DNA of 64,000 bases from Gemmatimonadota bacterium (lineage in GTDB: Bacteria; Gemmatimonadota; Gemmatimonadetes; Gemmatimonadales; GWC2-71-9): positions 23,746 through 87,745 of the forward strand of contig JBDHKN010000028.1 of assembly GCA_039586365.1 (NCBI GenBank), written 5' to 3'. The notes under the pieces are model-generated. The model did no database searches and had not been told where the DNA came from. It saw nothing but the letters and a program-made list of their open reading frames with translations. Every line of letters begins with the position of its first letter. Within the stretch, counting starts at the first letter, position 1. Shown here in pieces: positions 1 to 64,000 of this stretch. The position numbers and the translations under genes are program-made.

Positions 1-13
1 GGCCGAGGCGGAT

Positions 14-856
14 GTGTTGCGGGCCGAGGCAGCGTTGCGCGAAGCCGAGGTGGAGCGAGATCAGCTACGGCGAGATCTGGCCCGTGCGGAGGCGCTTCTG
101 GTGGACAGTCTCATTTCACAGCAGGAAGTAGAGGATCTCACAGCGCGTGTGAACGGCGCCGAAGCACGTGTAGCAGTGCAGCAGGCACAAGGTGGAGCCG
201 CTGAGGCGGCGGTTGGTGTGGCCCGCGCGAATCTCGCAAACACACACATCAGGGCCCCGTTTGACGGGACCGTGCTGCGGAAGGACGCCGAGGTGGGTGA
301 AGTGGTGGCGCCGGTGGCCACGGGCGGTGGCTTGACCCGCGGTGCGGTTGTGACGATGGCGGACCTCGAGACACTCGAAGTCGAGGTGGACGTCAACGAG
401 GCGTACATCGCACAGATTCGAGCCGAACAGGCTGCCCTGATCACCCTCGACGCTTACCCGGACACCAGTTACCGCGGAGCGGTCCGTCAGATAGTGCCCA
501 CCGCGGATCGGCAGCGTGCGACGGTGTTGGTGAAGGTGAGCATCTTGGACAGAGATCCCCGTATTCTGCCTGAGATGGGTGCGCGAGTGGACTTTCTGGA
601 GTCTGCCGAGACAGATGCGGCTAGCCCGACGGCCGCTCGCGTCTTTGTGTCGGCTCAAGCAGTGCGTGACGAACAAGGACAAGCCGTAGTCTGGGTCGTG
701 CGGGATGGGCAGGTGTTTCGTGTACCTGTAGAGGCTGGGCCCGTGTCAGGCGGCAGGCGCGAAATCCGGTCAGGCCTGTCGGGAGGCGAGCAAGTTGTGG
801 TAACGGGACCAGAGGAACTGGTTGACGGACTGGCGGTGCGCGTCGCGGGCGGGTGA
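14..856 (+). CDS. Efflux transporter periplasmic adaptor subunit (HlyD/MacA-like), 5'-partial
   Basis: Coiled coil, then IRAPFDGTV..GEVV lipoyl-like half, VEVDVNEAYI beta-barrel and SGLSGGEQVV C-terminus; upstream of an ABC ATPase. Confidence 0.9.
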   Translation: MLRAEAALREAEVERDQLRRDLARAEALLVDSLISQQEVEDLTARVNGAEARVAVQQAQGGAAEAAVGVARANLANTHIRAPFDGTVLRKDAEVGEVVAPVATGGGLTRGAVVTMADLETLEVEVDVNEAYIAQIRAEQAALITLDAYPDTSYRGAVRQIVPTADRQRATVLVKVSILDRDPRILPEMGARVDFLESAETDAASPTAARVFVSAQAVRDEQGQAVVWVVRDGQVFRVPVEAGPVSGGRREIRSGLSGGEQVVVTGPEELVDGLAVRVAGG

Positions 857-878
857 CGTCCAGAGGAGAGAGTGGAAC

Positions 879-1550
879 ATGGCCCTGGTTGAGATCAGAG
901 ATCTGACGAAAGTCTATTACCGTGACTCCCAGCAGATTCCGGTGTTCGAAGGCGTGAATCTGGAGATCGAGCAGCGTGACTTCTTGGCGCTGATGGGGCC
1001 ATCCGGCAGCGGCAAGAGCACCCTACTTAACCTGCTCGCCGGGTTGGACAAACCGACGGCGGGATCGATCACCGTGGGTGGCGCTCAGGTGACCGGCATG
1101 AGCCGCAGGCAACTAGCTGCTTGGCGGGCCAGACACATCGGCTTCGTGTTTCAATTCTACAACCTGCTGCCGGTATTGACGGCCTACCAGAATGTCGAGT
1201 TGCCGTTGCTGCTCACCAGCTTGTCGCGTAAGGAACGCCGTGAGCACGTCACGACCGTTCTCGACGTGGTCGGACTCACCGACCGCGCCGATCACTTCCC
1301 TCGTCAGCTCTCCGGCGGGCAAGAACAGCGAGTCGGGATTGCCAGGGCGATAGTCAGCGATCCGACTATTCTCCTGGCCGACGAGCCTACCGGGGATTTG
1401 GACGCCAAGTCGGCCGACGAGATCCTGACGCTGCTGCAGCGGCTCAATGAGGAGTTTAGCAAGACGATTCTGCTGGTCACGCACGATGCTCATGCGGCAG
1501 AACGTGCCCACGCGGTGATGCACATGGACAAAGGAGTGCTCAGCCGATGA
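879..1550 (+). CDS. ABC transporter ATP-binding protein (LolD/MacB-like)
   Basis: Walker A GPSGSGKS, signature LSGGQ, LLADEPT, VTHD; ATG 879 after GAGGAG. Confidence 0.95.
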
Positions 1551-2686
1551 AGTTCGCTCGCCTGGTCTTGGTCAACCTGTTGCGTAACAAGCGGCGCACC
1601 ATCTTGACCGTATTGAGCGTGGCTGTCGCACTCTTCTTGTTCGCCACGCTACGCTCGGTGGTGACTGCGTTGGATGCTGCAGGTGAGGTGGGCAGTGAGG
1701 CGCGCTTGATCACCCGCAGTGCTACGGGCATCACATTCGCGCTGCCGCAGTCATACTACGAGCGGTTGCGTGCGCAGGAGGGAGTTCGCAGTGTTTCCTG
1801 GGCCAACTGGTTTGGGGGGGTATATGTCGATGAGCGCAACTTTTTTGCTCAATTCGCCGTCGACGCAGAGACCTATCTGGCGATGTACCCGGAAATGCGG
1901 ATGCCGGAAGACCAGCGGCAGGCCTTCCTCGCCGAGCGGACGGCTGCGCTGGTGGGTCGCGGCCTGATGGAGCGGTTCGGCTGGTCACTCGGTCAGGATG
2001 TGACCCTGCAGGGAACCATCTTCACGGGTGACTGGACATTCACTATCCGGGCTGTGTACACGCCGGACGATCCGAGCTTCGGCGACCAGCTGTTCTTCTT
2101 CCACTACGACTATCTGTACGAACGCACCAACCGGCGGATCATCCCCGGGTGGTACGTCATTCAGCTGGCAGATCCCGCAGCCGCTCCGGAGGTGTCGGAT
2201 CGAATCGACCGCATGTTTGAGAACTCCAGCAACCCGACCGAGACCGAGACTGAGCGTGCATTCAACACTGGATTCATGACGATGTGGGGTAATATCGGGT
2301 TCCTCGTCAGGGCTGTCGGCACGGCCGTGTTCTTTGCCATTCTCTTCGTGGCTGCCAACACCATGATGATGGCAGCGCGCGAACGTGTTGGCGAGAACGC
2401 AATACTCAAGACACTCGGGTTCCAAGATGGCTTGCTGTTCGCTCTCACTTTGGTCGAGGCGACGGTCATCACCCTGCTGGGGGGGCTGTTGGGTGTGTTT
2501 GGAGCGAAAGTGCTGTTCAGACCGGGCAACCCGATGAACAGCTTCATCCCGGGATTCCAGGTCGAATGGAGCACGGTCGCCTTGGGAGTCACCATAGCCC
2601 TGCTGCTCGGTTTCGTGAGTGGCTTTGTCCCGGCCTGGCAGGCTAAACGCCTTTCAGTGGTCCAGGCTCTGCGACGTGTGGCCTAG
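1547..2686 (+). CDS. ABC transporter permease (MacB/FtsX family)
   Basis: NLLRNKRRT N-terminus, periplasmic domain, RERVGENAILKTLGF, PAWQAKRL; ATGA overlap with ATPase. Confidence 0.93.
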   Translation: MKFARLVLVNLLRNKRRTILTVLSVAVALFLFATLRSVVTALDAAGEVGSEARLITRSATGITFALPQSYYERLRAQEGVRSVSWANWFGGVYVDERNFFAQFAVDAETYLAMYPEMRMPEDQRQAFLAERTAALVGRGLMERFGWSLGQDVTLQGTIFTGDWTFTIRAVYTPDDPSFGDQLFFFHYDYLYERTNRRIIPGWYVIQLADPAAAPEVSDRIDRMFENSSNPTETETERAFNTGFMTMWGNIGFLVRAVGTAVFFAILFVAANTMMMAARERVGENAILKTLGFQDGLLFALTLVEATVITLLGGLLGVFGAKVLFRPGNPMNSFIPGFQVEWSTVALGVTIALLLGFVSGFVPAWQAKRLSVVQALRRVA

Positions 2687-2695
2687 GAGGTCGCT

Positions 2696-3859
2696 GTGAA
2701 GGTCCCGATCGTCTACAACCTGCGGAGCCTCAGGGAACGACCGGTGTCCACGCTGATGACGGCCGCCGGCATGGCACTCGTCGTTGCCGTCTTCGTGGCA
2801 ATGATGGCGCTCTCCAACGGCTTTCAGGCCGCCATGGTGCGGACAGGTGCGGCTGACAACGTGATTCTGCTGCGCAAGGGAGCCAACGCGGAGATGTACA
2901 GTGGTATCGGCCGCAATACGGTCAGCATCATCGCCGGCTTGCCGTTTGTCGCGCACGACGCTGCGAACCAACCGCTCGTGAGTCCCGAGGTGTTCGTTGT
3001 CATCGGCCTGGCTCGGGTGACCGGCGGGTTGGCCAACGTCGTGGTGCGTGGTGTCAGCCAACGTGCGATGGATGTGCGCAAGGGGATCGAGATCGTTGCC
3101 GGCCGGTCCTTTAGGTCAGGTGCCTCCGAGATCATCGTCGGCAAGACCATCGTCGGACGGTTTCCCAACACTGACATCGGAGAGACGCTCAGTTTCGGTG
3201 GGCGCGAGTGGACGGTTGTGGGGCACTTCGCAGCCGACGGATCGTCTTTCGAGTCGGAGATCTGGGGTGAGAACGAACAGTTCATGCCGGTCTTTCGAGG
3301 TGAGGTCTTTCAGTCAGTGACGTTCAGGTTGGCTGACCCCGGTGCCTTTGAAGGAGTCAAGCAGACGCTCGAGGAAGACCCTCGCCTCTTTGTCGATGCG
3401 TTTCGGGAGCGTGAATTCTACGAGAACCAGTCAGCCTTGTTGGGTCAGATCCTCAACTTCATTGCGGTCTTTATAGCTGGTGTGATGGCCATCGGAGCCG
3501 TCTTCGGTGCGATCAACACGATGTATGCGGCGGTATCCTCGCGCGGTCCGGAGATCGCCGTGCTCCTCACCTTGGGTTTCAAGCCGGGCAACGTGCTCAG
3601 CTCGTTTCTGCTCGAGGCGGTGATCATCGCGTTGTTGGGGGGATTGGTAGGTTGCCTGCTCACGCTACCCATCAATGGGATCGTCACCAGTACCACCAAT
3701 TGGAACTCGTTCAGTGAAGTTGCCTTCGCCTTTCGGGTCACACCGCGGCTACTACTGAATGGACTGATCTTCGCAGTGGTGATGGGCCTGCTTGGCGGCT
3801 TCTTCCCGGCCCGCCGAGCTGCCAAGCAGTTGGTGGCTCAAGCCCTGCGCGAGGCTTAG
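2696..3859 (+). CDS. ABC transporter permease (MacB/FtsX family)
   Basis: NTMYAAVSSRGPEIAVLLTLGF, FPARRAA; RBS AGGAGG before GTG. Confidence 0.93.
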   Translation: MKVPIVYNLRSLRERPVSTLMTAAGMALVVAVFVAMMALSNGFQAAMVRTGAADNVILLRKGANAEMYSGIGRNTVSIIAGLPFVAHDAANQPLVSPEVFVVIGLARVTGGLANVVVRGVSQRAMDVRKGIEIVAGRSFRSGASEIIVGKTIVGRFPNTDIGETLSFGGREWTVVGHFAADGSSFESEIWGENEQFMPVFRGEVFQSVTFRLADPGAFEGVKQTLEEDPRLFVDAFREREFYENQSALLGQILNFIAVFIAGVMAIGAVFGAINTMYAAVSSRGPEIAVLLTLGFKPGNVLSSFLLEAVIIALLGGLVGCLLTLPINGIVTSTTNWNSFSEVAFAFRVTPRLLLNGLIFAVVMGLLGGFFPARRAAKQLVAQALREA

Positions 3860-3968
3860 CGCTGCTGGGCCACCGCCTGCCAGCCGGCTGACCGCCAATC
3901 CGACCGGCTCGTTTTCCCCCATGTTCCGAGCGGCCCCCAGCCTGCCGTCCGCGCCGGTTTTCGAGAGC

Positions 3969-3996
3969 TTGTACTTTTTTTCACAAGCCATATAAT
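3969..3996 (+). promoter_or_regulatory. Putative sigma70 promoter for citrate synthase
   Basis: TTGTAC-N16-TATAAT about 125 bp upstream of the start codon. Confidence 0.6.
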
Positions 3997-4121
3997 CCGA
4001 CTGTGAGAAGTGATGCTTGTAGCTGGGTCACTTCGCGCCCGAAGCCCCACTGAAACCGTGGGGCGCAGCTCTAAATCGATATATCATACGATTCCTCATG
4101 GTGAGGATTAGGAGAGGCGAG

Positions 4122-5426
4122 ATGTCGACGCTCAAGAAAACCCTGCTGAAGAAGATCGAGGAGCATCGTCCCCGCACAGCGCGGCTCCTCAAGGAGTTCG
4201 GCGACACCAAGGTCAGTGAGGTCACCATCGCCCAAGCGATCGGCGGAGCGCGCGGCGTGAAGTGTCTGGTGACCGACATCTCCTACCTGGATCCGTTTGA
4301 AGGTATCCGGTTCCGGGGCAGGACGATCCCCGAAACGTTCGCCGCGCTGCCCAAAGTACCGGGCTCCGACTACCCGTATGTGGAGGGCTTTTGGTACTAT
4401 CTGCTGACGAGTGAGGTGCCGACGGAGGCCCAGACGCTCGAGGTGGTGGAAGATTTCAAGGCTCGGCGGACGGTCCCCAAGTATGTCAAGACCATGCTGG
4501 AGAACCTGCCCCGTAACAGCCATCCCATGACCATGTTTTCGGCTGCGATCCTGTCGATGCAGCGCGAGTCTGTCTTCGTCAAGCGATACAACGAAGGCAT
4601 GAACAAAATGGAGTACTGGGATCCCATGTACGAGGATGCCAGCAATCTCCTCGCTAAGCTTCCTTCGATCGGTGCCTTCATCTATCGCTTGAAGTACAAG
4701 AAGAACCAACAAATCGCGCCAAGCAAGAAGCTCGATTGGGGAGGCAACTTCGCTCGACAGATGGGTATCGACTCCCCATACGACGACGTCGCTCGGATGT
4801 ACTTCATCCTGCACTCGGATCACGAGTCGGGCAACGTCTCGGCCCACACAACCCACCTCGTGGCATCGGCGCTATCCGATTGCTACTACGCGCTTTCAGC
4901 CGGCATCAACGGCCTGGCGGGTCCGCTCCACGGCCTGGCGAACCAAGAGGTGCTCAGCTGGACCATGGCGTTCCTCGAGAAACTGGGCAAGGAAGACTAC
5001 ACCGAGGAAGACGTGAAACAGGCGTTGTGGGACACGCTGAACTCCGGTCAAGTGGTTCCGGGCTATGGCCACGCCGTGCTGCGCAAGACCGACCCACGCT
5101 ACACGGCACAGCGGGAGTTCTGTCTGGAACATCTGCCCGATTTCCCACTATTCAAACTGATCAGCACGATCTACAAGGTGGCCCCGGGCGTGCTACAAGA
5201 GCATGGCAAAGCCAAGAACCCGTGGCCCAACGTCGATGCCCAGTCCGGTGTGATTCAATGGTACTACGGACTCACCGAGTGGGATTTCTACACGGTGTTG
5301 TTCGGGATCGGCCGCGCAATCGGCGTCTTGGCCAACATCGTGTGGGATCGGGCTCTGGGCTATCCGATTGAGCGTCCCAAGTCCGTGACCACGGCGATGC
5401 TGGAAGAGGCAGCTGGGGTCAAGTAG
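4122..5426 (+). CDS. gltA: Citrate (Si)-synthase, eukaryotic/mitochondrial type
   Basis: DHESGNVSAHT, GLAGPLHGLANQE, PGYGHAVLRKTDPRY, NPWPNVDA, IERPKS. Confidence 0.95.
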   Translation: MSTLKKTLLKKIEEHRPRTARLLKEFGDTKVSEVTIAQAIGGARGVKCLVTDISYLDPFEGIRFRGRTIPETFAALPKVPGSDYPYVEGFWYYLLTSEVPTEAQTLEVVEDFKARRTVPKYVKTMLENLPRNSHPMTMFSAAILSMQRESVFVKRYNEGMNKMEYWDPMYEDASNLLAKLPSIGAFIYRLKYKKNQQIAPSKKLDWGGNFARQMGIDSPYDDVARMYFILHSDHESGNVSAHTTHLVASALSDCYYALSAGINGLAGPLHGLANQEVLSWTMAFLEKLGKEDYTEEDVKQALWDTLNSGQVVPGYGHAVLRKTDPRYTAQREFCLEHLPDFPLFKLISTIYKVAPGVLQEHGKAKNPWPNVDAQSGVIQWYYGLTEWDFYTVLFGIGRAIGVLANIVWDRALGYPIERPKSVTTAMLEEAAGVK

Positions 5427-5468
5427 CATCCACGGTCCAGCAGCCACCGTCAGTTGTAACTGCGGTTC

Positions 5469-5497
5469 CGGGGGATCCAACAGGATCCCCCGTTTTT
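5469..5497 (+). terminator. Intrinsic terminator after citrate synthase
   Basis: 10-bp stem CGGGGGATCC/GGATCCCCCG, 4-nt loop, then TTTTT. Confidence 0.8.
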
Positions 5498-5531
5498 CCC
5501 TCGCCACGGACCGTGCTAACTTGATCCCATC

Positions 5532-6509
5532 ATGCGTGCAGTTGTGATTACGCGGCCGGGAGATCCCGAGGTGCTTGCGCTCGAGCAAGTTGCCGATCCC
5601 GAGCCGGGACCGGGACAGGTGCGGGTCCGCGTGGCGGCCTTCGGCCTCAATCGCGCCGACCTGTTGCAGCGACGCGGGATGTATCCGGCGCCACCTGGCT
5701 GGCCCCAGGACATTCCCGGTCTGGAATACTCCGGTGAGGTGGCAGGGCTGGGGCCTCGAGTCACCGGAGTCGCGGTGGGGGACCGGGTGATGGGGATTGT
5801 GGGTGGCGGTTCATATGCCGAGTACGTGCTGACTCCTGCCGTGCACGCGATGCCGGTTCCCTGCGGTATGTCCCTGGTCGATGCCGCGGCCATCCCGGAG
5901 GTGTTTGTCACGGCACACGATGCCTTGGAGCGGCTCGGGGTAGCACCGGATGAGTGGGTGCTGGTCCATGCCGTGGGGAGCGGTGTCGGTACCGCCGCAG
6001 TACAGCTGATCGCTGCCCGGCGCGCGCGGTGCATCGGGACCAGCAGAACGGCCGCCAAACTCGCACGCGCGGCGGAGCTCGGGATGCAAGTTGGCGTCGA
6101 TCTCGCCAGTGAGGATCTGCCCGCAGCAGTGCGGCGCCATACTGGGGAGGGCGCGCACGCGGCGCTCGATTTGGTGGGTGGCAAGCTGTTCTCCGCCACC
6201 CTCGAGGCGCTGAGATCCCGTGGCCGCCTGATCTTGGTGGGTCTCACCGGCGGCCGGCAGGTGCATCTGGACCTGAGCGTCATCCTGCGCAAGCGCCTAC
6301 GGGTCGAGGGGACGGTGCTGCGGGCACGGAGTGTGGAGGAAAAGGAGCAGGTGTGCAAGTCGTTTACGCGGTCGATAGTGCCCCTGTTTGAGTCCCAGCG
6401 GCTGCGAGTAGTGATTGATCGGGTATTCCCGTTGGAGCAAGTCAGAGAGGCCCACAGGTACTTAGAATCAAATGTGAATTTCGGCAAAGTTGTGGTGCAG
6501 GTTGCCTGA
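5532..6509 (+). CDS. NAD(P)H-quinone oxidoreductase (MDR/PIG3 family)
   Basis: GLNRADLLQRRGMYP, PGLEYSG, HAVGSGVGTAA, NFGKVV. Confidence 0.92.
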   Translation: MRAVVITRPGDPEVLALEQVADPEPGPGQVRVRVAAFGLNRADLLQRRGMYPAPPGWPQDIPGLEYSGEVAGLGPRVTGVAVGDRVMGIVGGGSYAEYVLTPAVHAMPVPCGMSLVDAAAIPEVFVTAHDALERLGVAPDEWVLVHAVGSGVGTAAVQLIAARRARCIGTSRTAAKLARAAELGMQVGVDLASEDLPAAVRRHTGEGAHAALDLVGGKLFSATLEALRSRGRLILVGLTGGRQVHLDLSVILRKRLRVEGTVLRARSVEEKEQVCKSFTRSIVPLFESQRLRVVIDRVFPLEQVREAHRYLESNVNFGKVVVQVA

Positions 6510-6516
6510 CTTGGGT

Positions 6517-7512
6517 ATGCGGGGACTTTGGCCTGCGGTTGCTGCGCTTGCAATAGCCCTGGCTTGTGCGCAACCGCATCCCGGTTCACCGCAGCCTCCC
6601 GCAGCCGACGAGGGAGACCACCAGACCTCGGACCTGCGAGTCGACGCAGGCGACACCGTTGCCGTCTTGGTCGGTGCCGGCGATGTGGGTCACTGCGGCT
6701 CGGGCGCTGCGGCGCTGACTGCGCACCTGATCGACAGCTTGATCGAGGATACTGCAGTCCCATTGCAGGTGTTTCTGCCAGGCGATGTGGCTTATCCGAT
6801 GGGCAGAACCCGGGATTTGATCCGCTGTTACGATCCCACTTGGGGCCGCTTCAAGAGCATTACTCGGCCGGTCCCAGGCAACCACGAGTATAAGAACGGC
6901 TTCCTCTGGTTCCTCTTGGGTGGGCACGCCAATCCCTATTTCGCCTACTTCGATGCATTTCCCGGTCAGGCCGGTGACCTCGGTGACGGCTGGTACCACT
7001 ACGTGCACGGTGGTTGGGATGTATACGCCCTGAATAGCGCAAAGGGCGGGAGGATCAGCCAGTCGTCGCGGCAGTGGAGCTGGCTGGCCGCACAACTCGC
7101 GGCCGACTCTGCCCGGTGTGCCGTGGCCTACGTACACCATCCACGGTTCGGCGCCGGCAAACACGGCGACAACGAGCGCATGCGAGACGCTTGGGATCTC
7201 CTGACGCAATATGGCGTCGACATTATGATTACCGGTCACGAACACAGCTATCAGCGGTATCGGCCCCAGACGAGCGGTGGCCAGCCCGACCCCACGGGTA
7301 TCCGCCAGTATATCGTCGGCACTGGCGGGGCCTACCTCCACGACCAGTCTCAGCCGACGAAGGGCCAGCTGGATCGTTGGACCAACGAACACCACGGAGT
7401 GCTGAAGCTGACCCTGCGCGCCAACGGTTACGACTGGGAATTCATCGTTGCCGACGGCACAGTGTGGGATCGGGGCAGCAGTCTGTGCCAAAATTCACGA
7501 TTTGGCTCCTAG
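6517..7512 (+). CDS. Exported calcineurin-like metallophosphoesterase
   Basis: Lipoprotein-like signal (ALAC); GAGD, GDVAY, PGNHEY, HHP, GHEH motifs. Confidence 0.88.
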   Translation: MRGLWPAVAALAIALACAQPHPGSPQPPAADEGDHQTSDLRVDAGDTVAVLVGAGDVGHCGSGAAALTAHLIDSLIEDTAVPLQVFLPGDVAYPMGRTRDLIRCYDPTWGRFKSITRPVPGNHEYKNGFLWFLLGGHANPYFAYFDAFPGQAGDLGDGWYHYVHGGWDVYALNSAKGGRISQSSRQWSWLAAQLAADSARCAVAYVHHPRFGAGKHGDNERMRDAWDLLTQYGVDIMITGHEHSYQRYRPQTSGGQPDPTGIRQYIVGTGGAYLHDQSQPTKGQLDRWTNEHHGVLKLTLRANGYDWEFIVADGTVWDRGSSLCQNSRFGS

Positions 7513-7606
7513 CTCCGAATTCAGGACTGCAAAGCCTTCACAATTTGTTGTAGTTTCTTACGCGGTTGTTGCTACTTGAGGTAGTGAGCTTGGAGGTAAT
7601 GCGGCG

Positions 7607-8965
7607 ATGAGTCAGTCGCTTGTCTTTTATTCGAACGTACTCGAGATCGTCGGTGACATCATCAAGGTCTCGGTGCAAGAATCCAGTGCAGGGAAGGGAC
7701 CTGTGGCGCGGCTGGGCGATCTCGCCATGGTAGAAAGCGAATCGGGTCACCAATCGCTGTCCCAGGTCATCCAGGTCGACCGCAACCAGGTGTCGTTGCA
7801 GGTGTTCTCCGGCACCAAAGGTCTCTCCACGAGGGCCATCACCCGGTTCCTGGGCCATCCCATGCAGGTCATTTACTCGGAGAACATCCTGGGCCGCGTG
7901 TTCCGCGGCACCGGTGAGCCGATCGACGGCGGTCCCGATCTCTCGTTGGATACGCGGGTGGAGATCGACGGCCCCACGGTCAATCCGATGCGTCGCGTGC
8001 TGGCGTCGAAGATGGTCCGGACCGACGTGCCGATGATCGATGTGTTCAATTGCCTGGTGGAGAGTCAGAAGATCCCGATCTTCTCGGTCGCCGGTGAACC
8101 ATATAATCCCTTCCTCGCTCGAGTGGGCATCCAGGCGGACGCTGATATCGTGGTGTTCGGCGGTCTCGGTCTCGTATTCGACGATTTTCACTTCTTCCGT
8201 ACGACGTTTGAGAACGCCGGCGTATTCCCGCGCACGGTGATGTTCGTAAACCAGGCCTCGGATCCTATCGTTGAGCGCGTGTTGGTGCCGGACATGGCCC
8301 TGGCCGTTGCGGAGCGGTTCGCAGTGGATGAAGGCAAACGTGTCTTGGTGCTGCTTACCGACATGACCGCCTACGCCGACGCTCTCAAAGAGATAGGAAT
8401 CTCGATGGAGCAGGTTCCCTCCAACCGCGGTTACATGGGCGATCTCTACTCGCGACTGGCGCGACGCTACGAAAAGGCATGCGACTTCAGGGGAGCCGGT
8501 TCCGTCACCCTTTTGACAGTCACCACCATGCCGGGCAACGACGTGACACATCCGGTGCCTGACAATACCGGTTACATCACTGAGGGACAGTACTACATGC
8601 ATGACGGGGTGCTGGATCCGTTTGGATCGCTGTCACGCCTCAAGCAGCACGTGATCGGCAAGGTGACTCGGGAAGACCACTCGCAGATCATGAACGCTAT
8701 GATCCGCTTCTATTCCGGGGCTCGTGACGCCGAGCAGAAGCAGGCGATGGCATTTGAGCTTTCGCCCCTCGACCACAAGCTGCTCAAGTTCGGGCAGTTG
8801 TTCCGCGAGCGCTTCATGAAGATCGAAGTGGCACAACCGCTGGAAGAAGCTCTCGACCTCTGCTGGCGGACGCTCTCCGAGTGTTTCGAGCCACACGAGT
8901 TGCTGATGAAGCAGTCCCTGGTCGAGAAGTACTTCCCGAGTCGGTCGGGCACCGCACAGAACTGA
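7607..8965 (+). CDS. ntpB: V/A-type ATP synthase subunit B
   Basis: SQKIPIFS, LTDMTAYADAL, TMPGNDVTHPVPDNTGYITEGQ, PFGSLSRL. Confidence 0.96.
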   Translation: MSQSLVFYSNVLEIVGDIIKVSVQESSAGKGPVARLGDLAMVESESGHQSLSQVIQVDRNQVSLQVFSGTKGLSTRAITRFLGHPMQVIYSENILGRVFRGTGEPIDGGPDLSLDTRVEIDGPTVNPMRRVLASKMVRTDVPMIDVFNCLVESQKIPIFSVAGEPYNPFLARVGIQADADIVVFGGLGLVFDDFHFFRTTFENAGVFPRTVMFVNQASDPIVERVLVPDMALAVAERFAVDEGKRVLVLLTDMTAYADALKEIGISMEQVPSNRGYMGDLYSRLARRYEKACDFRGAGSVTLLTVTTMPGNDVTHPVPDNTGYITEGQYYMHDGVLDPFGSLSRLKQHVIGKVTREDHSQIMNAMIRFYSGARDAEQKQAMAFELSPLDHKLLKFGQLFRERFMKIEVAQPLEEALDLCWRTLSECFEPHELLMKQSLVEKYFPSRSGTAQN

Positions 8966-8972
8966 GTGGCAG

Positions 8973-9578
8973 ATGGCACGCCTGGCCCTCAATAAAACAA
9001 CCCTGAGCAGGCTGTCTCAGCAGCTCAAGATCTTCGAGCGCTTTCTCCCGTCGCTCGATCTCAAGCGGAAACAACTGTTGGCCGAACGGGCCAAGGCGGC
9101 CGCGGCGCTGCGCCGCACCGAGGCGGAACTCGAGCCCATCGACAGCCTGGTCGCCGAGAAGTTTCCCATGGCCTCCCGGGAAGACGTAGATCTCACGGGG
9201 CTAATGAGCGTGAAGAGCGTGATTCTCGCTCAGGAGAACGTGGTCGGAGTCAAGATACCTGTCCTGCAGTCGCTCGAGATTGAGGCCCGTGAATTCGGGT
9301 TCCTGGGACGTCCGCACTGGGTCGACCGGTTCGCCCGGCTCCTGCGGCAGACCATCGAGTTGCAGATTCGGGTACAGGTCGAACGGCGCCGCTTGGAGCT
9401 GTTGGAGGTTGGTGTCAGGAAGATCACTCAACGGGTCAATCTGTTCGAGAAGGTGCTCATCCCGCGGTCGCGAGAGCACATACGGCGCATCCGCATCTAC
9501 TTGTCAGATAACGAGCGAGCCGGGGTAGTGCAGGCCAAGATCTCCAAGAAGAAACGGATCGCAGAGGGCGCAATATGA
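8973..9578 (+). CDS. ntpD: V/A-type ATP synthase subunit D
   Basis: LPSLDLKRKQL, ENVVGVKIP, TQRVNLFEKVLIP. Confidence 0.94.
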   Translation: MARLALNKTTLSRLSQQLKIFERFLPSLDLKRKQLLAERAKAAAALRRTEAELEPIDSLVAEKFPMASREDVDLTGLMSVKSVILAQENVVGVKIPVLQSLEIEAREFGFLGRPHWVDRFARLLRQTIELQIRVQVERRRLELLEVGVRKITQRVNLFEKVLIPRSREHIRRIRIYLSDNERAGVVQAKISKKKRIAEGAI

Positions 9579-11377
9579 GCATCTTACAGCTGAAGCGGCT
9601 CACGCTGTACGGCATGACGGACCAGAAGGATGTCGTGCTTGGTGGATTGCAGGAGCTGGGGTGCCTGCATCTGGTCAATCTGCAGCCGTCCACCGAGAGA
9701 CGGAGGGAGATGCCTTCGGCACAACCGAAGGACACGTATGATGCTCTGCGCTACCTGGAAAACAGCCCGATAAGACGCCGGCCGGCATCTGAGGACGAGG
9801 ACTACGATCTCGATGCGATCGTGGAGAAGGCCCTGTTCAACCGCCAGCGGCGCCGCGCGGTGCACGACCGACTCGACGAGTTGCGACAGCAGATCAGGGA
9901 GGTCGAGCCGTGGGGGGATTTCCAGCTGCCCGAGCCTGCCGAGTTGGGCGGCCTGCAGTTGCTCTTCTACGTGGTTCCGTTGCACAAGATGGGGCAGGTG
10001 CGAGAGAGCGATCTCACTTGGCAGGTCGTGACTGAAGACCATCGCAACGCCTACGTCGTCGTCGTCTCCGACACGCGGCCTGCGGCTGAGGCGATGCCCG
10101 CTCCGCCGGTCGATATCGGCCGGCTCTCACTGTCACAACTGCGGTGGCAAGAGGAGCTGGCGGAGGCTGAGGCGGAGGAACTGTTGGCGGAGCGGTGGAC
10201 GCTGACGCGGTGGCTGGGCCTGTTGCGGAGAGACATGGCCCGGGCCGAGAACCGCGCCGCTCTGGAGTTCGCGGCGACACAGACCTACGACTCTACCGAA
10301 GTCTTCGCCATTCAGGGCTGGGTACCGGTCAAGCTGACTGACGCGCTGGCTCAGTTCGCTGGTGAGCATGGCTTGGCCTATACACTGGAGGAGCCGGGTC
10401 CATCCGACACTCCACCCGTGCTACTCGAGAACCCCTCTAAACTGGCTGCCGGAGAAGATCTGGTCGCTTTCTTCCAGCTACCCGGGTATCGCGATTGGGA
10501 CCCGTCGATAGTGGTCTTCGTATCGTTCGCGCTGTTCTTTGCCATGATCCTCTCCGATGCCGGATATGCAGCCGTTCTGGGGCTGGCCTTGGCATTCCTG
10601 TGGAAGCGGATGGGCAGAAGCACTGCGGGCAAGAGACTGCAGAGCCTAGCGGCAGCGATTGTCGCTATGTCGGTAACGTATGGAGTGTTGGTGGGGAGCT
10701 ATTTCGGGCTGGCACCGTCAGCGGGTTCGTTGCTTGGCGGGCTCAAGGTCCTCGAGATAAACGATTTCGACAGCATGATGAAGTTGTCTGTAGTAGTAGG
10801 GGGAGTACACGTCGCATTGGCGAACCTCATGGTAGCCTTCAACCGGCGCAAGTCGTGGTCGGCTCTCGCGCCGCTGGGCTGGATGCTTCTCGTAGCGGGG
10901 TTCCTCGGTCTTGTGTTGCGAGGCGCCGACAATGCGTTCAACACGGTGTTCCCATGGGCAATGGGGGTCGGCCTCGTGTTGATCCTGTTCTTCAGTAGCC
11001 AGCGGTCGGTCGCGGGTGTGGGGGATTTCCTGTGGCGTCTGGTGGACGGTCTCATGGCCGTTACCGGAGTGTCCAGTTGGTTCGGGGATATTCTCAGCTA
11101 CTTGCGTCTCTTCGCATTGGGTCTGTCCAGTGCGGCGCTGGCTGTGACATTCAATCAGTTGGCAGTTCAGTCCATGGATGTACCGGGAATTGGACTCCTG
11201 TTTGGATTGGCGATTCTGATCCTGGGGCATGTGCTCAACTTGATCCTCGCCATCATCAGCGGAGTGGTGCACGGTCTGAGACTGAACCTAATCGAGTTCT
11301 ACAATTGGGGGGTTTCCGGTGAGGGCGACACGTTCCGCGCCTTCCGGAAGAAGGAGACGTTATCGTGGACTCAGTGA
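9575..11377 (+). CDS. ntpI: V/A-type ATP synthase subunit I (a)
   Basis: QGWVP, FFAMILSDAGY, DILSYLRLFALGL, VHGLRLNLIEF. Confidence 0.95.
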   Translation: MSILQLKRLTLYGMTDQKDVVLGGLQELGCLHLVNLQPSTERRREMPSAQPKDTYDALRYLENSPIRRRPASEDEDYDLDAIVEKALFNRQRRRAVHDRLDELRQQIREVEPWGDFQLPEPAELGGLQLLFYVVPLHKMGQVRESDLTWQVVTEDHRNAYVVVVSDTRPAAEAMPAPPVDIGRLSLSQLRWQEELAEAEAEELLAERWTLTRWLGLLRRDMARAENRAALEFAATQTYDSTEVFAIQGWVPVKLTDALAQFAGEHGLAYTLEEPGPSDTPPVLLENPSKLAAGEDLVAFFQLPGYRDWDPSIVVFVSFALFFAMILSDAGYAAVLGLALAFLWKRMGRSTAGKRLQSLAAAIVAMSVTYGVLVGSYFGLAPSAGSLLGGLKVLEINDFDSMMKLSVVVGGVHVALANLMVAFNRRKSWSALAPLGWMLLVAGFLGLVLRGADNAFNTVFPWAMGVGLVLILFFSSQRSVAGVGDFLWRLVDGLMAVTGVSSWFGDILSYLRLFALGLSSAALAVTFNQLAVQSMDVPGIGLLFGLAILILGHVLNLILAIISGVVHGLRLNLIEFYNWGVSGEGDTFRAFRKKETLSWTQ

Positions 11378-11811
11378 TGGAGCTATTGGGTTGGGCGGGG
11401 ATATTCAGTCCTCTCGCCCTTGGAGCTGTCGGTAGCATAGTGGGCTGCATGATCGCGGGGCAAGCGGCGTGTGGCGCCCTACTCGAGGTGGAGAGAGGTT
11501 ATGGACGTTACATAGGCCTCACCGCTCTACCGTCATCTCAGACGATCTACGGGATCGTGGTGATGTTTGCGTTGAACCGTACCGTAACGCCGGAGAATGC
11601 GGCAGGTCTCGCTGCTATCGGCATTCTCACGGGCGTTGGTCTCTTGGCGTCGGCGAGCAACCAAGGCAAAGCCCTGGCTTCAGCCATAAGCGCGTCCAAG
11701 GCAAAGCCTGAGGTCTTTGGACTATCGATAGCGCCCGCAGCGATTGTTGAAGGTTTCGCGGTGTTCGTGTTCGTGTTCGCATTGGTGCTGGCCGGAGGCT
11801 TGGCAGGGTAA
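11365..11811 (+). CDS. ntpK: V/A-type ATP synthase subunit K (c), four-helix proteolipid
   Basis: Four hydrophobic helices; LPSSQTIY, NQGK, IVEGFA. Confidence 0.92.
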   Translation: MDSVMELLGWAGIFSPLALGAVGSIVGCMIAGQAACGALLEVERGYGRYIGLTALPSSQTIYGIVVMFALNRTVTPENAAGLAAIGILTGVGLLASASNQGKALASAISASKAKPEVFGLSIAPAAIVEGFAVFVFVFALVLAGGLAG

Positions 11812-11825
11812 CTGCGGGGGCAAAA

Positions 11826-12536
11826 ATGGAAGAAACAAAGAGTCCGGCTGAAGTCTCGCAAGAGACTGGGGCTACATCGTCGGGCGTCGAGGCCTTGATC
11901 GAGCGCCTGCGACAGCAAGGTGTGGAAGCTGGCCTGGCGGCGAGGGAGGAGATCGTTAGTGAAGCCGAACGTGAGGCTGAGAGGGTCGTCAAGGAAGCTC
12001 GCGAGAAGGCGTCAGCCATAGTAGATGAAGCCCGCCAGGAAGTCCGGCGGCTACAGTCTTCCGGCGAGGATGCACTGCGGATTGCCATGCGGGACACAGT
12101 CCTGCGCATGCGGGAGACTTTGCGAAAGCGCCTCGAGGGCCAGTTCAGGAGCCTCGTTTCCGAACAGCTCGTAGACCAGGAGTTCCTGCACCGGTTGATC
12201 GTCGAAGTGGCTCGCCGGGCACGCGATGACTCTGGGGCAGCTGAAGCGGAGGAAATCGAGATCCTGTTGCCGGTGGAAGCAATCGGTCTGGATGAGCTGC
12301 GGCAGCAGCCGGAGGAATCCGACGTCAGGTTGAGTAAGCTTGCCAAGGAGATAGCGAGCGCGACATGGCGGGACGGTGTGTCCATCGACACTCTCGAGCC
12401 CGGCGGTCGTGGCATCCGGCTGCGCCTCAAGGACGAAGAACTGGAACTCGATCTGAGCGATCGCGCTATTGCGGATCTGTTGCTAGAGCACCTGCAACCT
12501 CGCTTCAGGATCATCATGGAAGACCTCACGTGGTGA
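11826..12536 (+). CDS. ntpE: V/A-type ATP synthase subunit E
   Basis: GVEALIERLRQQGVEAG coiled coil; DLSDRAIADLLLEHLQPRFR C-terminus; operon position. Confidence 0.85.
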   Translation: MEETKSPAEVSQETGATSSGVEALIERLRQQGVEAGLAAREEIVSEAEREAERVVKEAREKASAIVDEARQEVRRLQSSGEDALRIAMRDTVLRMRETLRKRLEGQFRSLVSEQLVDQEFLHRLIVEVARRARDDSGAAEAEEIEILLPVEAIGLDELRQQPEESDVRLSKLAKEIASATWRDGVSIDTLEPGGRGIRLRLKDEELELDLSDRAIADLLLEHLQPRFRIIMEDLTW

Positions 12537-12551
12537 GGCTGTAACAGCACG

Positions 12552-13277
12552 ATGGCCCGATCGCCGCGGTACTACATGCTCATGGCGAGTCTGCCGCCGC
12601 TGCCATACCTCTACACCAGCGCCCAGACGCCCATCTCGCGGATTCGGCTCGAACGACGGCTCGACATGCTGGAGCCGGAAGACCACGCTGAGCTGTATGA
12701 TATCGAGGACCTGATGCGGTGGGACCGCCTGCCCCTCGACATCACCGATGTTGAGGTGATTGAGAGTGCCAACGAGCTGATCCCACGAATTCGCAGCGCA
12801 ACCCTCAGAGAACTCGCAACGTGGCGGTTGGAGGTGAGGACCATTGTCGCTGGCCTGAGACGGCGCGCCATGGGCAAGGCACCACCGTCACCCGGTGAAC
12901 GATGGGGTTACGGACGGTGGGTACGACACATGGAGCAGAGATGGTCGGCGTCAGACTTCGGCTTGGGTGGCATCATGCCCTGGGTAACGGAGTTCAGCCG
13001 GCTGATCGATGAGGGAGACACGTTCGCGTTTGAGCAGCAGTTGCTGGATCTGGTTTGGCGCTTCACTGGGCGTGTGGCAGATCGCCATTTCTTCAACTTC
13101 GAGGCGGTGGCTCTCTACGTACTGCGCTGGGACATCATTGCCCGGTGGGTCGCGTACAGCGGTGAACACGCGAGGGAGCGATTTGGACGACTCGTTAATG
13201 AAGGGTTGGGAGAACACGCGGAATTGTTCGGTAGCTCGAAGTCGGGAGTGGACCGGAGATCGCAGTCGACAGTGTAG
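12552..13277 (+). CDS. DUF2764-like protein (putative V-ATPase subunit C equivalent)
   Basis: YYMLMASLP N-terminus, HFFNFEAVALYVLRWDI; located between E and A. Confidence 0.8.
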   Translation: MARSPRYYMLMASLPPLPYLYTSAQTPISRIRLERRLDMLEPEDHAELYDIEDLMRWDRLPLDITDVEVIESANELIPRIRSATLRELATWRLEVRTIVAGLRRRAMGKAPPSPGERWGYGRWVRHMEQRWSASDFGLGGIMPWVTEFSRLIDEGDTFAFEQQLLDLVWRFTGRVADRHFFNFEAVALYVLRWDIIARWVAYSGEHARERFGRLVNEGLGEHAELFGSSKSGVDRRSQSTV

Positions 13278-13286
13278 GAGTGTGAG

Positions 13287-15131
13287 ATGTCAGATGAAAA
13301 TGGGAGGAAAACGAGCGCCAGGGTGGTGGCGGTGCAGCAGGGGCTCGTAACGATAGAGTTGGACGATGCCGGGGATGGCTCGGGTACGCTCATGAAGAAC
13401 GAGGTTGTACTCATCTGTCCGCGAGGCAGCGCTGAGAAGCTCAAAGCCGAGGTACTGCGAGTGAGGGGGCGCACGGCCGAGGCGCAAGTATACGAAGAGA
13501 CTCGCGGTGTCGCTGTCGGTGATCGAGTCCAACAGACGGGACTCATGCTCTCGGTGAGACTGGGGCCTGGTCTCTTGGGTCAGGTGTACGACGGACTGCA
13601 AAACCCGTTGGAGATGATAGCGGGCGAGCACGGCTTCTTTCTTCCCCGGGGAGTCGAGATGCCGCCCTTGAGTCCCGAGTCCAGGTGGCCGTTCACGCCG
13701 GTTGCTGAAGTCGGGATGCGGCTGCGTGCCGGTGACGTCTTGGGTACGGTGCCGGAAGGACGCTACGTTCACAAGATCATGGTACCCTTCGCTGAGCCCG
13801 GAACACTCGAGCTGACAGCGATTCAGAAAGGCAACTTCACGGTTGACATGCCGGTAGCGAGGGTGCGTGACGAGACCGGAAGAGAACGGCCTTTGAGCTT
13901 GGCGCAGGAGTGGCCCGTCAGGCGAGCGGTACCGGACACGCTGCTGCGACACAAGTACTCAGAGCGGCTCTACCCCTCGGAGCCGATGGTTACGACACAG
14001 CGGTTGATCGATACGTTCTTCCCCATCGCCCGCGGCGGTACGGCATGCATCCCAGGTCCGTTCGGGTCGGGGAAGACCGTGTTGCAGCACTTGATATCGC
14101 GCCATTCGTCGGTCGATATCGTGATCGTCGTGGCGTGTGGTGAGCGGGCTGGAGAGGTCGTGGAGACCATCACCGAGTTCCCGGAACTCACCGATCCCAA
14201 GACCGGCGGTCCACTAATGGATCGAACAATCATCATCTGCAACACATCCTCCATGCCTGTAGCTGCCCGCGAGGCATCGATCTACACGGGAATCGCGCTG
14301 GGTGAGTACTACCGTCAGATGGGCTATGACACGCTCCTGCTCGCGGACTCTACCTCTCGCTGGGCCCAGGCAATGAGAGAGACGTCGGGTCGGATGGAGG
14401 AGATCCCGGGAGAGGAAGCGTTCCCGGCGTACCTGGATTCCGCGATTCGCGGCGTGTACGAGCGTGCCGGATTGATTCGGGCCAACGACGGCGCCATTGG
14501 CAGCCTCACCATGATCGGCACGGTATCTCCCGCCGGAGGGAACTTCGAAGAACCCGTGACCCAGTCCACGCTCAGCACGGTCAAGGCATTCCTGGGGCTC
14601 AGCGCCGACCGTGCCTACAAGCGTTTTTATCCCGCAGTCGATCCGTTGCTCTCTTGGTCGCGCTACCTGGACCAGATCTCTGAATGGTTCGACAAGGAGC
14701 TGTCGTTCGGCTGGACCGACAGGGTGAAGGAATTGATGGAACTCCTCAAGCGCGGTGATGGTATCCAGCAGATGATGCAAGTGACGGGTGAGGAAGGTAT
14801 CACGGTAGAGGACTACATCACCTACCAAAAGGCCGTGCTCGTGGATATGGTCTATCTGCAACAGGACGCGTTCGATGAGGTCGACGCGAGCGCGTCGCTC
14901 GAGCGACAGAAGAACTCGTTCGAGCTACTCTACGACTTGGTCACCCGCAAGTACCGTTTCGAGGAGAAAGACGAGGTCCGCGACTACTTCACGCGGCAAA
15001 CCGGATTGTTCAAGAACCTCAACTACGCGCGCGACGATTCGCCCGAACACGGTGATTTGAGCCGGCAGATCATGGAACTGGCGGACTCGGCGACCGCACC
15101 GGTGGTGACAACCGGAGCCAAGAGGCGGTAG
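13287..15131 (+). CDS. ntpA: V/A-type ATP synthase subunit A
   Basis: Walker A GPFGSGKT, ACGERAGE, NTSSMPVAAREAS, DSTSRWAQA. Confidence 0.97.
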   Translation: MSDENGRKTSARVVAVQQGLVTIELDDAGDGSGTLMKNEVVLICPRGSAEKLKAEVLRVRGRTAEAQVYEETRGVAVGDRVQQTGLMLSVRLGPGLLGQVYDGLQNPLEMIAGEHGFFLPRGVEMPPLSPESRWPFTPVAEVGMRLRAGDVLGTVPEGRYVHKIMVPFAEPGTLELTAIQKGNFTVDMPVARVRDETGRERPLSLAQEWPVRRAVPDTLLRHKYSERLYPSEPMVTTQRLIDTFFPIARGGTACIPGPFGSGKTVLQHLISRHSSVDIVIVVACGERAGEVVETITEFPELTDPKTGGPLMDRTIIICNTSSMPVAAREASIYTGIALGEYYRQMGYDTLLLADSTSRWAQAMRETSGRMEEIPGEEAFPAYLDSAIRGVYERAGLIRANDGAIGSLTMIGTVSPAGGNFEEPVTQSTLSTVKAFLGLSADRAYKRFYPAVDPLLSWSRYLDQISEWFDKELSFGWTDRVKELMELLKRGDGIQQMMQVTGEEGITVEDYITYQKAVLVDMVYLQQDAFDEVDASASLERQKNSFELLYDLVTRKYRFEEKDEVRDYFTRQTGLFKNLNYARDDSPEHGDLSRQIMELADSATAPVVTTGAKRR

Positions 15132-15259
15132 CATCGGCAGGCGGAACCGAGAGATGGTGGTGAACGGGGCGGTAGGGGTTGCAGCGACCCACTACCGCCC
15201 TGCGCCGTTCCGCGCCGACACCCGTCCCAATGCGAATAGAGCCGCACATGGAGAGAGAG

Positions 15260-16609
15260 ATGGGTGAGCAGCAAAACCTGCGTACTCCGCTGCGGCGTGA
15301 GCCGATCCATCGAGTCACAGCCCCGCTGGAGCGCTTCATGCACGTCGAGGCGGCCAGTGGAATCGTGCTACTCGCCGCTGCCCTCGCGGCGCTGCTGTTG
15401 GCCAATTCACCCTGGGCCGTCGCTTTCCTGGGCTTCTGGGACCAGGAAGTCGGTTTTCGGATCGGCTCGTTCGAGATGGTTCACTCGCTCAAGCATTGGA
15501 TCAACGACGGGCTGATGGCAGTGTTCTTCTTCGTCATCGGGCTCGAAGTGAAGCGCGAGCTGGTGATCGGAGAACTGCGGGATCCGCGCCGCGCAGCGCT
15601 GCCGGTCTTCGCCGCTGTGGGTGGAATGCTCGTACCGGCGGGAATCTACCTCGCGTTTCAGGCTGGCGAACCGGGAGCGCAGGGATGGGGCATCCCAATG
15701 GCGACCGACATCGCGTTCGTCGTCGGCTGCATGGCTGTACTGGGCTCGCGAGTGCCGCGCGGACTCCGCGTCATGCTGCTGTCACTCGCCATCGCAGACG
15801 ATATCGGTGCCATCTTGGTCATCGCTATTGGCTACACCGCTGGGCTCGACTGGACTGCCCTGGCGTTGGCCGCCGTCGGTCTGGGAACGATGGTTGTCCT
15901 GGCACGCGTGGGTGTTCGTAGCTACTCGGTCTACGCAATGGTGGGCGCCCTGGTATGGCTGGCATTCCATGAGTCGGGAGTGCACGCTACAATTGCCGGC
16001 GTTATCCTCGGTCTGATGACGCCAACTCGGGAATACCTGAGTGCCGGGACCTTCGGTCAGGTGTTGAACTGGACCAGCGACATATTCCACGGCGGTGAGT
16101 GGCCCCGCGAGTCCCAACGCGCTCTGAAAGTAGCGCACTTCCGGCAACTCGCGCGGGACACGATATCTCCGGTGGAATACCTCGAGGGCGTGCTCCACCC
16201 TTGGGTGAGCTTCCTGATAATGCCCGTCTTTGCCTTGGCCAACGCCGGAGTCCCGCTCGCGCTATCCGATCTGGTTCAGCCCGTGGCAGTCGCTGTGGCT
16301 GCAGGACTGGTTGTCGGCAAGCCGGTCGGCATCGTGTTGTTGAGCTTGCTCGCCGTGCGACTGGGTATGGCGAGGCTACCCGACGGAGTGAGCTGGGGTG
16401 CGCTGACTGGAGCTGGCTTCCTGGCTGGAATCGGCTTCACGATGGCGTTGTTCATCGCAGGGCTGGCGTTGGATGGCGAACTGCTCGCTACTGCCAAGGT
16501 CGGAGTAATGGGTGCATCGGTGATCGCGGCGCTGATAGGTATGGTGTTCCTGAGCTGGTTGCTGCCGCGAGGCGGCAGTACCGGAGCGACGACCGACTCG
16601 GCTAAGTAA
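15260..16609 (+). CDS. nhaA: Na+/H+ antiporter NhaA
   Basis: WINDGLMAVFF, GLEVKRE, GIPMATDIAF, LAIADD, GIGFTMALFI. Confidence 0.96.
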   Translation: MGEQQNLRTPLRREPIHRVTAPLERFMHVEAASGIVLLAAALAALLLANSPWAVAFLGFWDQEVGFRIGSFEMVHSLKHWINDGLMAVFFFVIGLEVKRELVIGELRDPRRAALPVFAAVGGMLVPAGIYLAFQAGEPGAQGWGIPMATDIAFVVGCMAVLGSRVPRGLRVMLLSLAIADDIGAILVIAIGYTAGLDWTALALAAVGLGTMVVLARVGVRSYSVYAMVGALVWLAFHESGVHATIAGVILGLMTPTREYLSAGTFGQVLNWTSDIFHGGEWPRESQRALKVAHFRQLARDTISPVEYLEGVLHPWVSFLIMPVFALANAGVPLALSDLVQPVAVAVAAGLVVGKPVGIVLLSLLAVRLGMARLPDGVSWGALTGAGFLAGIGFTMALFIAGLALDGELLATAKVGVMGASVIAALIGMVFLSWLLPRGGSTGATTDSAK

Positions 16610-16685
16610 ATGGTGCTTCTTGTGTCTACTACATGATCATGGATGATCCCTACAGACGGAATGCGCTCAGCGTGGTACGCTCCAG

Positions 16686-17741
16686 GTGCGGCGGGTGACA
16701 CCACGACTTAGATGGCTCGCCGCGGTTGGCGTGCTCCTGGTCCTGGCAATCGTAGCTCGTGTCGTGTTGCTGGGCAACGGCGGTTCCCGGATCCACGAGT
16801 TCTCAGGTATTACCATGGGGACCACCTACACGGTCAAGATGGTAGCCGACCCGCTCGAAGGCTACCAAATACAGGATACTGTGCAGGCTCTGCTCGATGC
16901 TGTTGACCACTTGATGTCCACCTACGACTCGACGTCACAACTTTCGCGCTTCAATCGTCATCCTGCCACGACGCCGTTCCCGGTTTCTCGACAGATGTTG
17001 GATGTGTTCACCGTCGCACGCAGTGTCAGCGAACGCAGTGGCGGAGCCTTCGATGTCACCGTCGCACCACTGGTGAATGCGTGGGGATTTGGACCCTCTG
17101 GGAGGCCGCCTACCGCGCCCAGTGAAGCTGAACTGGCAGACTTGGCACACAGAGTAGGGTACCAGTTACTGACGATTGACTCGGCGCAGGGCACGCTCAT
17201 CAAAGCGAATCCCGGGGTCGCCGTCGATCTCTCCGCGATCGCCAAAGGTTACGCCGTGGATCAGGTGACCGCTGCCTTGGAGTCATTGGGTATTGTGAGT
17301 TTCTTGGTGGAGGTTGGTGGTGAGCTCAAGGCAAGAGGACGCAAGAGTGATGGGACGGCGTGGAGCGTCGGCATCGAACTGCCGGATAGCGACGTGCGAA
17401 CGGCGTACAGGGCGGTCCCTTTGGCGGATATGGCTATCGCGACCTCGGGTGACTACCGCAGTTTCTACGAGGCAAACGGCGTCAGATACGCTCATATCAT
17501 CGATCCACGCACCCACAAGCCCGCGCGACATGCTGGTGCTTCCGTGAGCGTAATGCACTCCGAAGCTGTAGTGGCAGACGCCTGGGCCACAGCTCTGAGT
17601 GTGCTTGGACCCGAGGAGGGGTTCGCTCTCGCGGAACACGAGCGGCTCGCCGCACTGTTTCTCATCAGGTCGGGGGATGGATTTGAAACCAGGGAGACAA
17701 GCCTGTTCCAACAGCTTGTCCGATCAAGTGCGTCCCAGTAA
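16686..17741 (+). CDS. apbE: FAD:protein FMN transferase (ApbE family)
   Basis: TMGTTY, DLSAIAKGYAVD, VEVGGE, ATSGDYR, HIIDPRT, ADAWAT. Confidence 0.94.
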   Translation: MRRVTPRLRWLAAVGVLLVLAIVARVVLLGNGGSRIHEFSGITMGTTYTVKMVADPLEGYQIQDTVQALLDAVDHLMSTYDSTSQLSRFNRHPATTPFPVSRQMLDVFTVARSVSERSGGAFDVTVAPLVNAWGFGPSGRPPTAPSEAELADLAHRVGYQLLTIDSAQGTLIKANPGVAVDLSAIAKGYAVDQVTAALESLGIVSFLVEVGGELKARGRKSDGTAWSVGIELPDSDVRTAYRAVPLADMAIATSGDYRSFYEANGVRYAHIIDPRTHKPARHAGASVSVMHSEAVVADAWATALSVLGPEEGFALAEHERLAALFLIRSGDGFETRETSLFQQLVRSSASQ

Positions 17742-17825
17742 CCGTACCGGTTTCGTGCGCAACCTGCGGTACAGCTCCCAACTAGCGGCATTCAGCTTCA
17801 CTACTCTGCCGGCATTGACCCAGCG

Positions 17826-18722
17826 ATGAGGGAGCAACTGGCCCGCATCCAGCCGCAAGTCCGTGGTATTCTCCTAGCCGTTGCAGCGAGTGCCTGTTTC
17901 GCCTCGATGCACAACACGATTCGCTATTTGACGGCAGACCTGCACCCGTTTGAGGTTGCTTTCTTCCGCAACCTGTTCGGCGTCTTGGTTTTCGTACCGT
18001 GGTTCCTCACTGTGGGATTCGGCAGTCTGCGGACGAGTCGGATCGGGACTCACATGATTCGTGCTGGGTTCAACGCCATGTCGATGCTGGCTTGGTTTAC
18101 CTCACTCAGCCTGATGCCGGTTGCGGAGGCCACTTCGCTCGCTCTGTCCGGACCGGTCTTCGTGACCATAGGTGCTGTGGTCTTTCTGCGGGAGAAGGTT
18201 GGCTGGCATCGCTGGGTCGGTGTCGGGCTTGCGCTGCTTGGTGCCGCAGTCATCATCCGGCCGGGCATTGAGACCGTGGGATTAGAGACGTGGCTGGTTC
18301 TGTTCGCCACAGCTTGTGTCTCGATATCCAAGTTGGTTGCCAAGAGCCTGGCGCGTACCGACAGCACGGCAACCATTGTGGCGTACCTGACGTTACTCAT
18401 GATGGGAATCACTCTGGTGCCGGCGTTGTTCGTTTGGCAGCGGCCCATGCTGAGCGAGCTGAGCCTCCTGGCACTGGTGGGTAGTCTGGGAACCGCAGGG
18501 CATCTGCTATTCATCAAGGCATACAAGCTGGCTGATGTTAGCCTGGTCGAGCCGGTGATGTTCATGCGGGTGATTTGGGCGGCCCTGATCGGTTTCGTCG
18601 CTTTTGCGGAGTTTCCCGACATGTGGACCTGGATTGGTGCTGCGGTCATCGTTTTCGGCACTACCTTTATGGCCCGGCGTGAGGCGGTGCGCGCGCAGCA
18701 TACTGCGGAGACGCTCCCCTGA
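17826..18722 (+). CDS. DMT/EamA family transporter
   Basis: About 10 TM helices; EVAFFRN, FLREKVGWHRW, IIRPG. Confidence 0.9.
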   Translation: MREQLARIQPQVRGILLAVAASACFASMHNTIRYLTADLHPFEVAFFRNLFGVLVFVPWFLTVGFGSLRTSRIGTHMIRAGFNAMSMLAWFTSLSLMPVAEATSLALSGPVFVTIGAVVFLREKVGWHRWVGVGLALLGAAVIIRPGIETVGLETWLVLFATACVSISKLVAKSLARTDSTATIVAYLTLLMMGITLVPALFVWQRPMLSELSLLALVGSLGTAGHLLFIKAYKLADVSLVEPVMFMRVIWAALIGFVAFAEFPDMWTWIGAAVIVFGTTFMARREAVRAQHTAETLP

Positions 18723-18915
18723 GGGCGTTGCCCTTGCAGTTTCTGGCACAGCGCTAAATTGTAGGCACTGACAAGAGAAGCTCCTGCTGCCAGTGGCCTG
18801 TCGGCCCCGCTGCCGCCCTGACTCGCCGCAGGACGGTTTGCGATCGCGAGAATGCCAGACCATCCCGGCAGTGTTGTGTTGCGGCGTCCACCACGCACAG
18901 TGAATCGACAACAAC

Positions 18916-19989
18916 ATGGAATCAGCCCAGTCTTTGAGACGGATCCTAGGGCAGTTCCCCCGAGTATCGCTAGCTGACCTACCCACGCGGCTCGACAAAC
19001 TTGAGAACCTATCCAGACGGCTCGAGGTCTTTGGTGTCTTCGTGAAACGGGACGATCAGACGGGGCTGGCGTTCGGTGGTAACAAGGCGCGCAAACTGGA
19101 TTTCCTGATGGCGAACGTGATGAACCGGGGAGCCGACTGCATCATCACGTGGGCTGGGGTGCAGTCAAACTGGTGCCGTCAGGTGGCTGCTGCAGCAGCG
19201 AAACTCGATATCAGGACAGTGCTTGCGCTCTTCAAGGGACCGACATCGCCGGAGGGCGACGACGGCAACCTACTACTAGACCGGATCTTCGACGCCGACA
19301 TCAGAGTGTTTGACGCGACAGGTATCGACAACATGCTCGAATTCGAGAGCGTGCGACACATCGTCGATCCCATCGCCGACGAAATGCGCCGTGCGGGGCT
19401 CAGGCCCTATGTCGCACCGATCGGCGGATCGCTGGTGGAAGCATCGATGACGGAGCCATGGGGAACGTTGGGTTATGTAGAGGCCTTCGTGGAGCTGGTC
19501 GAGCAGGCGGAGCAGATGGGTGTCGGCATCGACTCGATCGTCCTGGCAACTGGATCTGGCGGCACTCAGGCGGGCCTGCTGGCGGGTGCTAAGCTGTTGT
19601 CGCCTGCCACCAGGATCGTCGGCATTTCCGTATACGCCGGTGAAGAAAAGGCTGCGGGATATGTGCGGTCCGTGGCCAACTCCACGCTGGAACTGCTCGG
19701 CAGTTCGGTCAGGGTGGCCGAGGACGATGTCATCGTCTTGGATGACTATCTGATGGAGGGCTATGGCGTCTTCGTTCCCGAAGTGGGTGACGCAATCGGG
19801 CTCATCGCTGAGTCTGAGGGTCTGCTGCTCGATCCGGTTTACACGGGCAAGTCGATGACTGCAATGCTGGACTTGATTGAGAAAGGCTACTTCAGGGAAG
19901 GGGAGAACGTCGTGTTCCTTCACACTGGGGGAACGCCAGCGCTCTTCCCTTACCGCAAGCAGGTATTAGACCACTTGGCCCGATCCTAG
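18916..19989 (+). CDS. D-cysteine desulfhydrase / ACC deaminase family PLP enzyme
   Basis: KRDDQTGLAFGGNKARKL, QSNWCR, GSGGTQAG, LDPVYTGK, FLHTGG. Confidence 0.92.
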   Translation: MESAQSLRRILGQFPRVSLADLPTRLDKLENLSRRLEVFGVFVKRDDQTGLAFGGNKARKLDFLMANVMNRGADCIITWAGVQSNWCRQVAAAAAKLDIRTVLALFKGPTSPEGDDGNLLLDRIFDADIRVFDATGIDNMLEFESVRHIVDPIADEMRRAGLRPYVAPIGGSLVEASMTEPWGTLGYVEAFVELVEQAEQMGVGIDSIVLATGSGGTQAGLLAGAKLLSPATRIVGISVYAGEEKAAGYVRSVANSTLELLGSSVRVAEDDVIVLDDYLMEGYGVFVPEVGDAIGLIAESEGLLLDPVYTGKSMTAMLDLIEKGYFREGENVVFLHTGGTPALFPYRKQVLDHLARS

Positions 19990-20113
19990 GAAGTCGAAGA
20001 TGGATCGCAGGGATTTCGTAGCGTATCTGGCCAGGACGACACACATCTTTGTTTCGAAAGAGCATGTAGACATGGTGCTGGAAGGGGTGGACCACCTGGC
20101 TCGACGGGCAGCG

Positions 20114-20230
20114 TGACAGCACAACGGTTGAAAGCTGATAGCTGCTGCAACTTCGAACGAACACAATCCGTATGGTGGAGTGTGCGACAGCTATCAGCCG
20201 ATCGCTGAGAACTGGGAGTTGAGAGCTGAC
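20114..20230 (+). repeat. Degenerate TGAYAGC-family heptamer tracts
   Basis: CGGTTGAAAGCTGATAGCTG (20125-20144) matches the reverse complement of 42963-42982 at 19/20; second degenerate tract at 20187-20230. Confidence 0.6.
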
Positions 20231-20232
20231 AT

Positions 20233-20577
20233 ATGAAAACACTCGCCAAGTTCGTTGTTCTGTCCTTTGTCGTCTTGCTGGCGATACCCCTGCTGCAGTA
20301 CAAGACAGTATCACCTTGCCGTATGCTCGAGCAGGAACTGGTCGAGCGTGCGCAACAGGAAGCTGAGTCCGCTGTCGAGGAGGGGCAGGAAGCCGTCAGC
20401 AGATACGGCGAGCAGGCACAGCGGCTTGCGGAACAAGTTGGTGCGATCGTGGAAAATGTTGCGGAGGACATCGCCGCCGGCGTTGCCGAGATGCGCGTTG
20501 AGCAGCTATCCACCCGCCAGTGCCTGAGGGAACTGTCGCGAATGAAGCTTGGCAAGGAACCGACGCCAGGTTGGTGA
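20233..20577 (+). CDS. Hypothetical membrane-anchored protein
   Basis: N-terminal TM helix, helical body, two Cys; 114 aa. Confidence 0.7.
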   Translation: MKTLAKFVVLSFVVLLAIPLLQYKTVSPCRMLEQELVERAQQEAESAVEEGQEAVSRYGEQAQRLAEQVGAIVENVAEDIAAGVAEMRVEQLSTRQCLRELSRMKLGKEPTPGW

Positions 20578-20902
20578 CATTGGATTCTTCCGCCCCGACC
20601 TCGCGACGGGCGTATTGGGCAGTACCGGGAGGGTAGGCCGACACCGAGGAATTTCCACCAGCGGTCACTGTCTCCCACCTGGTAGATCACATGGGGCTGG
20701 TTCTAGCCCTCGACTCGAGTTGTCCGTCATTCAGCCGAGCCCCACCAGGTATTCCACCACTTCCGAACGAGTCTGTTTGGGTCCATTATCACGCCGTGGC
20801 ACGTTTGCATCCGGAATCGCGCCGCAGCGCTGACCTGGGTTGGTTGGGCCACCGAAGCAGCGAGACTGTGCCACCACCCATCGTTGACCCAAGGAGCCGA
20901 CC

Positions 20903-21553
20903 ATGAATAGCGCGGTCGCTTTGGTAGAAGCATATCTGCACGCCAACGGCTATTTCACGGTTACGGAGTATCCGATCATGGAGGCGCTACCAGGCGGTGC
21001 CTATCGGGTGGCCACCGACATCGACATAATGGCAGTGCGGCTACCGCATGCCGGCCGGCTCATTCCTGGGCGCAACGTCGCAAAGGGCCGCGGGAAAGAC
21101 AGGCTCGATCCTGACCCGATGCTCCAAACCACCGACGATTCGGTGGATCTGTTGATCGGGGAGGTCAAGGAGGGTCAGGCGATCTTGAACGAGGGAGCAC
21201 GGGACCCGGAAGTGCTGAGCTCCGTACTGTCTCGGTTTGGGGGCAAAGCCATGACGCAGGTCGAGAGTCTGGTAGCGGCCCTGCTCAAGAGAGGTGAGGC
21301 ACAGATGGAGGACGGGCCCCGCGTGCGGGTTGTGGCGTTCGGCTCGCACGGAGCCCCCCGTCGCTCGTATCACGTTATCACCCTCGGCCATATCCTAGAT
21401 TTTTTCCGCGACGCAGTGGAGCAACACTGGGGCATCATGCAGCAGGCTCATTTCAAGCATCCCGGATTGGCCTTTCTGATGATGGAGGAGAAGGCGAAAC
21501 GGCGGCAGGAAGAGTCACGGAGGAAAAGGGAAGGGAGGCAGCGGCAACGATGA
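20903..21553 (+). CDS. Hypothetical protein with PD-(D/E)XK nuclease-like motifs
   Basis: VEAYLHANGY, TDIDIMAVR, IGEVKEG; RBS AAGGAG. Confidence 0.65.
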   Translation: MNSAVALVEAYLHANGYFTVTEYPIMEALPGGAYRVATDIDIMAVRLPHAGRLIPGRNVAKGRGKDRLDPDPMLQTTDDSVDLLIGEVKEGQAILNEGARDPEVLSSVLSRFGGKAMTQVESLVAALLKRGEAQMEDGPRVRVVAFGSHGAPRRSYHVITLGHILDFFRDAVEQHWGIMQQAHFKHPGLAFLMMEEKAKRRQEESRRKREGRQRQR

Positions 21554-21636
21554 AGTGCCGCAACTGGAATAGAGCGTGAACCGCATCTCAACATCCTTCC
21601 GACGCACCGAATAAATCCGCGACTGATGTGTAGGTA

Positions 21637-22248
21637 ATGATAGAGAGACAACCGTCACAGGAGGCAGGCATAGCGCCGCGTGACCACACCGAGGTGGCGG
21701 AACGGGATCTCATGGTCCGGGCGCAGCGCGGTGACCGTCGGGCATTCGGTGAGTTGGTCACGCGACACATGCAGCGAGCGTACTATGCGGCGCTGGGACT
21801 TGTGGGCTCACACGACGACGCAGTGGATATGTCGCAGGAGGCGTTTGCCCGGGCTTATCGCAGCCATGAGTCGATCGATCCAGACGGGCCATTCTACGGC
21901 TGGATATACCAGATTCTGCGGAGACTGTGCTTCAATTTCCTGCGGGATCAGAAGTCACGGACGCGGAGACTCGAACAACGTGCCAACTGGCTTACAGAGG
22001 AAGCTAGTGCACGTGCCGCTAGTTCGGATCCGGCTCGACGAGCAGAGTTGACCGAGCTGCGCGAGCGGCTGGAGATCGCCATAGCAGCGTTGTCGGACAA
22101 GGAACGGGAGGCGTTGGTACTCAAGGATTTCGAGGGTCTGCGCTATCGCGAGATCGCGGACTTGTTGGGGATCCCGATGGGCACGGTGATGTCGCGGCTC
22201 TACGCCGCCCGACGGTCGTTGGCCTCCTTGTTGGAGGACAGGCTGTGA
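21637..22248 (+). CDS. ECF sigma-70 factor
   Basis: AQRGDRRAFGELV, DMSQEAF, WIYQI, YREIADLLGIPMGTVMSRLYAAR. Confidence 0.95.
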   Translation: MIERQPSQEAGIAPRDHTEVAERDLMVRAQRGDRRAFGELVTRHMQRAYYAALGLVGSHDDAVDMSQEAFARAYRSHESIDPDGPFYGWIYQILRRLCFNFLRDQKSRTRRLEQRANWLTEEASARAASSDPARRAELTELRERLEIAIAALSDKEREALVLKDFEGLRYREIADLLGIPMGTVMSRLYAARRSLASLLEDRL

Positions 22249-22712
22249 AGCAGGAACACAAAGACAACGGTGTTGATCGGGCTCGCGAGCTCATGATGCT
22301 GGCGCTGGATGGAGAGGCCTCAGACGAGGAGTATGCCGAGTTCGCAGGACTCGTGAACGCCGACCCGGTGTTGCGTGCCGAGTGGGAGCGGCTGAGATGG
22401 GTGAAGGGCACGACGGCAACATTGAGGTTGCGAACGGCACCGTATGACCTCTGGGAGGAATACATGAACTCTGTTTACCGCCGCGTAGAGCGCGGGATCG
22501 GTTGGATACTGCTTTCCGTGGGGGCGATTGTCGTGCTCTCATATGGTGTATGGCGTGGTGTACAGGAGCTGGTCGGAGACGTGACCGTTCCCTGGTATGT
22601 CAAAGCGGGCGTGTTGGCATTGTTGATCGGCATAGTGGTACTCGCCGTATCAGTGATTCGGGAGAAGTACTTCGTGTTCAGAGATGACCCTTATAGGAAA
22701 GTCAGACGATGA
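22245..22712 (+). CDS. Putative anti-sigma factor (two C-terminal TM helices)
   Basis: LMMLALDGE anti-sigma-like N-terminus; GTGA overlap with the sigma stop. Confidence 0.75.
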   Translation: MKQEHKDNGVDRARELMMLALDGEASDEEYAEFAGLVNADPVLRAEWERLRWVKGTTATLRLRTAPYDLWEEYMNSVYRRVERGIGWILLSVGAIVVLSYGVWRGVQELVGDVTVPWYVKAGVLALLIGIVVLAVSVIREKYFVFRDDPYRKVRR

Positions 22713-23029
22713 TAATCACACCAGCAGCCAATGTCGCGGGCTATCGGATCGTAAAGACGCTGGGGCTCGTGCGGGGCAATACCATCCGGGCGCGCAACGT
22801 GGGCAAAGACATCATTGCGGTGATCAAGAACCTCGTGGGTGGAGAGATAGAGGAATACACGACGATGCTGGCGCAGGCGCGCGAACAGGCACTGGACAGG
22901 ATGGTGGAACAAGCGACTGCAATTGAGGCGGACGCCGTGACCGACGTGCGGTTCACCACTTCGGTTGTAATGGGTGGCGCTGCCGAAATGCTCGCGTTCG
23001 GCAACGCAGTCAAGCTGAAGCCAGAGTGA
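22709..23029 (+). CDS. YbjQ/UPF0145 family protein
   Basis: LGLVRG, KNLVGGEIEEYT, AREQALDRM, AFGNAV. Confidence 0.92.
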   Translation: MIITPAANVAGYRIVKTLGLVRGNTIRARNVGKDIIAVIKNLVGGEIEEYTTMLAQAREQALDRMVEQATAIEADAVTDVRFTTSVVMGGAAEMLAFGNAVKLKPE

Positions 23030-23072
23030 TGGTGCGGCTGGTTCACCGCGGCACAACCAAGGAGCACACGCA

Positions 23073-24500
23073 TTGAATACGCATCAGATGGTCGGCGCGA
23101 TTGCCGTGACAGTGCTGGGTCTCGGCACCATGCCGCTCAGGGCCCAGCACGAATTAGTCGGTCAGTGGGACGGTGTGATCGCTATCCTCGGGAACGATCT
23201 GGGCATTACGGTCGTATTCGAGGCTACGGGCGCTCAAATAACGGCTCAGATCGATATCCCGCAGCAGGGAGCGCAGGGGCTCCCCCTCGCCAATCTGCGA
23301 TTCGACGATCCCAACGTGCACTTCGAGCTGCCCGCAGCGCAGGGGACTGCGGTCTTTGACGGACGTGTGCAGGGCGACTCGGTCACCGGTGACTTCACTC
23401 AGGCGGGCTACACCGGCACCTTCTCGCTCCACCGTGCGGAGCCGGCTGCAGCGGAACCGGCCGCGCAAGAGGCTCAGCCCTATGTGGAGGAAGAGGTCAG
23501 TTTCCGCAACGACGCCATCTTGCTGGCCGGGACTCTCACGCTACCGGATGCGGACGGTCCTCATCCGGCGGTGGTGATGATCACCGGCAGTGGGGCGCAG
23601 AACCGCGACGAGGAGTTGTTCGGCTTCAAGCCGTTCCGCATCATCGCCGACCACCTCACACGCCACGGAATTGCAGTGCTGCGGTACGACGACCGTGGCG
23701 TCGGCGGCTCGACAGGGAGTGTTTCGCAGGCGACTAGCGAAGAGCTGGCCGGTGATGTCTTGGCTGCCGTAGGTCTACTCGAGGCTCGTAGTGACATCGA
23801 TCCGCGACGGATCGGCCTGATCGGTCACAGCGAGGGTGGCATCATCGCGCCGATAGTGGCCGCACAGTCGAGCGACATAGCGTTCATCGTGCTGATGGCT
23901 GGAACGGCGGTGACCGGCGAGAGGATACTGTTGGCGCAGGGCGAGGCTATACTGCGGGCCAACGGAGCAACGGAAGCGCGGCTCCAAGCCCAGAGAGAAA
24001 TGCAACAGCAGATCTTCGCTGTGGTGCGCAGTGGAGCAGGGATGGAACAGCTGGCAGCCAACCTGCGCGAGCAGATACAGGCGAGTCTCGATTCGCTGCC
24101 GGTCGAGCAGCGGGCTGCCATCACAGACGAGGATGCTTTCGTCAACTCGAGGCTCGAGGGACAACTCAGCATGATCCGGTCGCCCTGGTTCCGCTTCTTC
24201 TTGGACTACGACCCCGCGGTGACCTTGGAGCAAGTGACAGTACCGGTGCTGGCACTGTTTGGTGAACTTGACCTGCAAGTGCCTCTGGTTGTGAACCGAG
24301 AGCCGTTGACCCGTGCGTTGGAACGGGGGGGAAATGACGCGGTCACGATCCGTGTTTTCCCGCGAGCGAACCACCTCTTCCTGACTGCGGAGACCGGCAG
24401 TCCAAACGAATACCCTACCATGGAGAAGGAGTTCGTGCCTGGCTTCCTGGAAGAGATGACTGACTGGATCCTAGCGCGGGTGGCAAAAGGCGACTCCTGA
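23073..24500 (+). CDS. Exported alpha/beta hydrolase
   Basis: Signal peptide; ITGSGAQNRDE, YDDRGVG, nucleophile GHSEGG, DLQV, ANHLF. Confidence 0.9.
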   Translation: MNTHQMVGAIAVTVLGLGTMPLRAQHELVGQWDGVIAILGNDLGITVVFEATGAQITAQIDIPQQGAQGLPLANLRFDDPNVHFELPAAQGTAVFDGRVQGDSVTGDFTQAGYTGTFSLHRAEPAAAEPAAQEAQPYVEEEVSFRNDAILLAGTLTLPDADGPHPAVVMITGSGAQNRDEELFGFKPFRIIADHLTRHGIAVLRYDDRGVGGSTGSVSQATSEELAGDVLAAVGLLEARSDIDPRRIGLIGHSEGGIIAPIVAAQSSDIAFIVLMAGTAVTGERILLAQGEAILRANGATEARLQAQREMQQQIFAVVRSGAGMEQLAANLREQIQASLDSLPVEQRAAITDEDAFVNSRLEGQLSMIRSPWFRFFLDYDPAVTLEQVTVPVLALFGELDLQVPLVVNREPLTRALERGGNDAVTIRVFPRANHLFLTAETGSPNEYPTMEKEFVPGFLEEMTDWILARVAKGDS

Positions 24501-24570
24501 AGGGGAAAGCGGTGGGGTTCACGGTTGCCGGGCCAAGCGGTGCCCTGGCGACCGGATTCGAAGGCGCGGT

Positions 24571-24597
24571 CGAACCCTTTTGGTGCCATATTGCGTA
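24571..24597 (+). promoter_or_regulatory. Putative ECF-sigma promoter for the DUF4097 gene
   Basis: CGAACC-N17-CGTA with a T-tract after -35; same spacing as the PadR promoters. Confidence 0.55.
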
Positions 24598-24633
24598 TAG
24601 TGAATACCAGGCAGTCAAACCGGAGCGACTGAA

Positions 24634-25482
24634 ATGAGCCCCAGACTCTACTTGATCCCGTTAGCCATGGTTGCGGTCGGTGCAGGCGTGGCGGTCAACC
24701 GTCACACGCGGGACCACACCGATCACAAGGAAGTGACGGTTGTGGTCTCACCACTGCCGCAGCAGCACGAATGGTGTAGCGAGCGCCCCAAATCCAGCCG
24801 CGGGTGGTATTGTGAGGTCCGCGAGTTCTCGTTCTCAGCCTCGGACCTGAACGCTCTGGATGCCAGCCCTAACGGTGACATTGAAATGAGAGGTTGGGAC
24901 AGCGACGCAGTGCAGGTTCTTGCCAAGGTTCAGGCCAGCGCCCGGTCGGATGCGGACGCTCATGACCTGGTATCCGTGGTCCGAATCGCGACGTCGGGTG
25001 TGAAACTCAATACCAGCGGTCCCAAGGTAGGGCGCAACGAATCGTGGTCGGTCAGTTACTGTGCGGCCGTGCCGCGGCGGTCGAATTGGTCGCTGCACGC
25101 CACTAACGGTGGGATAGCGGTAGAGGATGTGTCGGGCAATCTCGAGCTGGGGACCACCAACGGTGGCATCACCCTGAGAGCGGTCGGCGGTGACGTTCAG
25201 GGTCGCACCGTCAATGGTGGGATCAAGGCGGAGCTCGAAGGAAATGAGTGGGACGGTGCGGGGTTGAGCCTCAGGACGACGAACGGCAGCATCGACATCC
25301 TCATGTCAGGTGAATACAACGCCGTACTCGAATCCGCCACGACCAATGGCGCCATTCAAGTCGATTTCCCGGTCACGGTGAGCGGCCGGATCAGCCGTAG
25401 GTTGAACACCGAACTCGGCAACGGCGGCGCCTTGATACAGGCCGTCACGACCAACGGCGCGGTGAGGATCAGGAAGAACTAG
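24634..25482 (+). CDS. DUF4097-like beta-strand repeat protein
   Basis: Repeated (T/A)TNG(G/S/A)I motifs; N-terminal TM/signal. Confidence 0.87.
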   Translation: MSPRLYLIPLAMVAVGAGVAVNRHTRDHTDHKEVTVVVSPLPQQHEWCSERPKSSRGWYCEVREFSFSASDLNALDASPNGDIEMRGWDSDAVQVLAKVQASARSDADAHDLVSVVRIATSGVKLNTSGPKVGRNESWSVSYCAAVPRRSNWSLHATNGGIAVEDVSGNLELGTTNGGITLRAVGGDVQGRTVNGGIKAELEGNEWDGAGLSLRTTNGSIDILMSGEYNAVLESATTNGAIQVDFPVTVSGRISRRLNTELGNGGALIQAVTTNGAVRIRKN

Positions 25483-25502
25483 ATTGACGATTGACGATTG
25501 AC
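25482..25502 (+). repeat. (GATTGAC)3 heptamer array
   Basis: Begins on the last base of the DUF4097 TAG stop. Confidence 0.95.
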
Positions 25503-25824
25503 GATCGGAAATCGTCAGTCGTGGGTAATGTAACTCAACTCGGTTGCTTTCTTCGGTTTCTGACGAGCTGTTGCAGAGCCATAGCTCATGGGATCGGTGG
25601 TGGACGGGTCAATGCAAGACGGTGTCCTGGCGGCCTGCACGGTATCCAGCGGGCCTTTGACCGCATCGTTAGGCCTGCTGGACCACCTGATACTCTGCGC
25701 CTCGCACGGTAACATCCCTGTCATGTAGCCGTGCACGTCAACTCACCGGCCGGAACGACCGCAAGCCACCTTGCTGAACAGGACTTCCGAGTCTGGTCAG
25801 CAACCGGATTCAGTCACCCTACCC

Positions 25825-25858
25825 TCACTCGTAACTCGTCACTCGTCACTCGTCAATC
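25825..25858 (-). repeat. GATTGAC/GAGTGAC heptamer array (about 5 units)
   Basis: Minus strand GATTGAC GAGTGAC GAGTGAC GAGTTAC GAGTGA; encodes the last residues and stop of the hydrolase. Confidence 0.93.
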
Positions 25859-28191
25859 TCAGAGTTGAGAATCGGGTAGGCTGCCCAGTCTTTGTAGTCG
25901 AAGTGCCACCACTCGAATTCGTAGACTGAGAACCCCTCGGCTTCCATGACACGGCGCAGCAGGTCCCGGTGCCAGCGCTGGCGAGAGGTTCCGCCCGGAT
26001 AGGCCGGGTAGGAGCGTTCGGTCATCTCGTCGTAGGTGCCGACCATCTGGATCGGCTCCCCCGTGCGCGAATCGTATAGGGTGAGGTCCACCGCGCAGCC
26101 GCGGTTGTGGCGGGAACCACTCGCCGGGTTGGCGACGAAGATCTTCTTGTCTTCAGGCGTAGCGTCCCAGAACATCTTGGTCACGTACCACGGCCGATAG
26201 GCGTCGTGGATCAGGAGACCGTAGCCGTACTCTCGGAGCGCTCTGTGAGCACGCACCACTGCTTCAGCCGCGGGTCGTTGCAGGAATGCTCGCGGTTGCT
26301 GGTAGAACACGGCGCCCATGAAGTTGTCGGTGGAGGCATAGCGGATGTCGAGTTTGATGGTCGGATCGAGTTCGGTTACTTCCACCAGATCGGGTTCGCG
26401 GAACTCGCCCTGTTCCGGCGCCGGTGATGCGGCGAGAGCCTCCTGTCGCAGTTCCTCGACCGGTCGTACCGGTTCGATCTGGAAAGTGCCTTCATCCAAA
26501 CCCACGGGTCTCCGCTCGAACACCACGCTGGCCGCTTCCACCGCTGTCGCCCGGCCAGTGCTGTCACGATTGAAGAGGAGCCGTTCGCCGTGGTACAGCC
26601 CGAAGTCGGGGAACGCGAAGACGTCGGGACTCACCTCTTGCAGCGGATAGAAGAAGAACCACTCGATCAAGGCGTGGAGCTGTCCTCGGCGTTCCAGGAT
26701 GAACAGGGTGTTGTGATCCCAGCCGTATTCGCCGATCAAACCGCGCCAGCTGTCCGGGACAGCCGGGGGCGGCCGGCTGCTGGCCTGCCGCAGAGTGTCC
26801 CGCCCGATCACGATCCGGCCATCCTGTAGCAGCACGACCGTCCCCCCCTGGTCCAGCGGACCGTCGACCACCAATGTGTCGCCCCACTGACGCAACTCGA
26901 AGGCGATGCCACCGCGGTACAACAGGCCGTGCAGCCGGCCGTTCAGCTCCAAGAATTCGATCCCCGCGTCACCGACGGGGTACTCGCCCACCAAGGCGCG
27001 AATTCGCTCGTGGGGAACCGGAAGCGTTCTTCTCGGGGTCGGTAGCGGTTGGTGTTCCCGCACGGCCAGCATGCTCCTGAGCGCGAGGTCGGCGATCAGG
27101 TCAGTGACGGCATTGGCGCCATCTTTTGTGGCCACGACGATCGTGCCGACCTTCTCGTCAGGTAGCAGTGCCAGTTCGGTGGCGAAGCCGTAGATCGCAC
27201 CGCCGTGACCGATGCGGCGGTGGCCGTCCAACAGGCCGACGTTGAAGCCGAGGCCGTAACCGTTGGTGGCTCCCGCGGGAGCAAACTGGGGTTGCCACAT
27301 CGCGGCGAGGGTCTCCTGCCCGACGACGGCGGTGCCGTCGCGGGTACTCCCGGCGAACAGCACGCTCATGAAACCGCCCAGGTCGATCACCGTGGAGTAC
27401 ATGCTTCCGGCCGGCGCCATCCCCAATTGGAACGTGGGGGCCTCGAACGACCTGCCGTCGTAGGTCCACATCTGGGCGGCGGCGAGATCCTCGATCAGCT
27501 GTGGTTCCGGCTCGAATGCGCTGCGCCTCATGCCGAAGGGTGTGAGGACCGCGTCCTTGACGTACTTGGCAAAGGGAACGCCCTGCGTGCGCTCGAGTAC
27601 GTAGCCGACTGTGGCTACGCCGGCATTGGAGTACTTGATTCTGGCCTCAGGCTCGTACACCAGTGTCGTGGAGTTCAGGCTTGCCACCATCGCCGGGAGC
27701 GAAGGTTCAGTGTCGTCGAAGTAGTTGCCAACTGGTGGCTCCCGCACCAGACCAGCACGGTGGGACATGAGTTGCCGGAGTGTGATCGGTTTGTCGTAGT
27801 GGTTTTCGGGGCTGAAGTCGGGCAGGTACGTGGTGACTGGCGCATCCAGCTCCAGTTCGCCGTGTTGCACCAACCGCATCACCGCCATGTCGGTGAACAG
27901 TTTGGAGACCGATCCCACGCGGTACACCGTGTTGGCCGTAGCCGGAGTGCTGTCGCCAGGATCGGCGTAGCCGAAGCCGCGCGCCCACACGATCTCCTGA
28001 TCGTCCACCAGCGCAATGGAGACGGCGGGGATCTCCTTCACCTCCATGTGCCATTCGATGAACGGTTCGAGCAACTCAGCCACCGCCGCATAGTCCCGGC
28101 GCGGCTCAATGTCACCGCTGGCGCCACCACACGAGACAGCCCAAGGGAGGAGGATGAAGCAGCTGGACCAGTGCCTGAGGATGTCGGCCAT
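25846..28191 (-). CDS. Lipoprotein: beta-lactamase-family serine hydrolase fused to a VanX-like D-Ala-D-Ala dipeptidase
   Basis: Lipobox-like AVSC; SVSK, YSN, HGG; C-terminal DAYRP, SRHNRGCAVD, EWWHF; start 28191 or 28218. Confidence 0.9.
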   Translation of the reverse strand: MADILRHWSSCFILLPWAVSCGGASGDIEPRRDYAAVAELLEPFIEWHMEVKEIPAVSIALVDDQEIVWARGFGYADPGDSTPATANTVYRVGSVSKLFTDMAVMRLVQHGELELDAPVTTYLPDFSPENHYDKPITLRQLMSHRAGLVREPPVGNYFDDTEPSLPAMVASLNSTTLVYEPEARIKYSNAGVATVGYVLERTQGVPFAKYVKDAVLTPFGMRRSAFEPEPQLIEDLAAAQMWTYDGRSFEAPTFQLGMAPAGSMYSTVIDLGGFMSVLFAGSTRDGTAVVGQETLAAMWQPQFAPAGATNGYGLGFNVGLLDGHRRIGHGGAIYGFATELALLPDEKVGTIVVATKDGANAVTDLIADLALRSMLAVREHQPLPTPRRTLPVPHERIRALVGEYPVGDAGIEFLELNGRLHGLLYRGGIAFELRQWGDTLVVDGPLDQGGTVVLLQDGRIVIGRDTLRQASSRPPPAVPDSWRGLIGEYGWDHNTLFILERRGQLHALIEWFFFYPLQEVSPDVFAFPDFGLYHGERLLFNRDSTGRATAVEAASVVFERRPVGLDEGTFQIEPVRPVEELRQEALAASPAPEQGEFREPDLVEVTELDPTIKLDIRYASTDNFMGAVFYQQPRAFLQRPAAEAVVRAHRALREYGYGLLIHDAYRPWYVTKMFWDATPEDKKIFVANPASGSRHNRGCAVDLTLYDSRTGEPIQMVGTYDEMTERSYPAYPGGTSRQRWHRDLLRRVMEAEGFSVYEFEWWHFDYKDWAAYPILNSEIDE

Positions 28192-28220
28192 GGTGGCCTT
28201 AGAGTGTCTTGCAGCCATGT

Positions 28221-28316
28221 GATTGACGATTGACGATTGACAATTGACGATTGACGAGTGACTTCGACCCGAGCGATCACTGATCACCGATTACTAAATA
28301 CTGACAAGAATGACCG
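28221..28316 (+). repeat. GATTGAC array (6 units) plus a secondary degenerate heptamer tract
   Basis: GATTGAC x3, AATTGAC, GATTGAC, GAGTGAC; then GATCACT GATCACC GATTACT AAATACT GAC..AATGACCG. Confidence 0.93.
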
Positions 28317-28435
28317 GACCGTCAAGCTAAATTGGGTAGCGCACCTCTGGGCGGCGGCACAAGCGGTAGATCATCCAACGCCACGCTCGGCACCGCCTAC
28401 CGTGCAGCGGCAAAGGAGCGTAACGTCAGCTGCGC

Positions 28436-28462
28436 TACGATCAACGCCGCGAACGCGTGTCA
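28436..28462 (-). promoter_or_regulatory. Possible ECF promoter upstream of the hydrolase/VanX fusion
   Basis: TGACAC-N17-CGTA, one mismatch to TGAAAC. Confidence 0.45.
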
Positions 28463-28512
28463 CTGTGCGTTTGATCAGGACACTGACAATCAGGTCCGGT
28501 ATGGACCCGCGG

Positions 28513-31254
28513 TCATTCCACCGTCAACGCTTCCACCGGATCGACCCTCATCACACGCGCCGCGGGAACGAAGCTCGCTATCATCCCAACCAGAGTGAGA
28601 GCCAGCACGACCGTTGCGAATACGAATGCGTCGCGGGGGCTGACGTCATAGAGGATCTGCCCGACAGCACCGGCGGCCAGCGCCGCGAGGCATATGCCCA
28701 AACCCAACCCCATGCCAAGCTGCACTACACCTCTCCGCATCACCAGACCCACCAGTTGCATCCGCTGCGCACCGAGCGCCATGCGGATGCCGATCTCCTG
28801 CGTTCTGAGGCTCACTGCGAACGACATCACGCCGTATAGGCCCACGGCGGCGAGAAACAGCGCGAAGAACCCGAGCGCCATGAACATGGTGCTGAATATC
28901 CTGAACATCCAGGTTGCGTTCTCCATCACCCTTGCGAGCGAGAATACGTTGTAGATCGGGAGATTCGGGTCGACGGCGGCAACGGCCGCCCGCGCGTCGC
29001 TGGTGAGGGACAAGGGCTCCGCCCTGGTACGGAGGGCCATGCTGATACTCCGACCCACACTTGCCTGGGAGATCGGCCTGTAGAACCCCGCCGGACTACC
29101 GTTCAGATTGCCGATGCCCTGCATGTACAGGTCGGGGGCCAGCCCTACTACCGTAAACCACGCCTCGGTGGTGTCTCTTCTTCCCATGCGAATGCGCCCA
29201 CCAATGGCGTCACCGCCCGGGAAGAAGGTGCGCGCAAACGACTGGTTGACTACGACAACGGGCAGCGAGTTGTCTCCGTCGCCGTTGTCGAACGCCCTGC
29301 CCCTTAGAACATCTACTTCGAAGGTGCGGAAGTAGTCGGCTGTGATGACTCCCTCTCGCGCGCTTGGAAAGTCATCATCGGTTGCGTAGGTCTGACCTTC
29401 CACTTCGAAGACCAGCAGACCGTTGCCCGCGGCCGGCAGTCCGTCCGACAACGTGGCAGCCTCCACACCGGGAATCGCTTCGAGCTGTGGCAGCAGACTC
29501 TCGTAGAACTGAACTCGACTGGCGTTGTCCGGATATTCCACTTCCGGCAGCAGCACCCGGGCCGTGAAGATGTTCTCGGTGGCAAATGGCAGCTCGAGGG
29601 TGTTCATTTTCACGATGCTCTTGATCATGAGGCCAGCTCCGATCAGCAGGGCACACGACACCGCCACCTCCGCCACGACAAATCCGGCGCTCAGCCGCCC
29701 CAACTTGAAACTGGACGCACCGCGGCTCTCGTCCTTGAGCGCTTCACCCACGTCGGCACCCGATGCCTTGAGCGCCGGCACCACACTTGAGACCAGCGCG
29801 GCAATCGTGGTCATCGCGATAACGAACACGGTCACCCGATGATCCACGTCGAACCTCACCCAGAAGGGAGGAGGTGACAGCTGCATCAGCCCGTCGAGCG
29901 AACTCATGAAGAACTCACCCAGCCCGAATCCGAGCGCCCCTCCGATTGCCGCCAGAATCAGCACCTCCGTGAAGAACTGACGCATTACCCGCGCGCGGCT
30001 GGCACCGAGGGCCGTTCGCAGCGCGACCTCCCGCACGCGCGCCGACACCCGTGCGAGCAACAGGTTGGCCACATTGGAGCAGGCGATGAGCAGCACACCT
30101 ATCACCGCACCCAACATCGTGAGCATGAGGGGCTTGAACTGCTGCCCGACGAAACGAACCGTGAACCCCTCCACCGTGGCGCCAATGCCCTCGTTCGTCT
30201 CCGGATGCACCTGCTCCAAACGAGCAGCAATCGTAGCGAGCTGGCTCCTCGCTTCGTCTAGCGTGACACCCGTCTTCAAGCGTGCTATGCCGATGTACTG
30301 CGGACCCTCACCGCGCGGCGTGCTCACGGGATCGAACACGATCGGCAGCCAGACCTGCTGGCGGTCGGGAAAGCCGAACCCCTCCGGCATGACGCCGACG
30401 ATTGTGTGCCGGACTCCGTTTGCCGTAACGTTCCTTCCTATCACATCGGCCGACGACTCGAAGCGATCGCGCCACACGTCGAATCCGATGAGGACTACTT
30501 GTTCTGCCCCCGGCAAATCCTCCCCTTCGCGGAAAGTTCTTCCCAGCACAGGACTGACCTGCAGCACATCGAACAGATTCGCCGTGGACACGCCGCCCCG
30601 ATAGCGTTCCGGCCGGCCCTCCGAGCCCGACAGGTTGATGGTGAGTTCCCAGCCTCCGAAGATCGCGAATTCATCGAACACGTTTTGCTGGTCGCGCCAA
30701 TCCGCGTAGTCGTGGACCGTGATGCCAATCGGATTCGCATCCCGAGCCAGATTGGTACGCTCGACGGCCACGACGCGCTCCGCCTGAGGCACCGGCAGCC
30801 CTTTCCAAAGAGCGCCGTTCACCATGCGGAACACGGTGGTCGTGAGACCGATGCCGAGCCCGAACGTGCCGATGACTATGAGTGAGAGACTCGGGTGCTT
30901 TAGCAGCATCCGAACGCCGAAGCGGATGTCCTTGATGAAGGCTTCCATGTTAGTCCACACCGAACGCGAGCGACCTGATGCGCGTGGTGCTCGCGGGTTA
31001 GAGCTGAACCGGACTTGGAATCGCTCTGTGACTGAATTGCAGAGCAGGGAGACGTACTCCCGGAAACATAGGGTTTGCCGCCCCAGCCACCGACGGTCCT
31101 GCGTCGCTTCGCGGTGCAAGTCAAAGAACAGAGTGATCATGCGCTCACGGTGCTCCGAGCCAAACTCTCTTGGCAAGCACAGCCTCGCGAGCCGAGCGTA
31201 ACAGCGCACCGCTCTGGGGCTCTCCACCTGTCCATCGCTCGATTCTCGCTTCAT
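28513..31254 (-). CDS. Duplicated MacB-type ABC permease (ADOP-like) with N-terminal prefix domain
   Basis: DIRFGVRMLLK, VLLIACSNVANLLL, GLYGVMSF..RTQEIGIRMALGA, VDPVEAL. Confidence 0.94.
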   Translation of the reverse strand: MKRESSDGQVESPRAVRCYARLARLCLPREFGSEHRERMITLFFDLHREATQDRRWLGRQTLCFREYVSLLCNSVTERFQVRFSSNPRAPRASGRSRSVWTNMEAFIKDIRFGVRMLLKHPSLSLIVIGTFGLGIGLTTTVFRMVNGALWKGLPVPQAERVVAVERTNLARDANPIGITVHDYADWRDQQNVFDEFAIFGGWELTINLSGSEGRPERYRGGVSTANLFDVLQVSPVLGRTFREGEDLPGAEQVVLIGFDVWRDRFESSADVIGRNVTANGVRHTIVGVMPEGFGFPDRQQVWLPIVFDPVSTPRGEGPQYIGIARLKTGVTLDEARSQLATIAARLEQVHPETNEGIGATVEGFTVRFVGQQFKPLMLTMLGAVIGVLLIACSNVANLLLARVSARVREVALRTALGASRARVMRQFFTEVLILAAIGGALGFGLGEFFMSSLDGLMQLSPPPFWVRFDVDHRVTVFVIAMTTIAALVSSVVPALKASGADVGEALKDESRGASSFKLGRLSAGFVVAEVAVSCALLIGAGLMIKSIVKMNTLELPFATENIFTARVLLPEVEYPDNASRVQFYESLLPQLEAIPGVEAATLSDGLPAAGNGLLVFEVEGQTYATDDDFPSAREGVITADYFRTFEVDVLRGRAFDNGDGDNSLPVVVVNQSFARTFFPGGDAIGGRIRMGRRDTTEAWFTVVGLAPDLYMQGIGNLNGSPAGFYRPISQASVGRSISMALRTRAEPLSLTSDARAAVAAVDPNLPIYNVFSLARVMENATWMFRIFSTMFMALGFFALFLAAVGLYGVMSFAVSLRTQEIGIRMALGAQRMQLVGLVMRRGVVQLGMGLGLGICLAALAAGAVGQILYDVSPRDAFVFATVVLALTLVGMIASFVPAARVMRVDPVEALTVE

Positions 31255-31260
31255 CTACCC

Positions 31261-31587
31261 TCAGAGGATTACGCCTTTGTCCCGGGCCATCCCGGCCACT
31301 GCCGTGAGCCACTCCGCTTCCGTTCGCAACACTCTCTTACCCCTGGCCGTGATGCTGTAATAGTTGCGGCGCTCGTCGTCGAGTTCGGGTACCGGGCGCT
31401 CCTCCGATTCCTCAATGAGCCCGTCATTCAGCATCCGCTTGATCGCGGTGTAGAGCGTGCTCGCCGTCAAGCGCACTCTTCCGTCGGTGTGCCGCTGAAC
31501 GTCGCGGATGATGGCGTAGCCGTGCAGTTGCTTGTCGCTCAGCGAGAGCAGGATCTGGAAGGCTTGGGGCGAGAGTGTCTTGGACAA
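31261..31587 (-). CDS. PadR family transcriptional regulator
   Basis: LHGYAI, STLYTAIKRM, RRNYYSITARG. Confidence 0.93.
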   Translation of the reverse strand: MSKTLSPQAFQILLSLSDKQLHGYAIIRDVQRHTDGRVRLTASTLYTAIKRMLNDGLIEESEERPVPELDDERRNYYSITARGKRVLRTEAEWLTAVAGMARDKGVIL

Positions 31588-31650
31588 GCCAAACCTCTAT
31601 CTCGAATCATGTAATAGTACTGCGTAGCGCGATATAGTATTCATCAAATC

Positions 31651-31677
31651 TACGTATTGTCTGGTGAGGAGGTTTCA
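31651..31677 (-). promoter_or_regulatory. ECF-type promoter of PadR cassette 1
   Basis: TGAAAC-N17-CGTA. Confidence 0.75.
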
Positions 31678-31792
31678 GGTCAGTGGGGGGCCGCAAGGGG
31701 CGTGCGGACGCGACGGGTCGTCCTGCGAAGTTAGCTAGCCGTCCAGATGTGTTTAGCCGACGTCGGGCCGGGTCCCGACGGTGGCGATCGCC

Positions 31793-31819
31793 TGAAACCT
31801 CCTCCGGAGACAATCCGTA
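31793..31819 (+). promoter_or_regulatory. ECF-type promoter of PadR cassette 2
   Basis: TGAAAC-N17-CGTA. Confidence 0.75.
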
Positions 31820-31888
31820 TGGTAAAGATGTAGGGGTAATCCCTATAGCTTTGCCCCCTGGAATCTGACATCAGCCACCGGAGGCTCC

Positions 31889-32245
31889 ATGAGCGCGCGG
31901 GATCCCACAGAGCTGCTACCGTTAACCACGCTCACCTATCACATACTCCTCGCACTGGCCGGCACGCCGCGCCACGGCTATGGGATCATCAAGGAGGTGT
32001 CCAACCGGACCGATGGGTGCGTGGAGCTGGAGACCGGTACCCTGTACGCGGCCATCAAGCGGCTGCGCGACGAGCAGTTGATCGAGGTCGTGCCAAGATC
32101 CGAGCGGCCGCCAGAGGAGGACAGCCGCCGCAGGAACTACCGTCTCACCAAGTTCGGCCAGGCTGTGCTGAAGGCCGAGTCGCAGCGGCTAGCTCAACTG
32201 GTGGGAATGGCGGTGGAGAAGAGTGTGCTGCCGGCGTGGGATTGA
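31889..32245 (+). CDS. PadR family transcriptional regulator
   Basis: RHGYGII, GTLYAAIKRL, RRRNYRLTKFG. Confidence 0.93.
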   Translation: MSARDPTELLPLTTLTYHILLALAGTPRHGYGIIKEVSNRTDGCVELETGTLYAAIKRLRDEQLIEVVPRSERPPEEDSRRRNYRLTKFGQAVLKAESQRLAQLVGMAVEKSVLPAWD

Positions 32246-32302
32246 CGATTGATGATTGACGATTGACGAGTGACGAGTGACGATTGACGAGTGACGAATG
32301 AC
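32240..32302 (+). repeat. GA(T/G/A)TGAC heptamer array (9 units)
   Basis: First unit supplies Asp and the TGA stop of PadR; lies between PadR and its permease. Confidence 0.95.
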
Positions 32303-32342
32303 CGATCATGACCGCTCACCGCTCTGTGGCGGAGACGCAGCG

Positions 32343-35009
32343 ATGACTAACCGATTGACCTGGCCTCTGCGCCTCTACCGTCTAGCCCTACGCGCTTATC
32401 CGCTCGCGTTTCGCGCTGAATGCGCCGAGGAGATGATCGAGACGCTCCGGAGCCGCGAGGCCGTTATCAGGGAAGCACGACAACGGTCGCGGCTGATCCG
32501 GTTCTGGTACAAGGAACTCTCCAGCGTGATCCGCAGCGGTCTGCGCTTGCGCATGCAGCGGGACGAACGGTCAGTGACGAAGTCGAGGGAAAGGAAGCAA
32601 TCGACCGCCGCAAGAGTGCTCTGCGTCGCACGTCAGGACGTCCAGTTCGCTGTTCGGACGCTGCACAGGCACTGGGTACTCACGTCGGTTGTGGTCTTGA
32701 CGCTCGCACTCGGCATCGGCGCAAGCGTGGCCACGTTCAACACGTTGTACGCCGCGCTCCTGAGACCGTTGCCGTTCCCCACCCCCGACCGCCTGGTAAT
32801 GGGCAGGGCGGTGTTCAATCAGCAGCTCAATCCGTGGGCGGCCGGTGCCGACTACTACGACTATCACGACCGCGCTGAGGCCTTCGACAACCTGGCCGCC
32901 TTCCTCCCCTTTCCTCAGGAATACACGGTGACAGGAGGCGAGCGCGCTGAGCGCGCCGCGGGCTTCACCGTCTCAACGAACTTCTTCGCCACGCTCGGCG
33001 TGCGTCCCCAAGCCGGACGAGACTTCGCAACCGAAGAGGGTTTGCAGGGAGCATCGGATGTGGCGCTCATAAGTCACTCATACTGGCAGAGTCACTTCGG
33101 CGGGGCACACGGTGCGGTTGGCCGGACGATTGTCGTGAATGGTAGACCGTACGCTGTGGTAGGAATAATGCCGCCAGACTTCCGCTTCATGTCCGAGGTG
33201 GAATTCTGGCTTCCCATGCGTGCGGACCGGGACGCGGCAGCGGCGAGGGATCGTCACAACTGGCTGTTGGTGGCACGTCTCAAACCCAATGTCACCCTCG
33301 AGCAGGCACAGACCCAAGTCGACGTGATCTCGGCGCAACTCGAGCAAGCCTACCCAGAGACCAACACGGGGAAGTCGCTGCTGCTTACGGAACTGCACGA
33401 CGTGCTGATGGAAGACTACCGCGCGACACTGTTCATAGTCACAGCTGCCGTGGGTCTGGTACTGCTGATAGCCTGCGGCAACGTGACCGGAATACTCCTG
33501 GCCCGCGCACCGGCACGCCGCACCGAGCTGTCGGTGCGGGCTGCAGTCGGTGCGGCGAGATCGCGTCTGATATCTCAGCTCCTCGCGGAAACGTTGGTTC
33601 TGGCTCTGGTCGCTGGACTCGCAGGCACGGTGATCGCGCTGTTCCTGCAGCAGTCGATAGTCGACTTCACACGCGTCGATTTGCCCGGTAACTACGATCG
33701 GGGCTTCTCAGCGCCTTTGCTCTGCTTCGCGGTTGTCTTCTCGCTCGCCGCAGGCTTGCTGGCCGGCGTCTACCCGGCCCTCGGGAGCGTACGTGGCAAT
33801 CTCGCCCAAGATCTGAGGGCCGGTGCGAGAACCATCGAAGGCGGAGGCCTGCGGTTTCGGAGCGGGCTTGTGGTAGCTCAGGTAGCGGCGTCGGTAATCC
33901 TGCTCATCGGTTCCGGGTTGTTGATCCGCAGCTTCGCCAGCGTGCTGGCGGTCAATCCGGGGTTCGACCCGCACAACGTGATAGCTGCCGACGTCGAGTT
34001 GCCCAGCGCTGCCTATGCCGGGCGTGACGCGCGCGTCGAGTTTTACGGTGAACTCGTCGAGCGAATACGTGCCATTCCCGGGGTTCAATCTGCCAGCCTC
34101 GTCAACCTCCTGCCGATTCGCGAGCCGCGCAACGTGTTCCGCGTAACCACTGCTGAGCATCCGGATCAGGCCAACTCGGTGTACCTCCGGGCGGTCCCGT
34201 CCGGCTACTTCGAGACGATGCGCATCCCGCTACTGGGCGGTCGAGCGATCGAGGCCGGCGATGCAGCGAACGCTAGCCAAGTTTGCCTCATCAGCGAGGC
34301 TGCAGCCACGGTTTTGTTACGGGGTAACCCGCTCGGCCGTGAATTGACACTGGACTGGTTTGGCACACCCCTTACCGTGGAGGTCGTGGGTGTTGTGGGT
34401 GATGTGCGCATGAGCGGACTCGATGCCGCACCGGGCCTCACGTTGTACGTACCGTATCCGCAGATCGCTTACCCCGCCATGCGCATCGTCGCCCGTACCG
34501 ACGTGGTGCCGACATCCATCGCTGACGAACTGCGCGACGCCGTCTGGGCGCTGGACGAGAACATACCAGTATCTGCCATCACGACGATGGACGACGTGAT
34601 CGATAGTTCCGTGTCACGTCGTAGAGTGATCGCGATGTCGCTGACCCTTTACGCCGTGTTGCCGCTCGTAATGGCGGCAGTGGGACTCTATGCCGTACTC
34701 GCATACCACGTGACCCAACGGTTCCACGAGATAGGTATCCGCATGGCACTGGGTGCCGATGCAGCGCGGATTGGTTGGCTGGTGTTGGGACGCGGTATCG
34801 GCCTGATCGGATTGGGTCTGGCACTGGGGATAGGTGGTGCCGTCGCCGCCACCCGGCTGTTGCAGCAGATGTTGTTCGGTATCCAGCCCACCGACCCCAC
34901 CACCTTCGTAGGCGTGGGCTTGTTCGTGCTGGCGGTGGCGCTGCTGGCCGGTCTGGTACCGGTGTGGCGCGCCGTGCGAGTGGACCCGCAGATCGCGCTC
35001 AAAGATTGA
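32343..35009 (+). CDS. Duplicated MacB-type ABC permease (ADOP-like)
   Basis: DVQFAVRTL, TLALGIGA, LVLLIACGNV, EIGIRMALGA, VDPQIAL; ATG 32343 after GGAGA. Confidence 0.94.
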   Translation: MTNRLTWPLRLYRLALRAYPLAFRAECAEEMIETLRSREAVIREARQRSRLIRFWYKELSSVIRSGLRLRMQRDERSVTKSRERKQSTAARVLCVARQDVQFAVRTLHRHWVLTSVVVLTLALGIGASVATFNTLYAALLRPLPFPTPDRLVMGRAVFNQQLNPWAAGADYYDYHDRAEAFDNLAAFLPFPQEYTVTGGERAERAAGFTVSTNFFATLGVRPQAGRDFATEEGLQGASDVALISHSYWQSHFGGAHGAVGRTIVVNGRPYAVVGIMPPDFRFMSEVEFWLPMRADRDAAAARDRHNWLLVARLKPNVTLEQAQTQVDVISAQLEQAYPETNTGKSLLLTELHDVLMEDYRATLFIVTAAVGLVLLIACGNVTGILLARAPARRTELSVRAAVGAARSRLISQLLAETLVLALVAGLAGTVIALFLQQSIVDFTRVDLPGNYDRGFSAPLLCFAVVFSLAAGLLAGVYPALGSVRGNLAQDLRAGARTIEGGGLRFRSGLVVAQVAASVILLIGSGLLIRSFASVLAVNPGFDPHNVIAADVELPSAAYAGRDARVEFYGELVERIRAIPGVQSASLVNLLPIREPRNVFRVTTAEHPDQANSVYLRAVPSGYFETMRIPLLGGRAIEAGDAANASQVCLISEAAATVLLRGNPLGRELTLDWFGTPLTVEVVGVVGDVRMSGLDAAPGLTLYVPYPQIAYPAMRIVARTDVVPTSIADELRDAVWALDENIPVSAITTMDDVIDSSVSRRRVIAMSLTLYAVLPLVMAAVGLYAVLAYHVTQRFHEIGIRMALGADAARIGWLVLGRGIGLIGLGLALGIGGAVAATRLLQQMLFGIQPTDPTTFVGVGLFVLAVALLAGLVPVWRAVRVDPQIALKD

Positions 35010-35102
35010 CGATTGACGATTGACGATTGACGAATGACGAGTGATGAGCTGATTCCTGATCGCTGATTATTAATAACTGAATACTGACGACAACAATGAC
35101 CG
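35004..35102 (+). repeat. GATTGAC array (6 units) plus a secondary degenerate heptamer tract
   Basis: GATTGAC x4, GAATGAC, GAGTGAT; then GATTCCT GATCGCT GATTATT AATAACT GAATACT GAC..AATGACCG. Confidence 0.93.
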
Positions 35103-35106
35103 CTCC

Positions 35107-35288
35107 ATCCAACTGGCGTGGGGATGGGGTTCGCACTTGTGGCCGGGTTGGCCCCGGCCATGGGGAATCTGTTGTTTGACGCCGATCTGTGGGATTGGAG
35201 GATCTACTCGGTGATCGCTTTCACTCTGTTCCTGGCGGGCCTCGCGGCGTCATTGATCCCGGCGCTGCAAACGCTGCGATACGACTGA
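35107..35288 (+). pseudogene. C-terminal remnant of an ADOP-type permease
   Basis: IQL, then a frameshift to VGMGFALVAGLAPAMGNLLFDADLWDWRIYSVIAFTLFLAGLAASLIPALQTLRYD*; resembles the last TM helices of the neighbouring permeases but lacks the RATRVDP-like segment. Confidence 0.75.
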
Positions 35289-35300
35289 CTAATCCCAATT

Positions 35301-35328
35301 GTCACTCGTCAATCGTCAATCGTCAATC
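35301..35328 (-). repeat. GATTGAC array (4 units)
   Basis: Minus strand GATTGAC x3, GAGTGAC, overlapping the permease TGA. Confidence 0.93.
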
Positions 35329-38041
35329 ACTCCGCCCGCAACACCTCCTGTGGATCAACCCTGACCGCCCGCAGTGCTGGCACCACACACGCGATCAATC
35401 CGACCGCTACGAGGCAGAGGCTCACACTGGCAAACGTGACCGCGTCCCTAGCGGAGACGCCGAACAGGAGACTACTGACAATCCTTGTGCCCGCGAAGCC
35501 ACCCGTGAGTCCGAGGACGATCCCGATCGCCACCAGCGACATCCCCTTCCGGAGCACGAGTCCGATTATGCTTGGAGGCGCTGCCCCCATTGCCACTCTT
35601 ATTCCCAGCTCGCGGGTGCGCTGTCTCACGAAGTAAGCCAGCACACCGTACAGCCCCGTCGACGCTAGGACCACTGCTACAGCCGCGAACAGAGCCACGA
35701 GTATCATCCTGAAGCGCGGCTGCGACAGCGAGTTCGCAATGCGTGTCTCCATGTTCTGGAATCCCGAGATCGGTATCTCCCGGTCCACCTCCCACACCGC
35801 CTCGCGCAACGCCGGTGCTATTTCGGTCGGATTTCCGGCGGTCCGCACCATGAGTTGCAGCCTCTGAGGACCGACCTGACGCGCCGGGATGTAGAACACG
35901 TTGGGTACGTCTGCGGCCAGCCCGAACTCCCTCACGTCACCCACGACGCCAACCACGTCCCAATTCGCATCCCACAGGACCATCTGCTTGCCCAGCGGAT
36001 CTTCGTCCGGAAAGAACCGGTTCGCCATGGTCTGGCCGATTATCATGACCAGCGTGGAGTTGGGCCCGTCCAGCGCCGAGAAGTCACGGCCCGCGAGGAT
36101 GGGGATCCCCATGGTCGCGAAGTAGCCCTCCGATATCATCCTGCGGTCACCCGCCGATTGATTGCGGTCGGCAGTACTTGCCGGCGGCCGGTCAGCCGGA
36201 TAGACGGTATTCCAGGTGCCACCACTCCGGATCGGCTGTTGATCGATGGAGCCGACCGACACCACGCCTGGCAGCGCTGCAACTTGCTGATGTATCAGCG
36301 ACCAGGCTTGCTCGATCTCTTCATTGGACCGGTACTTCCAACTCGGCAGCTGCGCATCTGCTTGGAGCAACCGCTGCGCCTGGAACCCGGGATCGACCCC
36401 CTGCAGCCGCAAGTAGCTCCGCACCAGCAGACCGGATGCTATCATCAGCATCAGTGACAGAGCAACTTGTGTGACCACCAGCGTACTCCTGAAGCCCGAC
36501 TTCCCCTGGCTGCTACCGCGCATGCCACCGACCCTGAGAGCATCCGCGAGTGAGAGGCTGGTTCCTCTCAGTGCCGGCACGACTCCGAAAAGGATGCTCG
36601 TAGCTAGGGAGAGAATGAACGCGAATCCCAGCACCCTAGCATCCAATCCCAACTCCTGCAAGCGAGGCAACGTTCCCGGCCCAAACGACTTGAGAGCGTC
36701 CATCCCGAGCAGTGCCAGTATCACGCCGACACCACCACCCAGAAGTGCGACCAACACGCTTTCGGTCAGCAACAGCCGCACTACTCTGCCTCGTACTGCG
36801 CCCAGCGAGAACCGCACAGCTATTTCGGGGATTCTGGTGGCAGCCCGAGCGAGCGCCAGCGAGGCCACGTTCGCGCACGCGATCAGCAGGACCAGTGAGA
36901 CCAGGCCGAGCATGATGAACAGGACGGTTCTCGCACCTGCGAAGAGCCGCTCGTGTAGCGATTGGAGCCGCACACTCCATCCTTGGTTGGTCTCCGGATA
37001 CGCTTCTGCGATGCGCTGGGCGATCATCTGCATCTGCCCCTGTGCCTGCTCGATGGTCATGCCTTCCGCCAACCGGCCTATCAGATTGAAGTTGTTGTTT
37101 CCTCGGCTCTGCGTGAACGGATCTCTGGCTTGCATTGGGAACAACAGGCCCACTGCGCTCGGGAAATTGAAATCCTGTGGCATGACACCGACTATCTGAT
37201 ATGGCTCCCCGTTGATCGTAATTGAAGTGCCGACGGCCGTCTGATCATTTCCGAATCGTCTCTGCCAGAAGCCGTGTGAGATGACTACGACGTTCTGCTC
37301 GCCGGTGCGTTCCTCTTCCAGCAAGAAGGATCGACCCAGTTGCGGGGCGACGCCCAACGTGGAGAAGAAGTTGTACGATACCGTCGTACTGGGAACGCGT
37401 TCCGGTTCGTCACGCCCAGTGATGATGGCCTGCGGTGTGAACACCAGCATTGCGGCTACCGACTTGAGCGCATCTGCCTGTTCGCGAAAATCCCAGTAGT
37501 CCAGTGCGGATGTGGAGTTGCTCATGACTCCCCGCTCTTCATTCATGCTCGAGATCCAAACGAGTTCCTCGGGATCTTCGAGCGGGAGCGGTCTCAGCAC
37601 AACCGAGTTCAGCAGACTGAACATCAGCGTGACCGCACCGATGCCGATGGCGAGCACCAGCACGCTAGCCAGGGTGAATCCGGGGCTGCGTCTGAAGCTG
37701 CGGGACGCAAAACGGATGTCGTTCCATGAGTCTTTCATGATGAAACCCCTCGAAGCTCTGCCTCCAGTGGCGGGGCCGCTCGAGTGCACCGGCCCGGGTT
37801 TTTGGCGGCGGTGCGCGCCGCGGCGCGTCAGATACCGCAAGCAGAGCGGCGGCAGCTGACTCCAGTACCACAGGCCCGCGCGCAGCCGCACTGCCCGACT
37901 AGTGGGATCCCGTTCCATCAGGCTGCAATAGGCTTCGTGCAGATCGCCGAGCACGGTGTCCCGCACCATGCCTCGGGGGAGGCAGGCAGCCAGCAGCGCC
38001 TGGGCTGCGCGGGGAGGCACTGCCTTGCGTACTGGTCTCAT
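35327..38041 (-). CDS. Duplicated MacB-type ABC permease (ADOP-like) with PP..GD..E..WYW prefix domain
   Basis: DIRFASRSFRRSPGF, LVLLIACANVA, RTRELGIRVAMGA, VDPQEVLRAE; ATGA overlap with PadR. Confidence 0.94.
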   Translation of the reverse strand: MRPVRKAVPPRAAQALLAACLPRGMVRDTVLGDLHEAYCSLMERDPTSRAVRLRAGLWYWSQLPPLCLRYLTRRGAHRRQKPGPVHSSGPATGGRASRGFIMKDSWNDIRFASRSFRRSPGFTLASVLVLAIGIGAVTLMFSLLNSVVLRPLPLEDPEELVWISSMNEERGVMSNSTSALDYWDFREQADALKSVAAMLVFTPQAIITGRDEPERVPSTTVSYNFFSTLGVAPQLGRSFLLEEERTGEQNVVVISHGFWQRRFGNDQTAVGTSITINGEPYQIVGVMPQDFNFPSAVGLLFPMQARDPFTQSRGNNNFNLIGRLAEGMTIEQAQGQMQMIAQRIAEAYPETNQGWSVRLQSLHERLFAGARTVLFIMLGLVSLVLLIACANVASLALARAATRIPEIAVRFSLGAVRGRVVRLLLTESVLVALLGGGVGVILALLGMDALKSFGPGTLPRLQELGLDARVLGFAFILSLATSILFGVVPALRGTSLSLADALRVGGMRGSSQGKSGFRSTLVVTQVALSLMLMIASGLLVRSYLRLQGVDPGFQAQRLLQADAQLPSWKYRSNEEIEQAWSLIHQQVAALPGVVSVGSIDQQPIRSGGTWNTVYPADRPPASTADRNQSAGDRRMISEGYFATMGIPILAGRDFSALDGPNSTLVMIIGQTMANRFFPDEDPLGKQMVLWDANWDVVGVVGDVREFGLAADVPNVFYIPARQVGPQRLQLMVRTAGNPTEIAPALREAVWEVDREIPISGFQNMETRIANSLSQPRFRMILVALFAAVAVVLASTGLYGVLAYFVRQRTRELGIRVAMGAAPPSIIGLVLRKGMSLVAIGIVLGLTGGFAGTRIVSSLLFGVSARDAVTFASVSLCLVAVGLIACVVPALRAVRVDPQEVLRAE

Positions 38042-38370
38042 TGTTGCTCCAGTATCGAGTCCAGCCCCTCCCACAGTTGCAACCAGGCGGTACGCGATCG
38101 CCGCACTGCGGCAAGCCCGGCAGGAGTCACTGTCAGGTATCGCTTGGGCTTCCCGCCGCGCCGGGGCGTCGGGTCCCCAAGCTGTGAAGTGAGCATGCCC
38201 TTTTCTTCCAGCCGGTCGAGTGTCACGTAGAGGGCTCCACGCGACACTGTGCGGCCGACTCGTTCGCTCAGCTCTTGCAGCACGTTGGTACCGAAGGCCT
38301 CACCGTTCAGTTGCAGCACGGCGAGCAGGATCATCTGTTCCAGTTCGCCGAGATATCCGGTTCGCTTCAT
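38038..38370 (-). CDS. PadR family transcriptional regulator
   Basis: LGELEQMILLAV, GALYVTLDRLEEKG, RGGKPKRYLTVTPAG. Confidence 0.93.
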   Translation of the reverse strand: MKRTGYLGELEQMILLAVLQLNGEAFGTNVLQELSERVGRTVSRGALYVTLDRLEEKGMLTSQLGDPTPRRGGKPKRYLTVTPAGLAAVRRSRTAWLQLWEGLDSILEQQ

Positions 38371-38421
38371 GGTTCCGCGCCAGTATAGTGACAGGTGAGC
38401 CTCATCCAATCATACAAAATA

Positions 38422-38448
38422 GACGCAGGCAGTGAGAAAAAGGTTTCA
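38422..38448 (-). promoter_or_regulatory. ECF-type promoter of PadR cassette 3
   Basis: TGAAAC-CTTTTT..(N17)-CGTC. Confidence 0.72.
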
Positions 38449-38483
38449 GATTGACGATTGACGATTGACGAATGGCGATTGAC
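38449..38483 (+). repeat. GATTGAC array (5 units)
   Basis: GATTGAC x3, GAATGGC, GATTGAC; abuts the -35 hexamer of the minus-strand promoter. Confidence 0.93.
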
Positions 38484-38587
38484 GGTCGGCAGGTGCCACG
38501 GGAGAGTCCGCACCGCCATTTTGATCCCGTTGTGCGCGGGTCTGGTACTCCAGATTGGACGGCAACGTGCAGATTGTGCAGGTGTCA

Positions 38588-38953
38588 ATGAACCGGTTCG
38601 ATCTCAGCAATAGGTTGGTCGAGTTCGCGGTCTCGACTTGCCGACTGGCGGTGGAGTGTAGCAGAGACAGGGTGACCGGCCATATCACTGTTCAGCTCAC
38701 CCGCTGTGGTACGGCACCGGCGGCGCACTATGCAGAAGCCGTGGATGCGGAGTCGCGACGAGACTTCATCCACAAGATGAAGCTGGCACTCAAGGAATTA
38801 CGTGAGTCGCTGGTCTGGCTGCAGATTGTTGAGAGACTTGGCTTGACTCAGGGCCAGCTGGTTCATTCAGTGATCGCTGAATGCAACGAACTGACAGCCA
38901 TCTTCGTAGCAGGCGTAGCCACAGCCAGGGGCAATTCAAGGACTGATGATTGA
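38588..38953 (+). CDS. Four-helix-bundle protein (23S rRNA IVP / Avd-like family)
   Basis: DLSNRLVEFA, QLTRCGTAPAAHYAEA, ESRRDFIHKMKLALKELRESLVWL, ECNELTAIF. Confidence 0.92.
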   Translation: MNRFDLSNRLVEFAVSTCRLAVECSRDRVTGHITVQLTRCGTAPAAHYAEAVDAESRRDFIHKMKLALKELRESLVWLQIVERLGLTQGQLVHSVIAECNELTAIFVAGVATARGNSRTDD

Positions 38954-38982
38954 CGACTGACGAATGACGAATGACGAACGAT
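38941..38982 (+). repeat. GANTGAC array (6 units) at the end of the four-helix-bundle gene
   Basis: GACTGAT GATTGAC GACTGAC GAATGAC GAATGAC GAACGAT; contains the stop codon. Confidence 0.9.
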
Positions 38983-39017
38983 TCAGTTTGTTGGCCGCCT
39001 CTAAAATCGCCCCATGC

Positions 39018-39059
39018 CTCACTCGCAAATCGTCAATCGTCAATCGTCAATCGTCAATC
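39018..39059 (-). repeat. GATTGAC array (6 units)
   Basis: Minus strand GATTGAC x4, GATTTGC, GAGTGAG; supplies Asp and the stop of the permease. Confidence 0.94.
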
Positions 39060-41738
39060 TCTGAGCGCGCTTACCGGATCGACCTTGGTCGCCCTGCGGG
39101 CGGGCAGGTAGCTGGCTATGAGGGTGGCCACTGTGACGAGTAGGGCGACGCTGGCAAGTGTTAGCGGGTCGGCTGGGCTGACCTCGAACAGGAGACTCCG
39201 TATCACTCGGGAGCCAGCCAGAGCCAGCGCAAGCCCTATGGCAAGGCCGATCCCCGCCATTGCCAGTCCGCGCCGCAACACACTGCGCAGGACGTCGCTC
39301 GCTCCCGCGCCCAGCGCCATACGAATACCGATCTCGTTGCTGCGTTGTTGCACTGCGTATGCGAGCACGCCGTAGATGCCGATGATTGCCAGCAACGCGG
39401 CCAGCGCAGAGAGGCAGCCAAACACGATCATGGCGAAGCGGGGTGCGGAGACCGCAGCGGAGCCGCTGATCGCTTCCTCTAGGCTGAACACACTGACCGG
39501 GAGATCGGAATCCAGCGACCACACGGCCTCCCGTATAGCGGGTGCGAGCGCCTCAGGTCCCAGTGCCGACTTGACGATGATGAATTGGTACCAGTAGGGG
39601 ATCTGTGCAAACGGCACGTAATACTTGGGGAAGGGGCGGGAGTTGAGTCGGTAGCGCACATTCCCGGCCACTCCCACCACGGTGCGCCAGATAGAGTCAC
39701 CGGGTACCGGCACCATCACGCGCCGTCCGATGGGATCAACGCCAGGCCAAAAGCGCTCCGCCATCGCGCGGTTGATGATGATTGCCGCTGGAGCATCCTC
39801 CGTGTCTTCGGCTGTGAAGCTGCGTCCGGCCAACAACGGAATCCCCATGGTCGACAGGTAACTCGGTGTGATGCTCGCTCTGTGAACCGTTGTCTCGACC
39901 TCACCATCGGGAGTCTCGATGAGGGTGGGCGGAGACGACCAACCCCCGACGATCGGCATCTGACTCGCGCGTGCGAAATCCTGCACCCCGGGGATCGCCG
40001 CCATCCGTTGGTCCAGGTCTCGGAACAACCCTCGCGTCGTGTCGCCGTAGTCACGATACTGCGCCGGCAAGTTGATGCTGCTGATCAGCAGACCCTGAGG
40101 GGCAAATCCGGGGTCGACCGCGGTCAGGCGTTGCAGGCTGCGAACGAACAGACCAGTGCCCGCCAGTAGCACGAAAGCCAGCGCAACTTCCGCTACCACC
40201 AGTGCAGCGTGCGTGCGGTGCGTGCGCCGTCCGCCTGCATGTCCCCTGCCGCCGTCCTGCAATACTTCAACGACCGGTGTGCGGATGGAGCGTATAGCTG
40301 GCAACAGTCCGATGAGGACTCCTGTCGCCACGGCCAAGCCTGCAGCGAACAGCAACAGCCGGTAATCGACCGCGATCTCCGCGGCGCGTGGGAGGCCCCC
40401 TGGAAACGCCGCGGTAAATGGCCGCAAGCTGAAAATGGCGATGGCGCATCCGGCCAAACCACCTGCCAGAGACAGCAGCATGCTCTCACTGAGGTTTTGC
40501 AGCAGCAGCCTGTCCCGCTCCGCGCCCAGTGCCTGGCGCACGCCCAACTCTCGGCGCCGTTCGGTGGCCCGAACCAGGAGCAGGTTCGCGATGTTGGCAC
40601 ACGCGATCAACAACACGAGACCGACCGCACCCATGAGCAGGTACAGACCGGCGCGCGCGCCGGCCACGACCAGTTCTCGCCGCTGCACCAAACCGATCCC
40701 GTGTTCGACTTCCTCAGGATGTAGCTCACCTATGCGGCGGGCTACGGCATCCATTTCGCGCTGCGCCTGGCCGAGCGTAACACTCGGCTTGAGCCGGGAG
40801 ATGACCTGGAGGTTACCCGCGTTGCGCATGGTCTGTTGCTTGATCCCCTCATCGAGAATTGCCCACAGACTCTCATCCATGCCCAGGAACTGGAAACCCG
40901 GCGGCATCACGCCGACGATCTCGTGAGTCACGCCGTTGAGGCCAATGGTTTGTCCCAGTACGTCAGGATCGGAGCCGTACCGGCCTTGCCAGGTACTGTG
41001 GCTCAGGATCACTACCCGCGGCGCTTCGACCTCGTCATCCTCAGAGCCAAACAACCGGCCCAGCATGGGGCGTGCTCGCAGAGCTGCGAAAACACCTGAC
41101 GATACCTCCGTCGCCGAGATTCGCTCGGGCTGATCGCCGCCGGTCACGGTGTACCCGACACCGCGATACGCGCCGGCGCTCTCGAATACCCGGCTGAGCT
41201 CAGCCCAGTCGAGGAACACCGGGTAGGGTACTGCATAAAGACCCGCCAGCCTCGAGAGGTCGGGATTCCTTCCAGTGACTTCGGGATCCACCCGGAACGC
41301 GTTGACCAGACGGTCCGACTCCGGATAGGGCAATGGCTTGAACAGGACCCCATCCACGACACTGAAGATCATAGTGTTGGCACCGATCCCCAGACCCAAC
41401 GTGATTATGGCGGCCAGGGCGAACCCACGCCTGTTGCACAACGTGCGGATGGCTAGCCGCGAGTCGTACAGTACCGTCGCCAATGTGTTGCGTAACCAGC
41501 TCGGCCGCGGTGAGCGGGGGACGAACCGCTGGTGGGATCCTAAAGTGAGTCGCGCAACCACGGAAAGGACATGTTTCCAGTACCACAGGTTCGCAGCTAT
41601 GCGCGAACCCGATCGCACCTGCTCCAGATACTCCTCACGTGCGTCACCGACGATACTCCTACCGGCGACTCCGGCCGGCACTGACCTCTTGAGCAGCCAC
41701 TCGGCCGGGCCGGGCGGGTCCAAGATGTCATGTGTCAT
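39054..41738 (-). CDS. Duplicated MacB-type ABC permease (ADOP-like) with PP..GD..E..WYW prefix domain
   Basis: TLGLGIGANT, LVLLIACANIANLLL, RSNEIGIRMALGA, PARRATKVDP; ATGA overlap with PadR. Confidence 0.94.
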   Translation of the reverse strand: MTHDILDPPGPAEWLLKRSVPAGVAGRSIVGDAREEYLEQVRSGSRIAANLWYWKHVLSVVARLTLGSHQRFVPRSPRPSWLRNTLATVLYDSRLAIRTLCNRRGFALAAIITLGLGIGANTMIFSVVDGVLFKPLPYPESDRLVNAFRVDPEVTGRNPDLSRLAGLYAVPYPVFLDWAELSRVFESAGAYRGVGYTVTGGDQPERISATEVSSGVFAALRARPMLGRLFGSEDDEVEAPRVVILSHSTWQGRYGSDPDVLGQTIGLNGVTHEIVGVMPPGFQFLGMDESLWAILDEGIKQQTMRNAGNLQVISRLKPSVTLGQAQREMDAVARRIGELHPEEVEHGIGLVQRRELVVAGARAGLYLLMGAVGLVLLIACANIANLLLVRATERRRELGVRQALGAERDRLLLQNLSESMLLSLAGGLAGCAIAIFSLRPFTAAFPGGLPRAAEIAVDYRLLLFAAGLAVATGVLIGLLPAIRSIRTPVVEVLQDGGRGHAGGRRTHRTHAALVVAEVALAFVLLAGTGLFVRSLQRLTAVDPGFAPQGLLISSINLPAQYRDYGDTTRGLFRDLDQRMAAIPGVQDFARASQMPIVGGWSSPPTLIETPDGEVETTVHRASITPSYLSTMGIPLLAGRSFTAEDTEDAPAAIIINRAMAERFWPGVDPIGRRVMVPVPGDSIWRTVVGVAGNVRYRLNSRPFPKYYVPFAQIPYWYQFIIVKSALGPEALAPAIREAVWSLDSDLPVSVFSLEEAISGSAAVSAPRFAMIVFGCLSALAALLAIIGIYGVLAYAVQQRSNEIGIRMALGAGASDVLRSVLRRGLAMAGIGLAIGLALALAGSRVIRSLLFEVSPADPLTLASVALLVTVATLIASYLPARRATKVDPVSALRD

Positions 41739-42070
41739 AGCTTTGGCTCTCCCAGCACTCCTTCCAGCCCGTGCCAGAACCGGAACAGTGCGTCACGTGA
41801 GGTCCGCAGCGCGGCCACGCCGCTACGTGTCACCCTGAAGCGGCGGCGCGGATGCCCGCCCCGGCCCGGCGTCGCGTCCTCCACGTCCCAGTCGAGGTAC
41901 CCCTTCTCTTCGAGACGCTCGAGGGTCTTGTACAGGGCTCCCCGGGACACCCGCCGGCCAACGCGCCGGTCCAACTCGTGCAAGACCGACAGCGCGAACC
42001 CGTCGTCACCCAGCTGTAGAATGGCCAGCAGGACCAACTGCTCGAATTCACCCAGCGAAAGAGACGTCAT
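41735..42070 (-). CDS. PadR family transcriptional regulator
   Basis: LGEFEQLVLLAI, GALYKTLERLEEKG, RGGHPRRRFRVT. Confidence 0.93.
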   Translation of the reverse strand: MTSLSLGEFEQLVLLAILQLGDDGFALSVLHELDRRVGRRVSRGALYKTLERLEEKGYLDWDVEDATPGRGGHPRRRFRVTRSGVAALRTSRDALFRFWHGLEGVLGEPKL

Positions 42071-42093
42071 GGCAGCTCCAGAGTCGGCATTGT

Positions 42094-42107
42094 CTACATC
42101 GATGTAG
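42094..42107. promoter_or_regulatory. Perfect 14-bp palindrome, candidate PadR operator
   Basis: CTACATCGATGTAG between the promoter and the PadR start. Confidence 0.6.
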
Positions 42108-42133
42108 GGAATGTAGGCATCGAATACATACCC

Positions 42134-42160
42134 TACGAGGGTGGAGCGGAGGAGGTTTCA
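42134..42160 (-). promoter_or_regulatory. ECF-type promoter of PadR cassette 4
   Basis: TGAAAC-N17-CGTA. Confidence 0.75.
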
Positions 42161-42209
42161 GATTTCAGATTGACGATTGACGATTGACGATCGACGATCG
42201 ACGATTTGC
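42161..42209 (+). repeat. GATTGAC array (7 units)
   Basis: GATTTCA, GATTGAC x3, GATCGAC x2, GATTTGC; abuts the -35 hexamer. Confidence 0.93.
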
Positions 42210-42282
42210 GAATGTGGGCTGGGGAAGCCGCGCTGCCGTTATGAGCGAGCTGTGAGTGGATCCGGTACGATGTTGTACGTCA

Positions 42283-42945
42283 TCACGCCAAGCTTCCCCC
42301 GCGGGCCCACGTTGCCAGGGCAGCCAGATAGCTTGCTTCCTTGAGATTCGCTGGCAGGCCGAACCGGTCTTTTGCCGTGAGCACCACCTCACGAGCTGTG
42401 GCGACTGCTGCTGGTATGGAGGCGTCGGAAAGTCCCATGCCATCCTCGATCCCCAAGGTCTCGAGCCGCTCGGGCGACCGTATCTCAGCCAACTCCACGA
42501 AGGCCGCGCTGTCCTCATGGCTCCAGCGGAACAGCCGGCGCCACTTCTGGACGGTTATGACCTGAACTCCTGTTGCGTCCAACTCCGCCAGTAGCTCATC
42601 GCAGTCCCAGGTTCCATCCTTGGGTCCTATCTCGCGGCACAGCTCGGCGCTCACTCTGGCAACGACGCTCGGCGGCAAGGGAAACGGGTGATCTTCCTCC
42701 GGCCGTTCGATCCAGAGACCCATCGCTTCCGCGGGGTCCCTGCGGTAGCATTGCTTGAACTTGAGACTCACCCCGCCCGGCCAGGATCGGAGCTTGATGT
42801 TGGTGCCGAGGCCCGGCACCCAGAGATATCGGTCCGTGACGGACCGGGTGGTGGGATAGGCGAGCGGAAGCTGCACGATGCGGTCTCTCAGGTGCGGATC
42901 GAGCCGGCCGAAGCAGCGCCACTCCCAGTGCATTCCGTAGGGCAA
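42283..42945 (-). CDS. Hypothetical protein, CYTH-like
   Basis: WEWR at the N-terminus, DRYL, IKLR, LKFK, KWRR, VELAE; pattern resembles tunnel-fold enzymes. Confidence 0.55.
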   Translation of the reverse strand: MPYGMHWEWRCFGRLDPHLRDRIVQLPLAYPTTRSVTDRYLWVPGLGTNIKLRSWPGGVSLKFKQCYRRDPAEAMGLWIERPEEDHPFPLPPSVVARVSAELCREIGPKDGTWDCDELLAELDATGVQVITVQKWRRLFRWSHEDSAAFVELAEIRSPERLETLGIEDGMGLSDASIPAAVATAREVVLTAKDRFGLPANLKEASYLAALATWARGGSLA

Positions 42946-42955
42946 GGGAGGATGG

Positions 42956-42992
42956 CGGCTAACAGCTATCAGCTGTCAACCGATAGCTGTCA
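42956..42992 (-). repeat. TGAYAGC-family heptamer tract
   Basis: Minus strand TGACAGC TATCGGT TGACAGC TGATAGC TGTTAGC, starting at the DUF2934 stop. Confidence 0.7.
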
Positions 42993-43277
42993 GAGCTTCT
43001 TGGTCTTCTTGGCTGTCTTCTTCCTAGCCGTCTTGGCACCGGTCGCCTTGGCATTCGTCTTCGTTGCGGTGGCCTTACTCGTAGAGCCCTTGCTCGTGGC
43101 TCGCTTGGTCGCACTGTTCCGACTGGCCGCAGGTGCGCCGCTTGTGGATTGCAGCAGGTCTATACCCATTAGGGTTTGTGCCTCCAACCAGTGATTCAAG
43201 GCTCGGCCGTGCGGCCGACCTTCACGTTCCCAGATGTGGTAGGCCCGCTCGCGAATCCATTCAACAGGTTTACTCAA
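42990..43277 (-). CDS. DUF2934-domain protein with Lys/Ala/Thr-rich basic tail
   Basis: IRERAYHIWEREGRPHGRALNHWLEA; TTG start after GGAGG; KATATKTNAKATGAKTARKK tail. Confidence 0.8.
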   Translation of the reverse strand: MSKPVEWIRERAYHIWEREGRPHGRALNHWLEAQTLMGIDLLQSTSGAPAASRNSATKRATSKGSTSKATATKTNAKATGAKTARKKTAKKTKKL

Positions 43278-43462
43278 GTTGCTCTGCCTCCAGTTACATT
43301 GAGTGGGTTTGCATTCGGCAGGCGTCTTCCCACGGTAGACGCTTCCGGAATATCGTCGGCAAGATAACAGGCCCGTTATGATTTGGTAGTGGTTGTGTTC
43401 CGGATCGGGATCGGCTCTGCCCCGACCCGCGCAGCAAATGTCCACACTCAGCCCGCGACACC

Positions 43463-44413
43463 ATGAACCCGTTGATTCGTCAAAGTTCCCAGAGACTCCC
43501 GAAGCTTGCAGCGCTGATATGTCTCGCGCCGACCGTGGGATGCGCACCCGACTTACCTCTACCGGATCCAGACACGCACCGGGCCGGCATTGAAGCCTGG
43601 CAGGCCGAGCGATTTGCTGAACTCCGGGAACCGGAGGGTTGGCTCTCCGTGGTCGGTCTCTACTGGTTGGAGTCAGGCGCCAACAGTTTCGGGGCCGACT
43701 CGTCCAATGATGTGGTGTTACCAGGCGGCAATGGCGTACCGGCCCGCGCGGGGTCGTTCATACTGGACGGCGACACTGTCCGGATGGAAGTGAATCCGGG
43801 AGTACGCATTACGCACCAGGGTGCACCGGTCGGTTCGTTGCTGCTCGCGTCCGACCTGTCTGGTAGGCCGACCGTCGCGCGATTGGGATCACTGCTCTGG
43901 TACGTGATAGAGCGGCAGGAACTCAAGGGGATAAGACTCAAAGACACGGCCAACGCGGCAATCGAAGAGTTCGCCGGGGTCGAGAGCTTCCCCGTAGCTC
44001 TGGAGTGGCACATCCCCGCGAGGTTCGATCGCTACGATCCCCCCCGGGTAATCGCAGTGCCCAATGTGCTAGGCATGGTGACGGAGCAGCCGTCGCCGGG
44101 AGCGGTGGTGTTTCGGGTTGCAGGCAAGAAATACCGGCTCGACGTGACCGGCGATCCTGAAGCCGCCCGCTTCTCGCTCGTCTTCGGCGATCGGACCAAC
44201 GGCCAAGAGACCTACGGTGGGGGACGGTTCCTCGAAGTGACCGCGCCTGACGAGCGGGGTCGTACGTTCATCGATTTCAACCGGGCCTACAACCCGCCCT
44301 GCGTCTTCACCGCCTTTGCAACCTGCCCGCTACCTCCAGCCCAGAACCGTCTCACAGTACGCATCGAGGCCGGAGAGAAGATGTATCACGGGGCAGGGCA
44401 CGGCGATGGTTGA
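43463..44413 (+). CDS. DUF1684 family lipoprotein
   Basis: GWLSVVGLYW, FGDRTNGQETYGGGRFL, DFNRAYNPPCVFT..TCPLPP..NRL. Confidence 0.92.
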   Translation: MNPLIRQSSQRLPKLAALICLAPTVGCAPDLPLPDPDTHRAGIEAWQAERFAELREPEGWLSVVGLYWLESGANSFGADSSNDVVLPGGNGVPARAGSFILDGDTVRMEVNPGVRITHQGAPVGSLLLASDLSGRPTVARLGSLLWYVIERQELKGIRLKDTANAAIEEFAGVESFPVALEWHIPARFDRYDPPRVIAVPNVLGMVTEQPSPGAVVFRVAGKKYRLDVTGDPEAARFSLVFGDRTNGQETYGGGRFLEVTAPDERGRTFIDFNRAYNPPCVFTAFATCPLPPAQNRLTVRIEAGEKMYHGAGHGDG

Positions 44414-44460
44414 CAGCAGACAGCTTCGCGACAGTGTCCCGTTACGGCCACAGCCAGGGA

Positions 44461-44510
44461 CCCCACGATCCCTCACAGTCCCTCGCCGTCTCCCACCGTC
44501 TCTCACCGTC
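44461..44510 (-). repeat. Decamer tandem repeat (5 units)
   Basis: Minus strand GACGGTGAGA GACGGTGGGA GACGGCGAGG GACTGTGAGG GATCGTGGGG; first unit holds the hydrolase stop. Confidence 0.8.
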
Positions 44511-46518
44511 TGGCAAACCACAGGTCCCTCACCCGCCCGCTCGACGCATGGAAACCCGCTATTGCGCCGGCATCATTCCGCTCGAACACTAGTCGTGACA
44601 GGAACCACGTGGTGCTGGCGAATGCGTCGGGGGAAGTCGGGGTGAGAGTGATGGGATCGTGCCGCACGTGGGTCGCCAACAGTGTGGAGTCTGCCACGAC
44701 CAGGCTGTAACTGGTACCGAGTTCCTCGGCGTAGAACTCCCCGGCATACTCGGCCAGCGGTACCGCTGCGGTGTCGAACGGCTCGATCCTGCGGGCAGCA
44801 GTGGACCGGCCTTCCTGCACCAACTTTAGCCGTGACGCGATGCCGTCCGCGTTCCTCTCGAAGTCGATGTAGCTGTCGGTGCCGGCCACGAAGAACCGCT
44901 TGTCCGATGCAGCAATGAGCCGCACTTGGCGTCGCCCGGTCGCATCGACGAACAGCTGGTCTCCGGTCGAGGAGATGGTCAAGATCACCCCGGGCTGCAG
45001 CTCGTAGTCGCCCACGTAGCTGTCGAACAGTTCCGGATCCACCGCGACCGCCTCCACACTGCGCTCTGCCGCCGCGGCATCATCGGTGACATCCGCATTG
45101 AACTGATCGGCTAGGTAGAAATCCGCCACCTGCCGCGCCAGCCGCCCCGGGTCGAAGCTCGCCAGGTTGCTCAACACCGCCACGCTGACGCGTTGATGTG
45201 GGAAACGGAGCAGGTACGACCGGAACCCGGCGTCAGCGCCGCTATGAGACAAGACGCGCAATCCCTTGTACGATCCGATGGCCTGACCGAACGCATAGTC
45301 GAGCGTGTCGCCGCTGTTGAGCACACCGCGCGTGCGCATCAGCCGGATCACTTCCGGCCCGCCCACTCCACCGGTCTCGAAATTCGTGGTCCATTTCGCG
45401 AGGTCTTCGGCCGTAGTGAATAGACTGGTGGCGCCCACGTTGGCATAGCTCAGCACCGATTTCCTGAAACCTCCTGTTGTGTCGAATTGGTAGGAGTAGG
45501 CGCGGCCCGGGACGATGGTCTCGTGATCGTAGTGGAAATGAGTGTCGGTCATGCCAAGCGGTCTGAACATGTGTTTGGCTGTCCACTCGGGAAACGGCTG
45601 TCCCGTAACCCGTGACACGATCTCGGCCAGCAGGGTGAAACCCGTGTTGCAGTAGAGGTATTCGGCACCAGGCTCGAAGTTGAGTTCGCGCTGACGCGCG
45701 ATCAGCCGCAGGATCTGATCGTGAGTGATCACGTCGTCCAATCGCCAACCGGCCAGCGCCAGCAAGTTCCACTGGTCTCGCAGCCCGCTGGTATGATGGA
45801 GTAGCTGGCGGATCGTAATAACATGCCCGAAATCATGCAGCTCGGGGATGTATTCGCGGATGTCGTCGTCCAGCGAGAGTGCCCCCTGCACGGCGAGCAT
45901 TGTGATAGCGAATGCAGTGAACTGCTTGGACACGGACGCCACGTGAAAGACCGTCGCCGGCGTGATTGGGACGTCGTATTCCAGGTTCGCCAGTCCGTAT
46001 CCCCGCTCGAGGATGATCTCACCGTCTTTTACCACCGCGATCGCTGCTCCGGGAGAGCCAGGCCGATCCCAAGTTGCGAACATCTGGTCGACTCTGTCCG
46101 CGAGATTCGGGGCGGCGGGTTCCAGTCGTTCGAGGGTGATTGCGTATCGCCCCGGACCGCTGTTCTCATCCAGGGATCTGACCTCAATCGCGTGCTCGCC
46201 AGAACGCTGCGGAAACAGCGCTACCGGCTCCAAGCCCGCCGGTCCATTCCGAGTGTCCACTGCTAGGGCGATGGCGCCGCTCGGGTCCTGTAACGTCACT
46301 GCCACGTCGATTCCGCGTTGCTCTACCGTAACGAACAGGAACTGCCCCGCCTCGAGTGCGACGCTGTACGCGTGGCTCTCGCCTCCCGACAGCGAGCGTT
46401 CGATCGTCTGGTCGTGCAGGAGCTGGTCGCTCATAATCTGCGCGCCAAGTGGTGTGGAGACGACCGGCGCAAGCTGACTGGCAAGAACCAGCGTTATGGT
46501 AACAGCGGTCTTGGTCAT
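44503..46518 (-). CDS. Exported beta-lactamase-family serine hydrolase with N-terminal PPC-like and C-terminal beta domains
   Basis: Signal peptide; ASVSK, LLHHTSG, YCN, HSG; RBS GGAGG. Confidence 0.9.
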   Translation of the reverse strand: MTKTAVTITLVLASQLAPVVSTPLGAQIMSDQLLHDQTIERSLSGGESHAYSVALEAGQFLFVTVEQRGIDVAVTLQDPSGAIALAVDTRNGPAGLEPVALFPQRSGEHAIEVRSLDENSGPGRYAITLERLEPAAPNLADRVDQMFATWDRPGSPGAAIAVVKDGEIILERGYGLANLEYDVPITPATVFHVASVSKQFTAFAITMLAVQGALSLDDDIREYIPELHDFGHVITIRQLLHHTSGLRDQWNLLALAGWRLDDVITHDQILRLIARQRELNFEPGAEYLYCNTGFTLLAEIVSRVTGQPFPEWTAKHMFRPLGMTDTHFHYDHETIVPGRAYSYQFDTTGGFRKSVLSYANVGATSLFTTAEDLAKWTTNFETGGVGGPEVIRLMRTRGVLNSGDTLDYAFGQAIGSYKGLRVLSHSGADAGFRSYLLRFPHQRVSVAVLSNLASFDPGRLARQVADFYLADQFNADVTDDAAAAERSVEAVAVDPELFDSYVGDYELQPGVILTISSTGDQLFVDATGRRQVRLIAASDKRFFVAGTDSYIDFERNADGIASRLKLVQEGRSTAARRIEPFDTAAVPLAEYAGEFYAEELGTSYSLVVADSTLLATHVRHDPITLTPTSPDAFASTTWFLSRLVFERNDAGAIAGFHASSGRVRDLWFARR

Positions 46519-46914
46519 AACCTCCCTCAGGGTCGATCAGAAATGTGCGTGCGTGATGCAGGACGAATATTACATTACCGCCTGATCTTCTGCCCTCTCC
46601 CACTGGTCCGTACAGCGCGATTCGCAACGGTACGTCCCTGGGTGCTCACTATAGTCCAGGACGCAGTGTTGCCGCGCCTGAAACGCGTGTGCGCGAGACA
46701 CGTAGTGGCTGGCAATGACCGAGCGACGTGCAGCCAAGTCCTAGCTCACCCTGCGACCCGCGTGCCGGCCCAGCGCGCTGCCAAGACCGATCCCATGGTA
46801 GCGTCGGGAGATTAACGACGGCTGACGACTACAGTTTTCAGCCGATAGCAAGCAGCGGTCAGTCCTAAGCTGACGACTTGATGGGGCCCACTAAGTGCCT
46901 TGGGGGCATCTACG

Positions 46915-47238
46915 GTGAACGCGCACAACATCTTCCAGCACCCGCCAACCGGCCTGCCCGAAGAGATGACCGAGAACCTGGTCACTCGAGCCGACTTCCG
47001 CATCGAGCGGATCGTTTCCAGCGGCCACTGTTCCTCGCCCGGATTCTGGTATGACCAGGCTGAAAACGAGTGGGTGATTGTCCTTGCGGGTAGAGCTCGG
47101 TTGCGGCTTGAAGCTGGTGGCGAGTCGGTCGCGCTGGGCCCCGGTGACTATCTCAACATACCTGCTCACGTACGGCATCGGGTGGACTGGACCGATCCGG
47201 AGCGCGACACCGTGTGGTTGGCGGTGTTCTACCGGTAG
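46915..47238 (+). CDS. Cupin domain protein
   Basis: RIERIVSSGH, WYDQAENEWV, IPAHVRHRVDWT, WLAVFY. Confidence 0.9.
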   Translation: MNAHNIFQHPPTGLPEEMTENLVTRADFRIERIVSSGHCSSPGFWYDQAENEWVIVLAGRARLRLEAGGESVALGPGDYLNIPAHVRHRVDWTDPERDTVWLAVFYR

Positions 47239-47348
47239 CGGCCGACTCCGTCGAAATGATTACCTTAGATGCAACTGTGGCAGGGAATGCGTGTCGGCAG
47301 GGCGCCGACGGTACGTGGGCACCATTACGTGTCGAACAAGGAGCTGAC

Positions 47349-47672
47349 GTGAGCGACGCTGGCATAGTCTTCGTAGATGATCAGGGGCGGAAGTGGCACA
47401 TATGCATGTTTCGGCGCAGCCCGGTCGGGGCCTGGGCATCGGAGCAGGATCGCTACTTCGCGCGCGAGGTTACAGTTGTGTTTGAGCGACCGGGCGAGGA
47501 GCGGGTCGCCCTCACGGCTTGGCGCCACGACTGGGATTCGGAAGACAACCTGCGGCGACTTTTCCCTCGTGCGGTGGAACGCCGCTCCGGCAGGGATCGG
47601 CGTGTAGCGAGCGTGGCTGTTACGGTCGAGCGACGATCCAACCAGGATCGCCGCGAGGCCGCGACTCACTGA
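47349..47672 (+). CDS. Hypothetical protein
   Basis: GTG after AGGAG; C-terminal ERRSGRDRR/ERRSNQDRR motifs. Confidence 0.6.
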   Translation: MSDAGIVFVDDQGRKWHICMFRRSPVGAWASEQDRYFAREVTVVFERPGEERVALTAWRHDWDSEDNLRRLFPRAVERRSGRDRRVASVAVTVERRSNQDRREAATH

Positions 47673-47707
47673 GTGCGCTAGATCCGCGGTTCATCCGCCG
47701 GGCGTGG

Positions 47708-48508
47708 CTACGGGCTTGTCTCCATCCGGGACTCGACACGCCTCACACCAGGTATGCCGTGCACGAGATCGCGCACCTTTTTGGCGTCGTCTAGCGAACG
47801 AGCCGTCCCCGTAATCGTGATTACCCCGTCTTTGGCCTCGATCTCGAGGCAGTCGCCCGGTATGGTTCTGTCCATTGCCAGCCGGGCTTTGATACCGCTC
47901 GTCACGACGAGGTCGTCCAGCATACGCTGAGACTCCGGAGTGGTCTGGAAATCTCGCTGCACAATCTCGGCGACGGTCTGGCAGGCGCTCGAGATCGGGA
48001 AGTGCTCCAAGTTGATCACGAAGTCATAGGTCGCAGGGTCGTTTCTATCGACACCGTAGACCCAGCGGACCCATGCGTCCCGTGCCTCGTCCAACTGCTT
48101 GATGTACTGAATCGCCCTGTCGCGCGTGCAGTTGGCGCGCTCCATCGCGGCTTTGATGCGATACTCCGTGTCGGCAACCACCTTCAATCTCAGATGGTGC
48201 GGGACCTTGCTGAGCAGCAGGTGCCCTGCCTGGCCTTGATAGACGACGTTGTCACCCTGAACTGCGCTGGTCAGTTCTGCCTGTACACAGGCGACGTAGC
48301 CACGCCTGGTGAAGCGCTGACGGTCCAAGAACCCGGGCTTGTGTGACAGAGCCGCTGCCAGTTCGTCCTGCGATGCCCCGAAACGTCGCGCCGTCGCTTG
48401 CACCAGCTCCTCCCGGGATAGCAGACGATAGCCGAGTGTCTTGCCGAGACACTCGGCCAGGGTCTTGCCGCCACTGTACGTACCTCTGGAAATCGTAATT
48501 ATAGCCAT
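47708..48508 (-). CDS. Cytidylate-kinase-like protein with C-terminal BON domain
   Basis: IITISRGTYSGG, YDFVIN; IEAKDGVITITG..IPGVRRV. Confidence 0.88.
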   Translation of the reverse strand: MAIITISRGTYSGGKTLAECLGKTLGYRLLSREELVQATARRFGASQDELAAALSHKPGFLDRQRFTRRGYVACVQAELTSAVQGDNVVYQGQAGHLLLSKVPHHLRLKVVADTEYRIKAAMERANCTRDRAIQYIKQLDEARDAWVRWVYGVDRNDPATYDFVINLEHFPISSACQTVAEIVQRDFQTTPESQRMLDDLVVTSGIKARLAMDRTIPGDCLEIEAKDGVITITGTARSLDDAKKVRDLVHGIPGVRRVESRMETSP

Positions 48509-48629
48509 TGAGTTCCTTTGTGCTGCTGCGGAGCCAAGGTCCGAAATGGTCGACTTCGCTGTGGGAGCGCACAGCTACAAGATAGCGTGCCACCGGTGTG
48601 TTGGGGCGGCGAGCAATCAGGCGCCAACT

Positions 48630-50195
48630 CTATGGGAAACGGTGTTGCGCAACCGAGTCTGATCGAAGCAATGGCGAATCGGGCCCCAACACCCTGGTCA
48701 GAATTCGGCGGGCGTGGTCTGGTATGCCCACGAGTCTCGTCTCGAGTCCGGTTGACTCCGCCTCCGCGATGACGGCCTGTAATACTTCGGCGCCGGGTTG
48801 GTCGATGCGGCCCAACTCGCTCAGATCGATCGTGAGCCGGCTCGCGGCCGGGTGGGCTGCCAACTCCCAGAGCAGTGCCTGTTGCAGGCCCGGTGCTGAC
48901 GCAAAGAACAGCACCCCTTCCGGTATCAGGTAGAGAGATCCGTCCTCGTAGCGCGATCGCACCAGCATGCGAAGCTCGCGCCACAGGTGCACCACTATGG
49001 CAAGCACGACGCCGACCATGACCGCTTCATCGATCCGAGGCGCTAGTGCCAGGGTCAGCAGGAACGTGGCCCATGCCACGGCTGCCTGGGGCAAGGAGTG
49101 TTGGAGCAGGGAGACCAACCGGCGCGAGACAATCAAACGCGCGACGGCGGCGATCACTATCGCTGCGAGGACCGCGCGCGGCAGTGGTGCGAGCACGGAC
49201 GCTACCGGAAGGAACAGCAACACTCCGAGGCCTGTTATGGCACCACTCAACCGGGTCCTGGCACCGACCATGCGGTTGACCGATGTGCGCGAGAAAGAAC
49301 CACCCACGGGGAAACCACCCGAGATCCCCGCGGCGAGGTTCGCCACACCTTGACTCACGAACTCGCGATCGGGGCTCCACGACTGGCGCTCTTGGGTGGC
49401 ATAGGTTCTGGAGATGGAGGCGGCCTCGGCGAAACCCACGAAAGCGATTACCAAAGCCGGCAGCAGGAGTTGCGGTAGCGAACCCCACGGGAGCGAGAGG
49501 GAGAACGGAGGGAGTCCAGACGGTACCTCACCCACCGTCGGTCCTTGGTAACCGGTCAGAGTGCTGAACAGGATCCCAATAATCACTGCGAGTAACACAC
49601 CTGGAAACAACCGGTGCACCTGACTGCCACCCAAAATGAGCGCGACGGTGACGGTCGCCAGCACCAGCGACTCTAGTTCCCAAGCAGCCGGATGGGCCAA
49701 TGACCAAACGGCTCGTCCGAGCAGCGTGCCTCCTGCCGCCCCGGTCCCGAGCGCGGTGGGAAGTTGCGCGGCTACGATGATGATCGCCGCCGCGGCCATG
49801 AACCCGGTGAGCATGGGATGGGACATCAGGTACGCCACCCAGCCGGCGCGCACGATGCCGAGTAGCAGCCGTATGACCCCCACTGTCAGGGCGAGTAGTG
49901 CCGCCAGCGCGATCCAGTCGGCGCTCCGCACCTCAGCGAGCTGAGCCAACGCCCCATACGCCAGGAGACTGGTCATTGCCACGGGGCCGGTTTGCAGATA
50001 GGGCGACGATGCGAAGACCGCCGCCGCTATCGGGGGCAACATGGCGGCATAGAGACCGTAATGTGGTGGCAGACCGGCCAGGTCGGCGTACGCCAGGGAT
50101 TGCGGGATCAGGATGAGCGTGACGCTCAAACCTGCGATGACATCACGAACCCAAGAAGGAATGCGTTGTGCCTGAACCGTGGCTGTGGTCCCCAC
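48630..50195 (-). CDS. SulP family anion permease with STAS domain
   Basis: DVIAGLSV..IPQSLAYA..AGLPPHYGLY, GGSFSRT, LFFASA. Confidence 0.93.
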   Translation of the reverse strand: MGTTATVQAQRIPSWVRDVIAGLSVTLILIPQSLAYADLAGLPPHYGLYAAMLPPIAAAVFASSPYLQTGPVAMTSLLAYGALAQLAEVRSADWIALAALLALTVGVIRLLLGIVRAGWVAYLMSHPMLTGFMAAAAIIIVAAQLPTALGTGAAGGTLLGRAVWSLAHPAAWELESLVLATVTVALILGGSQVHRLFPGVLLAVIIGILFSTLTGYQGPTVGEVPSGLPPFSLSLPWGSLPQLLLPALVIAFVGFAEAASISRTYATQERQSWSPDREFVSQGVANLAAGISGGFPVGGSFSRTSVNRMVGARTRLSGAITGLGVLLFLPVASVLAPLPRAVLAAIVIAAVARLIVSRRLVSLLQHSLPQAAVAWATFLLTLALAPRIDEAVMVGVVLAIVVHLWRELRMLVRSRYEDGSLYLIPEGVLFFASAPGLQQALLWELAAHPAASRLTIDLSELGRIDQPGAEVLQAVIAEAESTGLETRLVGIPDHARRILTRVLGPDSPLLRSDSVAQHRFP

Positions 50196-50512
50196 CGTGA
50201 AACCCCGTTGGTTTTGTGCGTGTGGTCTGGCGAGAAAAACGTGGCCGTCCTACCGCCACCTGCGGACCCCTGCAGTCTCGAGACATTCTAGCCGGTCAGG
50301 TCCACGGCTGACGTAGCCGGGCCGCTCCTAAGCTACGGTGTGCTGCTGGAGAGGGCCAGCATGGCGACCTCGTCGGCCGAGCAGTGTCAGGGGATCGACT
50401 GGGACGGTTAGGGCGTCCGGGGTAGCAACGCTGAGGCCGAGCCAAGTGGCCCGGCCTCGCAGTTCTCGAGCGTGAGCGGGTGGCAGCGATACACCCGCAG
50501 CCGGTTGTGTCG

Positions 50513-52162
50513 CTACAGTCTGACCAGCTCCACCCGGCGATTGTTCGCTTTGCCCTCGGGCGTGTCGTTGGTGTCCATTGGCTGCGATTCACCCCAGCCC
50601 TTCGCTTCTAAACGATCGCGCGCGACGCCGTATGACGAGACCAGATACTCCAGCACCGAGTTCGCCCGGTTCTGCGACAGCGTCACGTTGTGTTCGTCAG
50701 TGCCATCGCTGTCGGTGTGTCCCTCGATCGACAGCCGCAGGTTGGGGTCATCCTGCAGCAGTTGTCCGATGTCCTGGAGCGTCCTATACGATTCACCCTT
50801 GATGGTGTAGGAATCGGAATCGAACAGAATGCCGTGTGTGACGATCTTGCCGTCCTCATCCAGCTGCTCGCGCATGGTCTTGCCGCCCTCGGCGAACCGG
50901 AATCCCCTGATCAGATATGGATTGTCGGGGTCGCGGTACGGATAGGTACGCAGCCGGAACCCAACCGGCCGGAAGTTCTCTAGACTTGGCACGTTGGCGA
51001 CCCGCTCCTCATCGATGTAACACTTGATCGAGCGCGTGGTGGCCATGATGCGCATGGTGTGAACGCCCTTGGTGAGCTTGGTGTCCAGGTGTTTGTCCGC
51101 CAGTCTATCTCCTTGGATGTCGAGCCAAGTGCTCTCGCTGCTGACGATGCCGAGTTCACCGATGTTCTCTCCCTGGTCGTCCACCCAGTAAATGTAGAAG
51201 TAGTGGCCGGAGTAATCCGGGCCGTTGTCGTAGAACTCCAGCTCCACGGTGTACTTGGGTGGTAGCGGGGAGTCCGGCGTCTTGGGACGGATGTAGCCGT
51301 CGTCGGTTGCCATGATCCAGAACTCTCCACCCAGCCGCACGACTTCGTAGACCCCGCGTTCCAGCTTCCAGCGGTAGGGAAACTCACCCTCTTCCTCATT
51401 GCTCATATCGTCGTAGAAGATGACCTTGTCGCCCGGCACGAAATCGTACCTGGTGTATAGGGTCATGTCTTCTGCGATCTCAGGCGTACCCGCCGTACCG
51501 GCAGCGGCCCCCCCCGCTCCCTCGGCCACCTGCTCCTCCCCAGTATAGCGATAGAACTCGTCCGGCACCTCGTCATCGATCAATTCAATTGCCTGTGCCA
51601 GGGCCGACCGAATCGCATCCTCCATCGGCTCACCGTCATATTCACCCAAGGCGCCTGCCAGCACCACACCTTCGACCCAGTTGCCTCCGGACACGTCTGC
51701 GTCCCAGTTAGTTGACTTCGCCTCTAGCGACTTGCTCTTGAGAACGCGACCGTTTCTGTTGTCGATCAGCCTCAACTCCAACTCCAGTTCGGCGGATTTC
51801 TCCTCGACCCCGACCGCACCGAGCGCCCGTCTCCTCAGACCGCCCAAGCCGCCACCGCCGCCCGCTTCCGGCTCGAACGACTTGACTGAGCCGCTCACGA
51901 GGACTCCCGTGCCCCCCAACGCCGCCTGATCGGCGAGCACGACGAACTTCTGGGTATTGGCCAAGGCCGTGGACAACATGTCTCCGATCGCGGCGGTCAT
52001 GCTGGACGTGCAATCGTCCGCACTCGACGTGATCTCCCCAACGGCGATACGGGCTTTGTCACCTTCCTGTGCTGCCGCGGCACTGTCCGAGGACCCTGTA
52101 GAGCCCACCAGGAGTACCGCTACGGAAGTAAGAGCGGCCAGGTATCGTAGCGCCTTGTGCAT
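50513..52162 (-). CDS. OmpA-family protein with N-terminal CsgG-like domain
   Basis: Signal; RIAV..DMLSTAL..LRLID; YDFVPGDKVIFYDD middle domain; IEGHTD, LSQNRA, NRRVE. Confidence 0.85.
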   Translation of the reverse strand: MHKALRYLAALTSVAVLLVGSTGSSDSAAAAQEGDKARIAVGEITSSADDCTSSMTAAIGDMLSTALANTQKFVVLADQAALGGTGVLVSGSVKSFEPEAGGGGGLGGLRRRALGAVGVEEKSAELELELRLIDNRNGRVLKSKSLEAKSTNWDADVSGGNWVEGVVLAGALGEYDGEPMEDAIRSALAQAIELIDDEVPDEFYRYTGEEQVAEGAGGAAAGTAGTPEIAEDMTLYTRYDFVPGDKVIFYDDMSNEEEGEFPYRWKLERGVYEVVRLGGEFWIMATDDGYIRPKTPDSPLPPKYTVELEFYDNGPDYSGHYFYIYWVDDQGENIGELGIVSSESTWLDIQGDRLADKHLDTKLTKGVHTMRIMATTRSIKCYIDEERVANVPSLENFRPVGFRLRTYPYRDPDNPYLIRGFRFAEGGKTMREQLDEDGKIVTHGILFDSDSYTIKGESYRTLQDIGQLLQDDPNLRLSIEGHTDSDGTDEHNVTLSQNRANSVLEYLVSSYGVARDRLEAKGWGESQPMDTNDTPEGKANNRRVELVRL

Positions 52163-52219
52163 GAAAGCCTCCTAGTGGTGATCCGATGGACCGCGCCGCC
52201 GCCGACCGACGTCTAGCTG

Positions 52220-52642
52220 TCAGGTCAGCGCGAAGCAGTTCATCGGGTACATGTCTTGGTCTGCCAACATCACGTCCAGCGCCGCACCCAGACTGAGTTC
52301 GGCGCGCAGTCTCCCGGAGATGGTCTCTGGCAGGATGTCCGGGAAGTGCACGTGTACGCACCTGCTGAGCGCCAGGCTGGACCACGCGGCGCCGCCCGTG
52401 TGTACTCCATACCAGATCAGGAACTCTCTGCGGTCCGGGCGCGCTTCCACGGTGTAGGACTCGTTACGGCCGCCGCGTCCCTCAGGGCGGATGACGTACC
52501 AACAGAGGTCTTCCGTCGTGGCGTCGTTGACCTCGCTGGCAAGCTCTACTTTCAGGTCGGGATATTTGGCTCGGACGCTGCGCGCAAACTCGCCTTCCAC
52601 GTACTGGCGAATGTCTGCATTCGTTTGGAGTTGGAGGGCCAT
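52220..52642 (-). CDS. Hypothetical protein
   Basis: 140-aa ORF from ATG 52642; no recognised motif. Confidence 0.5.
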   Translation of the reverse strand: MALQLQTNADIRQYVEGEFARSVRAKYPDLKVELASEVNDATTEDLCWYVIRPEGRGGRNESYTVEARPDRREFLIWYGVHTGGAAWSSLALSRCVHVHFPDILPETISGRLRAELSLGAALDVMLADQDMYPMNCFALT

Positions 52643-52931
52643 TGTCGGCGCCCCTATGGCTGGGATTGCTGATACTTCTAATCTGCGCGCAATAACCGGC
52701 GGCGACAATAGTGCCGCGAGTTCGGCTCCGGAGCCGCAATGTGCACGGGTCGCTTTTGGCACCAGCGGTACGGGCGTCGTATCTTCGCTGATGGCTCGCA
52801 ACCTGAGAACTCCTGCTGTCTCGTATTCGCAGCGGGGACTAATAGCTATCGGCTGTGACCGCACTCAACAGGGGGACCGTCTGACGCGCTCGGAATGCTG
52901 CACGCGCTGCAGCCACAAGCGCGGACCTCAT

Positions 52932-54017
52932 CTGAGCAAGACCGCTCTCACCTTCGGGCTGGCATTCTCGGCCCTGTTCATGACCGCCCTCGACGCCCAG
53001 GTCGTCCACGGTCGCCTGATCGACGCAGCGACCGGTGCCGGAATCGACCGAGCTTTCGTGGTCATGTTGAACGACGACGGCAGCGAGGTTAATCGGGTCC
53101 TCACCTCGTCGGCGGGTGAGTTCATTCTCACAGCCCCCGGACCGGGCAGCTACCAACTCCGCTCCGACAGGATCGGGTTCAGGTCCGTGCTGACCGATCC
53201 GCTGCGACTCGGCGCAGATGAGACTCGCGAGATCCAGATCAGAGCTTCCGAGATCGTCATCCGTCTCGACACGATCACAGTCGAGGATGATGCCAAGGAA
53301 TGCCGAGTGTACGGTGAGCAGGGTCTCGGGACCGCCCTGGTGTGGGAGGAGGCGCGCAAGCTCCTCGCCGCTGTCGCGTGGGGCCAATCGCAAATGCGGT
53401 TCAGCTACGACACGCGCACCTACGAGCGTCGGCTCGGCGGAATGATGCGGGTGCTGGCGGAAACCGAGCAGTTGCAGTCCGGGCTGCGCGCGCCGCCGTA
53501 TCGCAGTGTGCCGGCAGATGTACGCCAACAACACGGCTATGCGTTCGTGAGTCGTGACTCGGTCACCTTCTACGCACCAGACGCCGAGGAGTTCTTCTCG
53601 GACGAGTTCCTGGTGCGACACTGCTTTAACCTCACCGAGGGGGATGATCGTCTCGGACTCATCGGTTTGGAGTTCGAGCCTGTCAGAGGTAGCGAGCTGA
53701 GCGATGTGCGCGGCGTGTTCTGGCTCGAGGCGGCGGTGTCCGAGATCAGGTGGCTCGAGCTGCGTTACACCCGCGTGCGCCCGCTGGTTTACGAACGTGA
53801 GGCGAGGGGCAGGGTCGAGTTCGATCAGATCCAAGGCGGCCCGTGGTTCGTGAGTCGCTGGTGGATTCGTGTGCCACGGCTGCGTGCGCCACACCCACTG
53901 GTCGGACGGTTCCCCAACCGCTGGATCAAGGACGGATACTACGAGGTCGGCGGTGAAGTGCTGCGGGTATTCGATACGGAGGGTAACCAGGTGTTCGATT
54001 CCGGCGGTGTAGGGTGA
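52932..54017 (+). CDS. Exported protein with carboxypeptidase-regulatory-like N-terminal domain (start uncertain)
   Basis: VHGRLID..TSSAGEF..PGSYQLRSDRIGF; signal-like segment just upstream. Confidence 0.75.
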   Translation: MSKTALTFGLAFSALFMTALDAQVVHGRLIDAATGAGIDRAFVVMLNDDGSEVNRVLTSSAGEFILTAPGPGSYQLRSDRIGFRSVLTDPLRLGADETREIQIRASEIVIRLDTITVEDDAKECRVYGEQGLGTALVWEEARKLLAAVAWGQSQMRFSYDTRTYERRLGGMMRVLAETEQLQSGLRAPPYRSVPADVRQQHGYAFVSRDSVTFYAPDAEEFFSDEFLVRHCFNLTEGDDRLGLIGLEFEPVRGSELSDVRGVFWLEAAVSEIRWLELRYTRVRPLVYEREARGRVEFDQIQGGPWFVSRWWIRVPRLRAPHPLVGRFPNRWIKDGYYEVGGEVLRVFDTEGNQVFDSGGVG

Positions 54018-54122
54018 CGCAGCAGATGGGGCAGCTCCGCGGCCTGGCTGCTGCGGTGTGCAGCTGGCCGCAAACCCGATTGGCACCGTCGTCTTGGTTA
54101 CGGTTCGCAACGGTTCATATCT

Positions 54123-54782
54123 GTGACTAGCGAAACACAGTCGGCCCGACTTACAAAGCGTCAAGTCGTAGCGGTCTATAGACGGCTGGCTCGGCGCTAC
54201 GATCTGTGGGCCGGGCTCACGGAGTCGCACGCGCGGCGACGGTGCTTGGATGTGGCCCGGATTCGAAATGGTGAGACTGTGCTCGAGGTCGCGGTCGGGA
54301 CCGGGATCATGTTCGTCGAGATCCTGAAGCTGAATCCGGACGGCGTAACGGAAGGAGTCGATATCACTCAGGAAATGCTGGCGGAGGCGCAGCGCAAGGC
54401 CGAAGCCATGGGAGCCACCGGCTACAGATTGACGTTGGGAGACGCATACGAGCTGGAATATCCCGACTGTCGCTTCGACGTTTTGGTCAACAACTTCATG
54501 TTTGATTTGCTGCCCGAACCGGACTTTGCGATGGTGCTGGGCGAGTTCTGGCGCGTGCTGCGCCCGGGTGGGCGGCTGGTGTTGGCCAACATGACCAGGC
54601 CGCGACGTTGGTATCAGGGCCTGTGGGAGCTACTGTATGGGCTCAGTCCCTCACTGATGGGCGGCTGCCGCGGTGTCGAACTGCTGCCCCACGTTGAGGC
54701 AGCGGGTTTTCAGGAAACACAACGTCATTTCGTCAGCCAGCTCACGTTCCCGTGCGAGGTGGTATGCGGCGCCAGGCCGTGA
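54123..54782 (+). CDS. Class I SAM-dependent methyltransferase
   Basis: VLEVAVGTG, GVDITQEML, GDA, RVLRPGG. Confidence 0.92.
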   Translation: MTSETQSARLTKRQVVAVYRRLARRYDLWAGLTESHARRRCLDVARIRNGETVLEVAVGTGIMFVEILKLNPDGVTEGVDITQEMLAEAQRKAEAMGATGYRLTLGDAYELEYPDCRFDVLVNNFMFDLLPEPDFAMVLGEFWRVLRPGGRLVLANMTRPRRWYQGLWELLYGLSPSLMGGCRGVELLPHVEAAGFQETQRHFVSQLTFPCEVVCGARP

Positions 54783-54828
54783 TCGGCGACCGTGTGTTTG
54801 CCCCAGGCAACCCGTAACGGAGGCAACC

Positions 54829-55221
54829 ATGCCTATCGATTCTTGGATTGAGCAGGACCGGCGCCGCGTTCGAGCCGAGGTGGTCGGAGACTTTTCCACG
54901 GAGGACATCCTGCGGGCGATAGGCGACGCCGTTTCGCATCCGGAGTTCGAGCGCGGCTTCAACATACTGTCGGATCATAGGCAGATCGGGCAACCGATAA
55001 CCACGACCCGGTTGCAGGAAATGACGAGTCATCTCAGGCGGCTTTCGGCTGAATTTGAAGGCTCGCTGATGGCGGTGGTCACGACCAAACCGGCGTCTTA
55101 TGGGATGATGCGGATGCTCTCGGTAATGGTGGAAGACATCCCGCTGTATGTGCGCGTGTTCGACAGTATTGCAGCGGCTGAGGCGTGGCTCGAATCACCT
55201 GACGGGAGCGCAAGCTTGTGA
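54829..55221 (+). CDS. SpoIIAA/STAS-SEC14-like small protein
   Basis: LSDHR, AVV..YGMMRM, RVFDSIAAAEAWL; RBS GGAGG. Confidence 0.7.
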   Translation: MPIDSWIEQDRRRVRAEVVGDFSTEDILRAIGDAVSHPEFERGFNILSDHRQIGQPITTTRLQEMTSHLRRLSAEFEGSLMAVVTTKPASYGMMRMLSVMVEDIPLYVRVFDSIAAAEAWLESPDGSASL

Positions 55222-55275
55222 GACTAGCGGCGCGAGCACTGTTGTGTGATGGTCGGTTGCTGGAGAGGAGCAAAC

Positions 55276-55434
55276 ATGGATAGGAAAGCTGCGAGATCTC
55301 GGGGAGCTTGGATGGGTATCGGAATCGCGCTGGGTGCCGGACTGGGCGTGGCATTGGACAATATCCCGGTTGGAGTAGCACTCGGTGTGGTGTTCGGTGT
55401 CGTCGTAGGTGGGGTCAGAGCAAAACGGGGGTAA
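55276..55434 (+). CDS. Small glycine-zipper membrane protein
   Basis: GIGIALGAGLGVALDNIPVGVALG; RBS GAGGAG. Confidence 0.7.
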   Translation: MDRKAARSRGAWMGIGIALGAGLGVALDNIPVGVALGVVFGVVVGGVRAKRG

Positions 55435-55480
55435 GGGCGATGAGGAGCAGGAACGCGATCGGCGCAGATCCGCCGCAGCG

Positions 55481-56209
55481 ATGTCCCGGGCCTTTGCTTG
55501 CATAGGTGACTTGCACGGCCAGCTGGGCCGCCTCGCCACAGTGGTGGATTGGCTTGCCCAGCGACCACTGACTGCAGTTCTCCTTGTGGGCGATTTTGCA
55601 GCCGGACCTTTCAATCGTCCGCACAGCGGCGAGGCAGCTCCACCGCTGGAAGCTGCACTGGAGATGGTTAGCCGACTCGAGCTGCCAACGTTCTACGTTC
55701 CCGGTAACCATGATGAACGCCGGCAGAATGCTCCGGGCAACGTGGATGGCCTAATGGAGGTAGTTGCCGGTATTCGCATCGTTGGCATAGGCGGTGCGGG
55801 TCCCCAGCGGCATGGCTTTCCCTATGAATGGAGCGATGAGGATGTCCGGCGACGAGGAGTCCCCCAGTGCGACATCATCCTTTCGCATGCGCCACCCGCT
55901 CGCACCAGGCTCGACGTGCTTGCTGGAACGCGTCGTCACCTAGGTAGCGAGGCAGTGAGGGAGCTGGCTGAACGTACTCAGGGGGCACTGGTGTGCGGTC
56001 ACATCCACGAGGCCGTCGGCAGTGAGCAGTTGAATCGGTGTCTGTGCTACAACACCGGTTCTCTGGGCCAGCCGTTTGGCAAGCGCCAAGTTGGGATACT
56101 CGACTTCGCCGACAGCGGCGAGCCAGTGAGACTGACTCATCATGACCTCGAGGGAGGTGGCAGCTGGACAGCGGGGAGCAGAGAGCAGAGAGCGGAGAGC
56201 AACACTTAG
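55481..56209 (+). CDS. Metallophosphoesterase
   Basis: DLHG, GD, PGNHD, SHAPP, CGHIHE, NTGS. Confidence 0.88.
   Translation: MSRAFACIGDLHGQLGRLATVVDWLAQRPLTAVLLVGDFAAGPFNRPHSGEAAPPLEAALEMVSRLELPTFYVPGNHDERRQNAPGNVDGLMEVVAGIRIVGIGGAGPQRHGFPYEWSDEDVRRRGVPQCDIILSHAPPARTRLDVLAGTRRHLGSEAVRELAERTQGALVCGHIHEAVGSEQLNRCLCYNTGSLGQPFGKRQVGILDFADSGEPVRLTHHDLEGGGSWTAGSREQRAESNT
56167..56201 (+). repeat. G(G/A)GAGC(A/G) heptamer array (5 units)
   Basis: GACAGCG GGGAGCA GAGAGCA GAGAGCG GAGAGCA at the 3' end of the phosphoesterase. Confidence 0.8.
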
Positions 56210-56394
56210 AGGAGGGGGTTCCAGTGGTTGAAGCTGACACAAGACCAAGACGTGCTCCGGGAGAGAGTGCAACTCTGGTCGGCCCGATCTGGTACATCGG
56301 TTGGCTGTTCACCGTTGCACTGGCACAGTTAGGGTGGTGGAAGGCCATCGTCGGACTGGTAATCTGGCCTTACTTCCTGGGTGCTGCGTTGCGC

Positions 56395-56421
56395 TAGGGA
56401 GGGAGCGGGGAGCGGGGAGCT
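56395..56421 (+). repeat. GGGAGCG heptamer array (3 units)
   Basis: TAGGGA GGGAGCG GGGAGCG GGGAGCT. Confidence 0.7.
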
Positions 56422-56568
56422 GGGTGTCAGAGTTGCCTCGGGTCCGGAGCAATGTACCGCGTGACGGAGGCTGCGGGTTGCCAGTAGCGCCGACACGCGG
56501 CAGATTCGGGCGACTCTCGCTAGTGAACGGAACGGATCAGATCGAGTGATAACGCGGTCTCGTTTACG

Positions 56569-57741
56569 GTGAAACACAAATCGCCGCCTGTCCCGCCCGC
56601 CAGACGAGCGACGGCACTGCGATCACTGGTTCGCGCAGCCGCCGTTGTCGTCCTCCTTTTCACCTTCCTACTGGGTGTCAACGGGCTGAGCGAGGGATTC
56701 AGATCGCTTGGCGGGGACCTGGTGCAGTTCTTCTTTGATGCCACCGAAAACCCGTTCGTTGGGCTCATGGTCGGCATTCTGGCGACGTCGCTGATGCAGA
56801 GTTCGTCGGTCACGACGTCGATGATCGTCGCCATGGTCGCCGCCCCGGAAAACCCCCTTCCCATTGCCAATGCCGTGCCGATGGTGATGGGAGCCAACAT
56901 CGGCACGACGGTCACCAACATGATCGTGTCGATGGCGCATATGGCTCGGAGGGAGGAATTCCGGCGGGCTTTCGGCGTGGCCACCTGCCACGACTTCTTC
57001 AACTTGATGGCGGTGGTCGTCTTTCTGCCGCTGGAGCTACTGACCGGCTATCTGCAGCGCACGGCAACGGCATTGTCGTCACTGCTCACCGGGATGGGAG
57101 GGATGGAATACGAGAGCCCGATCAAGGGTGCTCTCAAGGCTGGCCTCGAACCGATAACGTATCTGATCGGACTGGTGGTGCCGTCCGACCAAGGGGTGGG
57201 AGTCGTGCTGGTCCTGTTGAGTGGCGCGATGATCTTCACCGCTCTGTTGTTGCTCGTCAGGAACCTCAGGCTGGTGCTGCAAACCCGTATTGAGGTCCTC
57301 GTTTCCGGGGCGTTCGGGCAGCATGCGGTAGTGGCAATGCTGCTCGGGGTAGTGGTAACAGCAATCGTTCAGTCGAGCTCCATCACGACTTCACTGCTGG
57401 TGCCGCTGGCCGGCGCCGGCATCATCACTCTGGAGCGGGCGTTTCCTATCACCATAGGGGCCAACATCGGTACGACGGTGACTGCGTTGATGGCGGCGCT
57501 GGCGGCCACCGGTGTGAACGCCGCGGCGGGGATTTCAATCGCTTTGGTGCACTTGCTATTCAATCTGAGCGGCACTCTACTGATATATCCCGTTGAACGC
57601 ATCCGCGAGGTTCCGCTGGCGGCAGCCCGCTGGTTGGCCAACACGGTTGCCGAGTCACGCCGTTGGGCCATCATATACGTGGCTGCCTTCTTCTACGGAC
57701 TCCCAGCCGTGTTTGCGTTGCTCAACAACGTTCTCAAGTGA
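56569..57741 (+). CDS. Na+/Pi cotransporter (NptA/SLC34 family)
   Basis: Two QSSS motifs and two GANIGTT motifs. Confidence 0.93.
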   Translation: MKHKSPPVPPARRATALRSLVRAAAVVVLLFTFLLGVNGLSEGFRSLGGDLVQFFFDATENPFVGLMVGILATSLMQSSSVTTSMIVAMVAAPENPLPIANAVPMVMGANIGTTVTNMIVSMAHMARREEFRRAFGVATCHDFFNLMAVVVFLPLELLTGYLQRTATALSSLLTGMGGMEYESPIKGALKAGLEPITYLIGLVVPSDQGVGVVLVLLSGAMIFTALLLLVRNLRLVLQTRIEVLVSGAFGQHAVVAMLLGVVVTAIVQSSSITTSLLVPLAGAGIITLERAFPITIGANIGTTVTALMAALAATGVNAAAGISIALVHLLFNLSGTLLIYPVERIREVPLAAARWLANTVAESRRWAIIYVAAFFYGLPAVFALLNNVLK

Positions 57742-57754
57742 TTGGGGGGGCGCG

Positions 57755-58450
57755 ATGCTTCGTCGGTTGATCAGTGTTTTTCGATCCAGTGATCCGCTGC
57801 GGGAAATGGGCGAGAACTTCGCTGAGATGCTTGGGATCGCGCAGGAGCTCAGCCTCCGGGCGGGTAAGATCTTCTTTGCAGGTAAGGAAGCACCGGACGA
57901 GCGGACGTGGATCTACGATCAGGATGTCAGAGTCAACCAGCTCGAGCGGCAGATTCGCAAGCAGGTCATAGCGCACCTCTCGCTCTCCGGGCAGACGCTG
58001 GATTTGCCGTATTGCCTGCTGTTGATCAGCCTGGTGAAAGACGTAGAGCGCATCGGCGACTACTCGAAGAACCTGACAGAGATCGGTGATTTTTATACTG
58101 GTCCGTTGCCTGACGACGAACTGGTCGCCGAGTTGGGCGAGATCCGAAATGGTGTCGAATCGACGTTTAAGGGCCTGGCCCAGCTGCTGGGCCGGTCAGA
58201 CGAGGAAGCGGCCCTCGTCTTGATTCAACAGGGCAAAGAGCTGCTACGTCGCTGCGACAGCTTGATCGCGCGAGCGGCCCAGAGCTCACTCGATGCCGCT
58301 GCCACGGTTGCGGTCGTGCTGGGCACACGATACTACAAGCGGATTGGTGGTCACGTGCTCAATATTCTCTCCAGTGTCGTGATGCCGTTGCACAAGGTGG
58401 ATTATTACGACGAAGTGTCGCTGCCGCCGGAACTGAAGACGCGGGGGTAG
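57755..58450 (+). CDS. PhoU-domain protein
   Basis: DVRVNQLERQIR, KDVERIGDY, KRIGGH. Confidence 0.88.
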   Translation: MLRRLISVFRSSDPLREMGENFAEMLGIAQELSLRAGKIFFAGKEAPDERTWIYDQDVRVNQLERQIRKQVIAHLSLSGQTLDLPYCLLLISLVKDVERIGDYSKNLTEIGDFYTGPLPDDELVAELGEIRNGVESTFKGLAQLLGRSDEEAALVLIQQGKELLRRCDSLIARAAQSSLDAAATVAVVLGTRYYKRIGGHVLNILSSVVMPLHKVDYYDEVSLPPELKTRG

Positions 58451-58489
58451 GGGAGGGAGCGGGGAGCGGAGAGCAGGGAGCGGAGAGAC
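58451..58489 (+). repeat. G(G/A)GAGC(A/G) heptamer array (5 units)
   Basis: GGGAGCG GGGAGCG GAGAGCA GGGAGCG GAGAGAC just after the PhoU stop. Confidence 0.82.
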
Positions 58490-58637
58490 CACTGAGCTTT
58501 GTCTCAGCGGGGTCTGAGTTTACGTTCGGCCCCGCTGCCAAGATTTAGCATACCCTCTTGGCCCACCGTCAACTGCCAGCACAACGCCCGGCGTGGGGCC
58601 GAGCGGTGCGGAGTAGTCCAAGCGCGGCGTTCGGGAG

Positions 58638-59129
58638 TCACTCGTTGGATGGGGGCGCGGGGGTGGACTCGTGGGCGAGGTTGACCTTCCACTCCCCGTC
58701 TTGACGCACCCAGATCGTGGTCAGTGCGAATGGCATCGCTGGCCCGGTCACGCCTGCCGTGTCTGTTGCAGTAATAGTCCCGTGTTCCATCACGCAGACG
58801 ACATCCCGAGCCAACACCACCGTCCGCCGGTCGGCAACGGTGAACTCCTGACTGGTGACACCGGCCATAATCGGTCGAAACCATGCATCGATGTTGTCGT
58901 ACCCGTAGCGTACCTCACCGTCCCACGCCCATCCCAGGTCCGGCGAATTGAGGAAGTACGACATCCCCTGATCGATGTCTGCCGCCAACCACGGCTGCCA
59001 CATCTCGGCGTGCAGCGAACTCACCGAGTCGGCCAGTGCCGCCTTCTGTTGGTCGGTCAGTTCGCTCGTGGCGGGTTGGCAGGCGGCCAGCAAGGCCAAG
59101 CCGGCGGTAACGAGAGCAGTCCTACGCAT
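58638..59129 (-). CDS. NTF2-like (SnoaL/DUF4440) lipoprotein
   Basis: Lipobox LAAC; TTIWVRQDGEWKVNLAHES. Confidence 0.85.
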   Translation of the reverse strand: MRRTALVTAGLALLAACQPATSELTDQQKAALADSVSSLHAEMWQPWLAADIDQGMSYFLNSPDLGWAWDGEVRYGYDNIDAWFRPIMAGVTSQEFTVADRRTVVLARDVVCVMEHGTITATDTAGVTGPAMPFALTTIWVRQDGEWKVNLAHESTPAPPSNE

Positions 59130-59237
59130 GTTAGCCTCCTGGAGAGAGTGACGGCGAATAGAACTGTGTGCAGCGCTAGTGGTTCCAAGCTGACGCCTGA
59201 GCGTCAGCCGGTATCGTCGGACGCGAGCGTAGCAGAT

Positions 59238-59747
59238 CTAGTTGTGCGCCGCTCCTTCCGAGTGCTCACCTTCCCCTGGGCCCGGGGCAAGGTCCGAGTT
59301 CCACATCCAGACTGAGAAGAGCCACAATCCATCGGGCTGCTTGCGCAAGACCGCCAGGATCTTGCCGCTATCTGCGATCGGTTCCGAGACGCCCTCCACG
59401 CTGTATGTTTCGGAGTAGGTCCCCCGGGCGTAGGCAATGTCGCCGTATCCATCCACGTCGACGAACTCGATGGTGTGCTGTTGCACCGTCATTGCGGTGG
59501 ACTCGATCAACGCCTCAAGCTCGCTGTGCCCCCGGATGACTGGGGCATTGGCCGGCAGCACCAGACCGTCCGGGGTAAACATTGCCACGAAGGCACTCCA
59601 GTCGCCTGCGAGAGCTAGCTGGTCTATTGCGGGACCATACGACCTGATGGTAGCCACGTCCTCATCCGAGAGCGGAGCGGCCCCCGACTGACAGGCGGTG
59701 ACGACCACAGCGAAGAGCAGGGTGGAGCATAGCGAGCGAGACTGCAT
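59238..59747 (-). CDS. NTF2-like (DUF4440/YybH) lipoprotein
   Basis: Lipobox VTAC; GDIAYARGTY, GKILAVLRKQPDGLW..MWNSD. Confidence 0.87.
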   Translation of the reverse strand: MQSRSLCSTLLFAVVVTACQSGAAPLSDEDVATIRSYGPAIDQLALAGDWSAFVAMFTPDGLVLPANAPVIRGHSELEALIESTAMTVQQHTIEFVDVDGYGDIAYARGTYSETYSVEGVSEPIADSGKILAVLRKQPDGLWLFSVWMWNSDLAPGPGEGEHSEGAAHN

Positions 59748-59982
59748 GGCGGCCTCCTGACTGCGAGGAAGAACAGGTTTAGAACAACACGGCAAGTCTG
59801 CGGTCAGGTACAGTAGGCTGCAAGGTCTCGCTGGGTCGCTCGAGGCACGCCGGATAGGCCAGGCGTGCGGCCGGGACTCAGAGTTTCGTTAGTCGCCAAG
59901 CCCATCCACCGCCACCCGCTGCTTTACGGAACTGGTACCAACCCGTAGACTGAATAGGTCTCTTCTAAGAGGGGAGGTGGCC

Positions 59983-60207
59983 ATGCTACGGACCGCCTTG
60001 ACTTCCCCGTCTCTCGTAACGGTGTACTGCACCTGCTGCACCGAGGCGGTGACCGGTTTTCGGAGACTTGAGAACCAGTTGTCGCTACCGTACAGAGTAG
60101 GTCTCTTCAGACTGTTCGAGGGACAGTGTAGAAAGTGCGCCAGACTGGGTCGTTGCGATCCACGTGATCCGACCGAGAACCTGAAAGGTTCGGTCTCGAG
60201 CGGCTAG
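59983..60207 (+). CDS. Possible small Cys-rich protein
   Basis: GGAGG RBS 5 nt before ATG; CTCC and CRKC pairs. Confidence 0.35.
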   Translation: MLRTALTSPSLVTVYCTCCTEAVTGFRRLENQLSLPYRVGLFRLFEGQCRKCARLGRCDPRDPTENLKGSVSSG

Positions 60208-60377
60208 ACCATTCCGCCACTCTGCGCTGGCAGATCAGCTGGGTGCATTCTGAACGGGTCGCACACGGTGTGCAGCGACCTGGCGCGGTCCATAGGCCCC
60301 TGTCGGATTGGGACGCGGGACCTGTTCACGAAGCTCCGATTGCGACGGGCACCAAGTTCTTTCGTCTTGGAGGCCCG

Positions 60378-60746
60378 GTGGAAATCCACATAGACGAAGC
60401 GAAGCACGTCGCGTATGTCAAGCTCGCAGGCCTGTTGAGCAAGAACGTGATCCTGCAGGCATTTGACGCTGCGGTATTACACGAGCAGTACAAACCGGGA
60501 ATGGGTAGGCTGTGGGATTTCACAGCGGCAGATCTGTCGTTGCTCGATTCGGGTACGATAGCAGAAATAGCCCGGTAATCGATCAAGTTCCCTCCCGGTA
60601 TCAGTGACGTGAAGGTAGCGTTTGTAGCCGGTAGAAAGCTGGAGTATGGTCTGTCGCGCATGTTCGAGTTCTTTTCAAAGGACGCCAACACGACCATAGA
60701 TGTGTTCTATTCGATCGAAGAAGCCGAGGCATGGTTGACGATCTGA
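60378..60746 (+). pseudogene. SpoIIAA-like gene interrupted by an in-frame TAA (60576-60578)
   Basis: Frame continues past the TAA to VAFVA..YGLSRMF..VFYSIEEAEAWL, like 54829-55221. Confidence 0.8.
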
Positions 60747-60754
60747 GCTAGCAA

Positions 60755-61207
60755 ATGAACCCCGTAATAGATCCCTGGATTCGCTTCGTGCACGAGAACG
60801 CGGTGGAAGTAGCTGTAACCTTGTTGGTCTCGGGGAGGCTCGTGACTGGGATGCTCGTCCCAACCCAGCGCTACGAGCGCTGGGAGCGTGAAGTGCTCAA
60901 GCGTACCGAGCTTGCCGGCGGCAGGTTTGAGCTGCCTTCACTCGAGCTGCCACCGATGAGCAAGGAAGACGTAGTAGAGACGCGCACGAGGTGGCCCGAT
61001 ATCGAACAGGAGTTGTACGCCGATCCCGCAGGAGGAGAGGGCTTCGCCTATCTGTGTCTGCGCAACGCCAGGATCTACGACGTAATGAACCGCTCCTCGA
61101 TACCATTGCCCTTTCTCCTGCTCTCGGTTCACGCGGTCGCGGCGCTGATGCCCGGCCTAGCACAACCTGGCAACGAGGCGCCCTCGGAGACAAGGGACGC
61201 TCGGTAA
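60755..61207 (+). CDS. Hypothetical protein
   Basis: 150-aa ORF; VTLLVSGRLVTG and YLCLRNARI segments. Confidence 0.65.
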   Translation: MNPVIDPWIRFVHENAVEVAVTLLVSGRLVTGMLVPTQRYERWEREVLKRTELAGGRFELPSLELPPMSKEDVVETRTRWPDIEQELYADPAGGEGFAYLCLRNARIYDVMNRSSIPLPFLLLSVHAVAALMPGLAQPGNEAPSETRDAR

Positions 61208-61259
61208 CCCCAGAGCCGAGTCTTAGCATCCTGCGGCGCTCCCGGCGCGACAGCCTCAA

Positions 61260-61757
61260 CTACGCGTCTTCTGCCAGTGGCGCGCCGTGAGAAACGTGTC
61301 CGTAGAGGACCTTCCAAGCTCCGTCACGGCGGATCCACACCAACGTTTGGGTAAACGGGGTCAGCGGACCGGAGTTTCCGGCTGTGTCGATCGACACGAA
61401 GGTACCAGCCCGAACCACGTACACGACGTCCGGGGCTAATACCACCGTCTTGGAGTCGGTAATTGTGCTCGGCTCTCTGCTGATAGTCGCGAAATGCTCG
61501 CCAAACACGCTTTCCAAGGTGGCATACGAGTGGAGAGTTCCACCGTTGAACGCCATGGTCGCTTCGTTGCTGTTGTGCATAAAGGACATCAGTCTGTCGA
61601 AGTCGACGGGGTCGGTAGCGGCGATCCACTCACCATCGACTAGCGCGGCAACCGTATCCGCAATCGCGAGTTTCTGTTCTTCGGTCAGTTCAATCGTTGC
61701 GGTTTGACATGCGGCGAGAAGGGTCAAAGACACTGCGGCGAGTGCGAGACGGTGCAT
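61260..61757 (-). CDS. NTF2-like (SnoaL/DUF4440) lipoprotein
   Basis: Lipobox LAAC; LTEEQKLAIADTV; TLVWIRRDGAWKVLYGHVS; paralog of 58638-59129. Confidence 0.85.
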   Translation of the reverse strand: MHRLALAAVSLTLLAACQTATIELTEEQKLAIADTVAALVDGEWIAATDPVDFDRLMSFMHNSNEATMAFNGGTLHSYATLESVFGEHFATISREPSTITDSKTVVLAPDVVYVVRAGTFVSIDTAGNSGPLTPFTQTLVWIRRDGAWKVLYGHVSHGAPLAEDA

Positions 61758-62134
61758 GCAGTCCTCCTAGCGGTTTGGAGGGCGACTCCAAGTCAGGGGT
61801 AAGCTACGGTCGGGGTCAGGGCAAGACCACCCTTCCCGCCTCTCTTCGTCGCCGCCGGTCACCTACGGCCCCGTCATTCGAGCTCCCATCTCAACCGCCG
61901 ATCATAGGCACATGGACCCCACATCGGGTGCGGCAAGTGAGTCAGCTCACTGAACCTGTGGTATACCGCCCGTATGGTACAGCCAGGGGGGTCGCAATCG
62001 CTCGCCGGTTGGCCCGCGATCGCAACCACCGCGACGGTCGCTTCGCTCCTGTTCGCAGGGACGCACCTAAATGGGGTGGCATTTCAGTCGGCCCCCCGGC
62101 GATGCAGTTAGGTTTGCAGGTGGACCAGAATCAA

Positions 62135-62174
62135 CGGGACGTGGCGCAGCCCGGTAGCGCACCTGAATGGGGTT
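62135..62174 (+). tRNA. 5' half of tRNA-Pro(GGG); no 3' half in the window
   Basis: Acceptor CGGGACG, D-arm GCGC-AGCCCGGTA-GCGC, anticodon stem CCTGA, loop ATGGGGT; expected TCAGG and T-arm replaced by unrelated sequence. Confidence 0.85.
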
Positions 62175-62277
62175 TGTGTCAGCCGGGAAGTGAGTTTCGC
62201 CAAGTTGGTGTAATTCAAAGGTGTTAGTCGTTTGGGGTGCGAAGTTCATTCGTGGCTCTCGCACTCTTTCTGTATCC

Positions 62278-62300
62278 AAACGTGCACAGAAACGTGCACA
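62278..62300 (+). repeat. 11-bp direct repeat, candidate integrase arm-type sites
   Basis: AAACGTGCACA at 62278 and 62290, about 100 bp after the tRNA break. Confidence 0.6.
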
Positions 62301-62626
62301 CACCTATCTCACCAAGAGGTAGGCTAGGGAAGACCTGAGATCGCACCTCCTGGCGCAACCTGACGCACATACGGTCCATCAGCGCAACTCAACGGCGTGA
62401 GCTAAGAGGGCCACAGGGGAGGACCCTCCAGGCCGGGGCCGGTCCAGATCACGGTGCGGCCCTCTCCAAATGCGCAGCACGATTTCGAGAATTGGCTGCG
62501 ACCCTGCAGCTAGCCTATTGACCTTATCAGGCCTTGGAGTTGCGCGTAATCGCTAGAACGCCAACCGGCTGCGATCCCGAACCGGTGCGCCGTTGTCGCC
62601 AGTTCAGTCAGTTGAAACGCGCAAGG

Positions 62627-62830
62627 TCAATCTGTACGGGACTGCGAGTCCCTCTCCCATTCGTGCTCGTTGTCCTCGCGATCTAGCTGCCGCGTCCGGT
62701 GCGCGTCCCGTTTTGCATTTCTTCGGAGGCGGGATACGGGAAACGAGCCTTGACGATATGACCACGTGACATAGACGATGATCACAAGAGCCAGCACAGC
62801 AAGGATGATTCCAAGAAACACGATGATCAT
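62627..62830 (-). CDS. Small single-TM hypothetical protein
   Basis: Hydrophobic N-terminus, charged tail; 67 aa. Confidence 0.45.
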   Translation of the reverse strand: MIIVFLGIILAVLALVIIVYVTWSYRQGSFPVSRLRRNAKRDAHRTRQLDREDNEHEWERDSQSRTD

Positions 62831-62999
62831 CCGGGCGAGGACACCGTAAGCTACTATGGTGGGCGAGAACTGGCAGCGAGCGCTGCTAGCCGTTCGGCCT
62901 AATCAACTCTTGGAACGGCGGGTAGTCGCGCTCGATGGTGTAGCGGTAGGGACGCAGAGGGGACCATAGAGTGATGAGGCAGACAGTGTATCTTTCTCG

Positions 63000-63527
63000 A
63001 TGCCTTACGCCTACTACGACAAGCTCTCCGCTCCAGACAAAGCGACTTACCGTGAGAGTGACCGAATTGTCCGGGTACCACTGGAGGCACCCAAATCGAT
63101 GTGGCCGCTTGTAGAACAGATCCGGGCCGCGTTGGAGGAAGCAAACCGATCGGACGTTCAGGCGTACGTCCAACGCCTCGTGACGAGAATGGTCACCGAC
63201 CTCGGCGCGCCACCGGCTCGCGTCAAGGTTCTCGCCGCTAGGCCCTCACATGATTGGGGGGAAGTGCAAGGGCTATACGAACCGGAAGAAGGCGACGTGG
63301 CCGTGATCACGGTGTGGATGCGCACAGCGGCAAAGAAACGCGTCGTCGCATTCAAGACGTTCCTTCGCACCGTGCTACACGAGATGTGCCACCACTTGGA
63401 CTACGGATTGTACGGGTTGGAGGAGAGCTTCCACACCGAGGGGTTCTTCAAACGGGAATCGAGTCTCTTTCATCAGATTGTGGGGCGGGACGCTCAGTTG
63501 ACCGACACGCTTGCCGACCAAACCTGA
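63000..63527 (+). CDS. Hypothetical HEXXH zinc-metallopeptidase-like protein
   Basis: GLYE, TVLHEMCHHLD, SFHTEGF. Confidence 0.75.
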   Translation: MPYAYYDKLSAPDKATYRESDRIVRVPLEAPKSMWPLVEQIRAALEEANRSDVQAYVQRLVTRMVTDLGAPPARVKVLAARPSHDWGEVQGLYEPEEGDVAVITVWMRTAAKKRVVAFKTFLRTVLHEMCHHLDYGLYGLEESFHTEGFFKRESSLFHQIVGRDAQLTDTLADQT

Positions 63528-63575
63528 AGAGCCTCGTTGCGACTGTTTAGTCGGGTCTCGTGGCGCTCGGGGCTG

Positions 63576-64000
63576 CGTCGGATCTCAGCAGTCTGCGCGT
63601 TGCGATATGATGACCTTCTGCTCGATCAAGGCCCGCATGGTGCGATTAGATGGCGTGCGGACGCAGACAAGACCGGACGTGAAACTGTTGTACCGATTTC
63701 AGGTGATGTGCGCCATGCCATTGATCGTGTGATCGCTGCACGGCCAGGCGTCGGTGCGGCGTATCTGTTCCTGTCCTCGAAAGATCCTTCGCATCCCGTG
63801 CGCCGAGAGTTGGCGTCTGGGTGGCTGCGTCGCGCTGAGGAACTTGCAGAGGTACCTCGGCTAGAGGGTGGCCAGTGGCATCCGTATCGCGGGAAATGGG
63901 TGACAGAGCAAAAGCATCTGCCCGATGTGGAAGTAGCAGCCGCTGGAGGCTGGGCCGAGCTGAGCAGTCTCAAACGGGCCTACCAGCAGGCAGACGATGC
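63576..64000 (+). pseudogene. 5'-truncated tyrosine recombinase/integrase, runs off the window
   Basis: Not in the ORF track. RRISAVCALRYDD (catalytic R), DKTG (K), WHPYR (HxxR), AAGGW, RAYQQ (Y); in-frame TGA at 63525, so no N-terminal domain. Confidence 0.82.

Follow-up and report, generated by a model that had tools for sequence, protein, structure and literature searches.

The locus and its repeat arrays

The window, that is, the whole stretch of 64,000 nucleotides analysed from a Gemmatimonadota bacterium, contains tandem arrays of the heptamer GATTGAC, called arms here, among genes for PadR proteins, ADOP permeases and a small four-helix-bundle protein. Ten such arrays were claimed in an earlier sequence-only reading, and all ten were located, nearly all with the same coordinates. 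The last array exists but starts at 42168 rather than 42161; the bases before and overlapping it (42156-42171) are a TTTCAGA doublet. The features are as follows.

25482..25502, + strand: arm of 3 GATTGAC units, whose first base is the G of the TAG that ends the DUF4097 gene (24634-25482)
25503..25823, no strand: MITE-like payload of ~320 nt with imperfect terminal inverted repeats and no convincing ORF
25824..25858, - strand: arm of 5 units, giving the TGA stop to the beta-lactamase-fold/D-Ala-D-Ala dipeptidase gene
28221..28262, + strand: arm of 6 units, lying just outside the peptidase gene, 2 nt from its likely ATG (28218)
28263..28312, no strand: inner extension, a period-7 tract that has drifted and shares homology with 35046-35100 and the L134 arm
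32240..32302, + strand: arm of 9 units, giving the TGA stop to the PadR gene 31889-32245
35004..35045, + strand: arm of 6 units, giving the TGA stop to the ADOP permease gene 32343-35009
35046..35300, + strand: payload of the 35004/35328 pair, an inner extension and a short ORF (35124-35288)
35301..35328, - strand: arm of 4 units on the native TGA of the ADOP permease gene 35327-38041
38422..38448, - strand: conserved TGAAAC-N17-CGTC box upstream of the PadR gene 38038-38370, abutted by arm 38449 with zero gap
38449..38483, + strand: promoter-side arm with 5 units here and 2 in the X1 allele; L135 and G006 lack it
38588..38953, + strand: four-helix-bundle gene (TIGR02436/PF05635), 121 aa from ATG, with an in-frame TTG at 38555
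38941..38975, + strand: arm of 5 units, giving the stop to the four-helix-bundle gene and pairing with 39018-39059
39018..39059, - strand: arm of 6 units, giving the stop to the ADOP permease gene 39054-41738
42168..42209, + strand: solo arm of 6 units, adjoining the TTTCAGA doublet and a TGAAAC box upstream of the PadR gene 41735-42070

Of the ten arrays, seven adjoin or overlap a stop codon, another lies 2 nt ahead of a start codon and the remaining two border directly on a promoter-like box, so that all ten do sit at gene or promoter edges as proposed. The box at 38422-38448 is presumably an ECF-type promoter. The three facing pairs described earlier are present, but the count was incomplete, and a fourth is formed by 38941 with 39018-39059 (fold z -6.6). 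The dipeptidase product is ~7-12 residues shorter at its end than four complete orthologues, and the ADOP permease 39054-41738 stops one codon earlier than in three same-genus orthologues. The related locus L134 has an arm at the identical base to the 39018-39059 arm.

Distribution, polarity and decay of the arrays

The genome (G000) has 47 GATTGAC arrays on 25 of its 132 contigs, and the supposed confinement to 17 kb thus describes the ten local arrays but not the genome. All but one (46/47) are intergenic. Twenty of the 47 start between -20 and +3 nt from a stop codon and none does so in the opposite orientation; tested genome-wide, the arrays are therefore not randomly oriented, as had been suspected. 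When 47 arrays were placed at random at gene ends 2000 times, the maximum was 5, against the ten arrays observed within 16.7 kb. The two contigs with a four-helix-bundle gene are the richest in arrays, with 15 each of 157. Perfect runs of at least 3 copies are commoner in the genome at period 7 (47 runs) than at period 6 (16) or period 8 (1), and GATTGAC is the unit in 22 of the period-7 runs. The arrays are thus over-represented period-7 tandem repeats, intergenic and strand-biased at gene ends, as is typical of intergenic heptamer repeats. A partner of the same family lies within 700 nt of 15/47 arrays and is absent for 32/47. Of 23 facing pairs, nine combine different families and cannot pair, and stacked arrays of different units exist.

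Decay with distance from the junction is modest. Among 41 GATTGAC arrays of at least 4 units, 22 are more perfect in the proximal half and 8 in the distal half, with 11 ties (p=0.016), and the proximal half is the more perfect in G002 as well (30:6). General distal decay was rejected, because the polarity is absent or reversed in two other heptamer families (6:16 in G007 and 15:19 for GAGCGGG). The stop-free units GAACATC and GAGCGGG have the same polarity as stop-bearing units, and a stop-codon filter as the sole cause of array position was therefore rejected. Variants of the GAACATC unit, for example GAACATT, can nevertheless give rise to a TGA. In G002, 10/44 arrays begin exactly one base past the stop codon.

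The four-helix-bundle protein and its relatives

The protein scores 65.8 bits with the TIGR02436 HMM (cut-off 24) and 46.2 with PF05635 (cut-off 33.8). Its predicted structure (pLDDT 92) has four helices, and the best structural matches, 2rld and 2gsc (TM 0.74-0.89), have five chains each and indicate an S23p-type fold. The model also aligns, more weakly, with Avd (4dwl, TM 0.72/0.80, 15% identity, E 0.055), so that the family assignment and the Avd kinship of the earlier reading agree with the model. In contrast to Avd of diversity-generating retroelements, no reverse transcriptase (RT) adjoins the gene and PF22296 is unmatched. Avd itself forms a pentamer and binds a stem-loop of RNA (bioRxiv 10.1101/2023.10.23.563531). 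From the Avd-like fold we infer that the protein, as a presumed pentamer, would recognise its own arm, probably as an RNA hairpin. The second TIGR02436 gene of the genome is flanked by arms of another unit, GGGAGCN. A GxxExxY gene on contig C69 has no adjoining array by eye, and a PF05635 match on contig C92 is weak and below the cut-off.

Period-7 arrays accompany most members of the family. Within 220 nt, an array lies upstream of the gene at 56/108 loci and downstream at 61/108 (two of these loci were taken on the wrong strand), compared with 43/1529 control windows. In a corrected set of 140 rows, which includes some loci twice, 99 have an arm and 41 have none at the threshold used; 55 of 59 two-armed rows are inverted. 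A Fisher comparison of one motif (25/30 vs 2/24) is descriptive only, as the motif was picked after seeing the data.

The units are specific to species. GATTGAC has 72 matches in G000 and 3 in 150 relatives, GAACATC has 108 in G002 and a single one across the other 7 genomes, and GAATGTA has 95 in G007 and 19 in G005. In G000, G002 and G007 the dispersed unit is the arm unit of the genome's own four-helix-bundle gene. Sister species thus each have a heptamer of their own in dispersed copies, and in most cases it is the unit bordering their four-helix-bundle gene. The one counter-example is G004 (69% complete), where the gene arms are GAAGGCT, found only at the gene (3 matches), and the dispersed arrays are GAATGTA (12 matches). 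A decamer repeat family in G000 also has no matching four-helix-bundle gene. Across several phyla, one protein clade is found with identical units. Unit distance tracks protein-tree distance (rho 0.30, 54 Gemmatimonadota rows, 0/999 shuffles), which may be plain co-inheritance because the tree rows are kin and partly duplicated and the statistic lacks independent pairs; the trees leave out L064 (frameshifted) and L114 (the window itself).

A catalytic enzyme tied to the arrays was not found in the genome (86% complete), nor was a bAvd gene. The only RT found there looks group II intron-like and lies on contig C91, with no array seen beside it, and around a single weak Y1_Tnp match (C56:45961-46296) no array was seen in 1.3 kb. 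Neither a repeat-flanked HUH/Y1 transposase, as in REPIN-RAYT systems, nor an RT beside its accessory gene, as in diversity-generating retroelements, was thus found in this genome. Directional repeat addition, raised in the earlier reading, is so far unsupported as the work of an RT; a longer composite end common to two arrays and the absent or reversed decay in two families also speak against it.

Alleles and payloads

The site between arms 38449 and 39059 occurs in four states among related genomes. In the window, the TIGR02436 gene lies between the arms. A second state has a 306-nt MITE-like insert in contigs with flanks ~99% identical to the window: in the X1 contig of 720 nt, at a depth of 7.9, positions 38461 and 39030 are connected by 306 different letters where the window has 568, and the flanks match over 212 nt (1 difference) and 202 nt (3 differences); two X2 contigs show junctions identical to the two of X1. 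X3 carries the 5' leader of the gene allele. In the third state, L134 (83-84% identical and syntenic) has the arms with a ~30-nt spacer. In the fourth, the ~80% relatives L135 and G006 have no promoter-side array. Positions 38605-38871 lack cover in four sequencing runs, which shows nothing by itself.

The stop orthologous to that of the ADOP permease 35327-38041 carries GATTGAC in L134, GAACATC in G002 and GAATGTA in G007, and has no array in G006 and others. The idea that L134 lacks the 7-kb block 28317-35300 was withdrawn: the L134 arm shows homology to the 28221 end as well as to the 35004 end, and something other than the peptidase gene flanks it on the outside. Orthologous loci include empty and differently filled alleles, so that the arrays are not fixed across them; nor, as described above, are they randomly oriented. 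The earlier view of them as ends or footprints of an element linked to the four-helix-bundle gene is supported by this polarity and by the non-fixed alleles.

The payload at 25503-25823 and the 306-nt allele, whose inverted ends span ~26 nt, resemble MITEs in being short, non-coding, bounded by terminal inverted repeats and present in several copies. Relatives of the payload lie at C4:21407-21506 and C43:71210-71563, and the X1/X2 allele at 38461-39030 contains another; the copies on C4 and C43 are partial, and the end motif occurs on C73 and C102. Neither an autonomous partner nor a target-site duplication of this element was seen in G000, and its end motif has 0 matches in viral contigs. The arm pair around the payload folds (z -4.2), the payload has no Rfam match, and payload DNA searched in 60 relatives gave one weak 32-nt match only. 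Across 24000-43500, Rfam gave a single sub-threshold snoRNA match and no Gut-1. No fold is predicted between the inner extension at 28263 and its arm (z +0.3; z -1.4 at 35004), and the extension is unsupported as a pairing partner. The ORF 35124-35288 resembles, by eye, an ADOP C-terminal remnant, and L134 has a different spacer of 152 nt at 35046-35300. A composite sequence of ~90 nt is common to the ends 28221 and 35004 and the L134 arm.

Comparison with known systems

REP/REPIN elements are short, lineage-specific intergenic repeats in inverted pairs that flank a low-copy RAYT transposase gene thought to spread them. The present arrays share these features, but the flanked gene encodes a helical bundle without a known catalytic motif rather than an HUH/Y1 protein, and the arms are tandem heptamers and not palindromes. 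Intergenic heptamer repeats include the STRR of cyanobacteria. Others have been published as GGGAATC in Xanthomonas (PMC4692102) and TAACTGA in Beggiatoaceae (PMC4679880). Like all three, the present arrays have period 7, are intergenic with ~4-6 units, favour stop codons and the antisense side of starts, often form convergent pairs and are lineage-specific. The available parts of the two papers propose G-quadruplex or regulatory roles and no source, and what is available of Rehm 2015 places similar repeats in stable regions not adjoining insertion sequences. The stop-in-three-frames explanation, as given in part of PMC4679880, fails here because the units include stop-free ones; the same portion of text has no mention of four-helix, S23 or intervening sequence.

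ORF-bearing 23S rRNA intervening sequences (S23p) of Coxiella and Leptospira hold the same protein family inside terminal inverted repeats forming a long stem, which is 28 bp in Coxiella according to the portion of the source used (PMC4990558). The arm stems in the window are predicted at ~24-30 bp, and a comparable long stem is predicted for 38440-39070 (z -4.8, 20 shuffles) and 38938-39062 (z -6.6). On the other hand, the gene is flanked by PadR and ADOP genes rather than lying in 23S rRNA, and 24000-43500 has no rRNA match. The system further differs from the intervening sequences in its heptamer-array arms, dozens of dispersed gene-less copies and a strain-variable payload. Heptamer arrays and S23p-bearing intervening sequences are each already published; a link between them was not found in the literature search.

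Origin of the arrays

As the arrays are flush with gene ends and the contents of the site differ between related genomes, we consider it somewhat probable that they are the arms and footprints of a mobile, hairpin-armed cassette with the four-helix-bundle gene between inverted heptamer arrays. Alternatively, they may be long simple repeats made by the host that lengthened through slippage and are retained at gene edges as hairpins, either harmless or regulatory, with the gene and the MITE-like element as passengers in safe spots. The MITE-like element does lie between arms too, G004 and the decamer family break the match of gene and unit, a gene landing in a local repeat would simply show the local unit, and published heptamers, in the part of PMC4692102 available, share the stop-codon bias and inverted pairs without a tie to mobile elements. 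This account is nevertheless unlikely, as two paralogues in one genome have two different units, the same units accompany one protein clade across several phyla, the composite end recurs at three places, three different units occupy one orthologous stop codon, and stop-free units are as polarised as stop-bearing ones.

A telomerase-like process, in which an RT, the four-helix-bundle protein and a short RNA template add units one by one at the gene-proximal end, would make the arms products instead of element ends. It suits the 32/47 arrays without a nearby partner, the mixed facing pairs and stacked units, the more perfect proximal halves in G000 (22:8) and G002 (30:6), the 10/44 G002 arrays starting one base after the stop, and the Avd-like fold. 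It appears more doubtful still in view of the opposing ratios (6:16 and 15:19), the array-free group II intron-like RT, the copied composite ends and the arms abutting promoter boxes, which ribosome-linked targeting leaves unexplained; moreover, no 7-nt array indel was seen among the compared contigs, though contigs often break at arrays. Chance or assembly artefacts are a very improbable explanation of the cluster and the alternative allele. The allele is known from short-read contigs, and X1 and X2 may stem from one sampling campaign, but its left junction shares only 13 nt of repeat sequence, two assemblies give the same junctions, the independent assembly L134 has arms at the same bases, and the controls are far exceeded.

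For the mobile cassette, a possible course can be outlined. The pentameric Avd-like protein would recognise its own arm, probably as an RNA hairpin, and some host or mobile-element enzyme would join the outer end of the arm to new sites; no target-site duplication was seen. Only joins that fall outside functional sequence, or right at its margin, would persist, and some would clip the last codons, the TGA of the unit then serving as the stop. Later arm-arm recombination and insertion of small elements into arms may swap or delete the payload, which would leave pairs without a gene, single arms and pairs of mixed family. On this view, gene turnover is high in the PadR-ADOP cluster, and many such junctions have accumulated there.

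The cassette may account for the origin of bacterial heptamer repeats. Tentatively, a new class of mobile system is conceivable, in which each four-helix-bundle clade recognises its own heptamer and drives arms of it into gene ends and promoter edges. The protein would then be the source of bacterial heptamers and of rRNA intervening sequences, and the arms would act as exchange sites that shuffle accessory genes of the PadR-ADOP type without a dedicated transposase or integrase. The locus offers a single orthologous site known in four states, together with sister species whose cognate protein-heptamer pairs differ, and experiments swapping protein A against arm B are therefore directly possible. 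If true, the cassette would give one answer to two old puzzles, the lineage-specific intergenic heptamers and the role of the widespread S23p/four-helix-bundle proteins.

Heptamer arrays in the window and the genome

All ten GATTGAC arrays that the sequence-only reading described between 25482 and 42209 are present in the window, and the last starts at 42168 rather than 42161. Around them lie four ADOP permeases and four PadR regulators, together with one beta-lactamase-fold/dipeptidase gene, one DUF4097 gene, and one four-helix-bundle gene (TIGR02436/PF05635, 38588-38953, + strand). Mapping across the genome (G000; 5.44 Mb, 86% complete) gave 47 GATTGAC arrays spread over 25 of 132 contigs, and perfect runs of at least three copies numbered 47 at period 7, 16 at period 6, and 1 at period 8. 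The density of ten arrays in 16.7 kb, versus a maximum of 5 across 2000 random gene-end placements, and the gene-end polarity uphold the earlier view that these are not random microsatellites; the cluster is real and is not an ordinary microsatellite cluster. The genome has 77 ADOP-like and 46 PadR-like genes, and a GATTGAC array lies within 120 nt of 8 of the 77 ADOP genes versus 51 of the 4511 called genes.

Position and polarity

With genes called by a simple in-house caller, 46 of the 47 arrays lie outside genes, where 73% of random spots fall inside them. Of the 47, 20 start between -20 and +3 nt from the stop of the gene reading into the array; with orientation reversed the count is 0/47, and the share among random non-coding positions is 5.7%. 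Where the offset is -5, -12, or -19, the TGA of the unit itself serves as the stop. The permease at 39054 ends one codon earlier than its orthologues, and the product of the beta-lactamase-fold/dipeptidase gene ends ~7-12 residues before theirs. MacGregor 2015 (PMC4679880) explains such positions by stop codons in all three frames. This cannot be the whole cause, because two stop-free units share the gene-end polarity. GAACATC arrays of G002, a same-genus genome, are inside genes in 0/44 cases, and a stop lies no more than 30 nt behind the 5' end in 21/39, versus 3 at the 3' end (26 stretches selected around G002 matches); the same stop test gave 29/41 at the 5' end versus 8 at the 3' end for GAGCGGG in G000. 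The claim that arrays are perfect at the junction and decay distally is true of G000 (22:8, 11 ties) and G002 (30:6, 5 ties) and fails for the same-genus G007 (6:16, 4 ties) and the GAGCGGG family (15:19, 10 ties).

Arrays directly follow what look like tRNA 3' ends at C75:135-162 and C75:7782-7809 (a G000 contig) and at L281, and the same flank precedes one GAACATC array of G002.

A TGAAAC/TGTAAC-N16/17-CGTC box, which we take to be an ECF-type promoter, is conserved upstream of PadR genes (window 38422-38448 and 42130-42160; loci L134-L143 of relatives). In line with the promoter-edge placement noted earlier, arm 38449 abuts the box, which is kept in 5/5 aligned sequences, and arm 42168 lies one TTTCAGA unit away from a box of this type. 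By eye, the window gene 21637-22248 resembles an ECF sigma factor.

Other repeat families

Window 56176-56201, 56401-56424, 58455-58487: GGGAGCN/GAGCAGA heptamer arrays; ~65 sites in G000
Window 44472-44511: decamer arrays of AAGGGCGGTA and GAGGGACGGT types; ~40 sites in G000, e.g. C42:13868-13977
Window 25503-25823: MITE-like element with GGGTASGGTAAC-type ends; also C4:21407-21506, C43:71210-71563, C73:40883, C102:23845

The GGGAGCN/GAGCAGA arrays have a gene-end polarity like that of GATTGAC. The decamer arrays form facing pairs or are stacked with heptamer arrays, and no TIGR02436-type gene for them was found in G000. Copies of the MITE-like element mostly sit immediately within heptamer arms, and G000 yielded no transposase partner for them. 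Degenerate 21-nt tandem repeats (C73:41060-41290, C102:23370-23610, C92:22044-22385, C82:9155-9373) translate as EASNRR-like heptad peptides; on C73 and C102 they adjoin the end motif of the MITE-like element.

Proposed link to the four-helix-bundle protein

The closest named relatives of the window protein include Gemmatimonadota. A period-7 array lies within 220 nt upstream of 56/108 family genes and downstream of 61/108, versus 43/1529 control windows, two of the 108 loci having been taken on the wrong strand. In a corrected and enlarged set, in which some loci occur twice, an arm is present in 99/140 rows, and the arms are inverted in 55/59 two-armed rows. The second family gene of G000 (C73:44664-44963) has GGGAGCN arms, and arrays are most numerous on the two contigs bearing family genes, with 15 of the 157 on each. 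GATTGAC is matched 72 times in G000 and 3 times across 150 relatives, a tally that includes the unpublished G021. Among eight same-genus genomes, GAACATC has 108 matches in G002 and 1 elsewhere, and GAATGTA has 95 in G007, 19 in G005, 12 in G004, and a single one in each of G003 and G006. The dispersed unit is that of the genome's own family gene in G000, G002, G005, and G007; the decamer family and G004 are counter-examples. Unit distance rises with distance in the protein tree, rho being 0.30 for the 54 Gemmatimonadota rows and 0.41 for 99 rows (0/999 shuffles); since the rows are kin, this shows co-inheritance at least, and not yet co-evolution. The predicted protein structure is made of four helices; its best matches are 2rld and 2gsc, followed more weakly by Avd. 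Avd is described in bioRxiv 10.1101/2023.10.23.563531 as a pentamer contacting an RNA stem-loop.

Alternative alleles at orthologous sites

The site between arms 38449 and 39059, compared in contigs (not reads) from five of 24 runs and in relatives, carries the gene, a 306-nt insert, a ~30-nt spacer, or no promoter-side array. One contig of run X1 joins 38461 to 39030 via 306 letters, versus 568 in the window, with flanks of 212 nt (1 difference) and 202 nt (3 differences). The insert has inverted ends of ~26 nt and resembles window 25563-25828 (longest piece 91/108 letters). Both junctions recur on two contigs of X2, possibly from the same sampling campaign as X1, and X3 shows the gene allele over 38380-38565, with 8 nt duplicated. 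A contig of X1 has a 27-nt intergenic insertion at window 24521, ahead of the DUF4097 gene.

In the syntenic metagenome contig L134 (83-84% identity), the two arms are placed at the same bases and enclose a spacer of just ~30 nt, and L135 and G006 (80-81% identity) are without the promoter-side array, their upstream neighbour being different or none shown. The window gene is bracketed by 38449 and 38941, arms of the same orientation, and 38941 is predicted to pair with 39018-39059 (fold z -6.6). Insertion of the gene and one arm into an existing arm pair is one direction of change that would fit the window relative to L134. Orthologues of the gene with its stop at 35327 bear GATTGAC there in L134, GAACATC in G002, and GAATGTA in G007, and the other 9/12 rows show no visible array. 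A composite of ~90 nt is common to ends 28221 and 35004 and the L134 arm, which are therefore copies of one end; on this alignment, a reading in which L134 lacks the block between 28317 and 35300 is rejected.

Mechanism and rival explanations

We lean towards a mobile cassette with hairpin arms, of which the arrays would be arms and footprints; in it the four-helix-bundle protein would recognise the arm and an enzyme would do the joining. A search of the 86% complete G000 for that enzyme gave a single reverse transcriptase gene (C91:31876-33117), whose 3' flank looks like a group II intron, and one gene with weak similarity to Y1 transposases; no bAvd gene was found. A partner of the same family lies within 700 nt of only 15/47 GATTGAC arrays, and 9/23 facing pairs are of mixed families. 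These counts keep alive two other explanations: host-made repeats used as landing spots, which we consider unlikely, and growth by unit-by-unit addition, which we consider more improbable still. The decamer family without such a gene, and G004, where the gene-arm unit GAAGGCT occurs at the gene alone, also speak against the cassette and its protein link.

Relation to known systems

Stop-codon bias and convergent pairing have been described for intergenic heptamer arrays of Xanthomonas and Nostoc, which occupy stable regions and do not adjoin insertion sequences (PMC4692102), and such arrays are reported from Beggiatoaceae (PMC4679880; mentioned also in PMC4853749). S23p genes are known from 23S rRNA, where the 28-bp stem that encloses them is cleaved by RNase III (PMC4990558); the window likewise has a family gene with predicted paired arms. 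The arrangement can also be compared with REPIN-RAYT systems. Among the papers that full-text searches listed, judged by title and the opening of the abstract, none tied the four-helix-bundle family to heptamer arrays or cargo exchange. It is doubtful, if possible, that the locus is a new protein-directed mobile system; it joins two known kinds, the rRNA intervening sequence architecture and intergenic heptamer repeats.
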